Shown one piece after another: positions 1 to 62,008 of a stretch of 62,008 nucleotides of DNA (the first letter of the stretch is position 1; each line of letters begins with the position of its first letter). This stretch comes from an uncultured bacterium. GTDB lineage: Bacteria > Schekmanbacteria > GWA2-38-11 > J061. The position numbers and the translations under genes were made by a program. The notes under the pieces are model-generated. The model was given only the letters and a program-made list of their open reading frames with translations, was not told the DNA's origin and did not search any database. The DNA lies in contig CAZJVM010000008.1 in NCBI GenBank assembly GCA_964549305.1, positions 1-62,008 on the forward strand, in the 5' to 3' direction.

Positions 1-242
1 GTTGTATCTAAAGCTATGAACACGTTATCAAACCTTTTAAAGACTTCTTTTTGAAGAAGTCTTTTCTTGACAGCTTTTTTGATATCATTTTCATAATAAA
101 CCATATATTTGATGTTTACATTGTATTGACATTTTATGTCACGCATTTCAAATTACAGTAAAATCTCCCTCTTGACATTAGTCCAAAAATCCTTTTCTAT
201 AGGTCGCAGTTTATTAAAAAACTTCAGAATAAGGAGACTTCG

Positions 243-923
243 GTGGACCCCAAAATAAAGGAAAAAATTCCCCTCAAGGGCATACGAGCGCGCATAGCAA
301 AGAAAATGACACAAAGCTGGACCGGCGCGCCGAGAGTTGCTGAAATTGTCCTTGTCAATATGGAGGAGGCAAAGAAGTTTGCCGATTCAAAAAAATCCGA
401 AGGCGTTACTATCAATGACCTTTTAATCCGTGCCTGCGCGTTGTCTTTAAAGGAATATTCGATTCTCAATTCCGCAATAATCGGTGAAGAGATTTTTGTC
501 TTTGAAAATATAAGCGTCGCATTTGCTGTTGCCCTCGATGACGGACTTATTACCCCCGTAATCCCCGAGGCAGACTCACTGAGTTTGAAAGATGTTGCGG
601 CAAAAAGGGCGGAAGTTGTGAAAAGAGTTCGTAAAGGGGAAAGGACTCCTGACCTTTTAACGGGAGGCACTTTCACGATAACAAATTTAGGTGGCGCGGG
701 AATCGAGCTTTTTACGCCTATTATAAATTTCCCGCAGTGCGCGATTCTTGGCGTTGGCAAGGCGATAAAGCGTCCTGTTGTCGATGAGGGGGGAAATATA
801 GTGCCTCAACTTAGTATGTATGCGTCTTTCGTTTTTGACCACCGCATCGTTGACGGACTGCCTGCGGCAAGATGTCTTGCTAAAATTAAGGACTATCTCG
901 AGAATCCCGGGAAAATGGAATAG
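243..923 (+). CDS. 2-oxoacid dehydrogenase E2 (dihydrolipoamide acyltransferase), catalytic domain only
   Basis: GTG start with AAGGAG RBS just upstream. Motifs IRARIAKKM, GGTFTITNLG, FTPIINFPQCAILGVG and catalytic DHRIVDG. No lipoyl or E3-binding domain; the upstream DNA is AT-rich and looks non-coding. Confidence 0.9.
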   Translation: MDPKIKEKIPLKGIRARIAKKMTQSWTGAPRVAEIVLVNMEEAKKFADSKKSEGVTINDLLIRACALSLKEYSILNSAIIGEEIFVFENISVAFAVALDDGLITPVIPEADSLSLKDVAAKRAEVVKRVRKGERTPDLLTGGTFTITNLGGAGIELFTPIINFPQCAILGVGKAIKRPVVDEGGNIVPQLSMYASFVFDHRIVDGLPAARCLAKIKDYLENPGKME

Positions 924-1020
924 CTTTTTCTCTGTGTCCTCTGTGGTTCCAAAAAATATTTTTAGATGTTGGCTTTGTGGTTAATTAGTTTTTAAAAATA
1001 AGATTTTAAGGAATTTCATT

Positions 1021-1785
1021 ATGAAGAAAATATTTAATCTTGAAGGTAAAGTTGCAGTTGTCACAGGCGCAGGCAAGGGCATAGGCAGAGCGCTTGCAAT
1101 CGGACTTTCGGAATTCGGATGCGACCTCGTGCTTGTAGCGCGCACCCTTTCTGACCTTGAAAAGGTTGCAGGTGAAATCGAGAAGAGAGGAAGAAAAGCG
1201 CTTCCCGTATCCACTGATGTCGCTTCAGAAGAGCAGGTCAACGCAATGGTTGCCCGCGCTGTAGAAGAATACGGCACGATAGACATTCTCGTTAACAACT
1301 CAGGCGTAAGCGGAGATAAACCGGTTCTCAAAATGGACCTTGATTACTGGGAATGGGTAATGTCAGTGAACCTTCGCGGTCCTTTCCTATGTTCAAAAGC
1401 GGTTGGAGCCCAGATGGCAAAACAGAAGAGAGGGAAGGTTGTAAATGTGTCATCGATTACATATCAGATGGCAATTGCAAATATGACATCGTACAGCGCA
1501 AGCAAGGCGGGCTTGGTGCAGTTTACAAAGGTGCTTGCCCTTGAATGGGTGAAGTACAATATACAGGTCAATGCCGTATGTCCCGGATACATAAGAACTC
1601 CCATGAACGAGGAGTTTTTTTCGTCCGATGCGGGAAAAAAAGTAATAGACAAAACACTGCCTATGAAGCGTCTCGGAGAACCAGAAGAGATGGTAGGTTC
1701 GGTGGTTTATTTTTCCTCGCCTGCATCTGATTTTACTACCGGTGCGGTGCTCGTTGTTGATGGGGGGCAGATTCTCGGGAAGTAG
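1021..1785 (+). CDS. short-chain dehydrogenase/reductase (FabG/KduD-like)
   Basis: TGAGKGIG Rossmann motif, NNSG, catalytic YSASK, VNAVCPG, C-terminal VDGG. Confidence 0.92.
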   Translation: MKKIFNLEGKVAVVTGAGKGIGRALAIGLSEFGCDLVLVARTLSDLEKVAGEIEKRGRKALPVSTDVASEEQVNAMVARAVEEYGTIDILVNNSGVSGDKPVLKMDLDYWEWVMSVNLRGPFLCSKAVGAQMAKQKRGKVVNVSSITYQMAIANMTSYSASKAGLVQFTKVLALEWVKYNIQVNAVCPGYIRTPMNEEFFSSDAGKKVIDKTLPMKRLGEPEEMVGSVVYFSSPASDFTTGAVLVVDGGQILGK

Positions 1786-1882
1786 AGGGATTTTGTTGAC
1801 TCACCTGTTAAAAATTTGTTAAGCCAACTGAAAAAAATATTAAGTTTTGGCAAAAATTAAATCAATCAGTCGGAGGTAAGAG

Positions 1883-3469
1883 ATGAGCATTATTATCGGC
1901 AGGAACAAGAACCTGAGAAAACTGCTTGAATATCAGGCGGAAGACAAACCCGATAAGGATTTTATAATTTTCATAGACAAAGATGAAAATGTGGAGACCC
2001 TTACATACAAAGAGTTTAACATCAAGGTTAACCGTTTCGCGAATGCACTGCTTGAAATGGGAGTGAAAAAAGGCGATTTCGTGACCTGCCATCTTCCTAA
2101 TTCAACGGGCTTCTGCCTTACCTGGTTTGCTACTTCGAAAATAGGCGCCATAATGATTCCTACGAACATTATGTCGCGCGCTGAAGAAATGGAATATATG
2201 CTTCAGCACTCCGGTTCAGGCACAATCGTTACCGATCCCGAATATCTTGATATGATTAAGAGCATTAAGGGCAACTGCCCCGAACTTAAAAATATCATTC
2301 TCTACCGATGCGAAGAAGCGCCTGAAGGCACGAGGCTTTTGAATGACATTCTTCAGAATTATCCCGATGAGCTGAAGGAAATCGTTGAAGTAGGGCCTAT
2401 GGATGTTTCGAATATGCTCTATACTTCCGGCACCACGGCAAGGCCGAAGGGGGTGCTTCTCACTCACGGAAACTCCCTTTGGATTGGGGAATCGATGGCT
2501 TGCGAGCAAAAGCTTACATCCGGGGACAGGCACATATGCGTGCTTCCCCTGTTTCACGTAAACGCGCAGTATATTTCCTTTATGCCCACAATTACCGCGG
2601 GCGCGAGCATTATCGTCTGCGAGAGATTCAGCGCTTCGAGATACTACGGATATGTCAGGGAATACGGCGTGACAATTACAAGTCTTGTGGCGACAAATGT
2701 AAGACAGATTCTCGCTCAGCCGCGCACTCCTCACGATGCCAATAACAATATGAAAAGAATCTGTTTCGCCATTGCAATAACCGATGAGCAGTGGGACGAA
2801 TTTGAAACACGCTTCAACACAACTCTTCACGACCTTTACGGGCTTACGGAAACGCTTGCACCCTGCACCTTCACCTGTATGCACGCAAAGCGGGTGAGAG
2901 GTTCGGTGGGGCTTCCCGCATTCGGCATAGAGATAAAGATTGTTGACGATGACAGAAAAGAAGTGCCCATAGGTGAGGTTGGAGAAATCGCCGTACACGG
3001 CACTCCGGGAATTCAGCTTATGAAGGGATACTACAAAAACCCCGAAGCAACCGCCGAAGTGCTCGATGAAAATAATTGGTTTTACAGCGGTGATTTTGGA
3101 AAGATGAATGAAGACGGATATGTGTATTTCATAGACAGGAAGAAGGATGTCATAAAAAGGGCAGGGGAGAACATTGCCGCGCAGGAGGTTGAGAGAGTGC
3201 TTACCGAGCATCCCGCGATAGTTGAATCCGCCGTAATCGGTGTGCCTGACGAAATGCGCGACTGGGCGGTTAAGGCATTTATACTTCTCGACGAAGGAAT
3301 GTCAGTTACTGAAGACGAAGTGAAAGAGTTCTGTAAAGAAAGACTGGCTAAGTTTAAGGTGCCCGAGTTTATCGAGGTAGTTACGGAGTTTCCCAAAACC
3401 TCAATAGGAAAGATTCAAAAGAATATTTTGAAGAAAATGGAACTTGAAAAGTCTCAGGGAAAAAGCTAA
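1883..3469 (+). CDS. AMP-forming acyl-CoA ligase (CaiC/crotonobetaine-CoA ligase-like)
   Basis: YTSGTTARPKG AMP-binding motif, YGLTE, SGDFG, DRKKDVIKRAGENI, PKTSIGKIQK; GGAGG RBS. Substrate unknown. Confidence 0.9.
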   Translation: MSIIIGRNKNLRKLLEYQAEDKPDKDFIIFIDKDENVETLTYKEFNIKVNRFANALLEMGVKKGDFVTCHLPNSTGFCLTWFATSKIGAIMIPTNIMSRAEEMEYMLQHSGSGTIVTDPEYLDMIKSIKGNCPELKNIILYRCEEAPEGTRLLNDILQNYPDELKEIVEVGPMDVSNMLYTSGTTARPKGVLLTHGNSLWIGESMACEQKLTSGDRHICVLPLFHVNAQYISFMPTITAGASIIVCERFSASRYYGYVREYGVTITSLVATNVRQILAQPRTPHDANNNMKRICFAIAITDEQWDEFETRFNTTLHDLYGLTETLAPCTFTCMHAKRVRGSVGLPAFGIEIKIVDDDRKEVPIGEVGEIAVHGTPGIQLMKGYYKNPEATAEVLDENNWFYSGDFGKMNEDGYVYFIDRKKDVIKRAGENIAAQEVERVLTEHPAIVESAVIGVPDEMRDWAVKAFILLDEGMSVTEDEVKEFCKERLAKFKVPEFIEVVTEFPKTSIGKIQKNILKKMELEKSQGKS

Positions 3470-3481
3470 TTTCAACTGCGT

Positions 3482-4105
3482 ATGAAATATAAATTTGATC
3501 TAAGAGTAAGGCGCGTAGAAAAAAAACGCCTTGAAAACAGGGAAAAGCTCGGCGAACTGCTTGCATCCCTTCAGAAGAAAAAATCAACGAAGTGGAAAGA
3601 TTCCTTCATTGAAGCCGACAGAAATATCCATTTCGGCGGCGCTATTACAATTGATACTGACAAATGTATTGCGTGCGGCGCCTGCGCCGAGATATGCCCC
3701 ACCGGCGCCATTGAAATAGATGACAGGAAGGAAACAAGATTCATATCACACAATATGCAGATTTGTGTTGGTTGCAGAAAGTGCGAAAAAAGCTGTGATG
3801 ACGATGCCATTAAAGCAGTGCCCGGTGTTAACCTGAAAAAATTCTTTGACGGTTCCACTGAGCTCAAGAAGGAAGCCGAGCTTGTCGCCTGCAAAGAGTG
3901 CGGAAGGCCCGTGGGACCAAAAGCCGCAATAGATAAGCTCAGAAAAATTCTCGAAGAAGAATCCCACACACACAGCGAACTCGAGTTTTGCCAGAAGTGC
4001 CGCAAGTGGAGGACTGCCTATGAGGCAACGCCGAGACTTTCCATTCTCATTGGCAGGACTTCATCTGAAATAACAGGACAAGAAGAAGGTGGCAAAGAAA
4101 AATAA
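3482..4105 (+). CDS. 4Fe-4S dicluster ferredoxin-like protein with extra CxxC pairs
   Basis: CIACGACAEICP and CVGCRKCEKSC, plus CKEC and CQKC. Its end overlaps the start of hdrA. Confidence 0.8.
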   Translation: MKYKFDLRVRRVEKKRLENREKLGELLASLQKKKSTKWKDSFIEADRNIHFGGAITIDTDKCIACGACAEICPTGAIEIDDRKETRFISHNMQICVGCRKCEKSCDDDAIKAVPGVNLKKFFDGSTELKKEAELVACKECGRPVGPKAAIDKLRKILEEESHTHSELEFCQKCRKWRTAYEATPRLSILIGRTSSEITGQEEGGKEK

Positions 4106-6515
4106 GAAAGAAGAAAACTCACCGCAAAACAAATCAACCGTTGAAGCGAAGGGCACTCTTTTTATATGCACCTGCGCCGGAGAGATATCAAAAACAATCG
4201 ACATAGAAACGATTGCGGAAAGATTAAAAAAAGATAACGCCTTTCATTCCGTACACATTCACGATTCCCTTTGTCAGCAGGAAGGGATAAAGTTTATTAC
4301 CGATGAAGTAAAATCAGGTGTTATAGATAAATTCGTGATTTCCGCCTGCTCACCGCAAAGCATCGGAAAAATATTCAGAGAAGGACTTGACAGGGCGGGC
4401 ATCGAAAGAAGTTATTACGATATCGTAAATCTTCGCGAAGGGTGCGCGTGGCCTCATTCAGACGACCCTAAAGGCGCCACCGCTAAAGCCCTTACAATGA
4501 TAAAAGTGTCCGCGAAGGGAGTGGAATGTTTCCCGGAAATCAGAAAAGAGGAACGGACAATCTGCGATAATGCAGTGGTAATCGGAGGCGGGCCTGCCGG
4601 TATAGCGGCATCCTTTGAGCTCGCAGAGGCGGGAATCAGGACCACACTCCTTGACAAGAAGCATTATCTGGGCGGGATGGCAATGAAGCTCGGGATTGTG
4701 GCGCCCACAAACGACTGCGGACTCTGCACAGCGTTTCTCGATACGGAAAATCTTGAAGTCTGCAGAAAATGCCTTTACAGAAGCAGGATTGACGCGCAGC
4801 CAAACCTTAATATTGTTACCGGCGCGAATGTCACTTCCATAAAAGGGGAGCCGGGACATTTTTCCATATCAACGGAGATCGAACCCCGTTATGTTGATAT
4901 TGAGAAATGCATACTTTGCGGAAAGTGCGAAGAAATATGTCCCGTGGAAGGGATTAAAAGAAAATCCTATTCGACTGTTACTACAAAAGCGGCTTCTCTG
5001 CCGTGGCCTCAGGCAATACCCCGCGCGTACCTCATTGACAGGGAAGAATGCAGGGAGGGTTGTATAGAATGCGAGGAAATATGTCCTACAAAAGCCATCA
5101 ATCTAAAAAGTCAAAAAATATCCGGGACATTGGAAACGGGCGCTGTTGTCGTGGCAACCGGGATAAGCGAATACAAACCAACGCCCATCGTTGAATATGG
5201 TTTTGGAAGATATAAAAATGTGATTACTCAGCATGAGCTCGGACACCTTCTGAATCCCGAAAGCCACACCGAAGGCGAGCTTATCAGGCCCTCTGACGGA
5301 AAGAAGGCAAAGAATGTGGTGATGATTCAGTGCGTGGGCTCGAGGGATAAAAAATATAACGAATATTGTTCGGAAGTATGCTGTCTTTTTGCGATCAAGC
5401 ACGCCATTCTCATTAAAGAGAAAACAGACGCGGAAGTTACAATCTGCTATATCGATATAAGAACACCGGGAAATTTCGAGAAGTATTATATGGATGCCCG
5501 CGATAAGTGGGTAAGCTTCATAAAGGGCAGACCGTCAAGAATAGAGGAAAAGCCTGAGAACGGAAATCTCCTCGTTGAAGTTGAAGATGTTTCCACGGGC
5601 AAAGATCTCCTGTTAAACGCGGACCTTGTTGTGCTTTCGAGCGCCCTGAGACCCGCAAAGGGTACTGACAAACTCTCTGAGATTTCCGGGATTGACCTTA
5701 ATGAATACGGATTTATAAAGGAATATTACGGCAAAAACCGCGCGACGGAAACTTCCCTGAAGGGAATCTATGCCGCGGGATGCGCGACGGGTCCAAAAAA
5801 CATTCCACTTTCCATTGCTCAGGGAAGCGGTGCCGCGGCAAAGGTAATATCGCAGATTAAGAAGCAGAAGGCGATAAAGGAAGTGATGTGTGCCGAGATA
5901 GACGAAGAGCTTTGCATAAAATGCGGAATATGCGTCGATGTATGCCCAGTAAAGGCGGTGGAAACGAAAGAAGAATTTACCGCGATAGACCTTCTTGAAA
6001 CCCCGGAAGTGAACAGCATTAAATGTGTCAACTGCGGGCAGTGCTCGGCATTTTGTCCCACGGGGGCAATTTGGGCAGGCAATTACAGAGAGGAGAATTT
6101 CATTCCTCAGATAGAGGAGACACTGGAATCATCATCGGTGAGACCGAGAATTCTCACATTCCTGTGCCTCGAGTGCGCCTACGCGGCAGTTGACCTTGCA
6201 GGGCTGAAGAAGCTTTCCTATCCTTCAAATATACTTCCTCTGGGAGTACCCTGCGCGGGGAAGGTTTCGTTGATTGATATTTTCAAGGCGTTTGAATGCG
6301 GGGCCGAGGGCGTGATTGTGGGCGGTTGCGCAACGTGCCACTTTAAAAACGGCAGGGATTATATGGTTTCGCAGGTCGATTTTGCAAAAAAACTTCTAAC
6401 TTCCCTTGGAATAGAGAAAGAGCGGTTGGAGTATTTTACCACGGCAATTTCAGACCATAGAAAATTTCTTGACATAGCGCGAAGAATGACTGAAAAAGTT
6501 AAGTCAATTTCATAA
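4089..6515 (+). CDS. hdrA: HdrA-family flavoprotein fused to a C-terminal MvhD domain
   Basis: N-terminal Cys set (ICTC, SLC, SACSP, NLREGCAW), GGGPAG FAD motif, PTNDCGLC, inserted 2x[4Fe-4S], IQCVGSRD..YCSEVCC, C-terminal ferredoxin, then MvhD-like FLCLECAYAAVDLAG/VPCAG/GGCATCH. Confidence 0.9.
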   Translation: MAKKNKKEENSPQNKSTVEAKGTLFICTCAGEISKTIDIETIAERLKKDNAFHSVHIHDSLCQQEGIKFITDEVKSGVIDKFVISACSPQSIGKIFREGLDRAGIERSYYDIVNLREGCAWPHSDDPKGATAKALTMIKVSAKGVECFPEIRKEERTICDNAVVIGGGPAGIAASFELAEAGIRTTLLDKKHYLGGMAMKLGIVAPTNDCGLCTAFLDTENLEVCRKCLYRSRIDAQPNLNIVTGANVTSIKGEPGHFSISTEIEPRYVDIEKCILCGKCEEICPVEGIKRKSYSTVTTKAASLPWPQAIPRAYLIDREECREGCIECEEICPTKAINLKSQKISGTLETGAVVVATGISEYKPTPIVEYGFGRYKNVITQHELGHLLNPESHTEGELIRPSDGKKAKNVVMIQCVGSRDKKYNEYCSEVCCLFAIKHAILIKEKTDAEVTICYIDIRTPGNFEKYYMDARDKWVSFIKGRPSRIEEKPENGNLLVEVEDVSTGKDLLLNADLVVLSSALRPAKGTDKLSEISGIDLNEYGFIKEYYGKNRATETSLKGIYAAGCATGPKNIPLSIAQGSGAAAKVISQIKKQKAIKEVMCAEIDEELCIKCGICVDVCPVKAVETKEEFTAIDLLETPEVNSIKCVNCGQCSAFCPTGAIWAGNYREENFIPQIEETLESSSVRPRILTFLCLECAYAAVDLAGLKKLSYPSNILPLGVPCAGKVSLIDIFKAFECGAEGVIVGGCATCHFKNGRDYMVSQVDFAKKLLTSLGIEKERLEYFTTAISDHRKFLDIARRMTEKVKSIS

Positions 6516-6634
6516 ATAATATTTTTAAAAAATATATGAAGGGAGGTGAGACGTAAAACAATCGTATTTAAGTTTCACCTGAGTTTTCACCAACAATGGT
6601 ATATGCCAATTTAATTTGAAGGGGGATTAATCAT

Positions 6635-7120
6635 ATGGAACAAAACAAGTTTATAATGATCAATCCGGAAAAATGTACGGGTTGCAGAACTTGTGAGATG
6701 GCTTGTTCTCTTTTCAATGAAAAAGAGTGCAGCCCGTCTTTATCAAGAATCCGGGTTGTAAGAAACGAAGCGGTAGGAGACAGTTTTCCTGTCGGATGTG
6801 CTCTCTGCTCAAAACCGGTATGTGTTGAAGTCTGCCCTACGGGTGCAAACTCCATTGACCCTGAAATGGGGACCGGCATAATCAATGAAGAAGTTTGCAT
6901 TGGATGCAAGGCATGTGTAAGGGCGTGTCCTTTCGGCGCCGCGGGAATAAGCTACAAAACAGGCAAAGCTTACAAGTGTAATCTTTGCGGGGGCGACCCG
7001 AAGTGCGTGAAGCACTGCCCTACCAAATGTCTTGACTATGCGCCTCTTGAGCTTACGGTAAGGCACCGCAGGCGTGCTCTTGCTGATGACGTAATCTCTA
7101 AGTTAAAAGGGGAGGGTTAA
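6635..7120 (+). CDS. 4x[4Fe-4S] electron-transfer subunit (DmsB/HydN-like) partnering the AOR
   Basis: CTGCRTCEMAC, CALCSKPVCVEVCP, CIGCKACVRACP, KCNLCGGDPKCVKHCP; ends 3 nt before the AOR gene. Confidence 0.9.
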   Translation: MEQNKFIMINPEKCTGCRTCEMACSLFNEKECSPSLSRIRVVRNEAVGDSFPVGCALCSKPVCVEVCPTGANSIDPEMGTGIINEEVCIGCKACVRACPFGAAGISYKTGKAYKCNLCGGDPKCVKHCPTKCLDYAPLELTVRHRRRALADDVISKLKGEG

Positions 7121-7123
7121 TCA

Positions 7124-9076
7124 ATGGACGGATGGAGAGGAAAAAGAATTCGTTTTAACCTGACCAAAGGCACCTGGGATGTGGAAGAAACACCTTATGA
7201 GTACAGGCGCAAGTGGTTAGGCGGTAGAGGTTATAACTCTGAAGTTCTCTATAACAATGTAGGACCCGATGTTGATCCGTTCTCACCGGAAAATGTGGTA
7301 TGTTTTGGTGTAGGGCCTATGTCAGGTACCTTCGGCCCATCTACGGGAAGAGTTACCGTTACGGCAAAGTCACCGCTTACGGGCGGTTTCGGTGATTCCA
7401 ATATGGGCGGTCACTGGGGTGCTGAGCTTAAGTTTGCCGGCTATGAACAGATTATCCTCACAGGAAAAGCTCCCAAACCTTCATACATCTGGATTGACGA
7501 TGACAAAATAGAAATCAGGGACGGTTCTCATATTTGGGGCAAATATCCGAGAGATGCTGACGCAATCATCAAGGAGGAACTTGGCGACAAGGATATCCAC
7601 GTTGTTACAATCGGTCCCGCAGGCGAAAATCTTGTACGTTTTGCCTGTACCTTCAACGACTGCTACAGAGCGGCAGGAAGAACGGGACACGGAGCTGTAA
7701 TCGGTTCCAAGAACATCAAGGCGATTGCCGTAAGAGGAACGGGCGGTGTCAAGATTGCAAATCCTGAAGAATACTTCAATATTTGCAGTGATTGGCGTGA
7801 AACAATGCGTACCGACCCCATGGCACAGGGACTTCTCAACTTTGGAAGTCTTATCCTTATTATGCCCTGTAACTATGAAATGGGATGGTTTCCCTGGAAG
7901 AACCTGAAATACGGTTATCATCCTGATGCAAGAAATATTTCCGGTGAAGTATGGAACAAGAAGCATTTACGTCACAAGGAAGGATGTTTCTCCTGTGCTA
8001 TCTGCTGTGGTATAGTTTCTGAAGTCAGGGAAGGCAAATATAAAGGTGAATACACCGGCGGACCTGAATACGAAGGCGCTGTGCCCACAGGACCAAGGGT
8101 AGGAATCATTGATTCGGAGACGACTCTCCATAATGCCGTGCTTACCAACAACTTTGGAATGGACGCAATCGAAGCGGGTGCTTCCATAAGCTGGGCAATG
8201 GAGTGCTGGGAAAAGGGATACCTTACAGCAAAAGACACCGGCGGACTTGAACTCACCTGGGGAAATGCTGAAGTTGTCGATAAACTGCTCAATATGATGA
8301 CATACAGGGAAGGTTTCGGCGACATTCTCGCGGAAGGACCCTGGAGAGCATCACAAAAACTTGGTATCGGCGAAGACTGCCTCACTGTAACGAGAGGAAT
8401 GAGTCTGCCTGGCGATGACCCGAGAGGTTTGGGTTTCGGATACGGCCTCAGTTTTGCTGTTGGTACGAGAGGCGGTTGTGACCATTTGAGATCACTGTGC
8501 TGTCTTGAACTTTCCGGCTATCTCTATCCGGGGCTCAATATGAAGATTGTGGGCACGGAAGAATGTTCAAAACCGCTGGTTACCGCAGGGAAACCGAAGA
8601 TGGTTTACTGGGAAGAAAACCAGAAAGCGTTTGTTGACTGCCTGCAGGTATGCTGTTTTAACACTCACTGGTCATACGGCTGCAGAAACGAACATCTGAT
8701 TCCCATGCTCAACGCGGTAACGGGACTTGATTTTACCGAAGAAGAGCTTATGGAAACAGGTGAAAGAATCTACAACCTTGAGAGAGCTTACTGGTCAAAG
8801 ATGCTCAGCGGTAAAAACGATGATACTGTGCCAAAGCGTTTTACACACGAGCCGATGCCTGAAAATCCCGCGGCAAGTTCCGGCAAGGTTCTGCCTCTCG
8901 ATGATATGCTTCCTGATTACTACAAACTTCGCCAGTATGATCCCGAAACGGGTTTTCCCGGTGATAAGAGACTCAGAGAGCTTGGACTCGAAGATGTAGC
9001 CGAGGAATTGAAACCATACAGGAAGAAATACGTCGATCTTCACGGCAAGAAAAAAGGTGGCAAGAAAAAGAAGTAA
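7124..9076 (+). CDS. aor: aldehyde:ferredoxin oxidoreductase family (tungstopterin) catalytic subunit
   Basis: LGGRG, KSPLTGG..DSNMGG.W..ELK.AG, IGPAGENLV, RAAGRTG.GAV.GSKN.KAIAVRG, CFSCAICC, GPEYE, RGGCDH, GERIYNLER. Confidence 0.92.
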   Translation: MDGWRGKRIRFNLTKGTWDVEETPYEYRRKWLGGRGYNSEVLYNNVGPDVDPFSPENVVCFGVGPMSGTFGPSTGRVTVTAKSPLTGGFGDSNMGGHWGAELKFAGYEQIILTGKAPKPSYIWIDDDKIEIRDGSHIWGKYPRDADAIIKEELGDKDIHVVTIGPAGENLVRFACTFNDCYRAAGRTGHGAVIGSKNIKAIAVRGTGGVKIANPEEYFNICSDWRETMRTDPMAQGLLNFGSLILIMPCNYEMGWFPWKNLKYGYHPDARNISGEVWNKKHLRHKEGCFSCAICCGIVSEVREGKYKGEYTGGPEYEGAVPTGPRVGIIDSETTLHNAVLTNNFGMDAIEAGASISWAMECWEKGYLTAKDTGGLELTWGNAEVVDKLLNMMTYREGFGDILAEGPWRASQKLGIGEDCLTVTRGMSLPGDDPRGLGFGYGLSFAVGTRGGCDHLRSLCCLELSGYLYPGLNMKIVGTEECSKPLVTAGKPKMVYWEENQKAFVDCLQVCCFNTHWSYGCRNEHLIPMLNAVTGLDFTEEELMETGERIYNLERAYWSKMLSGKNDDTVPKRFTHEPMPENPAASSGKVLPLDDMLPDYYKLRQYDPETGFPGDKRLRELGLEDVAEELKPYRKKYVDLHGKKKGGKKKK

Positions 9077-9096
9077 GAAGCGTTAGGAAACTCTAT

Positions 9097-9131
9097 TGCG
9101 GGAAGGATTGAATATCCTTCCCGCATTTTTA
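9097..9131 (+). terminator. intrinsic terminator after aor
   Basis: 12-bp perfect stem TGCGGGAAGGAT/ATCCTTCCCGCA, 5-nt loop, followed by TTTTT. Confidence 0.8.
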
Positions 9132-9177
9132 TCTCACAACACTTGAAAAAATTAATCAGCAAGGGTAATTCTATACT

Positions 9178-9486
9178 ATGAAGATTAATATAAAATATTA
9201 TAACCTGACTCTTGATGTCACCAAGAAGCTCGAAGAGGAAGTGGAATTTCCCGAAGGGACCACTGTAAACGAGGCAATAAAAAAGATGTGCGCCGTGTAC
9301 GGTTATACCTTTGAGCAAAGGGTAATGCTTACAATGGATTCTATGGAAGGCAAGGTGCAAAGGGCAAATGTGTACCTGAATAACCGCCCTGTTGATTATG
9401 AATACGAGTACCCCGACAAGCTCGATACGGTACTTAAAGAAGGCGACAAGCTTTCTTTCGGGTCCCTTATAGGCGGCGGTTTGTAA
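9178..9486 (+). CDS. MoaD/ThiS-family ubiquitin-like sulfur carrier
   Basis: MKINIKYY start, GTTV.E, LKEGDKL and C-terminal IGGGL; lies next to aor, as is common for MoaD-like genes. Confidence 0.8.
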   Translation: MKINIKYYNLTLDVTKKLEEEVEFPEGTTVNEAIKKMCAVYGYTFEQRVMLTMDSMEGKVQRANVYLNNRPVDYEYEYPDKLDTVLKEGDKLSFGSLIGGGL

Positions 9487-9642
9487 AGAGTATATCGATT
9501 TTATCCGTTGATACAGTTCCTGACCTTATTTCCTGTTTTCCTTAATTAATGCTGTTTTAAAAAAATTCCCGAACCGCTGACGGTATGCTAATCTGGCAAA
9601 GATAAACTTTATCCGATATAATCTTCCTGAAAGGATTTTGGG

Positions 9643-10569
9643 ATGAATCAAAGTCTCGCGCAATACCGAATTAAAATCTATCTGGTTTTTCTCGTTTCGC
9701 TCATCTTTGCCGCAACTGCCGTTTCTCTTTATCTGAATGTGCAAAAGACACGGGCGCAGTTTGAAACTTTTGCGCGAAAGAGCGGTCAGGCGTATTTCAA
9801 GGCCTTTGTCGTGACAAGGCGCTGGAATGCAATGCACGGTGGTGTCTATGTGCCTGTTACCGATAAAACGAAACCAAATAAATATCTCGAAGACCCTCTG
9901 CGCGATGTTGAAACTACGAAAGGTATGAAGCTTACATTGATAAATCCCGCGTATATGACAAAAATGATTTCAGAGTATCTGGAAAATGATGACGAAGTTA
10001 ACATTCACATCACCAGTCTCAATCTTCTCAACCCCGATAATAAGGCAGATGAGTGGGAAGAGAGCGCGTTAAGGGAATTTGAAAAGGGCACCGGGGAGGT
10101 TTCTTCCATAGAAGAAGAATCGGGCAGGGAGATTTACCGTTATATGGCGCCTCTTGTCACGGAAAAAAAGTGCCTTAAGTGTCACGAAAAACAGGGATAT
10201 AAGGAAGGGGATATCAGGGGGGGAATCAGTGTTTCATTTCCTTTCAGACAATATCGGGATGCCTCGGGCAATGCGCTGTTGAGAATATATATTGTCCACG
10301 CCCTCTTTTTTATCGTCTGTACGCTTTTGATTTATTCTTTGGGCAGAGCTTTGTTGCGTAATATCGTCGAACTTGAAGAGAGCATAAACCACATAAAACG
10401 CCTTGAGGGAATTTTGCCGATTTGCTCATCGTGCAATAAAATCAAGGATGAAAGCGGGGAATGGAGGCAGTTTGAAGGTTATATCAGAGACCGGAGCGAA
10501 GCACAATTTTCTCACGGACTCTGTCCCGATTGCGCAAAAGAGTTGTATCCGGATTACTACAAAAAATAA
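9643..10569 (+). CDS. membrane-anchored c-type heme sensor-like protein (DUF3365/Tll0287-like) with C-terminal Cys/His motif
   Basis: Two TM segments; WNAMHGGVYVP, NPAYMT, TSLNLLNPDN.ADEWE, YRYMAPL..EKKCLKCH (CxxCH), IRGGISV; tail LPICSSC...SHGLCPDC. Confidence 0.8.
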   Translation: MNQSLAQYRIKIYLVFLVSLIFAATAVSLYLNVQKTRAQFETFARKSGQAYFKAFVVTRRWNAMHGGVYVPVTDKTKPNKYLEDPLRDVETTKGMKLTLINPAYMTKMISEYLENDDEVNIHITSLNLLNPDNKADEWEESALREFEKGTGEVSSIEEESGREIYRYMAPLVTEKKCLKCHEKQGYKEGDIRGGISVSFPFRQYRDASGNALLRIYIVHALFFIVCTLLIYSLGRALLRNIVELEESINHIKRLEGILPICSSCNKIKDESGEWRQFEGYIRDRSEAQFSHGLCPDCAKELYPDYYKK

Positions 10570-10613
10570 CACTTTCGTTCCTGCCGGGTCTGAATTGTTT
10601 CATCGATTCTTAT

Positions 10614-11684
10614 TCAGAAAGCTCTTTTCCCATTTATGAAAAAGTGAATTTCGTCACGGTTCACATCCAGAGATATATTATCCCCCGCCGTATATTGAAT
10701 ATTTCGCTCCAGTCTGACTGCCATTGTCTTATCGATTCCTTCCGGTTTCACATAGGCGATTATCTGAGAGCCAGCGTTTTCGATATTTTCAATCCTGCCT
10801 TTGATGCTTCCCCTGTCCGCAGAAAAGGATTCAGCCCGTATCCCGATCGTTACCATTTCGTTTTCAAACTTTTTAATAATGTCTTTACTTCCAAGTGCCA
10901 ATGAAAAGCTTCCTCTTTTTAAGATGAATTTTCCGTCTTTCCTCTCAATTTTTCCTTCAATAAGATTGATTTCCGGAGTTCCGATAAACTGAGCCGTAAA
11001 AATATTTTCAGGATTGTTGTAAAGTTCGCCCGGAGTTCCCGTCTGCTGTATTTTTCCGTTATTGATAAGTATGATTTTATCAGCCATAGTCATTGCTTCA
11101 AGCTGGTCGTGTGTTACATAAATCGACGTAGAACGAAGCTTACCGTGAATCGAGGAAATTTCTCTTCTCATCTTGGTTCGAAGGCGGGCATCGAGATTTG
11201 AAAGGGGTTCGTCAAATAGGAAAAGTTCGGGATTCCTGACAATTGCCCTTCCAAGCGCCACTCTCTGCCTTTCACCTCCCGATAATTGGCGGGGTTTCCT
11301 TTCAAGAAGCCCTTCTATATTTAAGAGCTTTGCCGTTTCTATCACTTTTTCGTTAATTGTCGTCTTGTTTTCTTTGCGCATTGTAAGGGGGAAAGCGATA
11401 TTCGCGAATGCCGTCATATGGGGATAAAGGGCGTAGTTTTGAAATACCATTGCGATATTTCTCTCCCGCGGTGAAAGCTTGCTTATTTCATTTTCATTTA
11501 AAAATATTTTGCCGCTATCCTGCGATTCGAGTCCCGCAATGATTCGAAGCATTGTGCTCTTGCCGCACCCCGAAGGTCCGAGCAAAACGCAGAATTCGCC
11601 GTCATTGACGAAAAAGGATAATTCGTCGATAACTTTATTATTCCCGTATGATTTAACTATATTTCTGATTTCAAGTTTCTGCAT
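10614..11684 (-). CDS. sugar ABC transporter ATP-binding subunit (MalK/SugC-like)
   Basis: GPSGCGKS Walker A, VFQNYALYPHM, LSGGERQRVALGRA, DEPLSNLD, YVTHDQ.EAM. Confidence 0.95.
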   Translation of the reverse strand: MQKLEIRNIVKSYGNNKVIDELSFFVNDGEFCVLLGPSGCGKSTMLRIIAGLESQDSGKIFLNENEISKLSPRERNIAMVFQNYALYPHMTAFANIAFPLTMRKENKTTINEKVIETAKLLNIEGLLERKPRQLSGGERQRVALGRAIVRNPELFLFDEPLSNLDARLRTKMRREISSIHGKLRSTSIYVTHDQLEAMTMADKIILINNGKIQQTGTPGELYNNPENIFTAQFIGTPEINLIEGKIERKDGKFILKRGSFSLALGSKDIIKKFENEMVTIGIRAESFSADRGSIKGRIENIENAGSQIIAYVKPEGIDKTMAVRLERNIQYTAGDNISLDVNRDEIHFFINGKRAF

Positions 11685-11686
11685 TT

Positions 11687-12505
11687 TTACCCCTTAACCG
11701 CTCCCGCGGATAATCCCGATACGATTCTTCTTTGAAAAATCATTACCATTATTACCAGAGGAATAGTGGCAATCGTGGATGCCGAGGCGATTTCTCCCCA
11801 GGGCATAGTGTATTGTCCCTGAAAAAGAGCGATTCCCACGGGAAGAGTGCGGTAATTCTGCTCGGTCATTATGAGCAGGGCAAAGAAGAATTCATTCCAG
11901 GCATATATAAAAACGAGTATTGCCGCCGTAAAAATTCCGGGCATTGCCAGCGGGGCTATTATTCTCATCAAAACCTGAACGTGCGAGCATCCGTCAACCT
12001 TTGCCGCGTCTTCTATTTCAACGGGCAATTCGGCAAAGAATGCCGTAAGAATCCATATGCCGAGAGGCAAAGTCAGCGTTACATAAGGGAATACAAGACC
12101 CTTATAACTGTTGAGCCATCCAAGAGAGTAAAGTATCTTCCAAAGGGGGCCTGCAATCGATATCTGCGGAAACATCGACGCGGAAATAAGCGCTCCCATT
12201 ATAATTTTCCTGTGTCCGGTTTTCAGGCGCGAAAGGGCATAACCGGCAAGGCTCGAGAGGAGAATCGTAATTGCCGTTGTGAGAGACGCGACAATTAAGC
12301 TGTTTTTAATGAAGCTTAAGAGTTTGTATTCCTTTATCGCCGATTCGTAAAAATCGAGATTGAACGAGGGAAAAAACACAGGGGGAATGGAAGTCACTTC
12401 AATTTCCGTTTTAAAGGAAGTAATCAGAAACCAGGCAAAGGGAAAAACGCTTGCCGCAACGGTTATTATTACCCATATGGGAAAGAGAGCTTTTCCCTTT
12501 TTCAT
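11687..12505 (-). CDS. carbohydrate ABC transporter permease (MalG/SugB-like)
   Basis: Multi-TM protein; EAA loop EIEDAAKVDG; WNEFFFAL; C-terminal GLSAGAVKG. Confidence 0.93.
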   Translation of the reverse strand: MKKGKALFPIWVIITVAASVFPFAWFLITSFKTEIEVTSIPPVFFPSFNLDFYESAIKEYKLLSFIKNSLIVASLTTAITILLSSLAGYALSRLKTGHRKIIMGALISASMFPQISIAGPLWKILYSLGWLNSYKGLVFPYVTLTLPLGIWILTAFFAELPVEIEDAAKVDGCSHVQVLMRIIAPLAMPGIFTAAILVFIYAWNEFFFALLIMTEQNYRTLPVGIALFQGQYTMPWGEIASASTIATIPLVIMVMIFQRRIVSGLSAGAVKG

Positions 12506-13401
12506 CCTTCATCCCCCTTTATACCCTTGCCTAAAAACCTTATGTAGATTAGGGAAATTGCAAATAATACGACAAAGATTGAAACTGATATCGATGAGCC
12601 GTATCCAAGCTGTCCTTCCGCAAAAATTTTCTTGTAGCCGTAGAACTGAATTACATTCGTGGAGTCCCCCGGACCTCCCTGCGTCATAACGAATATGAGA
12701 TCGAAAACCCTGAAAGCGTCGATTGTCCTGAAAAGCACGGCAACGAGAATAGCGGGAGTGAGAAGTGGCAGAGTTATCTTTAAAAATCGCTGCCATCTTC
12801 CCGCGCCGTCAATTCTCGCGGATTCGTATAATTCATCGGGAATCGCCTGCAAGCCGGCGAGAATAAGCAATGCCGCGAATGACGAAGACTTCCACACATC
12901 GGCAACGATTATGGCGCCAAAAGCCGAAAACGGTTGCGCGAGCCATGCCCTGTAAAGTTGCGTCGCGTCTGCGAAAAAGAGATAATTGGCAAACCCGTAC
13001 TGGTCGTTAAAAATAAATCTCCACATTTGCGATGAAACAACGGTTGGTATAGCCCAGGGAATGAGTATTGCCGCCCTTACGATTCCCCTGCCTCTGAATG
13101 CCTCATTCATAATCAGCGCGATTGCAAGGCCAAAGAGGATTTCGAAGAAAACCGTTATGGCGGCAAATATGAAGGTGTTTGTAAAAGCATCCACGGCAAC
13201 TGCATCGTTGAGAAGTTTTTTGTAATTATCAAGACCCGCGAAGGAGCCAGAAGTGCGCGAAATGCCAAGCGTTTCATTTTGAAAACTTAAGAGAATGGAT
13301 GAGAGAATAGGATAGAAGGAAAAAACGGAAATAAAAAGAAATGACGGAAGAAGCAGAATATACGCGAAACTTTTTTCCCTTTTTTTGAATGAGTTTTCCA
13401 T
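12502..13401 (-). CDS. carbohydrate ABC transporter permease (MalF/SugA-like)
   Basis: LIPWAIPTVV, DVWK, LAGLQAIPDELYESARIDGA, FRVFDLIFVMTQGGPG. Confidence 0.93.
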   Translation of the reverse strand: MENSFKKREKSFAYILLLPSFLFISVFSFYPILSSILLSFQNETLGISRTSGSFAGLDNYKKLLNDAVAVDAFTNTFIFAAITVFFEILFGLAIALIMNEAFRGRGIVRAAILIPWAIPTVVSSQMWRFIFNDQYGFANYLFFADATQLYRAWLAQPFSAFGAIIVADVWKSSSFAALLILAGLQAIPDELYESARIDGAGRWQRFLKITLPLLTPAILVAVLFRTIDAFRVFDLIFVMTQGGPGDSTNVIQFYGYKKIFAEGQLGYGSSISVSIFVVLFAISLIYIRFLGKGIKGDEG

Positions 13402-13493
13402 TGATTAGCGCCGTCAAATTACGGTTTAAAGGAAAATTTAAGAAACTCAATTTAATTATTTAAGCTGAATGGATATTTTTCAACATTAAAAAC

Positions 13494-14783
13494 TTATTTT
13501 TTGCCGAGAATTTTTTCAATATCCGATGATGCTCTCAGTGCCTCTTTTTTAATGTCCGATTCAGTGCTTAATATTGCCTTGCTGAAGCATCGCTGTAATA
13601 TATTTGAAATTGATGTGTAAAAAGGCGTGACGGGACGGGGATATGCAGAGAAAAAAACTTCCTTCATACTTTTAAAATGAGGGTTTTTTTCAAGTACTTC
13701 GGGAGCTTCATAAAGTGATTTTCTTGTAGGGGGAAGCCCCGCTTCAATTGCGAGTTTTTTTTGAATTTTTTCTCCCGTCATAAATTTTATAAACTTCCAC
13801 GCCTCGTTTTTGTGTTTTGAAAAGGCGTTCATGCCAAGCTGCCATCCGCCAAGCGTTGAATAACTCTTTTTGCCTTTAAAGTGAGGTATGCTCAATATTC
13901 CCACTTTGCCCGCAATGCGTGAGCGCGCTGTATCGTTTGATATTTCCCACGCGTAAGGCCAATTTCTGTGAAATATAGATTTTCCCTGAATGAAAACATC
14001 GAGGGATTCCTGTTCCTGATAGGCAAGCGCGCCTGGCGGGGAAAGTTTATTTATAATTTTATCCCTTACAAATCGGATTGCATCGAGCGACGGAGGGTCT
14101 GCTATTTGAGGAGTTTGCGCCGTCTCATCGATTATTTTGCCGCCGTTTGTGAGAATATACTCCATCATATTGCATACAATGCCTTCATACTGTTTGAATT
14201 GTCCGGAAAATCCAAAGATATGCCTTCCTGATTTTTCTTCCCGCGCCATTATTTCCCTTGCCGTATCAAAGAGATTTTCCCAAGTTGATGGTGGCGCAAA
14301 GCCGTATTTTTCGAGCAGGTCCTTCCTGTAATAGAGTACGCCTGCATCGGTGAAAAGCGGTATTCCGTAAAGCTTGCCTTTGTAAGTGTTTGCCCGAATG
14401 GCGCCTTCAATGAATTGCTCTTTTTCATCTTCACCGATGAAACCTTCGAGCGGTTCCAACCATCCTGCCTCTGCAAATTCAGGAGGCCATATTACGTCCA
14501 TAAAGAAGATGTCCGCGTCGCCGCTTTTATTTTTCAGTTTTTGAGTGAGAAGGTCGTGAAATGCCGTTGTTGAATGAGGCGCAAACTCTCTTTTTATTTT
14601 GATTTCCGGATTTTCTTTTTCAAATATTTCAACTGCATCATTCCATACTTCCGGTTGGTCAGGTTTGAATGTTATAAAACTGATGATTGTTTTTCCGCCT
14701 TTTTTTTCGCTTTTGGTGCAGGCAGATGAAGACAGCAATAGGCAAAAAGAAATAAATACCAGAATAAAAGATTTATTTGTCAT
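13494..14783 (-). CDS. ABC substrate-binding lipoprotein, trehalose/maltose-type
   Basis: Lipoprotein-like signal (SSAC), MDVIWPPEFA, LYYRKDLLEKYG, QFKQYEG, RNWPYAW, LGGWQL, PRPVTPFY. Confidence 0.88.
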   Translation of the reverse strand: MTNKSFILVFISFCLLLSSSACTKSEKKGGKTIISFITFKPDQPEVWNDAVEIFEKENPEIKIKREFAPHSTTAFHDLLTQKLKNKSGDADIFFMDVIWPPEFAEAGWLEPLEGFIGEDEKEQFIEGAIRANTYKGKLYGIPLFTDAGVLYYRKDLLEKYGFAPPSTWENLFDTAREIMAREEKSGRHIFGFSGQFKQYEGIVCNMMEYILTNGGKIIDETAQTPQIADPPSLDAIRFVRDKIINKLSPPGALAYQEQESLDVFIQGKSIFHRNWPYAWEISNDTARSRIAGKVGILSIPHFKGKKSYSTLGGWQLGMNAFSKHKNEAWKFIKFMTGEKIQKKLAIEAGLPPTRKSLYEAPEVLEKNPHFKSMKEVFFSAYPRPVTPFYTSISNILQRCFSKAILSTESDIKKEALRASSDIEKILGKK

Positions 14784-15060
14784 TTATCACCCTTTAATCA
14801 CAACTATTGTTTTTGTTATAGTAGTATAACTAAAATCATAATTATCCAAATGTGAATTGCATAATTTTACCCTCCTGCCGGAGATTTTGAAATAATTTCT
14901 TCTTTGTATGTAGCGCGGGCGAAAATTATTAATAGATAGGAAATATTTTTTTGCTTTATCTTCAATGTTTTTGTAAAAAGTTAGTGCTTGCATTTTTTTC
15001 CTTATTTTATAAAAAAGCAGTCAATTATTAAAAAGTCTTTATCTTCTCCGGAGAAACGAA

Positions 15061-15630
15061 ATGGAAATAAAATTTGATGAACTTGACCCTGAATTCAAAT
15101 ATAAAATTGCGGAAAGGCCGGGCGGCGACAAGATAAAAAACTGTTATTCCTGCGGAACCTGTTCGGCAAGTTGTCCCGTGAGAAAAATAGACGAGCGCTT
15201 CAATCCGCGTCAAATAATACGGATGGCGCTTCTCGGATTGAAAGAAGCGGTTTATAAAAGCGATTTTGTCTGGCTTTGCACCGCCTGTTTCAGCTGTCAG
15301 GAGAAATGCCCTCAGGATGTAAAAATAACCGACCTTATGACGGTTTTTAAAAATCTTGCCACAGAGGAAGGGTATGTTCATCCTTCTTATGTGCAGGTAG
15401 GCGATTTTATAAAGGGGAGCGGAAGAGTCTATGAGCTTGAGGATTTTGACAACAAGAAGCGGTCTAAAGCGGGGCTTCCGAAGCTTCCTCTGAAAATATC
15501 CGAAGTGGAGAAGATCTTTGAAATGACGGGCTTCAAGGAGCTTCTTGAAAGCGCGAAGAAGGAATCGGCTGAAAAAGTTGAAACCGTTGAGGAGAGCCCT
15601 TCAGAAAACAATACAGGAGATTCAAAGTGA
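15061..15630 (+). CDS. hdrC: heterodisulfide reductase subunit C-like
   Basis: CYSCGTCSASCP and WLCTACFSCQEKCPQ; overlaps hdrB. Confidence 0.9.
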   Translation: MEIKFDELDPEFKYKIAERPGGDKIKNCYSCGTCSASCPVRKIDERFNPRQIIRMALLGLKEAVYKSDFVWLCTACFSCQEKCPQDVKITDLMTVFKNLATEEGYVHPSYVQVGDFIKGSGRVYELEDFDNKKRSKAGLPKLPLKISEVEKIFEMTGFKELLESAKKESAEKVETVEESPSENNTGDSK

Positions 15631-16511
15631 AATTAGGATTATTTCTCGGCTGCACTATTCCGGCAAGAGTCAGACAGTATGAAATTTCCACAAGAAGGGT
15701 CGCCAGAGAGCTTGGTATAGAATTCGTCGATGTTGATGATTTTTCCTGCTGCGGTTTTCCGCTGAAGGGTGTAAGTTACGAGACCACTATGCTCCTTGCC
15801 GCGAGAAACCTCGTTCTTGCCGAAGAAAAGGGATTGACCGAGATATGTACAATGTGCAGTGCCTGCACGGAGAATCTCACTGAATTTGCCAGGGAATTGA
15901 ATGAACACGAAGAAATAAGAAACGAAGTGAACAGGAAACTTGAACCGTTGGGAAAAAAATATAACGGAACGGTGAATGTGAGGCATTTCTGCCGTGTGCT
16001 CATAGAAGAATTCGGGATGGAAGGGGTTCAGAAGTATGCGACGCGCCCTCTCAGGGAGTTGAAAGTTACCGCGCATTTCGGGTGCCACTATGTAAGGCCT
16101 TCGGCAATCTATGACAAATTCGACGATCCGGAAATGCCTTCAACTTTGAAAGACCTTATCAGGGCAACGGGTGCCGAGTATGTGGAGCATAGCAATGAGA
16201 TGCAGTGTTGCGGAGGAGGAATCCTTGCAGTGGCCGAAAAGATTGCTCTTGCGCTGTCGAAGGATAAGCTTGACAGAATGAAAGGGTCGGGCGCCGACAT
16301 CGTGTGCCTCATTTGTCCCTTCTGCGGAGTAATGTATGATGCCAATCAGCGTTCCATCGAAGATGAGTTTCAGACAGAATACAAGATGCCTGTGCTCTTC
16401 TATCCCCAGCTTTTAGGCCTTTCTATGGGAATACCATCAAAAGAATTGGGCCTGAACCTTAATGTGGTTAAGACAAAGGAACTTGTCAAATCCCTTGAAG
16501 CGGCAGGTTAA
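15627..16511 (+). CDS. hdrB: heterodisulfide reductase subunit B-like
   Basis: Two CCG domains: FLGC..SCCG..CSAC and HFGCH..QCCG..CPFC; C-terminal PVLFYPQLLGL. Confidence 0.92.
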   Translation: MKLGLFLGCTIPARVRQYEISTRRVARELGIEFVDVDDFSCCGFPLKGVSYETTMLLAARNLVLAEEKGLTEICTMCSACTENLTEFARELNEHEEIRNEVNRKLEPLGKKYNGTVNVRHFCRVLIEEFGMEGVQKYATRPLRELKVTAHFGCHYVRPSAIYDKFDDPEMPSTLKDLIRATGAEYVEHSNEMQCCGGGILAVAEKIALALSKDKLDRMKGSGADIVCLICPFCGVMYDANQRSIEDEFQTEYKMPVLFYPQLLGLSMGIPSKELGLNLNVVKTKELVKSLEAAG

Positions 16512-16531
16512 TGAAGGAGTGAAATTCCGCG

Positions 16532-17794
16532 TTGAATTATGATGTTGCTATAATAGGAGGAGGCGTCACAGGTATATCTGCGGCGCTTCAGCTCGAATCC
16601 GAAGGCATTTCCTACGTTATAATCGAAAAGGAATTTTATGCCGGAGGAAGAAGCCTTCAGCTCTGTTGTAAGGCATCTGACCGCTGTAACAAATGCGGCG
16701 CCTGTACCGCCGACCATACAATTAAAGAGATTTTCCTTAAGGCAAACGGCAATTTTTTTGAAGGTGCCTGCCTGAAATCCGCAGAGGAGAAAGGCGGAAA
16801 ATTCAACATTAAATTTGAACAGCGCCCTTCTTGTGTGGCTAAAGAGAAGTGCACGAAGTGCGGAAAATGCGTCGAAGTGTGTCCCGTGGAAGGCAAAGCG
16901 GTGAAAATGCCACCATTTATGGCATATCCGGGATTTCCCTACATCGATAAAGATTTGTGTCTTCGCCAACGGGGCGAGGAATGCACTAAGTGCAGTGACG
17001 CCTGCCCCCACTCGGCAATAGACTATTCAGGGGGCGCGGAGAATGTGGAAGTGAACGCTTCATCGGTCATACTCGCAGTCGGGCTTAACCACTATGACCC
17101 TTCGGGCAAATCCTCATATCATTACGGGGCTTTCAGGAACATAATCAGCGGTCAGGAGCTTGAAGAGCAGATAAGGCGCAATGGAAAACTTACGAGGCCA
17201 TCTGACGGGAAGATTCCCTCATCCGTCGCTTTTATACAATGCGCCGGAAGCAGGGATCCGAGAAACGCAAATGCCTACTGTTCGCAGATATGCTGTCTTT
17301 TCGCGATGCGAAGCTCTCTTCATATCAAGGAGGATTTTCCGGACACGCGCATAAAGATTTTTTATATGGACCTTCAGGCGGACTGCAAGGATGAAATGGA
17401 AATTGTTGAAAGATGTAAAAAAACAATCGAGTTTGAAAGGTCAATGCCCGGAGTAATCGTTGAAAAAGAGGAAGGCAGAATAGGGCTTACTTATGAATCT
17501 CTCGATGAGAATAAAAATGTGGAAGAGGAATTTGACCTTCTGGTGCTTTCCACGGGAATCGCGCCGTCGAAGTCCAATCCGGAGGTTGCAAAAATGTTCG
17601 GACTGGAGGTTGGCGACGATGGTTTTATAAAAGGCGGAGATGACAGCGATAAAACGAAGACGGCAAAGGAAAAAATATTTATTGCCGGAGGATGTGAAGG
17701 CCCCAAGAATGCCCTGTTGAGCATAGTACAGGGCGCCTCTGCTGCGCGAAACGCCTTATCCGCCGTGGCAGGCAGGAGGGAGGAGATTGCCTGA
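16532..17794 (+). CDS. hdrA: short HdrA/QmoA-like flavoprotein (HdrA')
   Basis: GGGVTG FAD motif at the N-terminus, LCCKASDRCNKCGAC, 2x[4Fe-4S], IQCAGSRD...YCSQICC, GGCEGPK. TTG start is uncertain. Confidence 0.82.
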   Translation: MNYDVAIIGGGVTGISAALQLESEGISYVIIEKEFYAGGRSLQLCCKASDRCNKCGACTADHTIKEIFLKANGNFFEGACLKSAEEKGGKFNIKFEQRPSCVAKEKCTKCGKCVEVCPVEGKAVKMPPFMAYPGFPYIDKDLCLRQRGEECTKCSDACPHSAIDYSGGAENVEVNASSVILAVGLNHYDPSGKSSYHYGAFRNIISGQELEEQIRRNGKLTRPSDGKIPSSVAFIQCAGSRDPRNANAYCSQICCLFAMRSSLHIKEDFPDTRIKIFYMDLQADCKDEMEIVERCKKTIEFERSMPGVIVEKEEGRIGLTYESLDENKNVEEEFDLLVLSTGIAPSKSNPEVAKMFGLEVGDDGFIKGGDDSDKTKTAKEKIFIAGGCEGPKNALLSIVQGASAARNALSAVAGRREEIA

Positions 17795-19475
17795 TTTAAA
17801 AAAAACGGGGATAGTCCTCATAAAAACCTTTTCCGGAAAGGATGAATCCATTCCTTTGGAAGATTCCTTTGCCGAAAATCTCTTCTCTTTTTCTTCGGAA
17901 AACTTCTATCCTATGATTGTTGCCGGACGGGAAAACGTTTCCGATGAAAAAGATGAATCCCTTTCAAAATGGACGGCGGAAAATTCTCTCGATTCCGCTC
18001 TAATCATCGATATGTCGGGAATGGTGCCTGAAGGCGTGGTAAAGTGGAAAATAGAAGGAGACGGAGTCAAACCCGGCAGAACAATTTTTTATAATATCGC
18101 CCCCCCTGTTTTAAAATCTGATGGCGGTGAAGACGAAGCGTTTTTTAAAAGCATAGGAAGGGAGGTCGAAAATCTCCTTAATCGTCTCGCTTCAGGTAAG
18201 AAAACCGATTTTCTCCCGCTAAATCCCTGCCGCGAAGTTGCGGTAATTGGCGGAGGAATCGCGGGAATGGAATGCGCTCTTGCCCTTGTGGAAGAGGGAT
18301 TTTCCGTTACCTTAATCGAAAAAACCGACCAATTGGGAGGCACACTTAACAATCTTCCCGACCTTTATAATACGCAAATTTTGCCTCTTGAAATCTTAAA
18401 GGGAAAAATCGGGAGACTGGAAGCATCGCCAAATGTAAAAATTCTTCGCCAATGCGAGGTTTTGTCCGTTGAAGGAGACGCCGGGAATATGCAGGTTAAA
18501 ATATCCGGAAATTCCCGGGAGAGCGAAATCCGCTGTGGCGCAATGATTCTGGCAACGGGAGTGGAATCTGGTATTGACGAAGAGATTGGGAATACAATTC
18601 CCGATGATGAAAGAATTATTAGTCTTTCCGAATTCTGTGCCGGAAGAGATGAAATTCTTGAAGGATTGAAAGCGCGGGAGGAAGGAAAGGCGATTCTCTT
18701 TGCGGGAAGTTATTCATCATCATATTCACCGGTACTCTTTTCCTCAATGCTTTTCAACTGCCTTAAAACGGCGCGGGAAAGCGAAATTCCCGTAGCCCTT
18801 GCCATAGGGAATGCCGAGGTTGCGAGGCCGGGCGCCGAAGAATTATATACAGAGGTAAGAAACAGCAAGGTTACCTTTTTCAAGACATCACTCCTCTTTC
18901 CTGAAATATCGGGGAAAGACGGGAAAATACTTGCAACGATAAATGACGTCTATCTTAAGGGAGAGGGCGTTGAAACAACGCGCATAATAATGGACTGCGC
19001 CCTTGTAGTTATAGAGGATACGGCGAAGGCAAGGCCCTGTGTCGATGCGTTTTCCGAAAGGATAAGGATGAAGACGGGACCTCGCTCATCTGCTCAACCG
19101 GACAATCTCAACCTCCTTACTGTGAAGACCAATAAAAACGGAATATTCCTCTGCGGAAATTGCAGGCAGTTGTCGGATATATCTGAAATTCGCAGGGACG
19201 CGCTCAATGTGGTGGGAATGGTTAAGGGTATTCTCGCCGAAAACTTGAAATACGCCGCGGAAAAAATAATAGTTGATAAGAGTAAGTGTACTCTTTGTCT
19301 TACCTGCGTAAGAGTGTGTCCCCATGGCGCCATAAAGTGGAGCAGGGCGGCGGAAATTTCACAGGTTAACTGCATGGCTTGCGGTACCTGTACGAGCGAA
19401 TGTCCGAACCGGGCGATAATTCTTACGAACTTCAGTGACGAGGAGATTTACTGCGAACTCGAGGGACTTGTATGA
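17787..19475 (+). CDS. degenerate HdrA/QmoB-like flavoprotein (HdrA'')
   Basis: VAVIGGGIAG FAD motif, CGAMILATG, GIFLCGNC, C-terminal CTLCLTCVRVCP/CMACGTCTSECP. The IQCVGSR/YCSxxCC motif is absent. Confidence 0.78.
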   Translation: MPDLKKTGIVLIKTFSGKDESIPLEDSFAENLFSFSSENFYPMIVAGRENVSDEKDESLSKWTAENSLDSALIIDMSGMVPEGVVKWKIEGDGVKPGRTIFYNIAPPVLKSDGGEDEAFFKSIGREVENLLNRLASGKKTDFLPLNPCREVAVIGGGIAGMECALALVEEGFSVTLIEKTDQLGGTLNNLPDLYNTQILPLEILKGKIGRLEASPNVKILRQCEVLSVEGDAGNMQVKISGNSRESEIRCGAMILATGVESGIDEEIGNTIPDDERIISLSEFCAGRDEILEGLKAREEGKAILFAGSYSSSYSPVLFSSMLFNCLKTARESEIPVALAIGNAEVARPGAEELYTEVRNSKVTFFKTSLLFPEISGKDGKILATINDVYLKGEGVETTRIIMDCALVVIEDTAKARPCVDAFSERIRMKTGPRSSAQPDNLNLLTVKTNKNGIFLCGNCRQLSDISEIRRDALNVVGMVKGILAENLKYAAEKIIVDKSKCTLCLTCVRVCPHGAIKWSRAAEISQVNCMACGTCTSECPNRAIILTNFSDEEIYCELEGLV

Positions 19476-19927
19476 AAATGGAAGAAAGCAGAGCGGAAAT
19501 GAACGAAGTCGCTCCCATAGTTGCCTTTTGCTGTGACCATTCCGGTTTCGAAGCATATAAGTCTGCCTGCAGAGAATTGAGTTTCAGCGACAAAGCGCTT
19601 AGAGTGGTAAGAGTGCCCTGCTCGGGAAAGGTGGATATACCTCATATTTTCCGCGCTTTTGAAAAGGGCGCTTGCGCGGTTATGGTTTTTGCCTGTTACA
19701 AGGATAACTGTAAATACATTCACGGCAATGTGAGGGCAGAGAAAAGAATTGAAGATGTGAGGGGAATTTTGGAGGAGATAGGAATAGAAGCGGAGCGCGT
19801 GGAATTTTACAATGTTGCTTCAAACACTCCCGCAAGGATAAAAACTTTGGTTGACGCAATGCGTGAAAAAATCTCCGCTCTCGGGCCTTTGAAGTTTGCC
19901 GGAGGCGAACAGGAAAAAAATGGCTGA
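19472..19927 (+). CDS. mvhD: MvhD/FlxD-like [2Fe-2S] protein
   Basis: IVAFCC, VRVPCSGKVD, AFEKGA..V.V.AC..DNC.Y..GN, GIEAERV. Confidence 0.88.
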   Translation: MKMEESRAEMNEVAPIVAFCCDHSGFEAYKSACRELSFSDKALRVVRVPCSGKVDIPHIFRAFEKGACAVMVFACYKDNCKYIHGNVRAEKRIEDVRGILEEIGIEAERVEFYNVASNTPARIKTLVDAMREKISALGPLKFAGGEQEKNG

Positions 19928-22900
19928 AGAAAATAAAAACGGAAAAAAAGGCGCAGTCCTCGTATTGGGGGGAGGCGTAGCAGGAATGCAGTCTGCCATA
20001 GACCTGGCGGATTCGGGATATTATGTCTACCTTGCCGAAAAATCTCCCTATATAGGGGGAAAAATGGCACAGCTTGACAAGACATTTCCCACAAACGACT
20101 GCGCTATGTGTACCATTTCTCCCCGCCTTGTGGGAGTCGGACGGCATTTAAATATAGAAATTGTTTCAGGCGTCGAGCTCATTCGCGTAGAGGGCGAGGC
20201 GGGAAACTTCAAGGCCTATCTCAGACAGAATGAGCGCCTCGTTGACCCGGCAAAGTGTACTGCCTGCGGGGACTGCAAGGAGGTCTGCCCTGTTGAGGTT
20301 GACAGCGAGTTTGACCTCGGGCTTACAAAAAGAACTGCAGTTTACAAAAGTTATTCCCAGGCAGTGCCAAATGCCTATGCCATTGATAAAAAGGGCTTCT
20401 CCGCCTGTAAAGTTTCCTGCCCTGCGGGAATAAGCGTGCAGGGATATATCGCTCTCATTGCAAAGGGAAAATACAAAGAGGCGTACAACCTCATAATGAA
20501 AAACAATCCACTTCCCGGAGTATGCGGAAGAATGTGCCATCATCCCTGTGAATCAGACTGCAAGAGAGGATTGGTTGACGAAGCGGTTTCAATCAGGAAT
20601 CTGAGGCGTTTTCTTGCAGACAGGATTTACGGCGACCCCGGGTTTATGCCTCCTCAGGCAGAAGTAGATACTCAACCTGAAAAGATTGCCATAATCGGCG
20701 CGGGTCCCTCAGGGCTTTCCTGCGCTTATTATCTTACCCTCGAAGGATACAGCGTGGAGATTTTCGAAGCGCTTCCCGTGAAGGGCGGAATGCTTTCCGT
20801 GGGAATTCCGGAATACCGTGTACCCGCGGACTCTCTTGCCGTTGAGATTTCAAATATCGAGGCGCTTGGAGTTAAGATTCATACAAACACGAGAGTTGGG
20901 AAAGATATTCCCTTCTCAAAACTGATGGAAGATTTTGATGCCGTCTATATTGCGGCAGGAGCGCATCTTGCTAACAGACTTAACATTCCCGGAGTTGAGA
21001 ATGAAGATGTAATAGAAGGAGTTGGTTTTTTGCGCAAGGTCAGTCTCGGCGAAGAAGTTCCAAAGGGGAAAAAAGCTGTAGTCATAGGTGGCGGAAACGT
21101 TGCCCTCGATGTGGCAAGGACGGCACTCCGGATAGGATTTGATGTTTCGCTTATGTGCCTCGAGTCGGAAGAAGAGATTCCCTGCCATCCGTGGGAATTG
21201 GAAGAGGCAATAGAGGAAGGCGTCAAGGTTAATTATTCTTTGGGCCCAAAAGAAATAATCGTAAAAGACGGAAGCGTACGCGGAGTTAAAACGATAAAGG
21301 TAAAATCGGTTTTTGACGGCGATGGAAGATTCAGCCCTGAATTTTATGAAGGGACTGAAGACACTATGGAAGGAGACAAGGTTTTTCTTGCCATAGGACA
21401 AAGGCCTGATCTCAGCTTTCTTGAATCTTATGAATGGCAAATCGGAATAAATCCGGGGAACACGGTGAAAGTTGATCCTTCCCTCCTCTGTGCGGACGAA
21501 GAAAAAATATATGCGGGAGGCGATGTCGTAAGAGGTCCCGCGTCCGCTATCGAGGCGATTGCAGACGGAAGAAGAGCGGCAATGGTCTTAGACAGCAAAT
21601 TCAGAGGAAAACCCGTGCCTGAAGATGTAAGGCCCGAGCCCACGGAACCTGATTTGGAAAGTAAAAAAATAAAGAAACAGTGGAAAAAGGTTCCTTCCAA
21701 GCTTTCGGCAGAGGAAAGAATAAAAGATTTTCGCGAAATAGAAAAACCCTTTTCAGAAGATGATGCTCTTGCAGAGGCTTTAAGATGTCTTCATTGCTCG
21801 GTGTGTTCAGACTGCCGTCTTTGCGTAGAGGCGTGCGGACCTGACGCCATAAGCCACGATGGTCCTGTTCAGACAGTTAAAGAACTTGATGTAGGGGCAA
21901 TAATACTTTCACCGGGTTTTGAATACTATGATGTAAACCTCAAGGAGGAGTTTGGCCACCAAAGATATAAAAATGTTCTCTCAAGTCTCGAGTTTGAAAG
22001 AATATTGAGCGCGGGCGGACCCTTCATGGGAGAAATCAACCGTCTTTCCGACGGACAGCATCCTAAAAAAATCGCGTGGATACAGTGCGTCGGTTCAAGG
22101 GATGAAGACAGGGATTACTGCTCATCTGTTTGCTGTATGTACGCCACAAAGCAGGCAAGACTCGTAAAGGAGCATCTGCCGGATACGGAATGTACAATTT
22201 TCTTCATCGATCTGCGCGCCTTCGGAAAGGGCTTTGACGATTACTGCATAAGGGCGGAAGGTCTTGGGGTGAAATACGTAAGATGCAGACCCTCATCGGT
22301 CAAGGAAGACCCCTTGACGCAAAATCTCCTTTTCCAGTATGTTTCGCCCGAGGGCAAATTGCTTACCGATGAATTTGAAATGATTATTTTGTCGGGAGGT
22401 CTGGGCGCGGGAAAAGAGCAGAAGGAAGTCGCGGACACGCTGAATATTGAACTTAATGAATTTGAATTCTGCAATACTGATAAATGGAACCCGCTTAACA
22501 CAAACCGCGAGGGCATTTATACCTGCGGAGCTTTTACGGAGCCGAAGGATATTCCCGAATCTGTCACGCAGGCAAGCGGTGCCGCGGCGCTTGCAATCGA
22601 GCTTTTAAAGGATGTTCGCAACACCTGTACTAAGACCAAAGAGTATCCTGATGAGAAGGATATTTCAAAGGAAGAACCCCGTGTCGGCGTTTTTGTCTGC
22701 AGATGCGGCACCAACATAGGAGGCGTAATCGAAGTGCCTTCCGTTGTGGATTACGTGAAGGACCTTCCTGAAGTGGTTTTCGCCGAGGAGAATATGTACA
22801 CCTGCGCCGCCGACAGTCTGGAAAAAATAAAGGAAATGATAAAGGAACACGATCTCAACCGTGTTGTCGTGACCTCCTGTACGCCTCGCACACACGAGCC

Positions 22901-24413
22901 TCTTTTTCAGGAAGCATTGAGAGAAGCCGGGCTGAATCCCTATCTTTTCGAAATGGCGAATATCAGAGACCAATGTACGTGGGTGCATTCAAAAAGCCCC
23001 GACAAGGCACTTGATAAGGCGAAAACTCTCGCTCAGATGGCGGTAATGCGCGCGAGAAAGCTCAACCCGCTTTACAATCAGGACATAGACATCTGCCGTG
23101 ATGTGCTCGTTATAGGCGGCGGAATTGCGGGAATGACTTCCGCTCTGAGTCTCGCGAAACAGGGATTCAGAGTAATCATCATAGAAAAGGACAAGGATTT
23201 GGGCGGACTTCTTCGCGATGTCAAATTTACTGTGGAGGGGAAAGACCCTGCAGAAATTCTTTCAAGGCTTAAAAGCGAAATTGAATCAAATGGACTTATA
23301 AGCATCTATTACGAAAGCGTTGTGGAAGAGGTGCGGGGATTTATGGGCAACTTCGATGTAAAGGTAAGCCAGAGAGGAAACGGAGGAATCAGTCCCTTTA
23401 AGTGCGGGGTTGTCATCGTGGCAACGGGAGGAAAGGAATACAGGGGGAATGAATATCTTTACGGTGAATCGGAAATCGTAAAGACTCAGCTTGAATTTGA
23501 AAACATCCTGAAGAAGAGTCCTGATGAGATACGAAAACTCAAAAGAGTGGCAATGATTCAGTGCGTAGGGTCAAGAAACGACGAAAGACCCTACTGCTCG
23601 AGAGTCTGCTGTACCGAGGCGGTGAAAAACGCGCTCAAAATTAAAGAGATATCTCCTGATACGGAGGTTATCGTTTATTACAGGGATATAAGAACTTTCG
23701 GATTCAGGGAAAAATATTATACGCAGGCGAGAAAGAAGGGAGTAGTTTTTATATGCTTTAATGAAAATGAACCTCCCGAAGTTTCACAGGAAGAAGGCGC
23801 GATAAAAATCAGTGTAAAGGACAGAGTGCTCGGGGAAAAAGTTTCGCAGACATTCGATATGCTTCTCCTCAGTATGGCGATAGTGCCCTATGAGGAAAAC
23901 AAGGCGGTTTCCGATGCCCTGAAGATTCCTTTAACTGCTGAATCATTTTTTCTTGAAGCCCATATGAAACTTAAGCCCGTTGATTTCGCTTCTGAGGGAA
24001 TTTTCCTTTGCGGAATGACTCATTTTCCAAAATTTATGGAAGAGAGCATTGCTCAGGCGCTTGCCGTTTCAGGAAGGGCAAATACGATTCTTGCAAAGGA
24101 TAAACTGCACGTGGGCGGTTCCGTTGCTGTGGTGGATGAAAACAAATGCGCTTCGTGCCTTACCTGCGTAAGGACTTGCCCCTATCAGGTGCCGAAGGTG
24201 TTGGACAGGGTTGCCCACATAGAGGTTGCGCAATGTCAGGGATGCGGCACTTGCACGGCGGAATGTCCCAACAAGGCAATTCAGCTTTTGCACTATACCG
24301 ACGAGCAGGTAATCGCAAAGTGCGACTCCTTCAATCTCGAGGAAAGAGAGGCAAAGAAGGAGGAAACGAAATTCGCCGATGATTCGCCTGTAATCGGGAA
24401 AAACGAAAGTTAG
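19920..24413 (+). CDS. hdrA: large HdrA (HdrL-type): two HdrA modules plus a GltD-like NAD(P)H-binding insert
   Basis: ATG at 19920 (MAEENK). QLDKTFPTNDCAMC; insert C..SCP/NPLPGVCGRMCHHPCE..C, GAGPSG, GGGNVALD; two IQCVGSR..YCS.VCC motifs; internal GVFVCRCG/SCTP/NIRDQC; C-terminal ferredoxin. Confidence 0.9.
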   Translation: MAEENKNGKKGAVLVLGGGVAGMQSAIDLADSGYYVYLAEKSPYIGGKMAQLDKTFPTNDCAMCTISPRLVGVGRHLNIEIVSGVELIRVEGEAGNFKAYLRQNERLVDPAKCTACGDCKEVCPVEVDSEFDLGLTKRTAVYKSYSQAVPNAYAIDKKGFSACKVSCPAGISVQGYIALIAKGKYKEAYNLIMKNNPLPGVCGRMCHHPCESDCKRGLVDEAVSIRNLRRFLADRIYGDPGFMPPQAEVDTQPEKIAIIGAGPSGLSCAYYLTLEGYSVEIFEALPVKGGMLSVGIPEYRVPADSLAVEISNIEALGVKIHTNTRVGKDIPFSKLMEDFDAVYIAAGAHLANRLNIPGVENEDVIEGVGFLRKVSLGEEVPKGKKAVVIGGGNVALDVARTALRIGFDVSLMCLESEEEIPCHPWELEEAIEEGVKVNYSLGPKEIIVKDGSVRGVKTIKVKSVFDGDGRFSPEFYEGTEDTMEGDKVFLAIGQRPDLSFLESYEWQIGINPGNTVKVDPSLLCADEEKIYAGGDVVRGPASAIEAIADGRRAAMVLDSKFRGKPVPEDVRPEPTEPDLESKKIKKQWKKVPSKLSAEERIKDFREIEKPFSEDDALAEALRCLHCSVCSDCRLCVEACGPDAISHDGPVQTVKELDVGAIILSPGFEYYDVNLKEEFGHQRYKNVLSSLEFERILSAGGPFMGEINRLSDGQHPKKIAWIQCVGSRDEDRDYCSSVCCMYATKQARLVKEHLPDTECTIFFIDLRAFGKGFDDYCIRAEGLGVKYVRCRPSSVKEDPLTQNLLFQYVSPEGKLLTDEFEMIILSGGLGAGKEQKEVADTLNIELNEFEFCNTDKWNPLNTNREGIYTCGAFTEPKDIPESVTQASGAAALAIELLKDVRNTCTKTKEYPDEKDISKEEPRVGVFVCRCGTNIGGVIEVPSVVDYVKDLPEVVFAEENMYTCAADSLEKIKEMIKEHDLNRVVVTSCTPRTHEPLFQEALREAGLNPYLFEMANIRDQCTWVHSKSPDKALDKAKTLAQMAVMRARKLNPLYNQDIDICRDVLVIGGGIAGMTSALSLAKQGFRVIIIEKDKDLGGLLRDVKFTVEGKDPAEILSRLKSEIESNGLISIYYESVVEEVRGFMGNFDVKVSQRGNGGISPFKCGVVIVATGGKEYRGNEYLYGESEIVKTQLEFENILKKSPDEIRKLKRVAMIQCVGSRNDERPYCSRVCCTEAVKNALKIKEISPDTEVIVYYRDIRTFGFREKYYTQARKKGVVFICFNENEPPEVSQEEGAIKISVKDRVLGEKVSQTFDMLLLSMAIVPYEENKAVSDALKIPLTAESFFLEAHMKLKPVDFASEGIFLCGMTHFPKFMEESIAQALAVSGRANTILAKDKLHVGGSVAVVDENKCASCLTCVRTCPYQVPKVLDRVAHIEVAQCQGCGTCTAECPNKAIQLLHYTDEQVIAKCDSFNLEEREAKKEETKFADDSPVIGKNES

Positions 24414-24418
24414 AAAAA

Positions 24419-24907
24419 ATGGAAGATATAAAAGAAAACAGGGAAGAAATACAGGGAACGGAAAAAGCCATTTCCGCGGGAGATTACGAACCTCAGGTAA
24501 TCGCTTTCTGCTGTTATTTCTGCGCTTTTGCCGCGGCGGATATGGCAGGGTCTCTGCGTCTTCAATATCCGGCAAACGTAAAAATAATAAGAATACCCTG
24601 TACGGGGAAGCTTGATATCGTTTATATACTGACCGCTTTTGAAAACGGCGCGGATGCAGTCTTTGTGGCGGGATGCCTTGAGGGAAACTGCCATTATTTA
24701 AAGGGCAATATTCGCGCGAAGTCAAGAGTTGAGAGTCTTAAAAAAATGTTTGAAGAAATCGGGATTGAACCTGAACGCCTCGAGATGTTCAATATGTCCT
24801 CATCGATGGGACAGGCATTTGCAGAAGCGGCAACTGAAATGACTGAAAGGGCGCTCAAGCTTGGAAGAAGTCCTGTCTTTACAGGGAAGAAAGATAAGAA
24901 TGGATGA
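24419..24907 (+). CDS. mvhD: MvhD/FlxD-like [2Fe-2S] protein
   Basis: AFCCYFCAFAAADMAG, RIPCTGK, FENGADAVFVAGCLEGNCHY..GN, GIEPERL. Confidence 0.93.
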   Translation: MEDIKENREEIQGTEKAISAGDYEPQVIAFCCYFCAFAAADMAGSLRLQYPANVKIIRIPCTGKLDIVYILTAFENGADAVFVAGCLEGNCHYLKGNIRAKSRVESLKKMFEEIGIEPERLEMFNMSSSMGQAFAEAATEMTERALKLGRSPVFTGKKDKNG

Positions 24908-25475
24908 GATAACGCTTGAAAATAAATCAAAGGAATTCCGCGAGCTTATAGAAAAAATCAGCGGACAGAATATCAATGCCTGCTATCAGTGTCTCAAGTG
25001 CAGTGCCGGATGCCCAATGGCAGATGAAATGGATTACACGCCCGCGCAGATAATTCACGCCATACGATTGGGCCTTGAGGATTACGTGATTGAAAGCGGG
25101 ACAATCTGGGTTTGCGTAAGCTGTGAAACCTGCTCGACGAGATGCCCGCAGGGTCTTGACATAGCGCACATTATGGATGCGGCGAGAAACATTGCCTACA
25201 GGCGCCATATTAAACCTCCCGGGGAGTCGAAGGAGATTGCTGACTTCTATGCCGTTGCCCTGAAGAATATCAGGACTTACGGAAGAATGTACGAGCTTGG
25301 TCTCGTGCTGGGTCATAAGATGAAAACGGGGGATTACTTCAAGGATATGAAGATCGGAATGAAGATGGGAATGAAGGGGAAACTTAAAATCGTCCCCGCG
25401 CGGATTCGCAATGTCAAGGCGGTGGATAAAATATTCAAAAAGGTTTCCGAACTCGAGGAGAGTGAGAAGATATGA
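24900..25475 (+). CDS. hdrC: heterodisulfide reductase subunit C-like (second copy)
   Basis: ATG at 24900; CYQCLKCSAGCP and IWVCVSCETCSTRCPQ. Confidence 0.9.
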   Translation: MDEITLENKSKEFRELIEKISGQNINACYQCLKCSAGCPMADEMDYTPAQIIHAIRLGLEDYVIESGTIWVCVSCETCSTRCPQGLDIAHIMDAARNIAYRRHIKPPGESKEIADFYAVALKNIRTYGRMYELGLVLGHKMKTGDYFKDMKIGMKMGMKGKLKIVPARIRNVKAVDKIFKKVSELEESEKI

Positions 25476-26344
25476 GCTATTCTTATTATCCGGGATGCTC
25501 TCTCCATTCAACGGGCGCGGAGTATGACATCTCCATAAAATATGTTTTCAAAAAACTCGGCATAGAATTTGAGGAAATAAAGGGGTGGAATTGCTGCGGC
25601 ACAACGCCAGCACATTGTACATCGAAGTATCTTTCAGTGGCGCTTCCTGCGAGAAACCTGAAACTTGTCGAGGATTCCGGACGGGATAAAGTCGCCGTGC
25701 CCTGTGCTTCCTGCTTTTCCCGTCTTAAAAGGGCAAAGTATGAAATGGCAAATGATGAAAATATCCACAGGAAAGTGAATGAAATAATAGATGCCGATTA
25801 CTCCAACAGCGTTGAGGTGGTCCATCCTCTCTCCATCATAAAAGAGGAAACAGGACTTGATGAGCTAAGGAAGAAGATGAAGAAGTCCCTTTCGGGAATG
25901 AAGGTCGCCTGCTATTACGGATGCCTTATGACAAGACCTCCCGAGGTGACGGAGTTTGATAACTGCGAGTACCCGGTGATTATGGACGAGATTCTTTCCG
26001 AGATGGGCGCTGAAGCCATAGAATGGGGATACAAGACCGACTGTTGCGGGGCGAGTTTTTCCATATCGAGGATTGATTCTTCCTTAAAACTTATGGGAAA
26101 GATTTTTAAGGACGCGGTGGCGAGGGGCGCCGACTGCATCGTTGTTGCCTGTCCTCTCTGTCACGCAAATCTTGATACAAGACAGGAAGACATTAACGGC
26201 GAAGAGGGGACTGATTATAACATCCCCGTATTTTACTTTTCCGAACTTCTGGCAATCGCCCTGGGCGCGCGCACAGGCGAACTTGGACTCAGGAAACACA
26301 TTGTCGACACATCGGAACTTCTCTCCAGATACGAGCTTGCATAA
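25472..26344 (+). CDS. hdrB: heterodisulfide reductase subunit B-like (second copy)
   Basis: YYPGCSL..WNCCG..PCASC and YYGC..DCCG..ACPLCH.NLD.RQ. Confidence 0.92.
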   Translation: MSYSYYPGCSLHSTGAEYDISIKYVFKKLGIEFEEIKGWNCCGTTPAHCTSKYLSVALPARNLKLVEDSGRDKVAVPCASCFSRLKRAKYEMANDENIHRKVNEIIDADYSNSVEVVHPLSIIKEETGLDELRKKMKKSLSGMKVACYYGCLMTRPPEVTEFDNCEYPVIMDEILSEMGAEAIEWGYKTDCCGASFSISRIDSSLKLMGKIFKDAVARGADCIVVACPLCHANLDTRQEDINGEEGTDYNIPVFYFSELLAIALGARTGELGLRKHIVDTSELLSRYELA

Positions 26345-26346
26345 TC

Positions 26347-26367
26347 AAAAAGGGGTGACCCCTTTTT
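26347..26367 (+). terminator. possible intrinsic terminator after hdrB
   Basis: AAAAAGGGG-TGA-CCCCTTTTT hairpin followed by a pyrimidine run. Confidence 0.55.
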
Positions 26368-26477
26368 CTTCTTTCCTCTTGTATTCTTTTACTTGATATA
26401 TTTTAATAAAAAGGTAAAAGAGAATTTCTCTTTAAATCGGATGATCTATCATAAAATATTTTGGAGGGAATAATATT

Positions 26478-26927
26478 ATGTCCAAGATTGAAGGCTTCGA
26501 AATGCCCGATGAGTTGTACTATCACAGCGAACATAGCTGGGCGAAGATTGAAGACGGTAACGTAAGAGTGGGGATGTCGGACTTTTTTCAGCAGCAGGCA
26601 GGCGCGGTGGTCTATGTTGACCTTCCCGATGAGGATGATGATGTTGAGGCAGGCGAGGTTTGCGGAAAGATTCAGACAAGGAAATGGATAGGTAAGCTTG
26701 TGGCACCTGTGGGAGGAACAATTCTCGAAATAAATGAAGGCGTTAACGATGACAATACCATTATAAACAAAGACCCTTATAACGAGGGATGGATTCTTCT
26801 AATAGAACCTTCCGGACTCGATGAAGACCTTGGAAAACTCATACACGGCGACAAGGTTGAAGAGTGGATCAAGTCCGAAATCAAACGCGCTGAGGAATTG
26901 AAGGCGCAGGGGGGCGGAGGCGAATAA
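26478..26927 (+). CDS. GcvH-family lipoyl carrier, LbpA-like
   Basis: LYYHSEHSWAK, VRVGMSDF, lipoyl-Lys context GKIQTRKWIGKLVAPVGG (K-W-x-G as in LbpA-type proteins, not VESVKA as in GcvH), INKDPYNEGWI. No gcvT or gcvP in the window. Confidence 0.88.
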   Translation: MSKIEGFEMPDELYYHSEHSWAKIEDGNVRVGMSDFFQQQAGAVVYVDLPDEDDDVEAGEVCGKIQTRKWIGKLVAPVGGTILEINEGVNDDNTIINKDPYNEGWILLIEPSGLDEDLGKLIHGDKVEEWIKSEIKRAEELKAQGGGGE

Positions 26928-27016
26928 ATCAGACTAAAAACTTCCCCGCAATACCTCAGGAGAATTTCCCGATTTCTCTTCAAAAATATTTTTATTAAAC
27001 CGGAGTACGCGTTAAA

Positions 27017-28075
27017 TTGGAAAAATGGAGACATATCAAAGAATGGGATAAGCTTGTTTATCCCGAATACGGTCTTGCTGTTGACGACACACTGCCCTTT
27101 TCCGTGGCAGAGAAAAAATCAGTTCCCGTACTTCATCTTTACAGGTTTGAACCTGCGGCAATAGTTGGGAAATATCAGGATATAAAAGCGGCGCTCAAGA
27201 TTGACCGATGCCGTGAACTTGGAATACATTTCAACAGGCGAAGCACCGGTGGCGGTACGGTGATAATGGGCCCGAAGGCGGTTGCGCTTGGTTTTGGAAT
27301 TTCCCTGAATCATCCGGCGATGCAGGGCGGGATCAGGGGTATATTCAAAGTTATGAGCAATATCCTCGTTAGGACTCTCGCGGACTTCGGAATCAAGAGC
27401 ACTTTTCGTCCTAAAAACGATCTTGAAGTCAACGGAAAGAAAATTGCGGGACTCTCTGCCTCTGCCGATGTGCAGGACGCCGTTCTTTTTCATACGAGCC
27501 TTCTCGTTGATTTTGACATAAAACTTATGCTCGATATTATGAATACCCCCGCGGAGAAGATTTACGACAAGGGTTACAGCTGTTTCAGTGAAAGAATGAC
27601 CACGATGGAAAAGGAAGTGGGAGAGAAGATTGAAATAGCCCGGGTTATGGAAAGCGTGAAGAAGTCCTTTGAAAAGCAGTTTAATGTCGTCTTCGAGGAA
27701 GATGAGCTTACGCAATGGGAAAAAAAGAAAATCGAGTGGTTTGAAAGCAGGAGATACAGGGACGAAAAATGGATTTTCTCGAAACGCCATCCAAAGTGCA
27801 GGATGGGGGAAGGACTTCTTAAAACGGCAGGGGGACTTCTTCAAATTTATATTTCCCTTGCGGGGGGCGTTATCGAAAATCTGATGATTACGGGTGATTT
27901 CTTTTCCACCGGAGAGGATATAAACCGCCTTGAATCAAACCTTAAATATACTATGGCAAACAGAGAGAATATCGAAAATTCCCTAAAGCAGGTTTGGAAG
28001 GACGATATAATCTTCGGCGTCGATATACCAACCCTTGCCACAGCAATCCTCAAGGCAAGCGAAAAATGTATATAG
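27017..28075 (+). CDS. lipoate:protein ligase, catalytic plus C-terminal accessory domain (sLpl(AB)-like)
   Basis: VGKYQ, RRSTGGGTV, KNDLEVNGKKIAG, HTSLLVDFD, C-terminal KTAGGL..ITGDFF. Confidence 0.88.
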   Translation: MEKWRHIKEWDKLVYPEYGLAVDDTLPFSVAEKKSVPVLHLYRFEPAAIVGKYQDIKAALKIDRCRELGIHFNRRSTGGGTVIMGPKAVALGFGISLNHPAMQGGIRGIFKVMSNILVRTLADFGIKSTFRPKNDLEVNGKKIAGLSASADVQDAVLFHTSLLVDFDIKLMLDIMNTPAEKIYDKGYSCFSERMTTMEKEVGEKIEIARVMESVKKSFEKQFNVVFEEDELTQWEKKKIEWFESRRYRDEKWIFSKRHPKCRMGEGLLKTAGGLLQIYISLAGGVIENLMITGDFFSTGEDINRLESNLKYTMANRENIENSLKQVWKDDIIFGVDIPTLATAILKASEKCI

Positions 28076-28097
28076 AAACAATATTGGAAGAAAGATT

Positions 28098-29141
28098 TTG
28101 AATACAAACTCATCTGAAAGCCCTCACACAGTTAAATTAAGCCTTGCCTCGGCAATGGCGCTCGATTTAAAGCCGGGGCTTTTTTACCGCAACGCCCAGA
28201 ATCCCTGTATAAATATTCTTCTTAAATATAGTGAAGGATGCCATGCCAAGTGCGCTTACTGTGGTTTGTCCAAGGCAAGAGACGGCGAGTATGACGAAAA
28301 ATCCTTCATAAAGGTGGAATGGCCCTCATATAGCGTTGATGAACTGGTAAAAGCCATAAACGGAAAAAAGGGCAGAGTAAAGCGCGTCTGTATTTCGATG
28401 GTTACAAACCTTCGGGCAATCAACGATACCGTTGAAATAACAAAGCGCATAAGGTCGGGAGTTGACACGCCAATATCGGTGCTTCTTGCCCCCACAATCG
28501 TTAAAAAAGATGATATGCGAAAGATGAATGACGCAGGCGCGGACAAAGTGGGAATTGCCCTCGATGCGGCAAATGAGGAGATATTCGACCTTTACAGAGG
28601 GAAGTCGGTAAAAGGTCCTCATAAGTGGGAAAGATATTTGACGGCAATAGATGAAGCAGTGGAAGTGTTCGGCAGGGGCAATGTGGGAATACATATGATT
28701 GTTGGATTGGGCGAAACCGAAAGGGAATTCGTGGAGTTAATGTTCAGATTCAGAAAACTCGGCGCGAAGACCCATCTCTTTTCCTTTTTTGCCGAAGACG
28801 GTTCTCCTCTTGACGGAGTGTCGCCTCCTTCGATGGGAAAATACCGCAGGATGCAGATTGCAAGATATCTTATCGATGAGAAGAAAATAGATGAAAGTGA
28901 AATATCCTTCAATGAAAATGATGAAGTTAAGCAGTTTCTGATTTCTCCCCGCAAGCTCGATAAGATAATAGAAGATGGTGCCGCTTTCGTCACCAGCGGA
29001 TGCGCGGGAAAGGACGGCAAGGTTGCCTGCAACCGTCCCTATGGCGACAGTCTTCCGGGCGACAACATCAGAAGCTTTCCCTTCAAACCGCAGAGCGAAG
29101 ATATATCGCGAATAAAGAAACAGGTTTTTGAATATGATTGA
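28098..29141 (+). CDS. lipS2: radical SAM lipoyl synthase component, LipS2-like
   Basis: CHAKCAYC (CxxxCxxC), HMIVGLGETE, C-terminal TSGC...CNRP motif; adjacent to the ligase and LbpA. TTG start at 28098 is inferred. Confidence 0.78.
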   Translation: MNTNSSESPHTVKLSLASAMALDLKPGLFYRNAQNPCINILLKYSEGCHAKCAYCGLSKARDGEYDEKSFIKVEWPSYSVDELVKAINGKKGRVKRVCISMVTNLRAINDTVEITKRIRSGVDTPISVLLAPTIVKKDDMRKMNDAGADKVGIALDAANEEIFDLYRGKSVKGPHKWERYLTAIDEAVEVFGRGNVGIHMIVGLGETEREFVELMFRFRKLGAKTHLFSFFAEDGSPLDGVSPPSMGKYRRMQIARYLIDEKKIDESEISFNENDEVKQFLISPRKLDKIIEDGAAFVTSGCAGKDGKVACNRPYGDSLPGDNIRSFPFKPQSEDISRIKKQVFEYD

Positions 29142-30081
29142 AAATACAGAGAGGGAACTGGGGAATCTTCTTGAAAGGTCAAGGAATCTTTCGTGGAAGG
29201 TTTTCGGGAAAAACATCACTTTGTATCTTCCGGGAATGATAAGGTGCGGAAGCGAAACAGGTCTCTATCCCGCCGTATCTGTGTCAGGGGGAAGATGCGA
29301 GCTCGCCTGCGACCATTGCGCGGGCAAAGTACTCGAACCGATGATAGAAGCGGACAACCCCGATACGCTTTTTGATGTCTGCAAAAGGATAAAAAAAGCA
29401 GGTAACATAGGCGTACTTTTAAGCGGTGGAAGCCGTTATGACGGCAAAGTCGGATGGGGTAAGTTTGCCGATATCATAAAAAGAATAAAAGACGAAACGG
29501 GGCTTCATATATCGATTCATACGGGACTGCTGAACAGTGAAGAAGCGCGCCTTTTAAAATCGGCGGGAGTCGACCAGGCATTGACCGATGTAATCGGAAG
29601 CGATGAAACATTGAAAGAAGTCTATCATCTTGAATGCGGAGTGGGTGCAATTAAGGAAACGCTCGATGCTTTATATGATGCTAATATTCCTGCCATACCG
29701 CATATCGTCGCGGGGCTTCATTACGGGAAATTCAGAGGCGAATATAATGCTCTTGATATGCTTGAGCAATATTCTCCCGAAACTCTTGTTATTGTAACAC
29801 TCACGCCTTTTGCGGGCACACCTATGGAAGGGTGCAAAACGCCCCATATACGCGAGGTTGCAAACCTTATTTGTAATGCGAGAATTATGCTTGCAAAGAC
29901 GGAGATTTCGCTTGGTTGCGAACATCCCAGAAACAGGGACGGAATCGAGCTTGAAAAGTATGCCGTTCTTGCCGGAGTGAACAGGATTGCCGTTTATTCC
30001 AATGAGGCGGAAGAAGTTGCGGAAAAACTGGGAGTTGATATACACTATGCAAAGACCTGCTGTTCGGTAAGAGTTAACTAA
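29134..30081 (+). CDS. lipS1: radical SAM lipoyl synthase component, LipS1-like
   Basis: SVSGGRCELACDHC, LLSGG, HTGL, PHIVAGL, LGCEHPR (variant of GC(M/A)R), terminal TCCS. Confidence 0.78.
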   Translation: MIENTERELGNLLERSRNLSWKVFGKNITLYLPGMIRCGSETGLYPAVSVSGGRCELACDHCAGKVLEPMIEADNPDTLFDVCKRIKKAGNIGVLLSGGSRYDGKVGWGKFADIIKRIKDETGLHISIHTGLLNSEEARLLKSAGVDQALTDVIGSDETLKEVYHLECGVGAIKETLDALYDANIPAIPHIVAGLHYGKFRGEYNALDMLEQYSPETLVIVTLTPFAGTPMEGCKTPHIREVANLICNARIMLAKTEISLGCEHPRNRDGIELEKYAVLAGVNRIAVYSNEAEEVAEKLGVDIHYAKTCCSVRVN

Positions 30082-30101
30082 ATAACGCTAAGGAGAGAAA
30101 T

Positions 30102-30404
30102 ATGACTGAAAGTGGAAATAATGAAAAAATGGAGAGAGGTCCCGTTATCAAGGCAACGGTAGTGAATATCAAAGGCGCTTGCGATGCGGGACACAAGGTG
30201 GGCGATGAGTTTATATTGACTCTGCACACCCCCGAAGGATTGTGCGTGGATGCCTGCGTCAATATTATTATTAAATTAAGAAATATGCTTTTTAAGAAGC
30301 ACGAGTTTTTTAAGGACAAAAATAAAAAAATCAGAGTAAACTGCCCCGATCTTCAGAATTATGTTGAATTTGAGCTTGAAAGGATTGAGAATTTAGACAA
30401 GTGA
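30102..30404 (+). CDS. TIGR04076-family small Cys protein
   Basis: KGACDAGHKVGDEF, PEGLC..A, CPD..NYVEFELERI; AAGGAG RBS. Confidence 0.75.
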   Translation: MTESGNNEKMERGPVIKATVVNIKGACDAGHKVGDEFILTLHTPEGLCVDACVNIIIKLRNMLFKKHEFFKDKNKKIRVNCPDLQNYVEFELERIENLDK

Positions 30405-30432
30405 ACATTTTCTGAAATAATTCGAATTCTTC

Positions 30433-30463
30433 TTGACAAAAACACCTGCTTACGAGATAGAAT
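30433..30463 (+). promoter_or_regulatory. possible sigma70 promoter for the TonB receptor cluster
   Basis: TTGACA (30433) and TAGAAT (30458); the 19-nt spacer is long. Confidence 0.35.
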
Positions 30464-30527
30464 AATCGTTTTTAAAAAATAAACTACAGATTTGAAAGGA
30501 AATATAACATACTTGAGAGGGAGAGAA

Positions 30528-33260
30528 ATGTTTAGAAAGTTTGGGAATATCTTTGTGGCAATTCTTCTGTTGACTCTTGTGGTAACGGGAATTTCAAACG
30601 CGCAAGATGTCGGCAAAGTGAAAGGTTCCGTCTTGGACGAAAACAGCAAGTCGCCTCTGCCGGGAGTTACTGTTACAGTTGACGGAAGCAATGCCATTGC
30701 CTTTACCGATGAAAACGGAGCTTATGAAATTGAACTTCCCGAAGGGACGTATATCCTGAGGTCGGAATTTCTCGGATACAATCCCGGAAAAGCCGAGAAT
30801 GTGGTCATCAGCAGTGAAAAGGAAAATGTAGTTAATTTTTCACTGAAAGAAGCCGCGGCATTTAAAGGCGAGGAAACGATAGTTACGGGCGAACGCCTCA
30901 ATGTTCCTCTCTCAAGGGCAACTGCTTCAGTGTCCGTTGCAAGTTCAAAAAAGTTTGAATTCGTATCGGGTTCCGATGACGCGGGTGATCTACTGAAAGC
31001 GACTCCGGGAATTCAGATGGAAAGTGTTGGCGGCGCAGGTAGCGCGAAAAGAATTAAAATCAGAGGCCAGGGTTCTCCCATTCAGAACAACAGAGTTCTC
31101 CTTCTTATTGACGGTGTACCGGCGCAGTCTCCCCGCGTAGGTACAGCAGACATTTCAGACTTTCCAGTGGAAATGATTGAAAGAATAGAAGTTATGAAGG
31201 GTGCCGCATCGGCAATCTACGGTGGTAACGCACAATCAGGTGTTATAAATATCATTACAAAAAAAGGGTTTAAACATCCCGTATTCAAGTTTGATGTGAA
31301 GGTCAGCACTTATCAGCACCGCAATGACGCCAATCAGGACTGGACACAGTATTACGGAATCTATCATAGCTGGGGCGGAAAGAACTGGGATTACTCCATA
31401 AGCGGTTCATATCTTTTTTCAAAAGGACTTACCTTCGCGGAAACGGAAAAAGCGGGTGTTAGTCCCGCAAGGCAGGGGTACATAAAAGTTAACTACCCCG
31501 GTTTCAAGGAAGATTTCGAACCGAACGAAAAAGCCACTGCGCCTCCTTTCTTCAACAAGAATCCAAATGTAATATTTGATACAAGCGACCTTGATGACGC
31601 GGAAAACTACAATATTAACGTGAACTTCGGTTTTAAACCCTTCAAGGGAAATCAGGTCAGAATTAATACGGGTTATGCCTTCAGGCACGCGCCAAACTAT
31701 TTCGGTTCCTTTACGGTTCCTACAGTTGACCTTGTTACAAATAACAGAAGGGAATGGCTGAATGTTACCGATACCTGGGAAATTACCCCTGACCTGACCT
31801 ATGCATTTAAGTTCAATATGGATAAAATCACCGACATAGGCGACCTTTTCTTCTTCTCAAGCGATTATCAGTCAAAGAAGAAGGCAAAATACTATGCAAG
31901 AACGGGAGAAGATCCCGAAGAAGATCTTGATTTCTGGAAAGCCACAGGTACTCCTTTGAATCTCACCCCTTTTAGATATTTTGCGAAGGACTGGGGTATG
32001 GACAATTCCATTACCTATGTTTCGGATATTCTGGAACCTGACGGAAACGGACTTACAATAGGACAGTCTTTCAGATGGGAAAAAGTTGACCTTCCTCCTT
32101 CAAAAAATCTCGGACAGAAACAGTATAGTGATACCCCAAAGTACAGAAGAGCCACTTCCTTATATTTTCAGGATTTGCAGAAAATAGGAAAACTGAATAT
32201 CAATTTCGGAGGCAGATGGGAACAGATAACAGGTTTCATCGATGACTGGCAGGATGAGTTTTCACCGAGATTCGCAGTTAATTATGAATTAAAACCCGGG
32301 ACAACATTTAGAGCATCGGTAGGCAGAGCATTCAGGCCTCCTTCATACGGACATGTCAATTTTTTTAAAGGACAGGGCGGAAAATTTTTTGGAAATCCAG
32401 AGCTGACATATGATATTGCGTGGAGTTATGAACTTGGCATGAAGTTCCTCACCAAGTATGTAAGCGGTGATATTGCCTATTATTTTACCAAATACTCCGA
32501 TCAGGTAGTTGAAGTTCCCTTGCTTGTCGCAAATCCTGATTATGTAAATCTCGATAATCCAGAAAATGTGAAATTCTTCAAGATTTATAAGCAGAACAGA
32601 GAAATATTAGGTTCAGATATTGCAGATGCCGTTAACAAGGTTCTAAACTATTACATTGATAACGGGCTTGTTAGCAAGGAGGAGTTTATTGGTGTGCCCC
32701 GCGCGAGAACGTGGATTAACAGAGGAACTGCGGTTTATCAGGGTTTTGATACAAATTTTGATTTTGAAAATCCCTGGCTTCCAAACCTTAATCTCAGCTT
32801 CAATTATCTCTTTACAAGGGCAAGAGCCGGTAGTATCAATCCCTTTGATTTTTCACAGGGGCCTGCGCCAAGGCCCGTAAAAGCGCCGAATTTTGCCACT
32901 AAAGCAAGGCGTGGCGTTGTACCCCTTAACACCCTTGAAGTTGACGGGCAGAGACTAATCACTGTCCCGACTCATACTTTCCGCGTAAGCTCAAGCTACA
33001 GATTCCCCACTAATACGATTATGACACTTAGCGGAAGATTCAAGAGCACCACATTCTATAAGACTTCTTATTCGCCTACGGGGTCGCTGAAACAACCTGA
33101 ACACTGGGTTTGGGATTTTGCCCTTGTACAGCCCTTTTACAACGGAAAGATGAAATTCAAATTTGCAATTGAGAATATTTTCAGTAAATTGTATTATGAA
33201 GTAGGAACGATTCCCTCGACGGTTGCAAGATATGAAGTTGGATTGAGCTGGAATTTCTAA
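30528..33260 (+). CDS. TonB-dependent outer-membrane receptor with N-terminal carboxypeptidase-regulatory-like domain
   Basis: Signal peptide, G.V.D..SKSPLPGVTV...TDENGAY, plug motifs IRGQG, LLLIDGVP, IERIEVMKGAASAIYG..A.SGVINIITKK, C-terminal VGLSWNF. Confidence 0.92.
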   Translation: MFRKFGNIFVAILLLTLVVTGISNAQDVGKVKGSVLDENSKSPLPGVTVTVDGSNAIAFTDENGAYEIELPEGTYILRSEFLGYNPGKAENVVISSEKENVVNFSLKEAAAFKGEETIVTGERLNVPLSRATASVSVASSKKFEFVSGSDDAGDLLKATPGIQMESVGGAGSAKRIKIRGQGSPIQNNRVLLLIDGVPAQSPRVGTADISDFPVEMIERIEVMKGAASAIYGGNAQSGVINIITKKGFKHPVFKFDVKVSTYQHRNDANQDWTQYYGIYHSWGGKNWDYSISGSYLFSKGLTFAETEKAGVSPARQGYIKVNYPGFKEDFEPNEKATAPPFFNKNPNVIFDTSDLDDAENYNINVNFGFKPFKGNQVRINTGYAFRHAPNYFGSFTVPTVDLVTNNRREWLNVTDTWEITPDLTYAFKFNMDKITDIGDLFFFSSDYQSKKKAKYYARTGEDPEEDLDFWKATGTPLNLTPFRYFAKDWGMDNSITYVSDILEPDGNGLTIGQSFRWEKVDLPPSKNLGQKQYSDTPKYRRATSLYFQDLQKIGKLNINFGGRWEQITGFIDDWQDEFSPRFAVNYELKPGTTFRASVGRAFRPPSYGHVNFFKGQGGKFFGNPELTYDIAWSYELGMKFLTKYVSGDIAYYFTKYSDQVVEVPLLVANPDYVNLDNPENVKFFKIYKQNREILGSDIADAVNKVLNYYIDNGLVSKEEFIGVPRARTWINRGTAVYQGFDTNFDFENPWLPNLNLSFNYLFTRARAGSINPFDFSQGPAPRPVKAPNFATKARRGVVPLNTLEVDGQRLITVPTHTFRVSSSYRFPTNTIMTLSGRFKSTTFYKTSYSPTGSLKQPEHWVWDFALVQPFYNGKMKFKFAIENIFSKLYYEVGTIPSTVARYEVGLSWNF

Positions 33261-33333
33261 AGAAAGTTTGGCGACCGGTAAACCGGTATTAAAATATTAA
33301 ATTCAATAAAAATAAAGAGGGAGATGACAGAAT

Positions 33334-35145
33334 ATGAAAGAGTTTAGAGTCAAAAAGAAATTGGGTTTATTATTGATTACAGCTCTTGCGACCGTTGCCT
33401 TGGTGGCGGCTTTTGCAGGGCCTGTAAAATCATCGGTGCTTTCAAAGACAGACAAAATTTTCAGGTTAGGCGAATCGAGCCTTAGAGTAGGTAGCCTTGG
33501 CGGAGAGGTAGGAGTTACGGATTCTTCAAATCCGCTTAACGGCACGTCGCTTTCCCTTGGCACTGATGTATTTATTACAGATGAATCTCCATATACGAGA
33601 TTTCAGGTTGACAATGCGGGCAAGGTTAAAAAGGACAGCAGGGGAAGGTCGAGAATCCTTGTGACGGGCGTTACAAAAAAGACAACTGCATTCAAGAGAA
33701 ACGCAGTAATACTGAAGCCAAAGAAAACCAAAAAGAAACCCGTTGAATTTGTACTTACGGAACCTTTCTTTTCTGAAATCAACGAAGAGCACAACAATAT
33801 ACTTGTGCTTCACATAGATACTACAGGTGACGGAGATGCAGACAAATTTCCCTCTTATTTCATTAAATCAATTGATTATAAGACCACCAAACTTCCCAAG
33901 AAATACGGTGTCACCATAACAAAGGAAATTACCAATAAAAAAGGGAAGGTAAAAAAGAAAAAAGAAAAAATAGGCGTTGCGGGCGTATTTTTTACCAGAG
34001 CCAAATTGCCCGTTATAACGACTTTTACGGATATCGAAACTAAAGGCGATATAAAGCTCATTCAGGTTTTGGAAACACCAAATGCGTTTATCGAAAGAGG
34101 CAAACCGTTAAAAGTTAAAAAAGGTTGGGTTGCAGTGGGACCTGCCGTAACTGTTTCTGCATCTACCACGCTTTCGGAAACAGCGACCCCTGAATCTCTT
34201 GATAATGCAACATTGACGGTGCCTTATTTTACCGATGTTGTAAGCGCTTTGGGTATAAGTGACAGCGACCTCTTTATTTTTAAGAATAAGGGCGCAAAGA
34301 TTTCAAGTAAGATAACGGATACGCTTTCAATAGATTCATCAGCGGGTACGGCGTCTTTTTCAAAAATGACCGATTTTGGAACTTATCAGGTACTCGGTAA
34401 AACTTCCGGACAATCCACATCGCTTCCCGTTATTTCGACCTTGAAAACAAAAGCTGACAAAAAAGGAAAAGTAAAAATTGTCTTTTCTCTTTTAGATGCT
34501 GACGGAAAAAAATCCGATGTGAAAATAGAATACAGGAAAAATCCCACTGTTGACGGAAATGCCGGATGGAAAACAATCAAGACATTGAAAAAGGTAAAAC
34601 CGGGGTCGAAATCAAAGTCATATACTTGGAAATCAAAATCGGACATTGGGAAAGATGCTGCATATTTTCAAATTCGTGTAACTCCTCAGAAGAATATTGA
34701 TGGAAATAAGGTTAGAGGAGTATTCAAGACAACTGATACATTTAGAATTGAGACGGCGAAATCAGCGCCGAAATCTCCGAGAAATTTGAAAGTGAATGTA
34801 AAAAATAAATCTAAGAACGAAGTTGACGCAAACGGCGAAGATACAAAGCCGCCTCAGGTTGCCCTTAGCTGGAGAAAACCCTCAGGAGGCGCTGCCGGTT
34901 ATAATGTTTACAGACAGGCAAGGTTCAGAAACGGAGTTGAAGATACATTCAGCATTATAAAGACGATTAACGGTTCATCTACAACTTCATTCAAAGATAA
35001 CAAGGCAAACGGCACGCTCAGCACATCTTTTCTTGAAGCATTTTATGCCGTAACTGCATTTGATTCTTCAGGTAAAGAGAGTGAGCTTTCAAAACCGCTG
35101 TCCGCGGCAAGCATAGTTTTCGGGAGTTATTATTATTACGGCTAG
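33334..35145 (+). CDS. secreted Lys/Thr/Ser-rich beta-rich protein with C-terminal fibronectin type III-like domain
   Basis: Signal peptide; APKSPRNLKV...LSWRKP..GYNVYR...YAVTAFDSSGKESELS FN3 signature; ends FGSYYYYG. Confidence 0.7.
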   Translation: MKEFRVKKKLGLLLITALATVALVAAFAGPVKSSVLSKTDKIFRLGESSLRVGSLGGEVGVTDSSNPLNGTSLSLGTDVFITDESPYTRFQVDNAGKVKKDSRGRSRILVTGVTKKTTAFKRNAVILKPKKTKKKPVEFVLTEPFFSEINEEHNNILVLHIDTTGDGDADKFPSYFIKSIDYKTTKLPKKYGVTITKEITNKKGKVKKKKEKIGVAGVFFTRAKLPVITTFTDIETKGDIKLIQVLETPNAFIERGKPLKVKKGWVAVGPAVTVSASTTLSETATPESLDNATLTVPYFTDVVSALGISDSDLFIFKNKGAKISSKITDTLSIDSSAGTASFSKMTDFGTYQVLGKTSGQSTSLPVISTLKTKADKKGKVKIVFSLLDADGKKSDVKIEYRKNPTVDGNAGWKTIKTLKKVKPGSKSKSYTWKSKSDIGKDAAYFQIRVTPQKNIDGNKVRGVFKTTDTFRIETAKSAPKSPRNLKVNVKNKSKNEVDANGEDTKPPQVALSWRKPSGGAAGYNVYRQARFRNGVEDTFSIIKTINGSSTTSFKDNKANGTLSTSFLEAFYAVTAFDSSGKESELSKPLSAASIVFGSYYYYG

Positions 35146-35173
35146 TAACAGTTTGTTCTTTAAAAGGCATAAT

Positions 35174-35213
35174 AAGGAGGCATTCTCAATGAGAAGGGAA
35201 TGCCTCCTTTTTT
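35174..35213 (+). terminator. intrinsic terminator
   Basis: 12-bp stem AAGGAGGCATTC/GAATGCCTCCTT followed by a T-run. Confidence 0.8.
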
Positions 35214-35334
35214 ATTTTTCACCTTACGTAAAAGAAAGCTTACAGGAGCTTGAAAAGCATTGTCTTATTTACTATGTGAAGAATGTTATCCGTTGTTTTT
35301 CTATAATTTTAAACCATAAAAAGAGGTCAGAAAA

Positions 35335-36303
35335 ATGGTAGATATATCTCAGGTCAATGATATTTTAATCAACAAAATAAAAGTCAGAGGCAATCCCGTC
35401 GCGATTTCTTTTATAAAAGACAAACCATTTGACGGATACGAACCCGTACAGGACTGTCCCTGCTCTATCATACGGTATGCAATGGATGATGGCAGGTCCG
35501 TCTACTTCGATGAACAGCATTGCGATTGTCTCGTGGGCGTTCATCATGCGGGAATAGTTCCGGGAAAAAAAGAGATAGCTTCCGGAGATTATCTTTCAAA
35601 GACCAGCAATTTTTTTACCGAAGAGGCGGCAATGCGAAACAAGATGCAGTCCTATTCCCTTCCTACGGGACTTGTTAAAGGGATTGCCGCGGCGCCTTTG
35701 AGCAAGGTTCCAGAAGGTGTTAAGATAGAATGGGTTGTTACGGTCTGCACGCCTTTTCAGGCAAACAATATTGCCGGTTCGGTTACGTGCAGAGACGGTG
35801 ATTTCCCCTATGGTGAGCTTGGCGCCTCTCTTTGCGCTTCCCTTTTTGCAACTCCCTGGTATGAAAGAAACATAGTTTACACGCCGGGAGATTTTGGGGG
35901 GAGAATGCATAACAGGATAAAGAAGGAAGAGATGTTTGTAATAGTACCCTACAATATGCTCCATTATATTCCCGAATTGATGGATGATATGAAGGTCGAT
36001 GTAAAAGAGTCGAGAAAGATGACAAAACCGCCTCATTCAGATTTTTGGAACGAAGGTGGAGAAAGCAAATCCGCAATTCAGGCGCCTTCCGAAGATACAG
36101 TGTCATCAGGCGATGTTTTTGAAGGAATAAACTTCACGATGCAATGGGACGACGAGGCGAAGGATATGATGAAGGAAGTGCCCGAAGGAATTCTGGAAAT
36201 GGCAGTGGGCAATGCCGAAGAATTCGCCCGTGAGAAAGGTTATGAAAAAGTGAGCAAAAAATCCGTTCAGGAGCTTATGAAAAAACTCGGAATGGAGTTT
36301 TGA
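35335..36303 (+). CDS. DUF169-family protein with C-terminal PCP_red-like domain
   Basis: NPVAISF, C..IRYA..G, C..G...AG, APLSK, CTPFQA, LCA, G.FGGR...EEMFVIVP. Tail WDDEAKDMMKEVPEGI...AEEFAREKG resembles the small C-terminal domain of BchB/ChlB. Confidence 0.7.
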   Translation: MVDISQVNDILINKIKVRGNPVAISFIKDKPFDGYEPVQDCPCSIIRYAMDDGRSVYFDEQHCDCLVGVHHAGIVPGKKEIASGDYLSKTSNFFTEEAAMRNKMQSYSLPTGLVKGIAAAPLSKVPEGVKIEWVVTVCTPFQANNIAGSVTCRDGDFPYGELGASLCASLFATPWYERNIVYTPGDFGGRMHNRIKKEEMFVIVPYNMLHYIPELMDDMKVDVKESRKMTKPPHSDFWNEGGESKSAIQAPSEDTVSSGDVFEGINFTMQWDDEAKDMMKEVPEGILEMAVGNAEEFAREKGYEKVSKKSVQELMKKLGMEF

Positions 36304-36449
36304 ATAGAAATAGCTGATTTGTTTTCAAGGGGGAGATGCATCTTGAAGTCAGGAATGAAATGTATTTATCAAGGAGTTTTGTATACCCTTATCGCCCCCG
36401 CGTTTAAGATTAGATTAAGCTAAATATTACCTTTCTTTAGGAGAAGAGT

Positions 36450-37322
36450 ATGCGGCTGATTTTAATTGTCGTTGTTTCAATTCTTTTTATTCCCCTTTTC
36501 ACTTTCATTTCAAATGCAGATGATTCTCTCACCGCCGAGCAGAGCAGGTATCTGAAAAAAATGGAGTCATTTACGGAAAAGATGGAAGCGAGGGTTTTCG
36601 ATGCAGTGAAGAAACTCAACGGGCGCAATGACATAGAGGAAAAATCATTCACCTATGAAACTGCAGACTACAATGTGCAGGTTACAAGAGGCAAAGTGGT
36701 TGAAAAATGCGGAGTAATGAAGGTTGAAATCAAAGAGGCGCTTCCCCTTATGAGAATTCCCGAGCCCCTTGTTGCAAGATATATGCAGATAGATGTTTAT
36801 CCTAAAACACCGCTTGTCGGCATGCTCCATATTGCCCTCAATTTCGGATTCTTCAAGGACGGGAGCAACAATGTAAGCGGTACAATGGATATAACTCCCG
36901 GGACCGTGATAAAGGAAGACGAGGATTTTGTCAGGGGCGAACTCGACAGACTTTTCGAAAAACATGGCGAGGATATCGCCTCATACAGAAAACCCTTTTT
37001 TCACGGAGAGCACAAGGAAAGACTGAAGGCATCCTGTGTGGGCGTGAGCTTTTACAGATTTCCAAAACCAGGACTTCCTGAAGTAAACGACAAAAACTTC
37101 GAGCTTGTGACAAAAAGCGCGGAAACCTTGTTTGACGCTTATATCAAGCTTATCGAGAAACGCAGGGATGAAAAGTTCACTAAAGAGGACACAGACAATA
37201 TGTTCGATATGAGGAAACGCTGGCTTGAAAAGGAATTCTTCTGGGACAGATTTCCGTCATCGGGCACAGTTCCCTATGAAGTCTGGTCGATGCAGGACTT
37301 ACCGCCTGAAGTTAGGTTTTAA
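36450..37322 (+). CDS. HemF (coproporphyrinogen III oxidase)-like protein with a Sec signal peptide
   Basis: GKVVEKCGV (cf. G.VFEKAGV), PKTPLVGMLH, MDITP (cf. DLTP), RKRWLE...WDR (cf. RGRYVEFNL.WDR), LPPEVRF (cf. LPPLVRW); hydrophobic N-terminus ending SNA. Confidence 0.65.
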   Translation: MRLILIVVVSILFIPLFTFISNADDSLTAEQSRYLKKMESFTEKMEARVFDAVKKLNGRNDIEEKSFTYETADYNVQVTRGKVVEKCGVMKVEIKEALPLMRIPEPLVARYMQIDVYPKTPLVGMLHIALNFGFFKDGSNNVSGTMDITPGTVIKEDEDFVRGELDRLFEKHGEDIASYRKPFFHGEHKERLKASCVGVSFYRFPKPGLPEVNDKNFELVTKSAETLFDAYIKLIEKRRDEKFTKEDTDNMFDMRKRWLEKEFFWDRFPSSGTVPYEVWSMQDLPPEVRF

Positions 37323-37340
37323 ATGAGGGGGAGATATTTT

Positions 37341-38273
37341 ATGAAAAAATCGAATAAAAGCGTCATCCTTGTTTTTTTGATTCTTTTTTTATCTTCGTTC
37401 CTTTCCGCTTCCTTTGCCGAGGAGAGCAGAAGCAGGGAAGTCGCAAAGGGAATTTATGCCGTAACAGACCTTGGCTTTTCAAACTGTGGATTTATAGTGA
37501 CCGATGACGGCGTTGTCGTCGTGGACACCACAATGATTCCTATGTTTGCGGAAGACTTACTGGCTGAGATAAAGAAAATTACGGACAAACCTGTGAAGTT
37601 TGCCATTAACACGCATTGGCACACGGATCACGTGGGCGGAAACCAAACCTTTGCCGCAAAAGGGATTCCCATAATAGGGCATACTTTTACAAAGGAAAAA
37701 ATCGCCAAGAGAAGGGCTGAGCAGGATTCCGGCAAGATCGATGAGTCGCTAAAGATGTTCGGAGCAGATTTCAGATTTACCCCTCCCGACATATCATTTG
37801 AAAAGGAAAAAACTATTTCTTTGGGCGGCAGGGATATTATCCTTAGGTATTTGGGCGGTGGTCATACGGCAGGGGATATTGTCGTATATGTGCCGGACGC
37901 AAAGGTGCTTTTCAGCGGAGACCTTTTCCTCAAGGGGTCCGGACTTCCCGATTACAGGGATGACGCGAATATCGATGCTCATATAAATGCCTTGAAGGAA
38001 CTTCTGAAAATGGATATAGATAAAATAGTCTGCGGGCATCTCGAATCTATGGGGGCGGGCGTTTACACTGCGGAAAAAAAAGATATTCAGCTATCCCTCG
38101 ATAAGATGACCGCATTCAGGGCAGAGATTAAAAAGTTTGTCGATGAAGGTATTCCCGCTGAGAAAGCGGCAGAATCGTTGAAATTCCCTGAAGGCGAAAA
38201 TCCCTTTTATAAAAAGAATTTTAATAAACTTATTTTAAAGGTTTACGGGGATCTTAAAAATTTAAAAAACTGA
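37341..38273 (+). CDS. exported MBL-fold metallo-hydrolase
   Basis: Signal peptide; NCGFIV.DDGVVVVDT, THWHTDHVGGN, GHTAGD, LFSGDL, CGH. Confidence 0.88.
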   Translation: MKKSNKSVILVFLILFLSSFLSASFAEESRSREVAKGIYAVTDLGFSNCGFIVTDDGVVVVDTTMIPMFAEDLLAEIKKITDKPVKFAINTHWHTDHVGGNQTFAAKGIPIIGHTFTKEKIAKRRAEQDSGKIDESLKMFGADFRFTPPDISFEKEKTISLGGRDIILRYLGGGHTAGDIVVYVPDAKVLFSGDLFLKGSGLPDYRDDANIDAHINALKELLKMDIDKIVCGHLESMGAGVYTAEKKDIQLSLDKMTAFRAEIKKFVDEGIPAEKAAESLKFPEGENPFYKKNFNKLILKVYGDLKNLKN

Positions 38274-38282
38274 GGGGACGAA

Positions 38283-39392
38283 ATGAAAGACAATAAAGAA
38301 AAAAGGTTTTGTTCTAAAGTGAACAGAAGGTCTTTTATGAAAAGCAGTGCAGTCGCTGTCGCGGCGCTTTCGGTTAATCCTTCAAAAGTTTTTGCGGAAT
38401 CTGAAAAAACGGAAATTCCGAAGTATCCTTTGCCTGCAAAATCTGTAGTTTCCGTGACCGAAGATTTAAAATCGATTACGCAGGGATTTGCAATCGACAA
38501 AGGGCGTGTCAGGAAAATGATAGACGAAGGAATCAAGAATATGACAGGCGCTAAAAATCTCAGTGAGGCGTGGTCTGCGGTTTTCCCCGATTTAAAGGAA
38601 AAGGAAGTCATAGGTCTCAAGGTCAATTCAATCAATCCCCGAATTCCGTCCCACCCCGAAGTAGGTTATTCGATAGTCGACAGTATGGTTGAAGGGGGAA
38701 TAAACAAGCAGAATATTCTTATTTGGGACAATGTGGACGCGTTTCTCATCAACTCCGGTTACAAGATTAATGACGGGAAGGAGGGATACAGGTGTTACGG
38801 CACATATCACGACAAAAGTATATGGCTTGACCCTGAAGCAAAGGTTTATATAAATTGCGAAAACATAGTGAATACGCACAGCAAGATTTTGTCACAGCAT
38901 ATAGACTACCTCATAAATGTTCCTGTCCTTAAGAAGTCTGAATTTGCGGGAGTCAGTCTTTCGATGAAGAATATGTACGGCACGATACATCTTTCCGAGC
39001 AAGCGACCTTTAACCCCATGTCATTGACGGAACACCAGATAGACGTCATAGAAAAGATGCATGCCCACAATGCCAATCCGCAGATAGCAGAAGTTAACGC
39101 GAGCGAGCAGTTGATGAAAAAAACTAAGCTTGTCATCCTCGACGCCCTTATGGGAATTTACGAGGGAAGCGCCCATGTAAAACCGCAGGGAGTAAACCAT
39201 AAGATAATAATGACTCCTGACAGAGTTGCTAACGATCTTACGGGAATGAAGATTATAAACGAAGAGAGAAGGAAACGCGGAAAGACCCTTATTTCAAAGG
39301 AGTATGCGGGACATATATGGTCGGCGGAAAAACTCGGAGTGGGCAATGCCGATGAAAGTAAAATTGAAGTAAGGAAATCCTCGGTGTCGTAG
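38283..39392 (+). CDS. Tat-exported DUF362-family protein
   Basis: NRRSFMK twin-Arg signal; IGLKVN, SHPEV, DYLINVPVLK, GVSLSMKNMYG, LVILDAL, DRVAND. Confidence 0.8.
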   Translation: MKDNKEKRFCSKVNRRSFMKSSAVAVAALSVNPSKVFAESEKTEIPKYPLPAKSVVSVTEDLKSITQGFAIDKGRVRKMIDEGIKNMTGAKNLSEAWSAVFPDLKEKEVIGLKVNSINPRIPSHPEVGYSIVDSMVEGGINKQNILIWDNVDAFLINSGYKINDGKEGYRCYGTYHDKSIWLDPEAKVYINCENIVNTHSKILSQHIDYLINVPVLKKSEFAGVSLSMKNMYGTIHLSEQATFNPMSLTEHQIDVIEKMHAHNANPQIAEVNASEQLMKKTKLVILDALMGIYEGSAHVKPQGVNHKIIMTPDRVANDLTGMKIINEERRKRGKTLISKEYAGHIWSAEKLGVGNADESKIEVRKSSVS

Positions 39393-39426
39393 GGATGGGT
39401 GCGGATTATTAATTTTAAGCGGAGAG

Positions 39427-40167
39427 ATGAAGATGCATTATAAGGATTTTGAAGGAATTTTTGAGGAAAAGTTCAGTAATTTTTTAAAGGAGATGGATTG
39501 CAGCAGCAATGTGGTGGCGCAGAAGGGAGAAGAGAAACTAAGGCTTAAAGTTTACAGGAAACAGAATCCGGGGAGTTTCCCATTTAAGAAAATATCATTT
39601 ATGGTTCTTGAAGACGGATGGGTGAAAAACAAGGACGACAAGTCTCAGGTGGATAAATGCGAATTTACCGTGGCGAGTTTTACGCCTTCGGAAGACGTTC
39701 CACTGCCGATTTTCGCTTTTGAGGCATCAGTGCATATTGGAATGTATGACCATCTCAATGTTGACCTTTTTATGCTCTCGAAAAACGAAAAATACAGGGA
39801 GGTTCTCGCGAAACCGGTTTGCGAACTCAGGCAAAAATATAAATCCCTTGAGGGACTTCTTCCCGGTGTAAGAAAACCGATGCTTGCCGACTATACTTCT
39901 GGCGGTATGATGGCGGGGGATTTTACAGAAGCGCAGAGGGAACAAACCATCCCGTGGATTCTCGAATATGCTGACCTTTACAGGAAGTTTGCCGAAGACG
40001 CGGACAATATACCGGTGCTTCACGATGAAGCGGTTGTCGGGGAGGGGAGGAAAACGGGAGAGATGTTTGCCGCGATGTTTATAAAGGCGACACCCGGCAT
40101 ACTCAATGATGTACCTAATCTTGCAGATGGGGAAACAGGCAAAAAGCTTGGAGAACTGCTCTTTTAG
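39427..40167 (+). CDS. hypothetical protein, possible ferredoxin-dependent bilin reductase/RCC-reductase-like fold
   Basis: GGAG RBS; segment FTPSEDVPLPIFAFE...NVDL..LSKNEKY resembles the FDBR P..YDLP.FG.D...D..P core; 246 aa fits the family. The similarity is weak. Confidence 0.45.
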   Translation: MKMHYKDFEGIFEEKFSNFLKEMDCSSNVVAQKGEEKLRLKVYRKQNPGSFPFKKISFMVLEDGWVKNKDDKSQVDKCEFTVASFTPSEDVPLPIFAFEASVHIGMYDHLNVDLFMLSKNEKYREVLAKPVCELRQKYKSLEGLLPGVRKPMLADYTSGGMMAGDFTEAQREQTIPWILEYADLYRKFAEDADNIPVLHDEAVVGEGRKTGEMFAAMFIKATPGILNDVPNLADGETGKKLGELLF

Positions 40168-40215
40168 AAATGAATTGAAGTTTTGGAAGTTAACTCAAAT
40201 AAAAGGAGATTTTTT

Positions 40216-40863
40216 ATGAGCGATGTATCGAGGCGCAAGTTTGGAAAGACACTCCTTAAGGGTGGAGGCGCATTGACTCTTCTTTCCGTTCTGAACAGTC
40301 CGGGCGCGGTATTCGGATCGATGAAGTTTTCTCTTGACGAGGAGAAATTCCTGAAAAGGGGCGACAAGGAGCTTGGTTACGCCCTTAAATCCCTCTTTAT
40401 GACTTATGACAGTGTTTCACCATATCCTCATAAGTTTAATGAAACCATTTCAAAAGCTCAGCTTCAGGCGCTTGAATTTGAGTGGAAGAAGGGATACGGC
40501 AAGGAATATGTTGAACACTATATTATGACGATGACTCCGCTATTGAAAAAAATAGGCAAAATGGCAGAGAAGAGGGGAGACGAATTCGGGATTATGGGAA
40601 TGTTCGAAGGAACAACCTGTTCTTATCAGCTTTATGAGAAAATTAACATTAAGGAGGGTGAACGCTCTTTTCCCTGTCCTTTCAGAGACAAACTTTATGA
40701 CTGCAAGCAGTGGTTAGGCGCGGAGACGGGAGATTTTGATTTTGAGCTTCTTGATGTGTGCAATAAGTGGTGCACACCTGTATGGGAAGGCTTTGCAAAG
40801 GAGATAGGAATTAAAATAAAGGCCTATCCCGGTGAAATCTGCAAGGTAAAACTTGTTTCCTAA
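40216..40863 (+). CDS. Tat-exported Cys-motif protein (paralogue 1; possibly V4R/ATC-hydrolase-like)
   Basis: AAGGAG RBS; SRRKFGK Tat motif; CSYQLYE...ERSFPCPF...CNKWCTPVW...GEIC. Confidence 0.7.
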   Translation: MSDVSRRKFGKTLLKGGGALTLLSVLNSPGAVFGSMKFSLDEEKFLKRGDKELGYALKSLFMTYDSVSPYPHKFNETISKAQLQALEFEWKKGYGKEYVEHYIMTMTPLLKKIGKMAEKRGDEFGIMGMFEGTTCSYQLYEKINIKEGERSFPCPFRDKLYDCKQWLGAETGDFDFELLDVCNKWCTPVWEGFAKEIGIKIKAYPGEICKVKLVS

Positions 40864-40891
40864 ATTAATTATTTTTTCAGGAGAAAAACTA

Positions 40892-41563
40892 ATGTCTGAA
40901 AATAATGCAAATAAGGAGCTTAACATGACAATATTGGATGAGTTGGCAAAAGATAAAATGAAAAGGCGCGATTTTGCCAAGAAAGCGACAGGCGTGGGTT
41001 TTCTGTCAGCATTGACGATTATGAATATTCCCCGTTCCGCAAATGCGTGGCTTGACGAGGAGTTTGCAGAAAGGGACGACCTTGTAGACGGATTGAAGGT
41101 TCTTGTAAAGACATACAGCAACAATGAACCCTATCTTCACAAATTCTATGACGCTCTTGTAAAGATTCATCTCAGAAATCTTGATTTCAACGTTAGAAAA
41201 GGGATAGAAGCAGATTATGTGGAGCACTATGCGAATGTTTTAACTCCCGTAATCGAAAGGCATATTAAGCCTGCCATACAAAAAACCGGGAACAAGGATT
41301 TCTATCTCTGGGGGATTTTTGAAAGGACAAGCTGTTCATATCAGCTCTATGAATACATAGACATCAAGAAGGATGAACGCTCTTTCCCCTGTCCCTACAA
41401 GGAAATCCTCGAAAATATCCAGAAGTATCTTGGGACATACAAGATAGAGTGGAAAGATGTATGCAGTAAGTGGTGCATACCCGTATGGGAGCATTTTGCC
41501 GAGAAAGCCGGAGTTAAGGTGAAAGCCGAACCGGGAGAAATGTGCAAGGTAAATGTTGTCTGA
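40892..41563 (+). CDS. Tat-exported Cys-motif protein (paralogue 2)
   Basis: AGGAG RBS; KRRDFAK Tat motif, ANA cleavage site; CSYQLYE...ERSFPCPY...CSKWCIPVW...GEMC. Confidence 0.7.
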   Translation: MSENNANKELNMTILDELAKDKMKRRDFAKKATGVGFLSALTIMNIPRSANAWLDEEFAERDDLVDGLKVLVKTYSNNEPYLHKFYDALVKIHLRNLDFNVRKGIEADYVEHYANVLTPVIERHIKPAIQKTGNKDFYLWGIFERTSCSYQLYEYIDIKKDERSFPCPYKEILENIQKYLGTYKIEWKDVCSKWCIPVWEHFAEKAGVKVKAEPGEMCKVNVV

Positions 41564-41586
41564 CAATAGCGGTTAGAAAAAATAAA

Positions 41587-41628
41587 AGAAAGGCACGGAG
41601 TTTTTAATTCCGTGCCTTTTCTGTTTTT
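41587..41628. terminator. bidirectional intrinsic terminator
   Basis: AAAGGCACGGA/TCCGTGCCTTT stem flanked by A- and T-runs, between convergent genes. Confidence 0.8.
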
Positions 41629-41633
41629 AATCG

Positions 41634-42845
41634 TCAAAGGTACACAACATCATCCTGAGTGTAAAGAGACAGGAAGAGAAGCATATATTCCTTCATATGC
41701 CTTGTAAGAAGGAAATTCTGCCTTATATGTTCCTTTCCGTTTATACCAAGCTGTTTCGCGAAGTCTGGAGAGTTGAGAATCTGCTTCAACGCAAACGCCG
41801 CGCCTTCTATTGAATGGCACAACATTCCCGACTGCTTATGTTTTATCTGAAGAGGGATGCCGCCCACATTCGATGCAACTACCGGTTTCTCCTTCCAAAG
41901 TGCTTCTGAAACGGTAAGCCCGAATCCCTCTTTGAGGGATTTTTGAATTATAACAGTCGAAGCGCGCTGAAGGGCGTTTATAACTATGTCATCCTGAGGC
42001 AGGAGGAGAATATGTATGTCTTTGTCACCTTCCGCCCTGTTTTGTACCTCCTCAAGAACCTGAAGTCCTTCGGGGTCATCTGTCGCCGTGCCTCCGGCGA
42101 GGATGAGACGGCAGTCGATATGGCGCTTTACCTGCTTGTAGGCGTCGATGACACCCACAGGGTCCTTTAAGCGGTCAAATCGGGAAATCTGCGTAATTAT
42201 CGGCTTGTCCGTGGGGACTTTGTATTTCTCGAGGACCTTGTCTATGGTTTCCTGCGGAAGCTCTTTGTTTTTATCACTTAAAGGGTCAATGGACGGTGAA
42301 ATCATAAACTGCCTTATGGGAAGTTTCTGTGAGAATATGGGCGCGGAAAAGACCGATGAATCATAGTTGACTATGAATTGCATCAGAAAATTCCATACTG
42401 ATTGTTCCGGATTGGAAACGTCTATATGGCATCTCCATATCCACTTATTGCTAGTTTTTTTCTTAATGAGCCCAATCGGTTGAGGGTCGTGGATGAATAC
42501 AATATCTCCCCGCATATCCATCTTTTGAATATTGTCTTCGCTTGTAGCGAGGAATGTTTCGAAATCCTTCTGAACGATATTCTGATTACTTCCGTGAAGA
42601 GCGTTGTGAAATTTTTTCGTGACATCGAAGAAATCGGGATTGCCTTCTATTACATCCCAGACCGCATCGACTCCGATTTCCCTCAGGAGAGGAATCATCC
42701 TGTTCAGGATTTCCGCCACTCCACCGCCCACGGAAGTGGAGTTTACATTTTGAATGAGCTTGCCTTTCAGTTTTTCCGAGAGGAGTTTCAGGTCGTCTAT
42801 CACTGCCTGTCCGACAATAGGTACATATTCATCGATTTTTGCCAT
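41634..42845 (-). CDS. treT: trehalose synthase TreT-like GT4 glycosyltransferase
   Basis: VNSTSVGGGVAEIL, TKKFHNALHG, IHDPQP, WIWRCHID, PSIDPLS.KN, QISRFDRLKDP, QKSLKEGFGLTVSEA. Confidence 0.88.
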   Translation of the reverse strand: MAKIDEYVPIVGQAVIDDLKLLSEKLKGKLIQNVNSTSVGGGVAEILNRMIPLLREIGVDAVWDVIEGNPDFFDVTKKFHNALHGSNQNIVQKDFETFLATSEDNIQKMDMRGDIVFIHDPQPIGLIKKKTSNKWIWRCHIDVSNPEQSVWNFLMQFIVNYDSSVFSAPIFSQKLPIRQFMISPSIDPLSDKNKELPQETIDKVLEKYKVPTDKPIITQISRFDRLKDPVGVIDAYKQVKRHIDCRLILAGGTATDDPEGLQVLEEVQNRAEGDKDIHILLLPQDDIVINALQRASTVIIQKSLKEGFGLTVSEALWKEKPVVASNVGGIPLQIKHKQSGMLCHSIEGAAFALKQILNSPDFAKQLGINGKEHIRQNFLLTRHMKEYMLLFLSLYTQDDVVYL

Positions 42846-42850
42846 ATAGT

Positions 42851-43519
42851 TTAGTCCTTATTGTTTTCTATAATATCTATTATTGCCGTTTTTAGATTTT
42901 CCAGCGAATATGTATAAGGATCGAGTTTCGCGATTTTGTCCGCCAGAGGCTTGTTCCACATGGAAGTTTCAAACCATAACGAGAAGTCATTGGGGCCTCT
43001 TTCAAGGCGAAGGCGCGCTTCGAAAATATGAAAATAGATGGAGTCAAGGGTGATTTTTTTTAGTATTTCCACAAACTCCTTCGTGTCATTTGCCTTGTGC
43101 CGGGTTGGTACGATGAAGCTCACTGATTTTACGAAATCGAACTCTTCTCCCTTTCGTGCGAATTTCAGTTTTGCCACGGGATTTTCGTTCAGGTAGTTTT
43201 CCACTGTGAGAATTATCTTTTCCCGAAGTTCCCTTATTGTGGGAAATTCTATCGTATCGATGCTTGCGAGTTTTTCGCTAAGCTCCTCTTCGCTCAGCGC
43301 ATCTTCAATCCAAAAGGCAAAATCGTTCGGCGGCGCCGGTGATATATATTGATGCTGTTGTATGAATCTGTGTGTATGGTGATAAATGCACGACCCCGGC
43401 ACTTCCTTCAGCAGATAGAGAAATTCGTTAAGATTAGACGCGCGAAGTCCCGTGAGCTCCGAAATGTGAAGTCTCGTATGAAAATGAAAGGGTTGTTTTG
43501 CCTTATCAAGTCCCGCCAT
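42851..43519 (-). CDS. DUF5752-family protein (TreT-associated)
   Basis: Internal repeat (IYHH..NDFAFW / IYFH..NDFSLW); lies immediately upstream of treT. Confidence 0.72.
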   Translation of the reverse strand: MAGLDKAKQPFHFHTRLHISELTGLRASNLNEFLYLLKEVPGSCIYHHTHRFIQQHQYISPAPPNDFAFWIEDALSEEELSEKLASIDTIEFPTIRELREKIILTVENYLNENPVAKLKFARKGEEFDFVKSVSFIVPTRHKANDTKEFVEILKKITLDSIYFHIFEARLRLERGPNDFSLWFETSMWNKPLADKIAKLDPYTYSLENLKTAIIDIIENNKD

Positions 43520-44321
43520 TTCTTTCCTTCCTTTTTAAGTTTAAAAACCTCTGCAGTAATTCGGCTGTTTCTGAAGTATTTTTCAGATAAAAATCAGCAA
43601 TTGAGCTTGCCGATTTTCCCACTCTTACGCAAAGCCCTTTTTTTTGCATATATCCGAAAGCATCTTCATCGGTTTTATCATCACCGATGTAAACAGGAAA
43701 ACATTTTTTTCCCTTATGATTCTCCTGAAATTCCTTAAGGATAAAATCAACTGCTTTGCCCTTATGCCATTCAACGGACGGTCTTATTTCAATCACTTTT
43801 TTACCGCGCCGTATATCTATTTCATTATTGTCAGCATATTTTCTCACTATGCCCGCGAACACCTTTTTCGCGCCGACTGCATCTTTATTGTTTATCATCC
43901 TGTAATGAAACGTAAGGGATATTTTCTTATCCTCCACTATGGCGCCTTTGAATTTCAGAAGCTCTGCCTCCAGTTCCTCTTTTATTTTTTTTAGCTTTTT
44001 AAGGTATGCTGCGAGATTGCCGATTTTGGGCTTTTTTTTGGTACCGCTAACTTCAAATCCGTGATTTCCGGAATAAATTATTTTGTTGATTCCCACCTTT
44101 GATTTTAAGTCATTAAGAGACCTTCCGCTGATTATGGCAAGTTTAATTTCTTTCAGAAGGGATAAGCTCTTTAGAATATTTTTAGTTTTTTCAGGCAGGT
44201 CAGCCTTGTGGGGATTCTCAACAATAGGCGACAGAGTACCGTCATAATCCAAAAAAAGGAAGATATCTTTTCTGCCGACTTTTTTTTCTATTTCTTTCCA
44301 GTGAGGGAAGAGATATTTCAT
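43506..44321 (-). CDS. otsB: trehalose-6-phosphate phosphatase
   Basis: LDYDGTLSPI, ISGR, GNHGFE, HYR, EIRP..WHKG, YIGDDKTDEDAF (HAD motifs). Confidence 0.92.
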   Translation of the reverse strand: MKYLFPHWKEIEKKVGRKDIFLFLDYDGTLSPIVENPHKADLPEKTKNILKSLSLLKEIKLAIISGRSLNDLKSKVGINKIIYSGNHGFEVSGTKKKPKIGNLAAYLKKLKKIKEELEAELLKFKGAIVEDKKISLTFHYRMINNKDAVGAKKVFAGIVRKYADNNEIDIRRGKKVIEIRPSVEWHKGKAVDFILKEFQENHKGKKCFPVYIGDDKTDEDAFGYMQKKGLCVRVGKSASSIADFYLKNTSETAELLQRFLNLKRKERNGGT

Positions 44322-45505
44322 TATTTTGTGCCGGTCGTTATTTCACCCGCTTTTACAAGTGCAAACTTGCTGCAGAGAGGCCCCACAAGCTCATATATGA
44401 CAGTAGTGGCGACTATAGTGCTGAATATCATATTTCCTACTTCCGGAAAATCGTTTTTTGCGATGAGGGCGCAGGCAAGCGCTACACCTGCCTGAGGTAT
44501 AAGCCCGAGGCCGATATATTTCCTTACACTCGCGGGCGATTTTCCTATGGTTCCACCAAGTCCCGCGCCGGAAACTTTACCTACTACACGGATTAAAAGA
44601 TAGGAAATTCCCATCACACCAAGCTTCGGTAAAAGCCCTATTTCAAGGTTTGCCCCTGCTATAACGAAGAAAAGCAGAAAGAGTTGGGAATCTATCGTGT
44701 TAAGAGAGTCAAAAAACTGAAAAGAAGACTTATTGATATTTACAAGAACGCTTCCAAAAAACATATTTGCAAGAAGCACGGATAGGTTTAGTTTTATCGC
44801 AAGACCTATGGTAAGCAGGACAAATCCGAGAGTAAAAGTAAGCAGTTCGGTTTTTGTTTTTATGAATTTTGACAGATATGAAAGCAGATACGCGATTACT
44901 CCTCCCAGAAGAAATGCGCCGAATATTTCAAAAAGCGAAAACCCGAAGGTTTTGAGAAGATACGAGGGGGCGACAAGATGGCTGTACAGCGCTCTTGAAA
45001 TAGCAAGTGACAAGGCGAAGATTATCAGACCCCACGCGTCGTCAATTGCCACAACGCTTAAGAGCGTGTCGGTGAAAACACCCTTTGTCCTGTATTCCCT
45101 TATGACCATTATTGTGGCAACCGGGTCTGTTGCCGCGGCAATGGCACCGAAGAGAAGGGATATATAAAGAGGTTGATTCACGATGAAAAAGAATCCTGCT
45201 GTAACGAGTGACCATGCCCCGAAGGATTCAAGAATCGATATCCACATTACCGATTTTCCGATTTTTCTGAAGGTGCTTATCTGAAAATTCTGTCCTATGC
45301 CGAAGGCGATTATTCCAAGCACCACATTTGATATAAGATTTGAAGACGAGAGCAGTTTGCCGGGAGCAAGATTAAGCAGATGGGGACCTATAAGTATTCC
45401 CAAAATGATATAAGCGGTTACCACGGGAAGTTTCAGTTTAGCTATCAATCTTGCAGAGAGAAGAGAGATTAGGAAGATAAAGCCCGTGCCAAGAATTAAA
45501 TTCAT
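44321..45505 (-). CDS. cation:proton antiporter (CPA2/Kef-like, membrane domain only)
   Basis: About 12 TM segments; GILIGP, AATDPVAT, VVAIDDA, FFVIAGA, PQAGVA. Confidence 0.88.
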   Translation of the reverse strand: MNLILGTGFIFLISLLSARLIAKLKLPVVTAYIILGILIGPHLLNLAPGKLLSSSNLISNVVLGIIAFGIGQNFQISTFRKIGKSVMWISILESFGAWSLVTAGFFFIVNQPLYISLLFGAIAAATDPVATIMVIREYRTKGVFTDTLLSVVAIDDAWGLIIFALSLAISRALYSHLVAPSYLLKTFGFSLFEIFGAFLLGGVIAYLLSYLSKFIKTKTELLTFTLGFVLLTIGLAIKLNLSVLLANMFFGSVLVNINKSSFQFFDSLNTIDSQLFLLFFVIAGANLEIGLLPKLGVMGISYLLIRVVGKVSGAGLGGTIGKSPASVRKYIGLGLIPQAGVALACALIAKNDFPEVGNMIFSTIVATTVIYELVGPLCSKFALVKAGEITTGTK

Positions 45506-45507
45506 TT

Positions 45508-45975
45508 TTATATAATTCCTTTGTCCTGAAAAACCTGGCTGATGATGTCAAATATCCCTACAAGCCCGATGAGAGTTCCGTTTTTGTCTACAACGGGGAG
45601 TTCTTCCTTTTTGTGAAGTTTCATTATGTCGAAGGCTTCTTCCATCGGTGTTTCTTCATCAAGGGAAACAAAGCGTCTGTCCATAATGTCTTCAACGACT
45701 ATAAGTCTTCCCATGTCCGGGGACATAGGCACATTGAAGATATCTGCTTCTTCCTGCTCAACGAAGGGCATTCTTTTAATAATTTCATTCTTTACCGGGC
45801 TGAATATGCTTATAATATCTCTGAATGATACGATTCCCAAAAGCTTGTTGTCATCATCTGTGACGGGTACGAGAGGAAAAAGGTGAAAGTCTTTGAACAG
45901 GGTTAAAAGCTCTTTGAAAGTGGTCGACCTTTTTACGGATATAACCTTTTTTGTCATTATATCCCTAACGAGCAT
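45508..45975 (-). CDS. CBS-domain pair protein
   Basis: VRDIMTK.VISV, VPVTDDDNKLLGIVS, VEDIM, LPVVDKNGTLIGLV. Confidence 0.88.
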   Translation of the reverse strand: MLVRDIMTKKVISVKRSTTFKELLTLFKDFHLFPLVPVTDDDNKLLGIVSFRDIISIFSPVKNEIIKRMPFVEQEEADIFNVPMSPDMGRLIVVEDIMDRRFVSLDEETPMEEAFDIMKLHKKEELPVVDKNGTLIGLVGIFDIISQVFQDKGII

Positions 45976-46226
45976 ACTTCATCTCCTTGGCTTTCGGGGT
46001 TGTCAAGTTTTGAAAAGCGCGGATTAAATAACTTTCAATATCCATCAATTATAAAAGTATTAAAAAAAGGAAAATAAGGTTGTCAGCGGTTTGTAAAAAT
46101 CTATAGCCAGCCGGCAAGATAAGACAATTATGATTAAAATTATTATCAGAAAAATGTAGTTTTGTCCACAGGATTTTAGTATTCTGAGTTGAAGATAAAA
46201 TTTTAGATTTTGTATAAGCTATTGAA

Positions 46227-46853
46227 ATGAAGATTAAAATCTGCGGAATTACAAACAGCGAAGACGCGCTTTTCTGCGCGGAAAAAGGCACTGACGCGCT
46301 GGGCTTTATATTTTATGAAAAGAGCAGGCGCTTTGTCAGTCCGGGAAAAGCCGCTGAGATAATATCCCACCTGCCGCCTTTTGTAAGTAAAGTCGGTGTT
46401 TTCGTAAATGAATCCCGCGACCGTATTATGAAAACAGGAAAACTCTGCGGACTTGATTATTTGCAGTTTCACGGTGATGAAACTCCGGAGTTTGTTGATT
46501 CATTTGAAGGATTCCCTGTAATCAAAGTCATATCCGTAAATGATGAAAGAAGCATAGAAAAGATGGCTTACTACAATTGCTCATCATTTCTTCTCGATAC
46601 TTTCTCGAAAGACGCGCGCGGAGGGACAGGTAAAACATTCAACTGGAATCTTGCTCTAAAAGCCAAGGAATACGGCAGGGTAATCCTCTCCGGAGGTCTT
46701 GGCCCGGAAAATGTCGCTGAAGCGATTGATAAGGTTTCGCCCTACGCGGTGGACGCGTCGAGTCTCCTTGAATCGAAGCCCGGAAAAAAAGACCATGTCG
46801 CGGTAGCGGATTTTATAAAAAACTGCAGAAGAGCATTTTTGAAGCAAATCTGA
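46227..46853 (+). CDS. trpF: phosphoribosylanthranilate isomerase
   Basis: KIKICGIT, GFIFYEKSRR, VGVFVN, LQFHGDE, LLDT, GGTGKTFNW, LSGGL.PENV, VDASS..ESKPGKKD. Confidence 0.95.
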   Translation: MKIKICGITNSEDALFCAEKGTDALGFIFYEKSRRFVSPGKAAEIISHLPPFVSKVGVFVNESRDRIMKTGKLCGLDYLQFHGDETPEFVDSFEGFPVIKVISVNDERSIEKMAYYNCSSFLLDTFSKDARGGTGKTFNWNLALKAKEYGRVILSGGLGPENVAEAIDKVSPYAVDASSLLESKPGKKDHVAVADFIKNCRRAFLKQI

Positions 46854-46873
46854 AAAAATGCGGAATTGAAAAT

Positions 46874-47359
46874 CTAAAGAGTTATAAGCCGCGCCATTCT
46901 GCTTTCGGTGTCAAAGATTACTGCGGTTTTCCTGCCCGTTACCCATCCGCATAACTCTCCGGGATTGATGATAAGTGTATCGCTTTTTTTGTCTCTTACG
47001 GGAGAATGAGTGTGACCGTATATTACGATATCATAAAGACCCGATTCAGCGACGGGAAGGGCTATTTCCTCTCTGTGGGCAAGAAAGTATTTTACTCCGT
47101 CGATTTCGCCTGTGCGCGGTTCATCGGTGATTTCACCTTTACCTGATATAAGCGCTTTAAGACCTTCCCTTTCTCCGTCATTGTTGCCGAAGACTGAAAT
47201 GATTTTCTTCCCGAGGGGAAAAAACGCCTTCAGGGCAAAGGGGGCAACGATATCTCCCGCATGAAGCAAAAGTTTGACATTCTCTTTTTTGAAGGTATTT
47301 ACCATTGATTCAATTGCCGTGATATTATCGTGTGAATCCGCCGTTATTCCTATTATCAC
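46874..47359 (-). CDS. YfcE/MJ0936-family metallophosphoesterase
   Basis: ADSHDN, HAGD, GNND, YGHTH, INPGE. Confidence 0.9.
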   Translation of the reverse strand: MIIGITADSHDNITAIESMVNTFKKENVKLLLHAGDIVAPFALKAFFPLGKKIISVFGNNDGEREGLKALISGKGEITDEPRTGEIDGVKYFLAHREEIALPVAESGLYDIVIYGHTHSPVRDKKSDTLIINPGELCGWVTGRKTAVIFDTESRMARLITL

Positions 47360-47472
47360 TTTCTGATGCTCCTTTTTTATTTATATTTTGGAAATAAAAT
47401 ATTATAAGATTAAATATTGATGTCAACGGTATATGAATATTTGTTTTTCAGTAATTTATCAGGAGTTTATAG

Positions 47473-47904
47473 ATGCGAATACTTGGACTTGACATAGGAG
47501 AGAGAAGAATAGGCGTTGCCGTAAGCGATGAAACGGGAATCATCGCGCGCGGACTTGAAACGATAGACAGAAAGAACGAGTACAGCGCAGTTGAAAAAAT
47601 TTCCGAACTCATTAAAAAATATAACGCGGAAAAGGTTGTTTACGGAATGCCATATAAGAAAGACGGTAGTGTAGGCGAGCAAGGCGAAAAAACGCTTTCT
47701 TTCGTTTCCCAATTTAGTGACTGCGCCGATGTTGAATTTATTAGATGGGATGAAAGATATTCCACAAAGGAGGCGACAAGGACGCTCATCAAAGGCAATG
47801 TGAAGCGCAAAAAAAGGAAAACTCTAAAGGATAAGCTTTCTGCCATAATTATTCTTCAGGGATATCTTGACTCAGCGACTTTCAGAGAGGAGAGGGCGGA
47901 GTGA
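47473..47904 (+). CDS. ruvX: Holliday junction resolvase-like / pre-16S rRNA nuclease YqgF
   Basis: MRILGLDIGERRIGVAVSD, GMP, WDERYST, D..SA.IILQGYL. Confidence 0.93.
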   Translation: MRILGLDIGERRIGVAVSDETGIIARGLETIDRKNEYSAVEKISELIKKYNAEKVVYGMPYKKDGSVGEQGEKTLSFVSQFSDCADVEFIRWDERYSTKEATRTLIKGNVKRKKRKTLKDKLSAIIILQGYLDSATFREERAE

Positions 47905-48920
47905 AAACATTTTTGAAAGTGGTTTTGGCGGTTCTCGTTATTTCGGGAATATGGGGATACAAAATTTATTACGTGTTTAAGTCCACTCCCTATTCATCAA
48001 ACCACAGGACCGTGATAGTTAATATTAAAGACAATATGTCCACCGAGAAAATAGCGAAGCGGCTTAAAAGGAAAAAATTAATATCGAGTGCTCTTCTCTT
48101 TAAGGTGATGACCGTTGTTGAAGACAAGTCAACAGAACTTAAATCAGGAGAATATGAAATCAGAAGAAATATGAGCCCCGAAAAAATAATGAATATGCTC
48201 GTAAAAGGCGAGGTGCGCCGTTATTCCTTTACATTTCCCGAGGGTACGCGCATAGAAGATATGGCGGCTATCCTCGAGAAGGACGGATTTGTTGATAAAG
48301 AAGAATTCCTGAAAATCGCGAGGGACAGGGATTTTATAAAATCACTGGGCATCGATTCCATATCCGCTGAAGGATATCTTTTTCCTGACACCTATTCATT
48401 TACAAAGCAGACGAGCGCGCGGTTCATAATAAGGACTATGTATAAAAAATTAAGAAAAATCATCACTCCCGAATATGAGGCAAAAATGAAGTCTATGGGT
48501 ATGACCCTGCATGATACTCTTACCCTTGCCTCGTTGATAGAAAAGGAAACATATCTTGATGAAGAAAGACCGTTGGTTTCCGCAGTATTTCATAACAGAC
48601 TCAAAAGAGGAATGCTCCTTCAGTGCGATCCTACGGTGATTTACGCCCTTAAGAAATTTTCTTCCAGACTTTACAGAAAAGATTTGAAATACGATTCTCC
48701 TTACAATACCTACCTTTATCCGGGACTGCCTCCAGGTCCCATCTGCAATCCCGGGGAAAAGTCCATAAAGGCGGCTTTAAACCCGGCAAATGTGGATTAT
48801 ATGTATTTTGTCGTAGAGAAAGAAGGCAGGCATACATTTTCGAAAACTTACAGCGAACACCTCAATGCCGTAAAAAAATACAGGCTAAGTAAAAGAGCAG
48901 GAACCGATGCGACTCCGTAA
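47901..48920 (+). CDS. mltG: endolytic transglycosylase MltG
   Basis: N-terminal TM, TFPEG, EGYLFPDTY, LASLIEKE, VFHNRL, LQCDPTV, SPYNTY..PGLPPGPICNPG. Confidence 0.95.
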   Translation: MKTFLKVVLAVLVISGIWGYKIYYVFKSTPYSSNHRTVIVNIKDNMSTEKIAKRLKRKKLISSALLFKVMTVVEDKSTELKSGEYEIRRNMSPEKIMNMLVKGEVRRYSFTFPEGTRIEDMAAILEKDGFVDKEEFLKIARDRDFIKSLGIDSISAEGYLFPDTYSFTKQTSARFIIRTMYKKLRKIITPEYEAKMKSMGMTLHDTLTLASLIEKETYLDEERPLVSAVFHNRLKRGMLLQCDPTVIYALKKFSSRLYRKDLKYDSPYNTYLYPGLPPGPICNPGEKSIKAALNPANVDYMYFVVEKEGRHTFSKTYSEHLNAVKKYRLSKRAGTDATP

Positions 48921-50175
48921 ACCCGAGCTTCTTGCTCCTGCGGGAAATTTCGAAAAACTCAAAACAGCTATTCATTTCGGTGCCGATGCCGTCTATGGGG
49001 GAGTGAAGGGATTCAGTCTGAGAAGCATTTCGGAGTTTGACGAGAATGAAATCCTTCGGTCGATAAAATATGTAAAGGAAAGCGGAAAGAAGCTTTATCT
49101 CTGCCTCAATCTTTTCGCAAAAAGCGATGATATTGCGCGCCTTGATAAATTAGTTCCTTTTTTCAGGGACAATGCTCCCGATTCATTCATAGTTTCAGAC
49201 CCCGGAGTGGTGAATTTCCTTAAAGACAATCTCCCGCAAATCCCAATTCATTTAAGCACACAGGCAAATACCACCAACTCTTCATCGGTAAAATTTTGGA
49301 GGGACCCGGGAGGCGTAAAAAGAGTTACCCTTGCCCGTGAGTTGAATATGGAGGAAATAAAGAAGATAAGAGAAGATGTCCGTGATGTTGAACTTGAAGT
49401 TTTCATTCACGGCGCGCTTTGCCTATCCTATTCGGGAAGATGCTACCTTAGTGAATATCTTAACAAAAGAAGTGCTAACAGGGGGGACTGCACGCAACCC
49501 TGTCGTTGGAAATACAGCCTGAACGAAGAGACAAGAGAGGGTATTTATTTCCCCGTAGAAGAGGATGAAAGAGGCACATTCATAATGAACTACAGAGATT
49601 TATGCCTTGCAAAAAAGATTCCGGAGTTGATTTTGACAGGAATTGATTCATTCAAAATCGAGGGAAGAAACAAAAGCTCGTACTATATTGCTTCTGTCGT
49701 AAGGGTTTACAGGGATATCATAGACAGCTTTATGAAAGAGCGTGAAAGTTTCAGATTCAGAGATGAGTGGGATGAAGAATTGCGTAAAGTGAGTCACAGA
49801 GGATATACGGAAGGATTTATGGGGGAAAGTGAAGATGAGGACAATTTTTTCTATGACCATAATTACGTTCAGAATTACAAACCCGTTGGTATTGTGAGAG
49901 ATATTGAAAAAACTTCAGACGGGAAAAGCGTAGTGATGGTTGATGTAAGGAATAAAATTGAAAAGGGCGACGAGATAGAATGTATTTCACCTGAAATGAA
50001 GACTCTTTCATTTACTCCCGGTGCTATAAGGGCAAATAACGGTGAGATAATTGAAAGCGCCAATCCCGGAATGTCCGTCAAGATTGAAATTTCCGCAGAT
50101 TATCTTCTTCCCGGTGATTTTTTGAGGAAAAGGGAAATTGACCGGGAAAAAATAAAAAAAGGCCAACCCCTTTAA
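48907..50175 (+). CDS. peptidase U32 family (TrhP/YegQ-like tRNA hydroxylation protein)
   Basis: PELLAPAGN, GADAVY, IHLSTQAN, LAREL, HGALCLSYSGRC, NRGDCTQPCRW, KIEGR. Confidence 0.9.
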   Translation: MRLRKPELLAPAGNFEKLKTAIHFGADAVYGGVKGFSLRSISEFDENEILRSIKYVKESGKKLYLCLNLFAKSDDIARLDKLVPFFRDNAPDSFIVSDPGVVNFLKDNLPQIPIHLSTQANTTNSSSVKFWRDPGGVKRVTLARELNMEEIKKIREDVRDVELEVFIHGALCLSYSGRCYLSEYLNKRSANRGDCTQPCRWKYSLNEETREGIYFPVEEDERGTFIMNYRDLCLAKKIPELILTGIDSFKIEGRNKSSYYIASVVRVYRDIIDSFMKERESFRFRDEWDEELRKVSHRGYTEGFMGESEDEDNFFYDHNYVQNYKPVGIVRDIEKTSDGKSVVMVDVRNKIEKGDEIECISPEMKTLSFTPGAIRANNGEIIESANPGMSVKIEISADYLLPGDFLRKREIDREKIKKGQPL

Positions 50176-50189
50176 TGGAGTTGGCCTTT
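50158..50189. terminator. bidirectional terminator hairpin
   Basis: AAAGGCCAAC/GTTGGCCTTT stem between the convergent U32 and cytochrome c genes. Confidence 0.7.
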
Positions 50190-50207
50190 GAGATTACAAA
50201 TAACTCT

Positions 50208-50510
50208 TTACTTCTTTACATACTTCCATATGCTTTTAATTGATTTTTTCTTGAGTGAACTAAAAGGAGGCATCCCCCCATCATTTCCTTTCTTTACTTC
50301 TTTTTTGAAATGCTTGAAAGACTCTTTCCTAATGCTTTTGTTTACACAGCACTTTGCGCCTTTACCTCTTTTGCCATGGCAGGATTTACAGTTTGAATTA
50401 TAAAGTTTTTTCCCCTTTGCGGCAAATGCTTTGTTTTCCGTGGTAATCTGCACAAGTCCGATAATTGCAACGAAATAAAGGGCAATCAAAACCGAAAAAC
50501 TTTTTTTCAT
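50208..50510 (-). CDS. small class I monoheme cytochrome c
   Basis: Signal peptide ending AFA, GKKLY..NCKSCHG (CxxCH), distal GGMPPF, AAGGAG RBS. Confidence 0.85.
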   Translation of the reverse strand: MKKSFSVLIALYFVAIIGLVQITTENKAFAAKGKKLYNSNCKSCHGKRGKGAKCCVNKSIRKESFKHFKKEVKKGNDGGMPPFSSLKKKSIKSIWKYVKK

Positions 50511-50714
50511 AACTTGCTCCTTAGTTTATGAGTTAAATTAAAACGAATACCCAAACATATGTAACATTATCATTTATGAAAATTTTTTGTCAAGGGAATC
50601 ATCAATTCTGATTTTTCAAGTTGCAAAATTTTACAAATAAGAATATTAAATTAATATCGCTGTATTTAGAATACATTAAAAGCCATTCAATAATATTTTA
50701 CTGGAGTTTTTTTA

Positions 50715-53348
50715 TTGAGAAAAATATCGGTTTATTTTCCCATTGTTATTTTTTTTATTTCTTCGGTTTTTTTACCTTCCGCGCACTCTGCGGAAATTAT
50801 CTGGAAAGGTTATATTCAAAACGATAAAGGCGGAAAGATTGCAGTTGAAAAATTCAGAAAAGCCGGCAAAGTTAAAAAGATTTACCGCGATACAACGGGA
50901 AAAGTCCTCAGTCCCGATGATATTTGGAGTGTGCCTCAATCAAACAAGGATAAAATAACGGAAAACCTGAAAAAGCTCATTTCCCTGAGCAGTCAGAATG
51001 ATTTAATTCCAGTAATAGTTTTTCTTAAGGAAATACCTCTCGGTGAAATAGCAAAAGCGGTTGACAACAAGTATGGGGGACCCGTGAATAATATAAACAT
51101 TCAGGCATCATCGTCTTATGACAATATAAACGGGCTTGATATTATCTCAACGAAGAAAAGGCGCGATATCCTTGGCGAAATAAAGAAATACGCCCAAAAC
51201 GACATATCCGACGCGGAAAATTATCTTGCTCAAAACGGTGCAGTCGTAAAAAACCGGCTTTTGTCGTTGAATGCGGTGTCTGCCATTGTGCCCGTTTCTC
51301 TCGTAGATAAAATTTCAGCGCTTCCTTCCGTTTCAAAGATTGACGAAGATAAGCTGATGAAGGGAGGGCTTTTTGTAAGCGCCCCTTCAATCGGTGTTTC
51401 CGCTTTCTGGAATAATGGATTTACCGGCGGTGTGTGGGATGTCGCTGTACTCGATTCAGGCGCCGATGCCTCTCATCCCGCTTTTTCCGGGCGCAAGTTT
51501 GAAAACCATGTTGACCTCGATATTGCGTCCGCATCATCGTACTTCAATGACGATAAATTCACTTCCGACGACCTTCACGGTCACGGCACCGCAGTAAACG
51601 GAGTTGTGGGAAGTCTTGGAAGCGCAGCCAATCCGAATAATCTGGGCGTCTCCTACGGCATAGATACATTGCTGAATTTAAAAAGCGGATTTCTCGGCAC
51701 TGACGGCGGAGTGTGGATGTATTGGAGCGATGCCATAGATAATGTTGACTGGGGACTTTTTTCCGCAAATGAGCCGGCAGATGTATTCAATCACAGTTAC
51801 GGCACTGCAACTTCGCAGGACGATTCCACTCTTGCCCGTTTCTGGGACGCCGTTGTCGATAGTATCGGGGCAAGTGTGGCTATTTGTGCGGGAAACAGCG
51901 GCACGGGAATAAACAAGATATGGGAACCGTCCATAGCCTACAATGTCATATGCACGGCGGCAATAGATGACAAGGGCACTGTTACGAGGACCGATGATTC
52001 AATAACATCCTTTTCAAGCAGGGGTCCTACGGCGGGGGGTCGCAAAAAGCCCGATTTGTCGGCGCCGGGAAACGCCATTTATTCTCCCAATCACTTTTGG
52101 GAGACGGGTTCCGAGTTTAAAAACGCTTATGGCACGAGCTTTGCTTCACCTCATATTGCAGGCGCTTGTGCCCTTATGATGGATGCCGGAGTGACAAGTC
52201 CGAAGGCGATAAAAGCGGTACTCATCAACAGCGCCGAAGACAAAGGTGTTTCGGGATGGGATACGGAATACGGATGGGGATATGTTGACCTTAACAAAGC
52301 TTGGCTTGAAAGGAATAATTATTTGATTTCGAATGTCCTTCCTTCGGGAAATCCGGGAAGTTTCAAGCTTTTCAGGGGATATATGCAAAGCGGAAACAGG
52401 GCAACTCTTGTCTGGCACAGGCATCAGTTTTATAATCCCGGAGGAAACTATCCTGTATGGTATTACGGTCCCAATGACCTCGATATGGAGATGTACAGGG
52501 AAAGCGATAATACTCTTCTTGCCACTTCCGCTTCGGGGATTGACAATGTTGAGCAGGTAAAGTCAACGGCAAACGGTTTTGACATAATCAAGATTTTTAC
52601 GCCGGATGCTGCATTCAGCGCGGTCTCTTCAGAAGAGTTTGCTCTTGCCGCGTCGGGAGGATTATCGGAAGTGACCATTGCGCCCGATGTTTCCGCAGAG
52701 GTGCCTTCTTCGGTAATGCCGGATGAAACTTTTATTATCTCCGCGGTAATAACCAATACGGGAAATGTGACGGCGCACTTTTGCTATGAAACTTTATCGC
52801 TCCCTCCCGGATTTTCTTTGGTGGGAGGAATAAATCCGCGGAATTTGGGTTCGATGAATGCGGGCGCAGTGAGAAACGCTTCGTGGACGGTAAGGGCAAC
52901 AAATAGCGCGGGAGATTACAATCTTACTCTATCCTTTGAAAGCGCTTCATACGGGGAAGTAATTACATCATCAACGATATATCCGGTAACTGTCAATTTC
53001 ATTCCTTCAGCAATAGAGCTTTCATCGTTTAATGCGAAACAGAAAAATAAAAAGATTATAATACGATGGAAAACGAGCTCGGAGATTGACAATCTCGGAT
53101 TTAATATCTGGCGAAGCGAGAGGGCGGATTCGGGTTTTGTGACGATAAACAAAAATCTCATAAAGTCAAAAAGCAAAGGCATCAGCGGCGAGAAATACAG
53201 GTTTTCCGATAAGAGTGCAAAAAAGGGAAAAATCTATTTTTATAAACTCGAGGATATTGACAGAAACTCGGTAAGCAGGTTTCACAAATCAGATAAAGTA
53301 GCCGTAAATCCGAAATATTTCAGAAAAAATAAGAAGCGAAAGCGTTAG
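50715..53348 (+). CDS. secreted S8 (subtilisin-like) serine protease with C-terminal Ig-like domains
   Basis: Signal peptide; triad VAVLDSG / HGHGTAV / GTSFASPH; AGNSG, FSSRGP, KPDLSAPG; C-terminal IELSSF..WKTSSEIDNLGFNIWRS domain. Confidence 0.9.
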   Translation: MRKISVYFPIVIFFISSVFLPSAHSAEIIWKGYIQNDKGGKIAVEKFRKAGKVKKIYRDTTGKVLSPDDIWSVPQSNKDKITENLKKLISLSSQNDLIPVIVFLKEIPLGEIAKAVDNKYGGPVNNINIQASSSYDNINGLDIISTKKRRDILGEIKKYAQNDISDAENYLAQNGAVVKNRLLSLNAVSAIVPVSLVDKISALPSVSKIDEDKLMKGGLFVSAPSIGVSAFWNNGFTGGVWDVAVLDSGADASHPAFSGRKFENHVDLDIASASSYFNDDKFTSDDLHGHGTAVNGVVGSLGSAANPNNLGVSYGIDTLLNLKSGFLGTDGGVWMYWSDAIDNVDWGLFSANEPADVFNHSYGTATSQDDSTLARFWDAVVDSIGASVAICAGNSGTGINKIWEPSIAYNVICTAAIDDKGTVTRTDDSITSFSSRGPTAGGRKKPDLSAPGNAIYSPNHFWETGSEFKNAYGTSFASPHIAGACALMMDAGVTSPKAIKAVLINSAEDKGVSGWDTEYGWGYVDLNKAWLERNNYLISNVLPSGNPGSFKLFRGYMQSGNRATLVWHRHQFYNPGGNYPVWYYGPNDLDMEMYRESDNTLLATSASGIDNVEQVKSTANGFDIIKIFTPDAAFSAVSSEEFALAASGGLSEVTIAPDVSAEVPSSVMPDETFIISAVITNTGNVTAHFCYETLSLPPGFSLVGGINPRNLGSMNAGAVRNASWTVRATNSAGDYNLTLSFESASYGEVITSSTIYPVTVNFIPSAIELSSFNAKQKNKKIIIRWKTSSEIDNLGFNIWRSERADSGFVTINKNLIKSKSKGISGEKYRFSDKSAKKGKIYFYKLEDIDRNSVSRFHKSDKVAVNPKYFRKNKKRKR

Positions 53349-53481
53349 AGCTTGATTTTCGCAGATTCACGGGGAAATATCCAGGTTGTAGCGACAGTTC
53401 CCGTAAGAACAATTTACGAAGAAACGTCGGGATTGTTGAAAAGCGGTAAAATGTCATAAATCCGGGACCGGTTTTACTTCC

Positions 53482-54132
53482 CTATGCCTGATGATGTTTT
53501 ATGTTTTTCCCTTCAACCATAAAAATCACGTCTTCGCAGATATTCGTCGAAAGGTCGGCTATGCGCTCGAGATTCATCGCTATTTTAATAAGCTGAAGGG
53601 CTCGCTCGATTGTTGAAGGGTCGGAAGTCATATAGGTTACAAGCTCTCTGATTATCTGCTCTTTAAGACCATCTACTATATTATCTCTCTCGCATACATC
53701 GCGTGCTAATGATATATTTTCATCAATCAATGCGGTAACGCTGTCCTTTAGCATCGAAATGGATACTTCTGCCATTCTCGGAGTGTCTATGAGGGGTTTC
53801 ACGAATATGTTTTCAATGAGATAAAGCCCGCTTTCGGCAATGTTTACGGCGTGGTCGCCTATTCGTTCAAGGTCATTGTTTATTTTTGCGAACATCAGTA
53901 TTGTCCTCAGGTTTTTTGCCTTTGGCTCAAACTGGGCAATGGATATAGTGCATAACTCATCGATTTCAACTTCTCTCCTGTTTGCATCGGGCTCCATTTT
54001 GTCTATTACTTTTTTCAAGAGTGAGCTGTCTTTTTTAATCAATCCGCCAACGCTTGAATCTATCATTGCCTCCACGAGTCCCGCATACTCAACTATTTCC
54101 CTCGTTAATTCTTTTAATTTTTCGTTAAGCAT
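53482..54132 (-). CDS. phoU: phosphate signalling protein PhoU
   Basis: DLERIGDHAVNIAE and NLERIADLSTNICE repeats. Confidence 0.95.
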   Translation of the reverse strand: MLNEKLKELTREIVEYAGLVEAMIDSSVGGLIKKDSSLLKKVIDKMEPDANRREVEIDELCTISIAQFEPKAKNLRTILMFAKINNDLERIGDHAVNIAESGLYLIENIFVKPLIDTPRMAEVSISMLKDSVTALIDENISLARDVCERDNIVDGLKEQIIRELVTYMTSDPSTIERALQLIKIAMNLERIADLSTNICEDVIFMVEGKNIKHHQA

Positions 54133-54143
54133 AATTTCCCCTC

Positions 54144-54902
54144 TTATCCGAATTTTCCCGTAAGGTATTCTTCGGTCTTTTTATTTTCAGGCACTGTGAA
54201 CATCTTTTCGCTTGTGCCGAATTCTATCAGTTCTCCCAGATAAAGAAATGCCGTGTAATCGGAAATTCTTGCCGCCTGCGCGATGTTGTGCGTAACCATG
54301 ATTATGGATACATTTTTTTTAAGCTCTCCGATTAATTCCTCGATGCGTGCTGTCGCTTTCGGGTCGAGTGCCGATGTGGGTTCATCGAGAAGTATCGCTT
54401 CGGGATTCATTGCCAATGCCCTTGCGATGCATAATCTCTGTTGTTGTCCTCCTGAGAGAAACGTGCCGCGCCTGTGAATATTATCTTTTACCTCGTCCCA
54501 CATTGCCGCCTTTTTCAGCGAATCTTCTACTATGCGGTCCTTTTCCGCTTTTGCCGTTTTAATTCCGTTGAGCTTGTATCCGGCAATAACATTATCATAA
54601 ATGCTCATCGTGGGGAAGGGATTGGGGCGCTGGAAAACCATACCGATTTTTCTGCGAAGCACAATTGGATTGATTGAATAAATGTCTTCGCCGCGAAGAT
54701 AGATCTTTCCCCTTGTGGATGCTTTGGGCGTCAATTCGTGCATTCTGTTGATGCATCTGATGAGAGTAGTTTTTCCGCATCCCGAAGGTCCCATTATTGC
54801 CGTAACCCTCTTTTCAGGGATTTCGAGATTCACATTCTTCACTATGAGATCTTCGCCGTATGACGCGGAGAAATTTTCTATCTTTAAAACCTTATTTTCC
54901 AT
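54144..54902 (-). CDS. pstB: phosphate ABC transporter ATPase
   Basis: Start at MENKVLK (54902); GPSGCGKT, GMVFQRPNPFP.MSIYDNV, LSGGQQQRLCIARAL, DEPTSALDP, TEEYLTGKFG. Confidence 0.95.
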   Translation of the reverse strand: MENKVLKIENFSASYGEDLIVKNVNLEIPEKRVTAIMGPSGCGKTTLIRCINRMHELTPKASTRGKIYLRGEDIYSINPIVLRRKIGMVFQRPNPFPTMSIYDNVIAGYKLNGIKTAKAEKDRIVEDSLKKAAMWDEVKDNIHRRGTFLSGGQQQRLCIARALAMNPEAILLDEPTSALDPKATARIEELIGELKKNVSIIMVTHNIAQAARISDYTAFLYLGELIEFGTSEKMFTVPENKKTEEYLTGKFG

Positions 54903-55732
54903 TTTCTTACCACTAATTTTGAGATTATATTCAGCATCAGCACCAAAGCAATCAGCACAAGTGACGCGCCCCAGGCAAGTTTCTGCCATTCCTCATAAGG
55001 GCTTATCGCATAGGTAAATATCAGATGGGGGAGAGAATTCACCGGTTTTAGTATGTTGGCATTCATAAAGGGGTTTCCGAACGCGGTAAAGAGCAGAGGG
55101 GCGGTTTCGCCCGCGATTCTTGCAATGCCGAGAAGTATTCCTGTCATTATTCCGCTCAATGCGGCGGGAAGAATTACCTTCAACACCGTTTTGTAATAGG
55201 GTACGCCCAGTGCAAGCGATGCTTCTTTCAGTGAATCAGGCAGAAGAATAAGTGTTTCCTCAGTTGCTTTTATAACAAGGGGAAGCATCATCATCGAAAG
55301 GGCGATACCGCCAGAAAGCGCGGAAAAATGTCCCATCGGTTTTACCACCCAGACATATGCTATTATTCCGATTACTATTGAGGGAATACTCTGGAGCGAT
55401 TCCGCGCAGGAACGCACCGCGCCCGAAAGCTTTCCTTTTCTTTCCTCCGAGATATAAAGCCCCGCGAGGATTCCCGACGGCACTGAAATCACGCAGGCAA
55501 TGGAAATGAGCATAATAGTCCCCACTATGGCATTTGAGATTCCTCCTCCCGCTTCACCTACGGGTTTTGGAAGATTTATGAGAAAATTCCAGCTTATCGA
55601 TGCTATTCCTCTCTGTACGATATAAAAGAGGATGAAAAAAAGAGGCATAATGGATGCAAGGGAAATGAGGATGATAATGCCCTTGAATAAAGCGTTCTTT
55701 ATTATTCTCGATGTGGTTTTGCTTTTATTCAT
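54884..55732 (-). CDS. pstA: phosphate ABC transporter permease
   Basis: GGISNAIVGT, IPSIVIG, EASLALG, ARIAGETAPLLFT, AWGASLVL. Confidence 0.95.
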   Translation of the reverse strand: MNKSKTTSRIIKNALFKGIIILISLASIMPLFFILFYIVQRGIASISWNFLINLPKPVGEAGGGISNAIVGTIMLISIACVISVPSGILAGLYISEERKGKLSGAVRSCAESLQSIPSIVIGIIAYVWVVKPMGHFSALSGGIALSMMMLPLVIKATEETLILLPDSLKEASLALGVPYYKTVLKVILPAALSGIMTGILLGIARIAGETAPLLFTAFGNPFMNANILKPVNSLPHLIFTYAISPYEEWQKLAWGASLVLIALVLMLNIISKLVVRKWKIRF

Positions 55733-55736
55733 TTTG

Positions 55737-56648
55737 CTAACCCACGCTTAGTTTCTTTAGTATGAATTTGCCTGCAGTGTTGATGATAAAAGTAATAATG
55801 AGAAGGAGAAGCGCTATTTCAACGAGAGATGACAGATAAACATCGCCTGCCGCCTCGGCAAATTCGTTTGCGATAACGCTTGCCATTGTATTTGAAGGTG
55901 AAAATAAATTTTCGGGCAATACATTGGAATTTCCGATTACCATTGTTACAGCCATTGTTTCTCCCAATGCCCTGCCGAGGGCAAGAAGCATTCCCGCAAA
56001 TATTCCTGAACGGCAGTAAGGGATTATTATTTTTTTAATTACTTCGTATTTCGTTGCGCCGAGGGAATAGGCGGCTTCCTTTAAGTCCGAAGGCACCATT
56101 GTTATTACTTCTCTTGAAATCGATGCCGCATAGGGAATTATCATTATGGCAAGAATCACGGACGCGGTGAAAATGCCAACGCCATAGGGAATGACATCAA
56201 TTTTGATTTCAAGCTCCCTTACAAGCGGAACAATTATGAACAATCCCCAGAAACCGTATATTACAGAGGGAATGCCTGCCATTAACTCAATCATTGTGTT
56301 TACAACAACCGATATTTTCCCGTTTGCAAAGTATTCTCCGAGAAAAAGCGAAATCGCAATGGCAAAGGGTGTGCAGATTAAAAGCGACAAAAAAGCCGTC
56401 AAAAGCGTACCCACTGCAAAAGTAAGAGACCCGAATTCATTCTGAATTGGGTCCCACGCGCGTCCGGTCAAAAATCTGAAGCCGAATTCCTTTAAGGAAG
56501 GCAGTGAATTAAAAAGCAGAGAAGCGAATATTGCAAGAAAAAGGACGATGACAAAAAAACCTGAAATTGACAGGATTTTTTTGAATCCCGAACCTTCGCT
56601 TGCAGAAAGTTTTCGATTACCGGAAAATATGTTTTGCAGGATATCCAT
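55737..56648 (-). CDS. pstC: phosphate ABC transporter permease
   Basis: WDP...FG, ELMAGIPSVIYGFWG, EAAYSLGAT, LGRALGETMAVTMVIGN, IANEFAEA. Confidence 0.95.
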   Translation of the reverse strand: MDILQNIFSGNRKLSASEGSGFKKILSISGFFVIVLFLAIFASLLFNSLPSLKEFGFRFLTGRAWDPIQNEFGSLTFAVGTLLTAFLSLLICTPFAIAISLFLGEYFANGKISVVVNTMIELMAGIPSVIYGFWGLFIIVPLVRELEIKIDVIPYGVGIFTASVILAIMIIPYAASISREVITMVPSDLKEAAYSLGATKYEVIKKIIIPYCRSGIFAGMLLALGRALGETMAVTMVIGNSNVLPENLFSPSNTMASVIANEFAEAAGDVYLSSLVEIALLLLIITFIINTAGKFILKKLSVG

Positions 56649-56684
56649 AAGAATTGACTTTTATTTTCATAAGATAGCCCTTTG

Positions 56685-56728
56685 AAGTTAATTTCCGATT
56701 AAGCGAATGTTAAGATTGTGTTAAGTTT
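56685..56728 (-). promoter_or_regulatory. Pho-box-like direct repeat array upstream of pstC
   Basis: TTAA cores at 56688, 56699, 56710 and 56721 (exact 11-bp period; minus strand CTTAACA-like). Confidence 0.72.
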
Positions 56729-56970
56729 AGATCATTGCTGTATTATCAGCAAAGTTTAAACATTTGTATTGCTGTACTCCATATTATCTGTATCATCTGC
56801 AGTTAATTTTTATTTTTTTCTTTATGATCTTCATAATGCCTTATGGTAATTATTTGAGATTTTAATACAATCTCATTCTCCCAATATTTAAAGCTATTCA
56901 ATAAAAACAATATCTTAATCTGTGCTAAAAGTTGTTTTTAAAATACCTTAAATATCAGTGCGGCAAAATA

Positions 56971-57210
56971 TTATTTAAAAATAATACCTTCTTGAAAATT
57001 TTTATAGAATTCCTCTATTTCGTTCATATTTGTTTCTTTTTTCCCAAAAACTACAAGGACGGGAAGTTCCTTATCTTTTGGATGAATTACCGTACGCCAT
57101 TCATTAATTGATTTTTTTGTCTTTTTTAAAATAACATTTCTTTTTGCAGGATAAAATTGCTTAAAAAAAGTCATCTGCCTTATTATTCTTTTAACTTTCT
57201 TCATTCTCAA
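56971..57210 (-). CDS. hypothetical 79-aa protein in the AT-rich insert
   Basis: GGAG RBS upstream; co-oriented downstream of the kinase; no recognised motif. Confidence 0.4.
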   Translation of the reverse strand: MRMKKVKRIIRQMTFFKQFYPAKRNVILKKTKKSINEWRTVIHPKDKELPVLVVFGKKETNMNEIEEFYKNFQEGIIFK

Positions 57211-57253
57211 TTTTTCTCCATTTTAAAAATACAAACTTACCATAAATTTATTT

Positions 57254-59068
57254 TTAGTTAATCTGCCGTGCAGGAAGTTTTATGATAAAAATTGTACCTT
57301 CCTTCGGAGATGACACAAAATCTATTATACCTCCGTGTTTCTCTATCAGCGTTTGTGAAATTGATAAGCCCAATCCATTTTTTCCTGTTAATTTACTCGA
57401 AGTGAAATAAGGCTCAAAAACCTTTTCCTCTAAATCATTTATGATTTCACAGCCATTGTATTGGATAATTAGGGATGCATATTTTTTTCCGTCAATAGAA
57501 GTAGAAACGGAAATTTTACCGGGCTTTTTGTTGATTGAATGAAATGCATTAGAGATAATGTTAAAAAATGCATGACAGATTTCACCTACATTTCCATTAA
57601 TCATTATTGGAGAATCTGATATTTTTTTTTCGATAATAACATCACAAGCGCTGAATTGCTTTTCCAACGCCTCAATTATTTTTTTGATGTATCTGTTTAT
57701 ATTAAAATAAGTATAGTTTTTAAATGATGATTCTTTTGAAAACAACAGTAGTTCTTCAATAGTATTCTTACAAATTTTTCCTCCTTTTTCGGCGGTTTTT
57801 CTCCATTTGTTTCTTTTGCACTCTAATTCATTAAGCTTCTTAATTTTCAGTTCTATTAGATTGACAGTATTTTCATCCTGAGTATTATTTTTGCAGATTT
57901 TCAGAATTTCATTTATCGTGTTTCTAAATATCTCTTCAGCAGAATTAATCATTCCAAGATTTGTAACGACACCTGTTAACGGACTGTTCATTGTATGTGC
58001 TATTCCGCCTGCAATCCGTTTCAAAGCTGTAATTTTATCAGAGTGAATATTCTGCACCATGTCGCAGTCAATATTAGAGTTGTAATTATGAGGATTTCCT
58101 GACTCTTCATTTTGAAGGATGATATTTGCATCTGCGATTCCTGTTATCTCGGTAGTTTCAGAGATAAGCTCCAGATCCTTTTCAAATGATGATTCTTTTG
58201 AAAACAACAGAAGTTCTTCAATAATATTTGTACAAATTTTTCCTCCTTTTTCGGCGGTTTTTCTCCATTTGTTTCTTTTGCACTCTAATTCATTAAGCTT
58301 CTTAATTTTCAGTTCTATTAGATTGACAGTATTTTCATCCTGAGTATTATTTTTGCAGATTTTCAGAATTTCATTTATCGTGTTTCTAAATATCTCTTCA
58401 GCAGAATTAATCATTCCAAGATTTGTAACGACACCTGTTAACGGACTGTTCATTGTATGTGCTATTCCGCCTGCAATCCGTTTCAAAGCTGTAATTTTAT
58501 CAGAGTGAATATTCTGCACCATGTCGCAGTCAATATTAGAGTTGTAATTATGAGGATTTCCTGACTCTTCATTTTGAAGGATGATATTTGCATCTGCGAT
58601 TCCTGTTATCTCGGTAGTTTCAGAGATAAGCTCCAGATCCTTATCAAAAAATTCAGAACCGTCTTTTTTATTAATACTGAAAAAAATTCCAATTTTTTCA
58701 TTCCACAAATTTACTGGATAAATCACTAAATTAATCAGGGGAGGCAATGACTTTCTTGCTCTGTTTTCAACATCTTCATTAAAATCACAAAAATCAGATG
58801 GACTAAATGAATTTCTTATACAAGGTGCATTTTGTTTTAAAAATAAATATATTTTTTCAATGGAGTCGTAATCGCAATGCCTTATGAAATCATTAATGCC
58901 CTTTCCAAGTCCGAAATAAAGGAGTAAAGACTCGTTTCTTCTTTTTTGTGATTCAATAATTAAAGTGTGCGTTTCGCAGGGAATAATACCATTTATTTTT
59001 TGAAGGGCAATTTTTAAAAAATGGTGGAGATTTTGCTCTGAAAAGTTAGTTTTTTCGATTTCATTCAT
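57254..59068 (-). CDS. degenerate sensor histidine kinase (GAF-like + duplicated HisKA + HATPase)
   Basis: H-box IAGGIAHTMNSPL twice, N-box NIISNA, G1 degenerate (YNGCEI), F-box VFEPYFTS, G2 GLGLSIS. AT-rich. Confidence 0.75.
   Translation of the reverse strand: MNEIEKTNFSEQNLHHFLKIALQKINGIIPCETHTLIIESQKRRNESLLLYFGLGKGINDFIRHCDYDSIEKIYLFLKQNAPCIRNSFSPSDFCDFNEDVENRARKSLPPLINLVIYPVNLWNEKIGIFFSINKKDGSEFFDKDLELISETTEITGIADANIILQNEESGNPHNYNSNIDCDMVQNIHSDKITALKRIAGGIAHTMNSPLTGVVTNLGMINSAEEIFRNTINEILKICKNNTQDENTVNLIELKIKKLNELECKRNKWRKTAEKGGKICTNIIEELLLFSKESSFEKDLELISETTEITGIADANIILQNEESGNPHNYNSNIDCDMVQNIHSDKITALKRIAGGIAHTMNSPLTGVVTNLGMINSAEEIFRNTINEILKICKNNTQDENTVNLIELKIKKLNELECKRNKWRKTAEKGGKICKNTIEELLLFSKESSFKNYTYFNINRYIKKIIEALEKQFSACDVIIEKKISDSPIMINGNVGEICHAFFNIISNAFHSINKKPGKISVSTSIDGKKYASLIIQYNGCEIINDLEEKVFEPYFTSSKLTGKNGLGLSISQTLIEKHGGIIDFVSSPKEGTIFIIKLPARQIN
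57722..58645. repeat. 462-bp in-frame tandem duplication
   Basis: 57722-58183 and 58184-58645 are near-identical (5 mismatches by eye); the protein has a 154-aa repeat. Confidence 0.95.
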
Positions 59069-59128
59069 TTTTTTTAAAGAAAAAGTGCCTTAGCTGAATT
59101 ATTAACAAATATAAAAGTTATGAACATC

Positions 59129-59176
59129 ATATGGAAGCCTTATACATATTAAAATTTGCGTATAAGGCTTCCATAT
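59129..59176. terminator. 17-bp inverted repeat downstream of pstS (terminator or mRNA stabiliser)
   Basis: ATATGGAAGCCTTATAC / GTATAAGGCTTCCATAT with a 14-nt loop. Confidence 0.75.
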
Positions 59177-59195
59177 CATCTTTTTTTTATAACCT

Positions 59196-60251
59196 TTACT
59201 GCATTATTTGGGTGTTATTATAGGAGATTAATTTTATGTTTCTTTCCGCCTTTTTTCTCGCTGTTTCAGGTAGTGGTGCATAATCGAGCGGTTTAGTATA
59301 TTCCTGCCCTTCGTGAATCATCCACCAGAGAAGGTCAACGATATTTTTCGCCTTTTGCGCCGAATGCCCTTTATAGTTCTGGTTTTTATAAACGAGAATC
59401 CACGTAAATCCGGATATGGGATATCCCTGTGGCGCGCCGGTGTTTGTTATTGAAACTCTTGTATCATCGGGGATTTCAGTGTTTGCTGCAAGACTCGTAC
59501 TTTCAAGAGAAGGGGTAATGAAATTTCCGCTTTTATTTTGAAGCGATGCGGTTTTCATCCTGTTATGTATCGCGTAGGAAAGCTCGATGTATCCAATAGC
59601 GCCGGGTATCTGCTTTATCATTCCTGCAACGCCCTCATTTCCTTTTGCCCCGAGCCCTGCGGGCCAGTTGACTGATTTTCCCGCTCCCACCCTGGCATCC
59701 CACTCTGAGCTAATCTTTGCAAGGTAGTCTGTGAATATTGCAGAGGTGCCGCTTCCGTCGGAGCGATGAACAACGACAATCTTTACCGGAGGAAGCTTTA
59801 CACTGCCGTTTATGTTCTGAATTTTTTTGTCATTCCATCTGCTGATTTTCCCGAGAAATATGTCGGCAAGCACATCCGGTGTGAGCTTTATCTGGGGGTT
59901 ACCGAAAAGATTGTAGCTTACGGCAACGGCGCCGAGACAAGTGGGGATGTGAACTATTTCGGCAGGGGCTCTCTTAATGTCCGAATCTTTCAGGAACGCG
60001 TCGGATGCTCCGAAATCAACGGTTTTGCTGAAAATCTGCCTCACTCCCCCGCCGGAGCCGATTGACTGATAGTTAATCCTTATGCCGGTTTTTTTATTGT
60101 ACGCATCGAACATCTTTGAGTAGAGAGGGTAGGGGAATGTCGCCCCCGCGCCAAGAAGGTCTTTGTCAGATGCCCGGCTTTGGGTTGCCGGCACGAAGAG
60201 CAATGACGCGCTAAAGAGTGCCAGTAAAAGAAACTTTAAATATTTAATCAT
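59196..60251 (-). CDS. pstS: phosphate-binding protein
   Basis: GAGATFPYPLY, NYQSIGSGGG, DFGASD, RSDGSGTS, GAKGNEGV, YPISGFTW. Confidence 0.96.
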   Translation of the reverse strand: MIKYLKFLLLALFSASLLFVPATQSRASDKDLLGAGATFPYPLYSKMFDAYNKKTGIRINYQSIGSGGGVRQIFSKTVDFGASDAFLKDSDIKRAPAEIVHIPTCLGAVAVSYNLFGNPQIKLTPDVLADIFLGKISRWNDKKIQNINGSVKLPPVKIVVVHRSDGSGTSAIFTDYLAKISSEWDARVGAGKSVNWPAGLGAKGNEGVAGMIKQIPGAIGYIELSYAIHNRMKTASLQNKSGNFITPSLESTSLAANTEIPDDTRVSITNTGAPQGYPISGFTWILVYKNQNYKGHSAQKAKNIVDLLWWMIHEGQEYTKPLDYAPLPETARKKAERNIKLISYNNTQIMQ

Positions 60252-60271
60252 AAGTGAATCCTCCGTTTTTC

Positions 60272-61582
60272 TTAGAATTTAACAACAATGTCTGCCTGCA
60301 GCCAATTTATTTTGAGATTGTCTTTGCTTTCCTGCGACCTTGTGTTGAAGAGCGTCAGACCGAGTGAAGTGTTTTTAAAGAGCGCGTATTTTGCTGAAAT
60401 CTTGTGACCCTTTGCGTTTGTTCCGCCATCGTGAAAATCGGAATCCGAGATTATTGCCGGAGAAGCGTCTCTTTCAAGCTCTCTGTAGTTATAGGAAATT
60501 TCAAAATCACCGGGCTTTGTTATTTTCCCGATTTTTATTCCCGCAAGCCATCCCGTATTGTCGGCAACATCACTGACGATATTGTTTACGAAATCCGCGT
60601 GGAGTTTTATCGGAAATGTTCTGTCGAAGGCAGTGAATACAACGGGCGTAATTTCAACGGTGGGTTGGATTATTCTGTAATCATATTTGAAAGAACGCGT
60701 TCCGTCACTTGCCGTAACCAGAGTGTTTGTATCCTTTTGCTTTGAAGGGCTTATGTCTTCAAGCTTTGCGCCCTTCATATTGTGCCAGTCATAGTAGGTT
60801 ACCGCCGCTTTCATATTCATACCGAGAAGCTTATAGCTGAATCCGCCCTGAATTCCGTAAAGGGAAACATCGTTGGAGTCGGAGCTTGATTCGTCTATGG
60901 GGAAAAATGCCGCAGTCACAAAGGGGGTGAAACTTCCCAGAGTTTTGCTGAAATTTGCCGCAACACCTTCGGGGTTTATGTCCGAATCCCATACGAGGTC
61001 TGTTGTATAAAAGGGATTTTTCATTTTGCCGCCGATGAGCTTAAAGTCGGGATGAGGTGTGTATTCAAGAAAAGCGCGGTCTATCCAAAGATTCTTCTGA
61101 TTGAATGTATCCTGAAATGTCTGGTTTGTAGATGTCTGCTCACCGCTTCCCGTGGCAAAGCGCATTCCCACCTTCATCTTATCGTTAACGAGGGTTTCAA
61201 AACCGTAACGAAGCCTGAACCTTCCGCGATGGCGGTCAACTTTATCTTCACCATTCTCTTCGCCTTCCTGCCTTTCATATCTTAAGCGAAAATCACCTCC
61301 GAATTTCGTGTTTTTAATCCATCCGGGAAGTGCTGTGTCTTTTAGCGTTTCCTGCGCTTTTCCAACTTCCTCTTTTACCTGTGATGCCACAACCTGCCTC
61401 TGGGTTTCCTGCGTTTTGCTCTCCTCTTCCCATACTTCAGAAAGAATATTCTTCGCTTCTGTCTTCGAAATGATTTTTTTCTCTACCAGCTTGTTAACAA
61501 GAATATCCAAGGGGCTTGCAAAAGCGCAGATAGGACTTGCAATGGCAAAAACCAGTGCTAAGCAATACTTTAAACTTTTCAC
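60272..61582 (-). CDS. putative outer-membrane porin, probably phosphate-starvation induced
   Basis: Signal peptide, LVNKLVEKKII coiled N-domain, GDFRLRYE, RGRFRLR, STNQT, LVWDSDINPEG, C-terminal LQADIVVKF; lies upstream of pstS. Confidence 0.82.
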   Translation of the reverse strand: MKSLKYCLALVFAIASPICAFASPLDILVNKLVEKKIISKTEAKNILSEVWEEESKTQETQRQVVASQVKEEVGKAQETLKDTALPGWIKNTKFGGDFRLRYERQEGEENGEDKVDRHRGRFRLRYGFETLVNDKMKVGMRFATGSGEQTSTNQTFQDTFNQKNLWIDRAFLEYTPHPDFKLIGGKMKNPFYTTDLVWDSDINPEGVAANFSKTLGSFTPFVTAAFFPIDESSSDSNDVSLYGIQGGFSYKLLGMNMKAAVTYYDWHNMKGAKLEDISPSKQKDTNTLVTASDGTRSFKYDYRIIQPTVEITPVVFTAFDRTFPIKLHADFVNNIVSDVADNTGWLAGIKIGKITKPGDFEISYNYRELERDASPAIISDSDFHDGGTNAKGHKISAKYALFKNTSLGLTLFNTRSQESKDNLKINWLQADIVVKF

Positions 61583-61724
61583 TTCTGTCTCCTTGTTTTA
61601 ACTTTTATAAAGAACTTCCTGTACTTCCTTTGCTGAATGAATAGCGCTTCCCGTTTTTCTCACCTCCTTTCAGATTTTCGCGCGCCATACTTTTCTGTTT
61701 TCAAGAGACAGTAATAGTTGAGGA

Positions 61725-61768
61725 ATATTAAGATTAAATAAGGAGCGTGTTAATTTTCGGTTAAGTTT
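61725..61768 (-). promoter_or_regulatory. Pho-box-like direct repeat array upstream of the porin
   Basis: TTAA cores at 61728, 61750 and 61761 (11-bp register, one degenerate unit); ends GTTAAGTTT like the pstC array. Confidence 0.65.
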
Positions 61769-61810
61769 GAACGGAGTGTTTTTCAACTTCCTTTACTGCG
61801 GTTTCCCTCT

Positions 61811-62008
61811 TTGTCATCCCACAGACGCCCACCTTGTCATCCCACAGACACCCACTTTGTCATCCCCCGGCACTCTCTCTTTGTCATTGTCCGGCTTGAC
61901 CGGACAATCCAGTCCCACACCCGTCATCCTCCCGGCACCTCTTTTTGTTTGTCATCCCACAGCTCCGACCGGGGGAACCAACCCCCCACCTTGTCATCCC
62001 ACGACTTG
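61811..62008. repeat. array of GTCAT-initiated REP-like repeats
   Basis: (TT)GTCAT(CCC) units at about 61811, 61834, 61857, 61881, 61921, 61949 and 61991; one complete palindrome ATTGTCCGG-CTTGA-CCGGACAAT (61886-61908). Runs off the window end. Confidence 0.8.

Follow-up and report, generated by a model that had tools for sequence, protein, structure and literature searches.

Does a 30-kb region that combines lipoate and heterodisulfide reductase (Hdr) genes encode one redox system or several? The region lies at one end of a 62,008-nucleotide stretch (the window) of contig CAZJVM010000008.1 from an uncultured Schekmanbacteria bacterium, and the initial annotation had read it as a single lipoyl/Hdr relay. 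Gene identities were assigned by Pfam and NCBIfam profile searches, and all the genes that this annotation listed were present in the window. The single relay was supported only in part. The 30 kb consists of three independent and separately conserved modules and not of one joint system.

Three modules and the lipoate enzymes of the genome

Module A (243-9486) has eight genes, for an E2 catalytic domain, an SDR, a CoA ligase, a ferredoxin, an HdrA::MvhD fusion, AorA, AOR and MoaD. Module B (15061-26344) has nine genes in the order hdrC1-B1-A-A-mvhD-hdrL-mvhD-hdrC2-B2. Module C (26478-30404) encodes an LbpA-like GcvH paralogue, an Lpl ligase, LipS2, LipS1 and a TIGR04076 protein. All three are on the plus strand, and modules A and B are separated by an unrelated ABC importer on the minus strand (10614..14783; MalK-like ATPase, two permeases and SBP_bac_1 by Pfam). 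In the explanation that we favor, to which we give about even chances, the carrier of module C would be a substrate of Hdr, and module A would be a separate, lineage-specific operon.

E1, E3, gcvT and gcvP were not found inside the window, as the initial annotation had stated. Whole-genome family searches located them only on contigs outside the window: a canonical gcvT-H-PA-PB cluster plus a GCS-linked ligase on C11, E1 with a full E2 and LipB on C24, and E3 (lpdA) on C85. LipA is on C18. Since the genome has all of these, Hdr is no simple replacement for E3 in this organism, contrary to the earlier suggestion that HdrABC stands in its place. The LbpA-like carrier comes on top of this set, as a further paralogue that has maturation genes of its own.

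The Hdr operon and the adjoining lipoyl carrier

Profile matches in module B identified HdrC1 (15061-15630), HdrB1 with two CCG domains (15627-16511), a truncated HdrA of 420 aa (16532-17794), a second HdrA of 562 aa (17787-19475), MvhD1 (19472-19927), MvhD2 (24419-24907), HdrC2 (24861-25475) and HdrB2, also with two CCG domains (25472-26344). Between the two MvhD genes lies HdrL (19896-24413), a 1505-aa protein with ferredoxin, GltD-like NAD(P)H and HdrA domains (Pfam, NCBIfam). The two HdrC/HdrB pairs (15061-16511 and 24861-26344) and, with the HdrA of module A (4089-6515), the four HdrA-family proteins noted earlier were thus confirmed. The nine-gene operon is kept in three relatives (G001, G002 and G003).

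The 420-aa HdrA aligned with residues 147-566 of methanogen HdrA at 245.7 bits, compared with only 112.6 bits for sHdrA (6TJR). HdrA, HdrB with its two CCG domains, HdrC and MvhD all have clear homologues in the methanogen MvhADG-HdrABC complex (PDB 5ODC, 8RVU, 9SFI). Unlike that complex, module B lacks the Mvh hydrogenase, its HdrA is split into the 420-aa and 562-aa proteins in addition to the HdrL fusion, and its host is a bacterium in which CoM-S-S-CoB synthesis is not expected. The fusion of a GltD-like NAD(P)H domain to HdrA, followed by mvhD, is the arrangement described for sulfate reducers, in which hdrL precedes mvhD in D. autotrophicum (Strittmatter et al. 2009, PMC2702500). By these sequence comparisons, module B is best classed as a classical, methanogen-like Hdr with a predicted NAD(P)H arm and not as an sHdr. 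Like the HdrL-MvhD and FlxABCD-HdrABC systems of sulfate reducers, it would be an Hdr that is coupled to NADH outside the methanogens. DsrC is the proposed substrate for FlxABCD-HdrABC of sulfate reducers. However, DsrC was not found in a whole-genome search here, so that the usual bacterial candidate substrate of HdrB was not found, and here a lipoyl carrier takes the position that belongs to DsrC genes in some sulfate reducers.

This carrier, the first gene of module C (26478-26927; GCV_H match), is a second GcvH paralogue with a single cysteine (C62). Its lipoyl lysine, K69, aligned with that of the canonical GcvH of the genome (QTRKWIG vs ESVKAVS). It is followed by an Lpl(AB)-type ligase (27017-28075; LplA-B_cat plus Lip_prot_lig_C), LipS2 (28035-29141; 227.7 bits, cut-off 270), LipS1 (29128-30081; 212.8 bits, cut-off 230) and a small protein of the TIGR04076 family (30102..30404; 49.4 bits, cut-off 33). 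The lipS2 gene thus precedes lipS1, and the order ligase-LipS2-LipS1 after lbpA is kept in relatives and in most of the best 80 loci; the TIGR04076 gene 3' of lipS1 also occurs in G002 and G004. The Pfam and NCBIfam matches agree with the earlier description of a free LbpA/GcvH-type carrier with a ligase and LipS1/LipS2. Module C would make a dedicated lipoylated carrier: the ligase of the module would load the carrier protein and LipS2/LipS1 would sulfurate it, alongside the housekeeping set (LipB/LipA, GcvH and E2) encoded elsewhere in the genome.

A terminator-like hairpin with a 9-bp stem and a T-rich tail (26347..26375, plus strand) parts hdrB2 from lbpA and speaks against a single hdr-lbpA operon. 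Given the hairpin and the leader of lbpA itself, modules B and C are probably separate transcription units, at a distance that varies within the lineage. Within the order, the two are separated by 134 bp in this genome, by 2.1 kb in G001 and by 18.4 kb in G002; they lie on different contigs in G003, and G004 has no Hdr gene in the 2.8 kb 5' of module C.

The carrier family across genomes

The separate transcription units are consistent with a chance neighbourhood, in which module C would be a second GcvH with a LipS1/S2-type route, serving as a lipoyl relay, in scavenging or as a spare H protein, with no functional tie to Hdr. Tight hdr-lbpA adjacency is seen in this genus only, and LipS1/S2 are described as widespread outside sHdr organisms (PMC10332631). 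The relatives of the carrier come from MAGs of anaerobes (Desulfobacterota, Thermoplasmata, Zixibacteria), and 457 species-level genomes encode one. The common core of the best 80 loci is lbpA-lpl-lipS2, and 61 of these 80, mostly from Desulfobacterota, have no Hdr gene nearby; in the cultured NaphS2, for instance, lbpA follows hisD.

The other 19 of the best 80 loci have Hdr-family genes within about 5 kb of the carrier (16 detected by tblastn and 3 by a CCG HMM), and their distribution argues against chance. CCG genes are sharply concentrated at the carrier: 13 of 17 CCG ORFs are within 2 kb of lbpA, where their density is 0.32-0.54 per 10 kb, compared with about 0.04 at 2-9 kb. In a carrier tree of 84 rows, a single clade of 27 (88/78), with an inner clade of 24 (100/97), contains every one of the 21 Hdr-adjacent rows, among them the window, and Hdr adjacency occurs in none of the other 56 rows. 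The adjacency label, which was defined after the data were seen and on rows that are related to each other, changes 7 times on the tree against a shuffled mean of 18.8, and none of 500 shuffles gave so few changes. The clade covers about six phyla and adjoins different Hdr-type modules, namely HdrL-MvhD, MvhD-FrhB-like-Fer4_22-NAD-binding-HdrCB, HdrL-NiFe hydrogenase-OsmC and FAD-oxidase/CCG proteins. Since the neighbours vary between lineages, they are not one inherited block. The link between modules B and C thus has comparative support across phyla.

Two members of the clade, G047 (recorded as a single-contig chromosome) and G067, retain lbpA-lpl-lipS flanked by CCG proteins, while E2 domain, GcvT and Pyr_redox_dim were not found in either genome. 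With GcvT, E2 and E3 missing, the classical complexes cannot be what the carrier serves in these two genomes. In at least nine clade genomes the canonical GcvH adjoins gcvT and the LbpA-like copy lies elsewhere. The genome under study likewise already has its housekeeping LipB/LipA and GCS-linked ligase. We therefore regard a chance neighbourhood as possible but unlikely.

The earlier proposal that protein-bound lipoate is the substrate of HdrB gains support by association, from the CCG/Hdr genes next to the clade in several phyla and from the two clade genomes without an E2, GcvT or E3-type domain; its biochemical part stays a prediction. Since the clade adjoins CCG-domain, disulfide-handling proteins in distant phyla, we infer that the lipoyl group of the carrier is the HdrB couple. 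These CCG partners are HdrB or HdrD/GlcF-like and are joined to modules for NAD(P)H (HdrL or Flx-like) or H2 (NiFe hydrogenase). Gene content, conservation, carrier paralogy and the neighbourhood across phyla were observed directly, and from them we infer every biochemical step. The non-cubane clusters of HdrB would interconvert lipoyl and dihydrolipoyl on the carrier as a dithiol/disulfide couple, and the module B complex would join this couple to NAD(P)H and probably to ferredoxin. Against this reading, the ordinary E3 of the genome could serve the carrier. The potentials of lipoamide, NADH and CoM-S-S-CoB are about -290 mV, -320 mV and about -140 mV, respectively. By these textbook values lipoamide would be ill suited as the high-potential acceptor in a bifurcation driven by NAD(P)H, and the easy reactions would be limited to the reverse, confurcating one and to one without bifurcation.

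Module A and the remaining alternatives

The E2 of module A (243..923) is a protein of 226 aa with PF00198 as its sole Pfam match (227.7 bits, profile positions 4-230 of 232), and it retains the active-site stretch FDHRIVDG. Its ORF has a GTG start preceded by AAGGAG, and the 242 bp 5' of it are AT-rich and non-coding, with stops in every frame. Four relatives have orthologues whose frames are open over 224-247 aa, and one of these orthologues lies within a 658-kb contig. The ORF is truly stand-alone, and the intact E2 catalytic domain without a lipoyl domain reported earlier is upheld. By Pfam, it is followed by an SDR (1021-1785), an AMP-forming (AMP-binding) acyl-CoA ligase (1883-3469; top NCBIfam match a CaiC-like ligase at 489.8 bits, under the cut-off of 651), a ferredoxin (3482-4105), a full-length HdrA fused to MvhD (4089-6515; PDB HdrA match of 433 bits plus MvhD), an AorA-like (poly)ferredoxin (6635-7120), a tungsten-type AOR (7124-9076; 458 bits to PDB 1aor and 208 to BamB) and a MoaD/ThiS-like protein (9178-9486).

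The catalytic acyltransferase domain with its DHRxxDG motif is common to this E2 and those of 2-oxoacid dehydrogenases (PDB 6ZZN, 1B5S, 1EAA), but the lipoyl and peripheral-subunit-binding domains are absent, and the operon holds AOR/HdrA/CoA-ligase genes and no E1/E3. Module A shares with AorABC of Aromatoleum aromaticum (PDB 8C0Z) and Pyrococcus AOR (1AOR) a tungsten-type AOR that is preceded by an AorA-like polyferredoxin gene and followed by a MoaD-like gene. The flavoprotein partner is AorC in AorABC, whereas in module A it is the HdrA::MvhD fusion.

In the relay proposed earlier, the lipoyl-less E2 would act in trans on LbpA, exchanging acyl groups between it and CoA, and Hdr, replacing E3, would re-oxidise or reduce the carrier, which would tie acyl-CoA/aldehyde metabolism (CoA ligase, SDR, AOR) to flavin-based bifurcation. 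The E2 keeps its catalytic motif without an arm of its own, so that a lipoyl group in trans is needed if E2 chemistry persists, and module A has an HdrA::MvhD yet no HdrBC. Both here and in G002 a single contig carries the modules in the order A, B, C, and all three occur in G000, G001 and G002 and, within the limits of its assembly, in G003; however, co-occurrence within one small order carries no weight, and the distance between modules A and C is 25 kb here and 50 kb in G002, with the two on separate contigs elsewhere. Module A is intact, with identical gene order, in all four relatives from the order, and its E2 has orthologues in just 8 protein clusters, all of Schekmanbacteria type, the next matches being ordinary E2s of at most 48% identity. 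Of 50 other genomes with the carrier family, none has this E2, and 28 have no E2 domain of any kind. Besides LbpA, the genome under study also encodes E3 and two further lipoyl proteins, namely GcvH and a full E2. No specific tie between the E2 and LbpA was found, and the A-C link has no comparative support; we consider the relay improbable. Module A is rather a separate, lineage-specific operon with a predicted role in acid/aldehyde/acyl-CoA chemistry.

A variant of the favored explanation is that Hdr keeps the carrier reduced to feed lipoyl-dependent peroxidases or thiol reductases (OsmC/Ohr-type), in antioxidant defense or thiol repair and not in energy metabolism. Lipoyl-dependent Ohr/OsmC peroxidases exist, and at three Thermoplasmata loci lbpA is immediately preceded by an OsmC-family gene, which itself follows HdrL and NiFe hydrogenase. 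Since this adjacency was observed in a single lineage and no OsmC gene was found in the clusters of the window, we give the variant a low probability.

Sulfur oxidation by an sHdr-type system, in which LbpA would present sulfane sulfur for oxidation to sulfite by an Hdr-like complex, is highly improbable: the features shared with the systems of Hyphomicrobium denitrificans, Aquifex and Acidithiobacillus (Cao et al. 2018, PMC6067878; Tanabe et al. 2023, PMC10332631) are a GcvH-like carrier in which the lipoyl lysine is conserved, an Lpl(AB)-type ligase of its own with LipS1/LipS2, two HdrBC pairs around HdrA in the adjoining genes and a parallel canonical lipoylation system, but the Hdr proteins here are far nearer to those of methanogens, with full ferredoxin domains, two MvhDs, an NAD(P)H-binding HdrL and no short sHdrA, the N- and C-terminal cysteines described as invariant in sHdr LbpAs (PMC6067878) are absent from the carrier, carrier and Hdr are separate transcription units, no sulfur transferase (DsrE, TusA, rhodanese) was found near the hdr/lbpA genes among the annotated ORFs of the window, and the hosts are anaerobes.

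We propose that the carrier of module C is the partner of Hdr. The pairing of a lipoyl carrier with Hdr recurs among distant anaerobes, and it may name the substrate of this type of Hdr.

Gene modules of the window

All genes named in the initial annotation were confirmed by Pfam and NCBIfam searches, and the closest protein matches of the window carry Candidatus Schekmanbacteria labels. Judged by their conservation, these genes form three modules, not one: an operon led by an E2 catalytic domain (243-9486), a nine-gene Hdr operon (15061-26344) and a lipoyl-carrier operon (26478-30404). The window is an entire contig (C8); the genome comprises 2.94 Mb in 169 contigs and is scored 100% complete. 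It was compared with four genomes of the same order, of which G001 belongs to the same genus, G002 to the same family, and G003 and G004 to another family.

The Hdr content of the window amounts to four HdrA-family proteins, three MvhD domains (one of them fused) and two HdrC/HdrB pairs. Comparison with Pfam and PDB recovered the hallmarks of classical HdrABC/MvhD, namely two CCG (HdrB-type) domains per HdrB, an HdrC with two [4Fe-4S] motifs, an FAD/Fe-S HdrA and MvhD; in Pfam, CCG was matched twice in each of both HdrBs and FlpD three times in the window. The 420-aa HdrA aligns with residues 147-566 of methanogen HdrA at 245.7 bits and, in a partial alignment, with sHdrA (6TJR) at 112.6 bits. 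HdrB2 matches methanogen HdrB at about 150 bits (PDB). HdrL (19896-24413) has a GltD-like NAD(P)H-binding part (PRK12771, 541.5 bits over residues 161-660) ahead of its HdrA segments and is followed by an mvhD gene (24419-24907, Pfam). In this it resembles HdrL of Desulfobacterium autotrophicum, in which, according to the relevant section of PMC2702500, an NAD(P)H-binding GltD-like domain is likewise fused to HdrA and followed by mvhD. Given the methanogen-like HdrA and HdrB scores and the HdrL-mvhD arrangement, we predict that module B encodes an Hdr of the classical bifurcating type, equipped with an NAD(P)H arm, rather than an sHdr. The gene order hdrC1-B1-A(420)-A(562)-mvhD-hdrL-mvhD-hdrC2-B2 is retained in G001, G002 and G003, and no HdrL orthologue was found in G004, whose genome is 70% complete. 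The position 5' of hdrC1 is held by a divergently transcribed ABC importer in the window, whereas in G001 a second AOR paralogue, 35% identical to the window AOR, lies directly 5' of hdrC1 (L169, contig C190, 313-2175).

The carrier (26478-26927) matches the GCV_H fold at 110.8 bits (Pfam) and is a second GcvH paralogue, 42% identical to the canonical GcvH of the genome. Its K69 aligns with the lipoyl lysine of the latter, in the context QTRKWIG versus ESVKAVS. Neither linkage to gcvT/gcvP nor an ESVKA-type lysine context was seen for the carrier; gcvT-H-PA-PB lies on contig C11 with the other GcvH. In an alignment of 23 carrier-family members the surroundings of the lipoyl lysine are nearly invariant and K69, W70 and C62 fully so, C62 being both the single cysteine of the carrier and the sole invariant one of the family. 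Beside lbpA lie a dedicated sLpl(AB)-type ligase, LipS2 and LipS1. The ligase (27017-28075) combines LplA-B_cat with Lip_prot_lig_C, an LplB-like C-terminal domain. LipS2 (227.7 bits, cut-off 270) and LipS1 (212.8 bits, cut-off 230) are the best-matching families, both under their equivalog cut-offs. A 100-aa TIGR04076-family protein (30102-30404) directly 3' of lipS1, found at the same place in G002 and G004, may be an accessory of the LipS1/S2 route. The passages of PMC10332631 on these genes report sHdr in 42% of LipS1/S2 bacteria and describe some Schekmanbacteria with LipS1/S2 and LipM that have no ligase; the genome of the window contains both an LplB-like-domain ligase and a LipM-like gene.

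The hdrB2 stop codon is followed by a terminator-like hairpin (26347-26375) with a 9-bp GC-cored stem and a T-rich tail, and lbpA is preceded by an AT-rich leader of its own that contains GGAGG, so modules B and C are most likely transcribed separately. The distance between hdrB2 and lbpA is 134 bp in the window, 2.1 kb in G001 and 18.4 kb in G002, and the two genes lie on separate contigs in G003. The order lbpA-lpl-lipS2-lipS1-TIGR04076 is retained in G001, G002 and G004. The possibility that G003 has modules A and B without LbpA was rejected, since contig C34 of this genome begins within its LipS2 orthologue; the carrier gene of G003 probably falls in the assembly gap.

Membership of the window system in sHdr-LbpA, the Hdr-like sulfur-oxidising system with a lipoate-binding LbpA, was rejected because of the type of HdrA, the cysteines of the carrier and the absence of sulfur transferases from the scanned window ORFs. 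The short sHdrA-type flavoprotein (about 350 aa, PDB 6TJR; shdrC1B1AHC2B2) was not found in the window, and the window cluster differs from sHdr by its 562-aa HdrA, its HdrL and its two MvhD genes. The LbpAs of sHdr have a strictly conserved cysteine near each of their two termini, as stated in part of PMC6067878, and both of these cysteines are absent from the window carrier. The sulfur transferases DsrE, TusA and rhodanese, which accompany sHdr according to the relevant part of PMC11094781, were not detected among scanned window ORFs of at least 90 aa, and the hdr-lbpA region has no space left for additional genes. What the two systems have in common is the conserved lipoyl lysine on a GcvH fold and the sLpl(AB)-type ligase with LipS1/LipS2 next to lbpA.

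Module C is followed at 30492-35145 by a TonB-dependent receptor with a CarboxypepD_reg domain and a 603-aa protein with no Pfam match, a pair retained after module C in G002. On the minus strand, a TreT-like glycosyltransferase, a DUF5752 protein and a trehalose-phosphatase (41634-44321), likely a compatible-solute (trehalose) operon, are followed by a Na+/H+ exchanger and a CBS protein. A phosphate-uptake region (53482-61582, minus strand) encodes PhoU, a PstB-like ATPase, permeases, a histidine kinase, a PBP_like_2 binding protein and a Porin_5 outer-membrane porin. GC content is low (0.33) at 56-58 kb.

Distribution of the carrier family

The closest homologues of the carrier bear Schekmanbacteria labels, and numerous MAGs labelled 'Deltaproteobacteria' come next, with 60-67% identity. 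When one genome per species was scanned, 457 genomes with a carrier relative were identified, and the best 80 loci were used. The common core of these best 80 of 457 was lbpA-lpl-lipS2, as determined by tblastn with the window proteins. By the same searches, 16 of the 80 loci had Hdr-family genes beside this core; an HMM built from the 18 CCG domains of the genome of the window added three more. Thirteen of the 17 CCG ORFs detected by this HMM in the best 80 loci are less than 2 kb from lbpA; there are 0.32-0.54 such ORFs per 10 kb in this interval, versus about 0.04 at 2-9 kb. A hidden Hdr link in the carrier context of NaphS2 was rejected, as only housekeeping genes are present there.

A maximum-likelihood tree was constructed with 84 rows (the 80 loci, the window, G001, G002 and the canonical GcvH as outgroup). 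All 21 Hdr-adjacent rows fall in one clade of 27 rows (support 88/78), with an inner clade of 24 rows (100/97), and Hdr adjacency occurs in none of the 56 rows outside. Three of the six unlabelled rows of the clade sit on short contigs. The Hdr-adjacency label requires 7 changes on the tree against 18.8 when shuffled, with 0 of 500 shuffles as low, a comparison that overstates the signal because the label was derived from the very loci it is tested on and the rows are related.

The clade carries labels of Schekmanbacteria, Planctomycetota, Deltaproteobacteria/Thermodesulfobacteriota, Zixibacteria, Clostridia and Thermoplasmata. Its neighbourhoods are of four types: HdrL-MvhD; MvhD-FrhB-like-Fer4_22-NAD-binding protein-HdrC-HdrB; HdrL-NiFe hydrogenase-HycI-OsmC; and LarA-like with FAD-oxidase/CCG proteins. 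The second type presumably resembles Flx-Hdr. What is constant across the lineages is a carrier adjoining a CCG-type disulfide module. At three Thermoplasmata loci (L061, L078 and L088; about 4.9-10.4 kb), HdrL, an Fer4_22/FAD/NAD fusion, the small and large subunits of a NiFe hydrogenase, the HycI protease and an OsmC-family gene precede the LbpA-like gene. The OsmC gene directly 5' of the carrier hints at a link to lipoyl-dependent peroxidase.

Lipoate enzymes and the lipoyl-less E2

The initial annotation had proposed that Hdr stands in place of E3. This does not hold in this organism: the genes for E3, E1 and gcvPT are all present on other contigs. Family searches of the whole assembly placed E1alpha, E1beta and a lipoyl-domain-containing E2 of 430 aa on C24, close to a LipB-like gene, E3 on C85, LipA on C18, and gcvT-gcvH-gcvPA-gcvPB plus another LplA/LipM-like gene on C11. 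The organism thus has ordinary lipoate enzymes and ordinary lipoate synthesis.

Classical lipoate enzymes were searched for in 50 of the genomes behind the best 80 loci, covering 17 of the 19 Hdr-adjacent loci (all except L036 and L093). An E2 catalytic domain was found in 22 of these 50 genomes (3 of 19 clade genomes), GcvT in 39 (15 of 19) and Pyr_redox_dim in 47 (16 of 19). Nine clade genomes have their highest-scoring GCV_H match next to gcvT and the LbpA-like copy elsewhere, the same split as in the genome of the window. Two genomes, G047 (a single 3.4-Mb record titled 'chromosome') and G067 (1.6 Mb), gave no match for the E2 domain, GcvT or Pyr_redox_dim, an absence that is not proven as their completeness figures are not given. 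Both retain lbpA-lpl-lipS between CCG proteins, and the one GCV_H match of G067 is the carrier itself. G047 has six GCV_H-family matches, and at its locus L038 the LbpA-like gene lies between HdrB and an FAD-oxidase + Fer4_8/CCG protein. On contig C24 of G003 (L167, 7175-11121, minus strand), 13-16 kb from the Hdr operon of that genome, two proteins of 283-292 aa with an N-terminal extension and GCV_H flank an Fer4_11 (NrfC/DsrO-like) protein and an NrfD-like membrane protein. Similar long GCV_H pairs are found in G002, G004 and G047, and none in the genome of the window.

The E2 gene (243-923) encodes a catalytic domain alone (PF00198, positions 4-230 of 232, 227.7 bits); Pfam matched neither a lipoyl domain nor a peripheral-subunit-binding domain (PSBD) in the protein. 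Alignment to solved E2s shows that the active-site His/Asp motif FDHRIVDG is retained. The ORF has a GTG start preceded by AAGGAG, the 242 bp 5' of it are AT-rich and non-coding with all frames closed, and the orthologues in the four relatives are open frames of 224-247 aa, one deep within a 658-kb contig. An E2 without a lipoyl arm is therefore real and not an artefact of the contig end.

The gene heads an eight-gene operon, E2cat-SDR-CoA ligase-ferredoxin-HdrA::MvhD-ferredoxin-AOR-MoaD, whose order is the same in all four relatives. The CoA ligase is CaiC-like, the first ferredoxin has 207 aa, the second is AorA-like, the AOR is of the tungsten type, and the last protein is MoaD-like. In the 808-aa protein, a full HdrA is joined to MvhD (PDB match). 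A BamB-type (class II benzoyl-CoA reductase) identity of the AOR was rejected on scores of 458 bits for AOR versus 208 for BamB. Wiring of an AOR to HdrA::MvhD rather than to an AorC-type flavoprotein looks undescribed. Neither E1 nor E3 lies beside the E2 gene in any of the five genomes, the neighbours being SDR, CoA ligase, ferredoxins, HdrA::MvhD and AOR.

Orthologues of this E2 form only eight protein clusters (P0121-P0128; 58-100% identity, 224-241 aa, PF00198 alone). Every named one bears a Schekmanbacteria label, and the next matches are ordinary E2s that have lipoyl and PSBD domains and no more than 48% identity. None of the 50 carrier-bearing genomes searched has a gene of this type, the best matches there being at most 40% identical and nearly all in frames of at least 350 aa (two are shorter, 273 and 292 aa). 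Since its orthologues were found only under Schekmanbacteria labels and none in these 50 genomes, we regard the E2-only gene as a derivative that arose recently in this lineage and was recruited into an AOR/HdrA operon, and the carrier clade as old and widespread. The E2 gene lies 25 kb from lbpA in the window and 50 kb in G002. It most likely belongs to an operon other than that of the carrier.

The carrier as a candidate substrate of Hdr

HdrABC-type complexes are widespread in non-methanogenic anaerobes, and DsrC has been proposed as their substrate in sulfate reducers; no DsrC-family gene was found in the genome of the window. For non-methanogen HdrABC outside sulfate reducers, we know of no thiol/disulfide substrate. 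We consider the chances about even that lipoyl-LbpA is a dithiol/disulfide couple handled by HdrB and wired to NAD(P)H via HdrL and probably to ferredoxin via HdrA. Somewhat more tentatively, the carrier may be what the non-methanogen Hdr modules of bacteria and archaea use as their long-sought disulfide substrate. The potential of lipoamide is about -290 mV, that of NADH -320 mV and that of ferredoxin below -400 mV. With these values, the potential of lipoamide is too low for it to act as the acceptor driving the reduction of ferredoxin by NAD(P)H. Three options would be feasible: confurcation, in which dihydrolipoyl and reduced ferredoxin together reduce NAD(P)+; plain NAD(P)H:lipoyl-protein oxidoreduction; or a carrier that is sulfur-loaded or modified in some other way.

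According to the main rival, module C is a second lipoylation unit with no relation to Hdr, and its neighbourhood in this genus is due to chance. The separate transcripts and the varying hdrB2-lbpA distance are compatible with it and the confinement of Hdr adjacency to one multi-phylum clade is not readily so; we consider it rather unlikely. The initial annotation, whose underlying observation was borne out and whose interpretation was supported in part, had gone further. In the full scheme, the carrier of Schekmanbacteria would be the HdrL/HdrABC substrate while the lipoyl-less E2 loads or unloads acyl groups on it in trans, coupling acyl-CoA/AOR chemistry to bifurcation or confurcation without E1/E3. 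An E2-only protein that still does E2 chemistry would indeed need a lipoyl group in trans, but nothing favors LbpA over GcvH or the full E2 as its partner and E2-fold enzymes can acylate other acceptors too; we consider this scheme very improbable.

No paper describing a lipoyl carrier with classical Hdr was found in the literature collection searched, only sHdr and general Hdr papers, and the supplementary lists in PMC10332631 of LipS1/S2 genomes without sHdr may include these organisms. Lipoamide as an Hdr substrate is not addressed in the relevant passages of PMC13261682. The window is a member, and not the tightest one, of a variant of the LbpA/Hdr theme undescribed in print. The E2 without a lipoyl arm, set in an AOR/HdrA operon, is a minor oddity in its own right. 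A dedicated lipoyl carrier accompanying CCG proteins across phyla, in some genomes that show no glycine cleavage system, 2-oxoacid dehydrogenase or E3, provides a concrete candidate substrate for Hdr of this kind. If this role is true, the sHdr-LbpA principle of aerobic sulfur oxidisers would also apply to the energy metabolism of anaerobes.

Follow-up and report, generated by a model that had tools for sequence, protein, structure and literature searches.

In relatives of the putative tungsten enzyme described here, electrons leave through ferredoxin in free form, through a flavoprotein resembling AorC, or through a NuoEFG module of the Bfu type. In AmWOR1 of Acetomicrobium mobile, the bifurcating module plugs into the WorSL pair. 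For the class II benzoyl-CoA reductase (Bam), a preprint (bioRxiv 10.64898/2026.04.10.717634) places the W-enzyme/Fe-S pair on the low-potential branch through which electrons leave an HdrA-type module: they pass from the ferredoxin domain inserted in BamE to BamC and from there to BamB. We found a conserved operon of Candidatus Schekmanbacteria in which an AOR/WorL catalytic subunit and an AorA/WorS four-cluster wire are encoded beside an HdrA-MvhD fusion and a 207-residue Fe-S protein (FeS207), rather than beside any of the outlets named above. This pairing of a putative two-subunit tungsten AOR with HdrA-MvhD is absent from current enzyme classifications.

The window comprised the 62,008 nt of contig CAZJVM010000008.1. 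An initial annotation had listed seven co-directional genes at 1021–9486 (SDR, ligase, Fe-S protein, HdrA-MvhD, four-cluster subunit, AOR, and MoaD), and all seven were recovered on the forward strand with matching domains by the ORF, Pfam, and NCBIfam analyses (Table 1). The conserved block begins one gene upstream of 1021, with a stand-alone E2 catalytic domain (E2cat), and its gene order is E2cat-SDR-ligase-FeS207-HdrA/MvhD-AorA-AOR. The FeS207 stop and the hdrA start overlap by 17 nt. A terminator-like hairpin lies between the AOR stop and the MoaD-like gene, and such sites were not enriched in the overall scan (11 found and 11.6 expected from shuffles).

Table 1. Features of the operon and its immediate surroundings, with positions in the window.
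Feature	Position	Strand	Evidence
E2 (2-oxoacid dehydrogenase acyltransferase) catalytic domain, 226 aa	243–923	+	Pfam PF00198, 228 bits
SDR, 254 aa	1021–1785	+	Pfam adh_short 215 bits, adh_short_C2
ATP-dependent acyl-CoA ligase, 528 aa, CaiC-like	1883–3469	+	Pfam AMP-binding and AMP-binding_C; NCBIfam CaiC
FeS207, 207 aa, 2x[4Fe-4S], HycF/TYKY and polyferredoxin-unit type	3482–4105	+	Pfam Fer4 families; NCBIfam HycF-like, 64 bits
HdrA-MvhD fusion, 808 aa	4089–6515	+	Pfam; NCBIfam HdrA2; alignment to solved chains
hdrA-aorA spacer, 119 nt	6516–6634	no strand	
AorA/WorS-like electron-transfer subunit, 161 aa	6635–7120	+	Pfam; solved matches; four Cys clusters
AOR/WorL catalytic subunit, 650 aa, putative aldehyde-type tungstopterin enzyme	7124–9076	+	AFOR_N and AFOR_C; tree; motifs
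Terminator-like hairpin, 12 pairs (7 G-C), then T run	9097–9125	+	Consensus match
MoaD/ThiS-like ("WorX") protein, 102 aa	9178–9486	+	Pfam; NCBIfam
Tll0287-like protein, 308 aa	9643–10569	+	Pfam

The AOR domains (PF02730, AFOR_N, 256 bits; PF01314, AFOR_C, 370 bits) span the whole length of the catalytic subunit. Among solved enzymes, the highest scores were obtained for P. furiosus AOR (1aor, 458 bits), 9mqx_D (424 bits), 9g7j (379 bits), and 8c0z_A (364 bits); FOR (292 bits), WOR5 (224 bits), and BamB (4z3w_A, 208 bits, a partial match covering residues 9–418 only) were more remote. The GPEYE and GxxH motifs noted in the initial annotation were located at G313–E317 and G451-x-x-H454, and they were invariant in all 23 aligned clade members, as were C288, C291, C295, C510, E315, and H454. 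In P. furiosus AOR, the cluster cysteines are Cys288/291/295/494 and the metal-near residues are Glu313 and His448. The subunit is thus, as judged from its sequence, a putative aldehyde-type (WorL) tungstopterin enzyme; in agreement with the initial annotation, it is not a BamB. The source genome carries 12 AOR-family genes, and only the one described here adjoins an HdrA.

The small subunit, AorA, contains four [4Fe-4S] cysteine motifs, as annotated, whose 16 ligand cysteines were invariant (23/23), and its best solved matches were 9mqx_E (126 bits) and 8c0z_C (122 bits). No Tat signal was seen in AorA, the N-terminus of which (MEQNKF...) is devoid of a twin arginine; a neighboring four-cluster small subunit with no Tat signal is a feature of Class II WORs.

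The HdrA-MvhD protein aligned to solved HdrA chains over residues 21–681 (9sfi_A, 8rvu_a, and 5odc_A; 411–433 bits) and to MvhD/FlpD over residues 685–807. From the N-terminus, it has a Cys4 domain, a FAD domain of the TrxR type, an inserted and a C-terminal ferredoxin domain, both 2x[4Fe-4S], and an MvhD [2Fe-2S] domain. All cysteine motifs of HdrA (N-terminal, inserted, and C-terminal) and of MvhD were present together with GxGxxG, the Cys and GxGxxG columns being invariant in 25/25 sequences; the gene encodes a complete HdrA, fused to MvhD as the initial annotation had it, and holds seven cluster-binding sites in 808 aa. The MvhD part (FlpD, PF02662, 118 bits, residues 688–807) retained C693, C696, C722, C747, and C750 in 25/25. 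The best NCBIfam model was HdrA2 (647 bits, cut-off 1100), followed by HdrA (538 bits, cut-off 1400), both sub-threshold; the HdrA2 of Methanosarcina is likewise an HdrA-MvhD fusion. K437, also invariant in 25/25, aligned to K409 of 5odc_A (Lys409 of M. wolfeii HdrA), the equivalent of Lys280 of BamE. The latter is described, in the Bam preprint (bioRxiv 10.64898/2026.04.10.717634), as the conserved lysine at flavin N5, and K437 is by alignment its probable counterpart. FeS207 carries two CxxCxxCxxxC motifs and an extra CxxC...CxxC site, which were kept in all five phylum genomes, and among solved proteins it is closest to polyferredoxins of Hdr complexes (9sfi_T, MvhB 9sw6_G, and FwdF), which are units wiring HdrA to partner enzymes.

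The remaining genes are less specific. E2cat, found in 5/5 phylum genomes, lacks lipoyl and E3-binding domains and retains the DHRxxDG motif; no coding sequence was present upstream of it in the window and in L091. The SDR (67–88% identity across the phylum) has generic solved relatives, and the acyl-CoA ligase (77–89%) scored best with CaiC (490 bits, below the cut-off of 651), its homologues bearing automatic names only. The MoaD/ThiS-like protein ends in GGG plus one extra residue (1–8 in orthologues), and its gene also stands beside AorA-AOR in 34 of 63 other loci of the AOR clade. The Tll0287-like gene was retained downstream in the window, in genomes G003 and G004, and in metagenome contig L124, and was not found in G001.

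The initial annotation had proposed examining the synteny of aor with hdrA-mvhD, and within the lineage this was borne out. The block order was kept in all five phylum genomes examined (two families, four genera) and in 3/3 related metagenome contigs with HdrA identity of at least 53%, and a 2.8-kb contig (L033) also carried aorA-aor directly after hdrA-mvhD. The MoaD-like gene came next in 4/5 phylum genomes, which are those with contigs reaching that far, and the genes flanking the block varied from genome to genome. Identities to the four relatives were 95/91/88/89% for AOR, 80/68/56/53% for HdrA, and 80/71/49/47% for FeS207, and the rank order across genomes was alike for every block protein. 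AorA and AOR (81–95%) were far more conserved than HdrA (53–80%) and FeS207 (47–80%), and thus the two halves of the block are under different constraints. They are separated by the hdrA-aorA spacer (116–250 nt in the relatives), the widest gap of the block in all five genomes, in which the hairpin scan found no terminator-like site. It contains a GGAGGTGA element approximately 90 nt upstream of the aorA start. As this is the widest gap while FeS207 and hdrA overlap, an internal promoter is possible.

Elsewhere, no hdrA neighbor was detected at 64 other sampled loci of the same AOR clade, 46 of which carry at least 3.5 kb upstream of AOR; hence, AorA-AOR is evidently able to work without hdrA. 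Most of these loci consist of AorA-AOR(-MoaD) alone. In the 63 loci examined for gene content, AorA was present in 54, NuoE/F/G-like (Bfu-type) genes were directly downstream in eight from Bacillota, and a second AorA with a 425-aa Pyr_redox_2 protein (AorC-like) occurred in five, the flavoprotein gene being absent from the rest. In the tree, the five hdrA-linked AORs formed one clade (SH-aLRT 100), sister to a Desulfobacterota AorA-AOR clade. The phylogenetic check suggested in the initial annotation, which had named a characterised clade without hdrA neighbors, together with a lack of co-expression, as the adverse outcome, came out divided: the hdrA-less clade members speak against the proposed link, whereas the fully supported hdrA-linked subclade does not. 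The AOR clade containing the window AOR is itself uncharacterised. The nearest HdrA-MvhD fusions outside the phylum are from Thermoproteota (36–41% identity); HdrC-HdrB was adjacent in 10/10 of the loci examined, and in 9/10 it followed the fusion immediately on the same strand. In Schekmanbacteria, AorA-AOR occupies the position held there by HdrC-HdrB.

From these data, the reading that we favor, with about as much doubt as confidence, is a WorLS-type aldehyde oxidoreductase with an Hdr-type flavin module as its electron outlet. The tungsten site would convert aldehyde to acid, or acid to aldehyde, and the [4Fe-4S] cluster of AOR and the four clusters of AorA, possibly joined by FeS207, would carry electrons in either direction between this site and the HdrA Fe-S chains and FAD. 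The FAD could divide electrons between ferredoxin and another partner that the operon does not encode, or combine those arriving from the two. The E2-type domain, SDR, and ligase may act on one carbon skeleton in its alcohol, aldehyde, acid, and acyl-CoA states. Against this reading, bifurcation needs a third redox partner, and none (HdrBC, hydrogenase, Fdh, or NAD(P)H module) is present in the operon; the hdrA-aorA gap, the unequal conservation of the halves, and the 64 hdrA-less loci also count against it. The potential of the aldehyde/acid couple is near that of ferredoxin or lower, and therefore bifurcation is not thermodynamically required for aldehyde oxidation.

The foremost alternative, less probable though to be taken seriously, is that the block encodes two separate enzymes of one pathway, a ferredoxin-dependent Class II AorA-AOR and an FeS207/HdrA-MvhD unit serving HdrC-HdrB elsewhere in the window, so that the gene order reflects co-regulation and no complex is formed. 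The prevalence of AorA-AOR(-MoaD) alone in the clade, the position of the largest gap exactly at hdrA-aorA in 5/5 genomes, and the unequal conservation of the halves fit this explanation. The initial annotation had stated that no HdrBC is adjacent, which holds for the operon (no HdrB or HdrC in the ORF list and Pfam results). Two HdrC-HdrB pairs do, however, lie in the window at 15061–16511 and 24861–26344 (nearest CCG genes, 15627–16511 and 25472–26344). The stretch 15061–26344, 5.6–17 kb downstream of the operon, also holds an HdrA-like gene that is split, an HdrL-like gene of 1505 aa, and two MvhD genes, and the window HdrC and HdrB are 36–46% identical to those following the nearest outside fusions. 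These proteins could be the true partners of HdrA-MvhD. However, a convergent, opposite-strand ABC transporter parts this second Hdr cluster from the operon, and in G001 the two are on separate contigs, whereas hdrA and aorA are neighbors in 5/5 genomes. The operon itself offers HdrA-MvhD no alternative catalytic partner, and the terminator-free spacer also argues against two independent units.

An improbable alternative is a single, non-bifurcating complex, in which HdrA-MvhD and FeS207 form a plain FAD/Fe-S outlet, similar to AorC/WorN, linking AorA to just one carrier. The missing third partner, the simple 425-aa flavoprotein in an accessory role at five loci of the sister clade, and the thermodynamics of aldehyde oxidation are consistent with it, whereas HdrA has kept all the cluster motifs seen in bifurcating enzymes of methanogens as well as the Lys409-aligned lysine, its size and seven cluster sites would be elaborate for a simple relay, and the literature, in the parts available, treats HdrA-type modules only as bifurcating or confurcating units. 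Very improbable, and already disfavored, is a Bam-like reductase with a divergent catalytic subunit that acts on ligase-made acyl-CoA in a class II benzoyl-CoA-reductase-type reaction: the ligase and acyl-transferring E2 domain share the operon, and the HdrA-type module, MvhD-type module, and W-enzyme/Fe-S pair are all present as in Bam, but the AOR scores, the aldehyde-enzyme motifs, the four clusters of AorA, the single HdrA, and the lack of BamD- and BamGHI-like genes in the operon all count against it.

Among known systems, the heterodisulfide reductase complexes of the MvhAGD-HdrABC and HdrA2B2C2 types (PDB 5ODC, 8RVU, 9SFI) share the full-length HdrA, the fused MvhD, and the best NCBIfam match, HdrA2, with this locus, but its operon contains no HdrB, HdrC, hydrogenase, or Fdh, and its HdrA2 score is below the cut-off. 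The parallel with Bam drawn in the initial annotation is structurally apt: Bam[(BC)2DEFGHI]2 of Geobacter metallireducens joins a W-pterin enzyme and Fe-S subunit to an HdrA-type flavoprotein and an MvhD-type adaptor, and putative counterparts of these are encoded here. Unlike Bam, the catalytic subunit is AOR-type and not BamB, AorA has four clusters and BamC three according to the preprint (bioRxiv 10.64898/2026.04.10.717634), HdrA is single and matches methanogen HdrA 1:1 while BamE is described there as a fused double HdrA, and MvhD is fused and has Cys where BamF is separate and Sec-containing. Neither BamD (an HdrBC/HdrD-like CCG protein) nor NuoEFG-like BamGHI was found in 1–10569. AorABC of Aromatoleum aromaticum (Class III WOR, PDB 8C0Z) shares the AorA-AorB core, matched by 8c0z_C and 8c0z_A, and the MoaD-like gene; its NAD+-reducing FAD subunit AorC/WorN is missing here, and HdrA-MvhD is encoded. 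The Class III and IV partners, the AorC/WorN flavoprotein and NuoEFG-like WorABC, were both absent from 1–10569. WorABCSL (Class IV; AmWOR1, PDB 9MQX; ElWOR1) differs in its NuoEFG-like WorABC, for which HdrA-MvhD and FeS207 stand here upstream of worS-worL, with no NAD(P)H-binding subunit in the operon. It joins an aldehyde-type WorL and four-cluster WorS core to a flavin-based bifurcation module, as may be the case at this locus; NuoE/F/G-like genes are downstream in the eight Bacillota members of the window-AOR clade, and its chains rank second among solved matches for the AOR (9mqx_D) and first for AorA (9mqx_E).

All seven genes named in the initial annotation were recovered on the + strand by an ORF listing and profile searches, as tabulated below. 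The true start of the conserved block was found upstream of the region annotated initially, at position 243, with a gene for an E2 catalytic domain (E2cat) preceded by AT-rich non-coding DNA. The genes are tightly spaced (fes207, encoding the 207-aa Fe-S protein FeS207, has a 17-nt overlap with hdrA, and 3 nt separate aorA from aor), with the exception of 119 nt between hdrA and aorA. A terminator-like hairpin was observed after the AOR stop codon and none in the hdrA–aorA gap, in a scan that as a whole was not above shuffled sequences (15 promoter-like sites versus 16.3 expected and 11 terminator-like sites versus 11.6 expected). No promoter could be called for the spacer. Aligned across five genomes, the spacer had a mean column identity of 51%, and only a purine-rich GGAGGTGA-like element and the aorA ribosome-binding site recurred. 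This element is located approximately 70–90 nt upstream of aorA in all five spacers (the window and the relatives' loci L090–L093), and either a leader ribosome-binding site or a hairpin segment could account for it. No σ54-type promoter was recognized by eye in the five spacers, and an Rfam search of positions 1–15000 with E up to 1 gave no match and hence no sign of a Moco/Wco riboswitch or any other known RNA. No RNA run was present among the sequencing runs listed for the window sequence; three runs (DNA or unknown type) contained 0.18–0.35 of the sampled words.

Features of the conserved block and of the Hdr and lipoyl genes downstream of it
Feature	Position	Strand	Size	Basis or remark
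E2 catalytic domain (2-oxoacid-dehydrogenase type)	243-923		226 aa	DHRxxDG present; without lipoyl or E3-binding domain
SDR	1021-1785	+		profile search
AMP-forming acyl-CoA ligase	1883-3469	+		top model CaiC, 490 bits, below the cut-off of 651
FeS207, Fe-S protein	3482-4105	+	207 aa	profile searches, Cys pattern
HdrA-MvhD fusion	4089-6515	+	808 aa	profile searches
GGAGGTGA-like element	6530-6560			hdrA–aorA spacer
AorA-like four-cluster protein	6635-7120	+	161 aa	Cys pattern
AOR	7124-9076	+	650 aa	profile searches
Terminator-like hairpin	9097-9125			after AOR stop
MoaD/ThiS-like protein	9178-9486	+	102 aa	profile searches
Second, larger Hdr-like cluster	15061-26344	+		in order: HdrC (189 aa), HdrB (294 aa, two CCG domains), HdrA-like flavoproteins (420 and 562 aa), MvhD (151 aa), HdrL/NfnB-like multi-flavin protein (1505 aa), MvhD (162 aa), HdrC (204 aa), HdrB (290 aa)
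Lipoyl gene set	26478-30081			directly after the last HdrB: GcvH/LbpA-like gene, LplA-like lipoate ligase, two radical-SAM genes
GcvH/LbpA-like gene	26478-26927			111 bits to PF01597

Compared with solved structures, the AOR scored 458 bits with P. furiosus AOR, 424 with WorL of the Acetomicrobium mobile WorABCSL complex (9MQX), 379 with 9G7J, and 364 with AorB of Aromatoleum aromaticum AorABC (8C0Z), and more distantly 292 with FOR, 224 with WOR5, and 208 (partial) with BamB. The contrast between 458 bits and the partial 208 bits upheld the initial assignment of a non-BamB enzyme: the AOR is of the aldehyde type and does not belong to a benzoyl-CoA reductase. The GPEYE and GxxH motifs first noted in it were also present, and they were invariant in 23 of 23 aligned relatives. 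The best solved matches of the AorA-like subunit, whose Cys pattern fits four clusters, were the WorS/AorA chains 9mqx_E and 8c0z_C, with BamC far lower. The Cys pattern of FeS207 corresponds to two [4Fe-4S] clusters and a CxxC...CxxC site, and these motifs were kept in all five orthologues. A model search found FeS207 similar to HycF/TYKY-type subunits, and its nearest solved chains (9sfi_T, MvhB, and FwdF) are polyferredoxin units wiring HdrA to partner enzymes; the protein atlas returned generic 4Fe-4S clusters only. The HdrA part of the fusion aligned end to end with methanogen HdrA (411–433 bits), and the C-terminal 125 residues aligned with MvhD. In a 25-row alignment, the cluster motifs, the FAD GxGxxG motif, and K437 were all invariant, and K437 was aligned to Lys409 of 5odc_A (methanogen heterodisulfide reductase), which we take to be the flavin-N5 lysine. 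A corresponding lysine is described for BamE in a 2026 preprint (bioRxiv 10.64898/2026.04.10.717634).

The window was assigned to Candidatus Schekmanbacteria from the names of close homologues. An orthologue of HdrA-MvhD was found in all five genomes analysed from this phylum, which represent two families and four genera (100, 80, 69, 55, and 53% identity), and the order E2cat-SDR-ligase-FeS207-HdrA/MvhD-AorA-AOR was the same in each, so the synteny of aor with hdrA-mvhD was confirmed within the lineage. The MoaD-like gene was next after AOR in every phylum genome whose contig extends there. In this protein and its orthologues, a conserved SLIGGG is followed by 1–8 variable residues with no free Gly-Gly; at other loci of the AOR clade, the MoaD-like C-termini are mostly GGAA, SGAA, or GGG. 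These ends suggest processing of the C-terminus. The genes flanking the block varied from genome to genome: glycosyltransferase genes occur on the opposite strand in G004, and the downstream neighbour is a Tll0287-like gene in one family but a HAD hydrolase gene in the case of G001. At L091 (the G004 locus), an IS200-like transposase gene (14457-15134, opposite strand) is inserted between the MoaD-like and Tll0287-like genes and thus marks the downstream edge of the block. The two genomes of the second family carried PDH-like E1α and E1β genes and a Cys-rich ORF upstream of E2cat. This ORF, located between E1β and E2cat (L092 4606-5271 and L093 15568-16395; 221–275 aa), had no Pfam or NCBIfam match, and its stop abuts the E2cat start codon. 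Identity dropped in the same rank order for all block proteins across the phylum genomes, a pattern that vertical inheritance of the entire block would produce. All three metagenome contigs on which HdrA reaches 53% identity or more repeated the arrangement, as did one 2.8-kb contig (L033); these contigs may stem from the lineages of the five genomes and do not count as independent.

To see whether the pairing is general in this AOR clade, one genome per species was scanned, yielding 79 loci, of which 64 carried an AOR of at least 50% identity outside the Schekmanbacteria group, and 46 of these extended at least 3.5 kb upstream of AOR. HdrA was beside AOR at none of the 64, including the 46. 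The AOR-HdrA pairing proposed initially was kept in Schekmanbacteria (5/5) but absent from the other clade loci sampled. The recurrent neighbours in 63 analysed loci were AorA (54), MoaD-like (34) and ThiF-like (21) proteins, and an 83-aa ORF (20). NuoE/NuoF/NuoG-like genes continued eight Bacillota loci in the Class IV layout of the NuoEFG-like bifurcation module Bfu; at these loci (L038, L039, L042, L044, L045, L046, L048, and L051; AOR identity of 52–55%), the full layout was AorA-AOR-MoaD-ThiF-NuoE-NuoF-NuoG-like. Five Desulfobacterota loci had a second AorA and a 425-aa Pyr_redox_2 flavoprotein. A maximum-likelihood AOR tree of 69 rows was built, leaving out partial AORs (<600 aa) and secondary copies and using five paralogues of the own genome and six 36%-identity loci as the outgroup. 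The five hdrA-linked AORs formed one clade (SH-aLRT 100) with a Desulfobacterota clade as sister, and the eight Bfu-linked AORs formed another (SH-aLRT 93) on the other main branch. The survey and the tree together showed repeated exchange of electron modules in the AOR clade, with states ranging from none to an AorC-like flavoprotein, Bfu, or Hdr, and within the data searched, the Hdr-type partner is a Schekmanbacteria-specific state.

Another acid-activating context for the clade was seen on a Thermodesulfobacteriota contig (L066 1-6212), where hydantoinase/oxoprolinase A and B subunits and then AorA-AOR come after a ligase C-terminus (53% identical over the last 55 residues). The own genome (12 contigs, 2.94 Mb) contained twelve AOR-family (AFOR_C) genes. 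The paralogues were all at most 39% identical to the window AOR, just two (contigs C25 and C4) had an AorA-like neighbour, and a 438-aa protein carrying two CCG domains is encoded 3 kb from the one on C86.

Among 5.8 billion protein clusters, about seven matched HdrA-MvhD at 53% identity or more, all Schekmanbacteria-type, followed by a Thermodesulfobacteriota protein (43%) and many 36–40% fusions named from Bathyarchaeia. Such a fusion was found in 52 of 301 sampled Thermoproteota genomes. At the ten best of these loci, HdrC-HdrB adjoins it in all ten and is directly downstream on the same strand in nine; in Schekmanbacteria, AorA-AOR holds this downstream slot. One of the ten (L119) reads AOR-AorA-HycI-MvhG-MvhA-HdrA/MvhD-HdrC-HdrB, indicating that AOR genes adjoining Hdr systems are found elsewhere too. 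No match (E <= 1e-150) was found in 401 sampled Thermodesulfobacteriota genomes, where two candidates were scored per genome and absence is not implied.

In the favoured reading, the AorA-AOR pair would form a normal WorSL core for aldehyde/acid redox chemistry, and FeS207 with HdrA-MvhD would serve as its electron outlet in Schekmanbacteria. By analogy, AorA-AOR could occupy one of the output branches of HdrA. The presence of E2cat, SDR, and ligase suggests that a single skeleton is interconverted between its alcohol, aldehyde, acid, and acyl-CoA states. Functional coupling is supported by the exact block being kept phylum-wide while its flanks change, by HdrA-MvhD having no other catalytic partner in its own operon, by the positional replacement of HdrCB with AorA-AOR, and by the partner modularity of the AOR clade. 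We give a functional AorAB-HdrA unit about an even chance, and roughly half of that share would fall to a truly bifurcating one.

Against coupling, hdrA and aorA are separated in every genome by the sole sizeable gap of the block, conservation is far higher for AorA and AOR than for HdrA and FeS207, and relatives work without HdrA. These observations would suit two co-regulated but separate enzymes, which we consider possible but somewhat unlikely. A complex prediction for HdrA-MvhD (25 rows) with AorA (23 rows) scored 0.00 against a mark of 0.32 and counts neither way. Also against coupling, the operon encodes no third redox partner (HdrBC, hydrogenase, Fdh, or NAD(P)H module). This would be compatible with a non-bifurcating relay, which appears unlikely. 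Candidates that could act in trans are the HdrC-HdrB pair at 15061-16511 and the rest of the larger Hdr-like cluster with the lipoyl genes after it. These candidates are cut off from the operon by an opposite-strand ABC transporter and lie on a different contig from it in G001. A Bam-like acyl-CoA reaction, for all the Hdr-type modules in common, is highly improbable with an aldehyde-type AOR.

A more far-reaching form of the coupled reading is a minimal Hdr-type bifurcating tungsten enzyme with AorA-AOR in the gene slot and on the one output branch of HdrA usual for HdrC-HdrB or ferredoxin, a proposal that we regard as unlikely. If true, a mid-potential donor could drive the reduction of a non-activated carboxylic acid to the aldehyde, below the ferredoxin potential, the SDR would take the aldehyde on to the alcohol, and a thiol/disulfide acceptor would take up the paired high-potential electron. 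One possibility for this acceptor is a lipoyl protein served by the lipoyl-less E2cat of the operon. The high-potential branch would then include the genes for the GcvH/LbpA-like carrier and the LplA-like ligase as well as the two radical-SAM genes, 17–21 kb downstream beside HdrC-HdrB (24861-30081). This gene set resembles the lipoate-carrier/assembly genes accompanying sulfur-oxidising sHdr systems, and it may have a bearing on the lipoyl-less E2cat. The 2.9-Mb genome has three FlpD/MvhD domains, all of them within the window.

No search gave a substrate: the solved relatives of the ligase, SDR, and E2 were generic, and ligase homologues carried automatic names only ('carnitine-CoA ligase' and 'AMP-binding'). 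Cleavage of acetoin by E1/E2, yielding an aldehyde for the AOR, is a lead only; two of the five genomes carry E1α/β genes ahead of E2cat (367 bits, slightly under the PDH E1α cut-off of 394), and an aco-like cluster (L069) is near a distant AOR but with transposase genes between them.

The delivery or disposal of very low-potential electrons decides what tungsten aldehyde oxidoreductases do in the cell, and these enzymes are described in one abstract as the sole known reducers of non-activated carboxylic acids. In the accessible part of a 2026 five-class WOR scheme (PMC13328260), the outlets are ferredoxin, NAD+ (WorN), Bfu-type bifurcation, and membrane links, and Hdr-type subunits are mentioned for benzoyl-CoA reductase only. 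Our literature search found no account of HdrA-MvhD joined to an aldehyde-type AOR/WOR; cases may be listed in Supplementary Dataset 1 of PMC13328260 (>4,000 WOR neighbourhoods). A complete HdrA-MvhD beside an aldehyde-type WorSL core across the phylum suggests an additional type of outlet. Should the coupling prove real, it would provide a small four-protein system for studying HdrA-type bifurcation wired to a non-disulfide reaction, and a starting point for understanding how an uncultured candidate phylum (2.9-Mb genome, 12 AOR-family genes) conserves energy. A precedent for the wiring is the WorABC 'plug' on WorSL nanowires, as described in PMC13328260. In class II benzoyl-CoA reductase, according to bioRxiv 10.64898/2026.04.10.717634, electrons pass from the inserted ferredoxin domain of BamE (HdrA-type) through BamC to the tungsten subunit, and the high-potential electron exits via BamD. 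The tungsten enzyme is thus on the HdrA-type output branch, the position proposed by analogy for AorA-AOR, and the minimal bifurcating enzyme, if real, would apply the benzoyl-CoA reductase principle to the aldehyde/acid couple.
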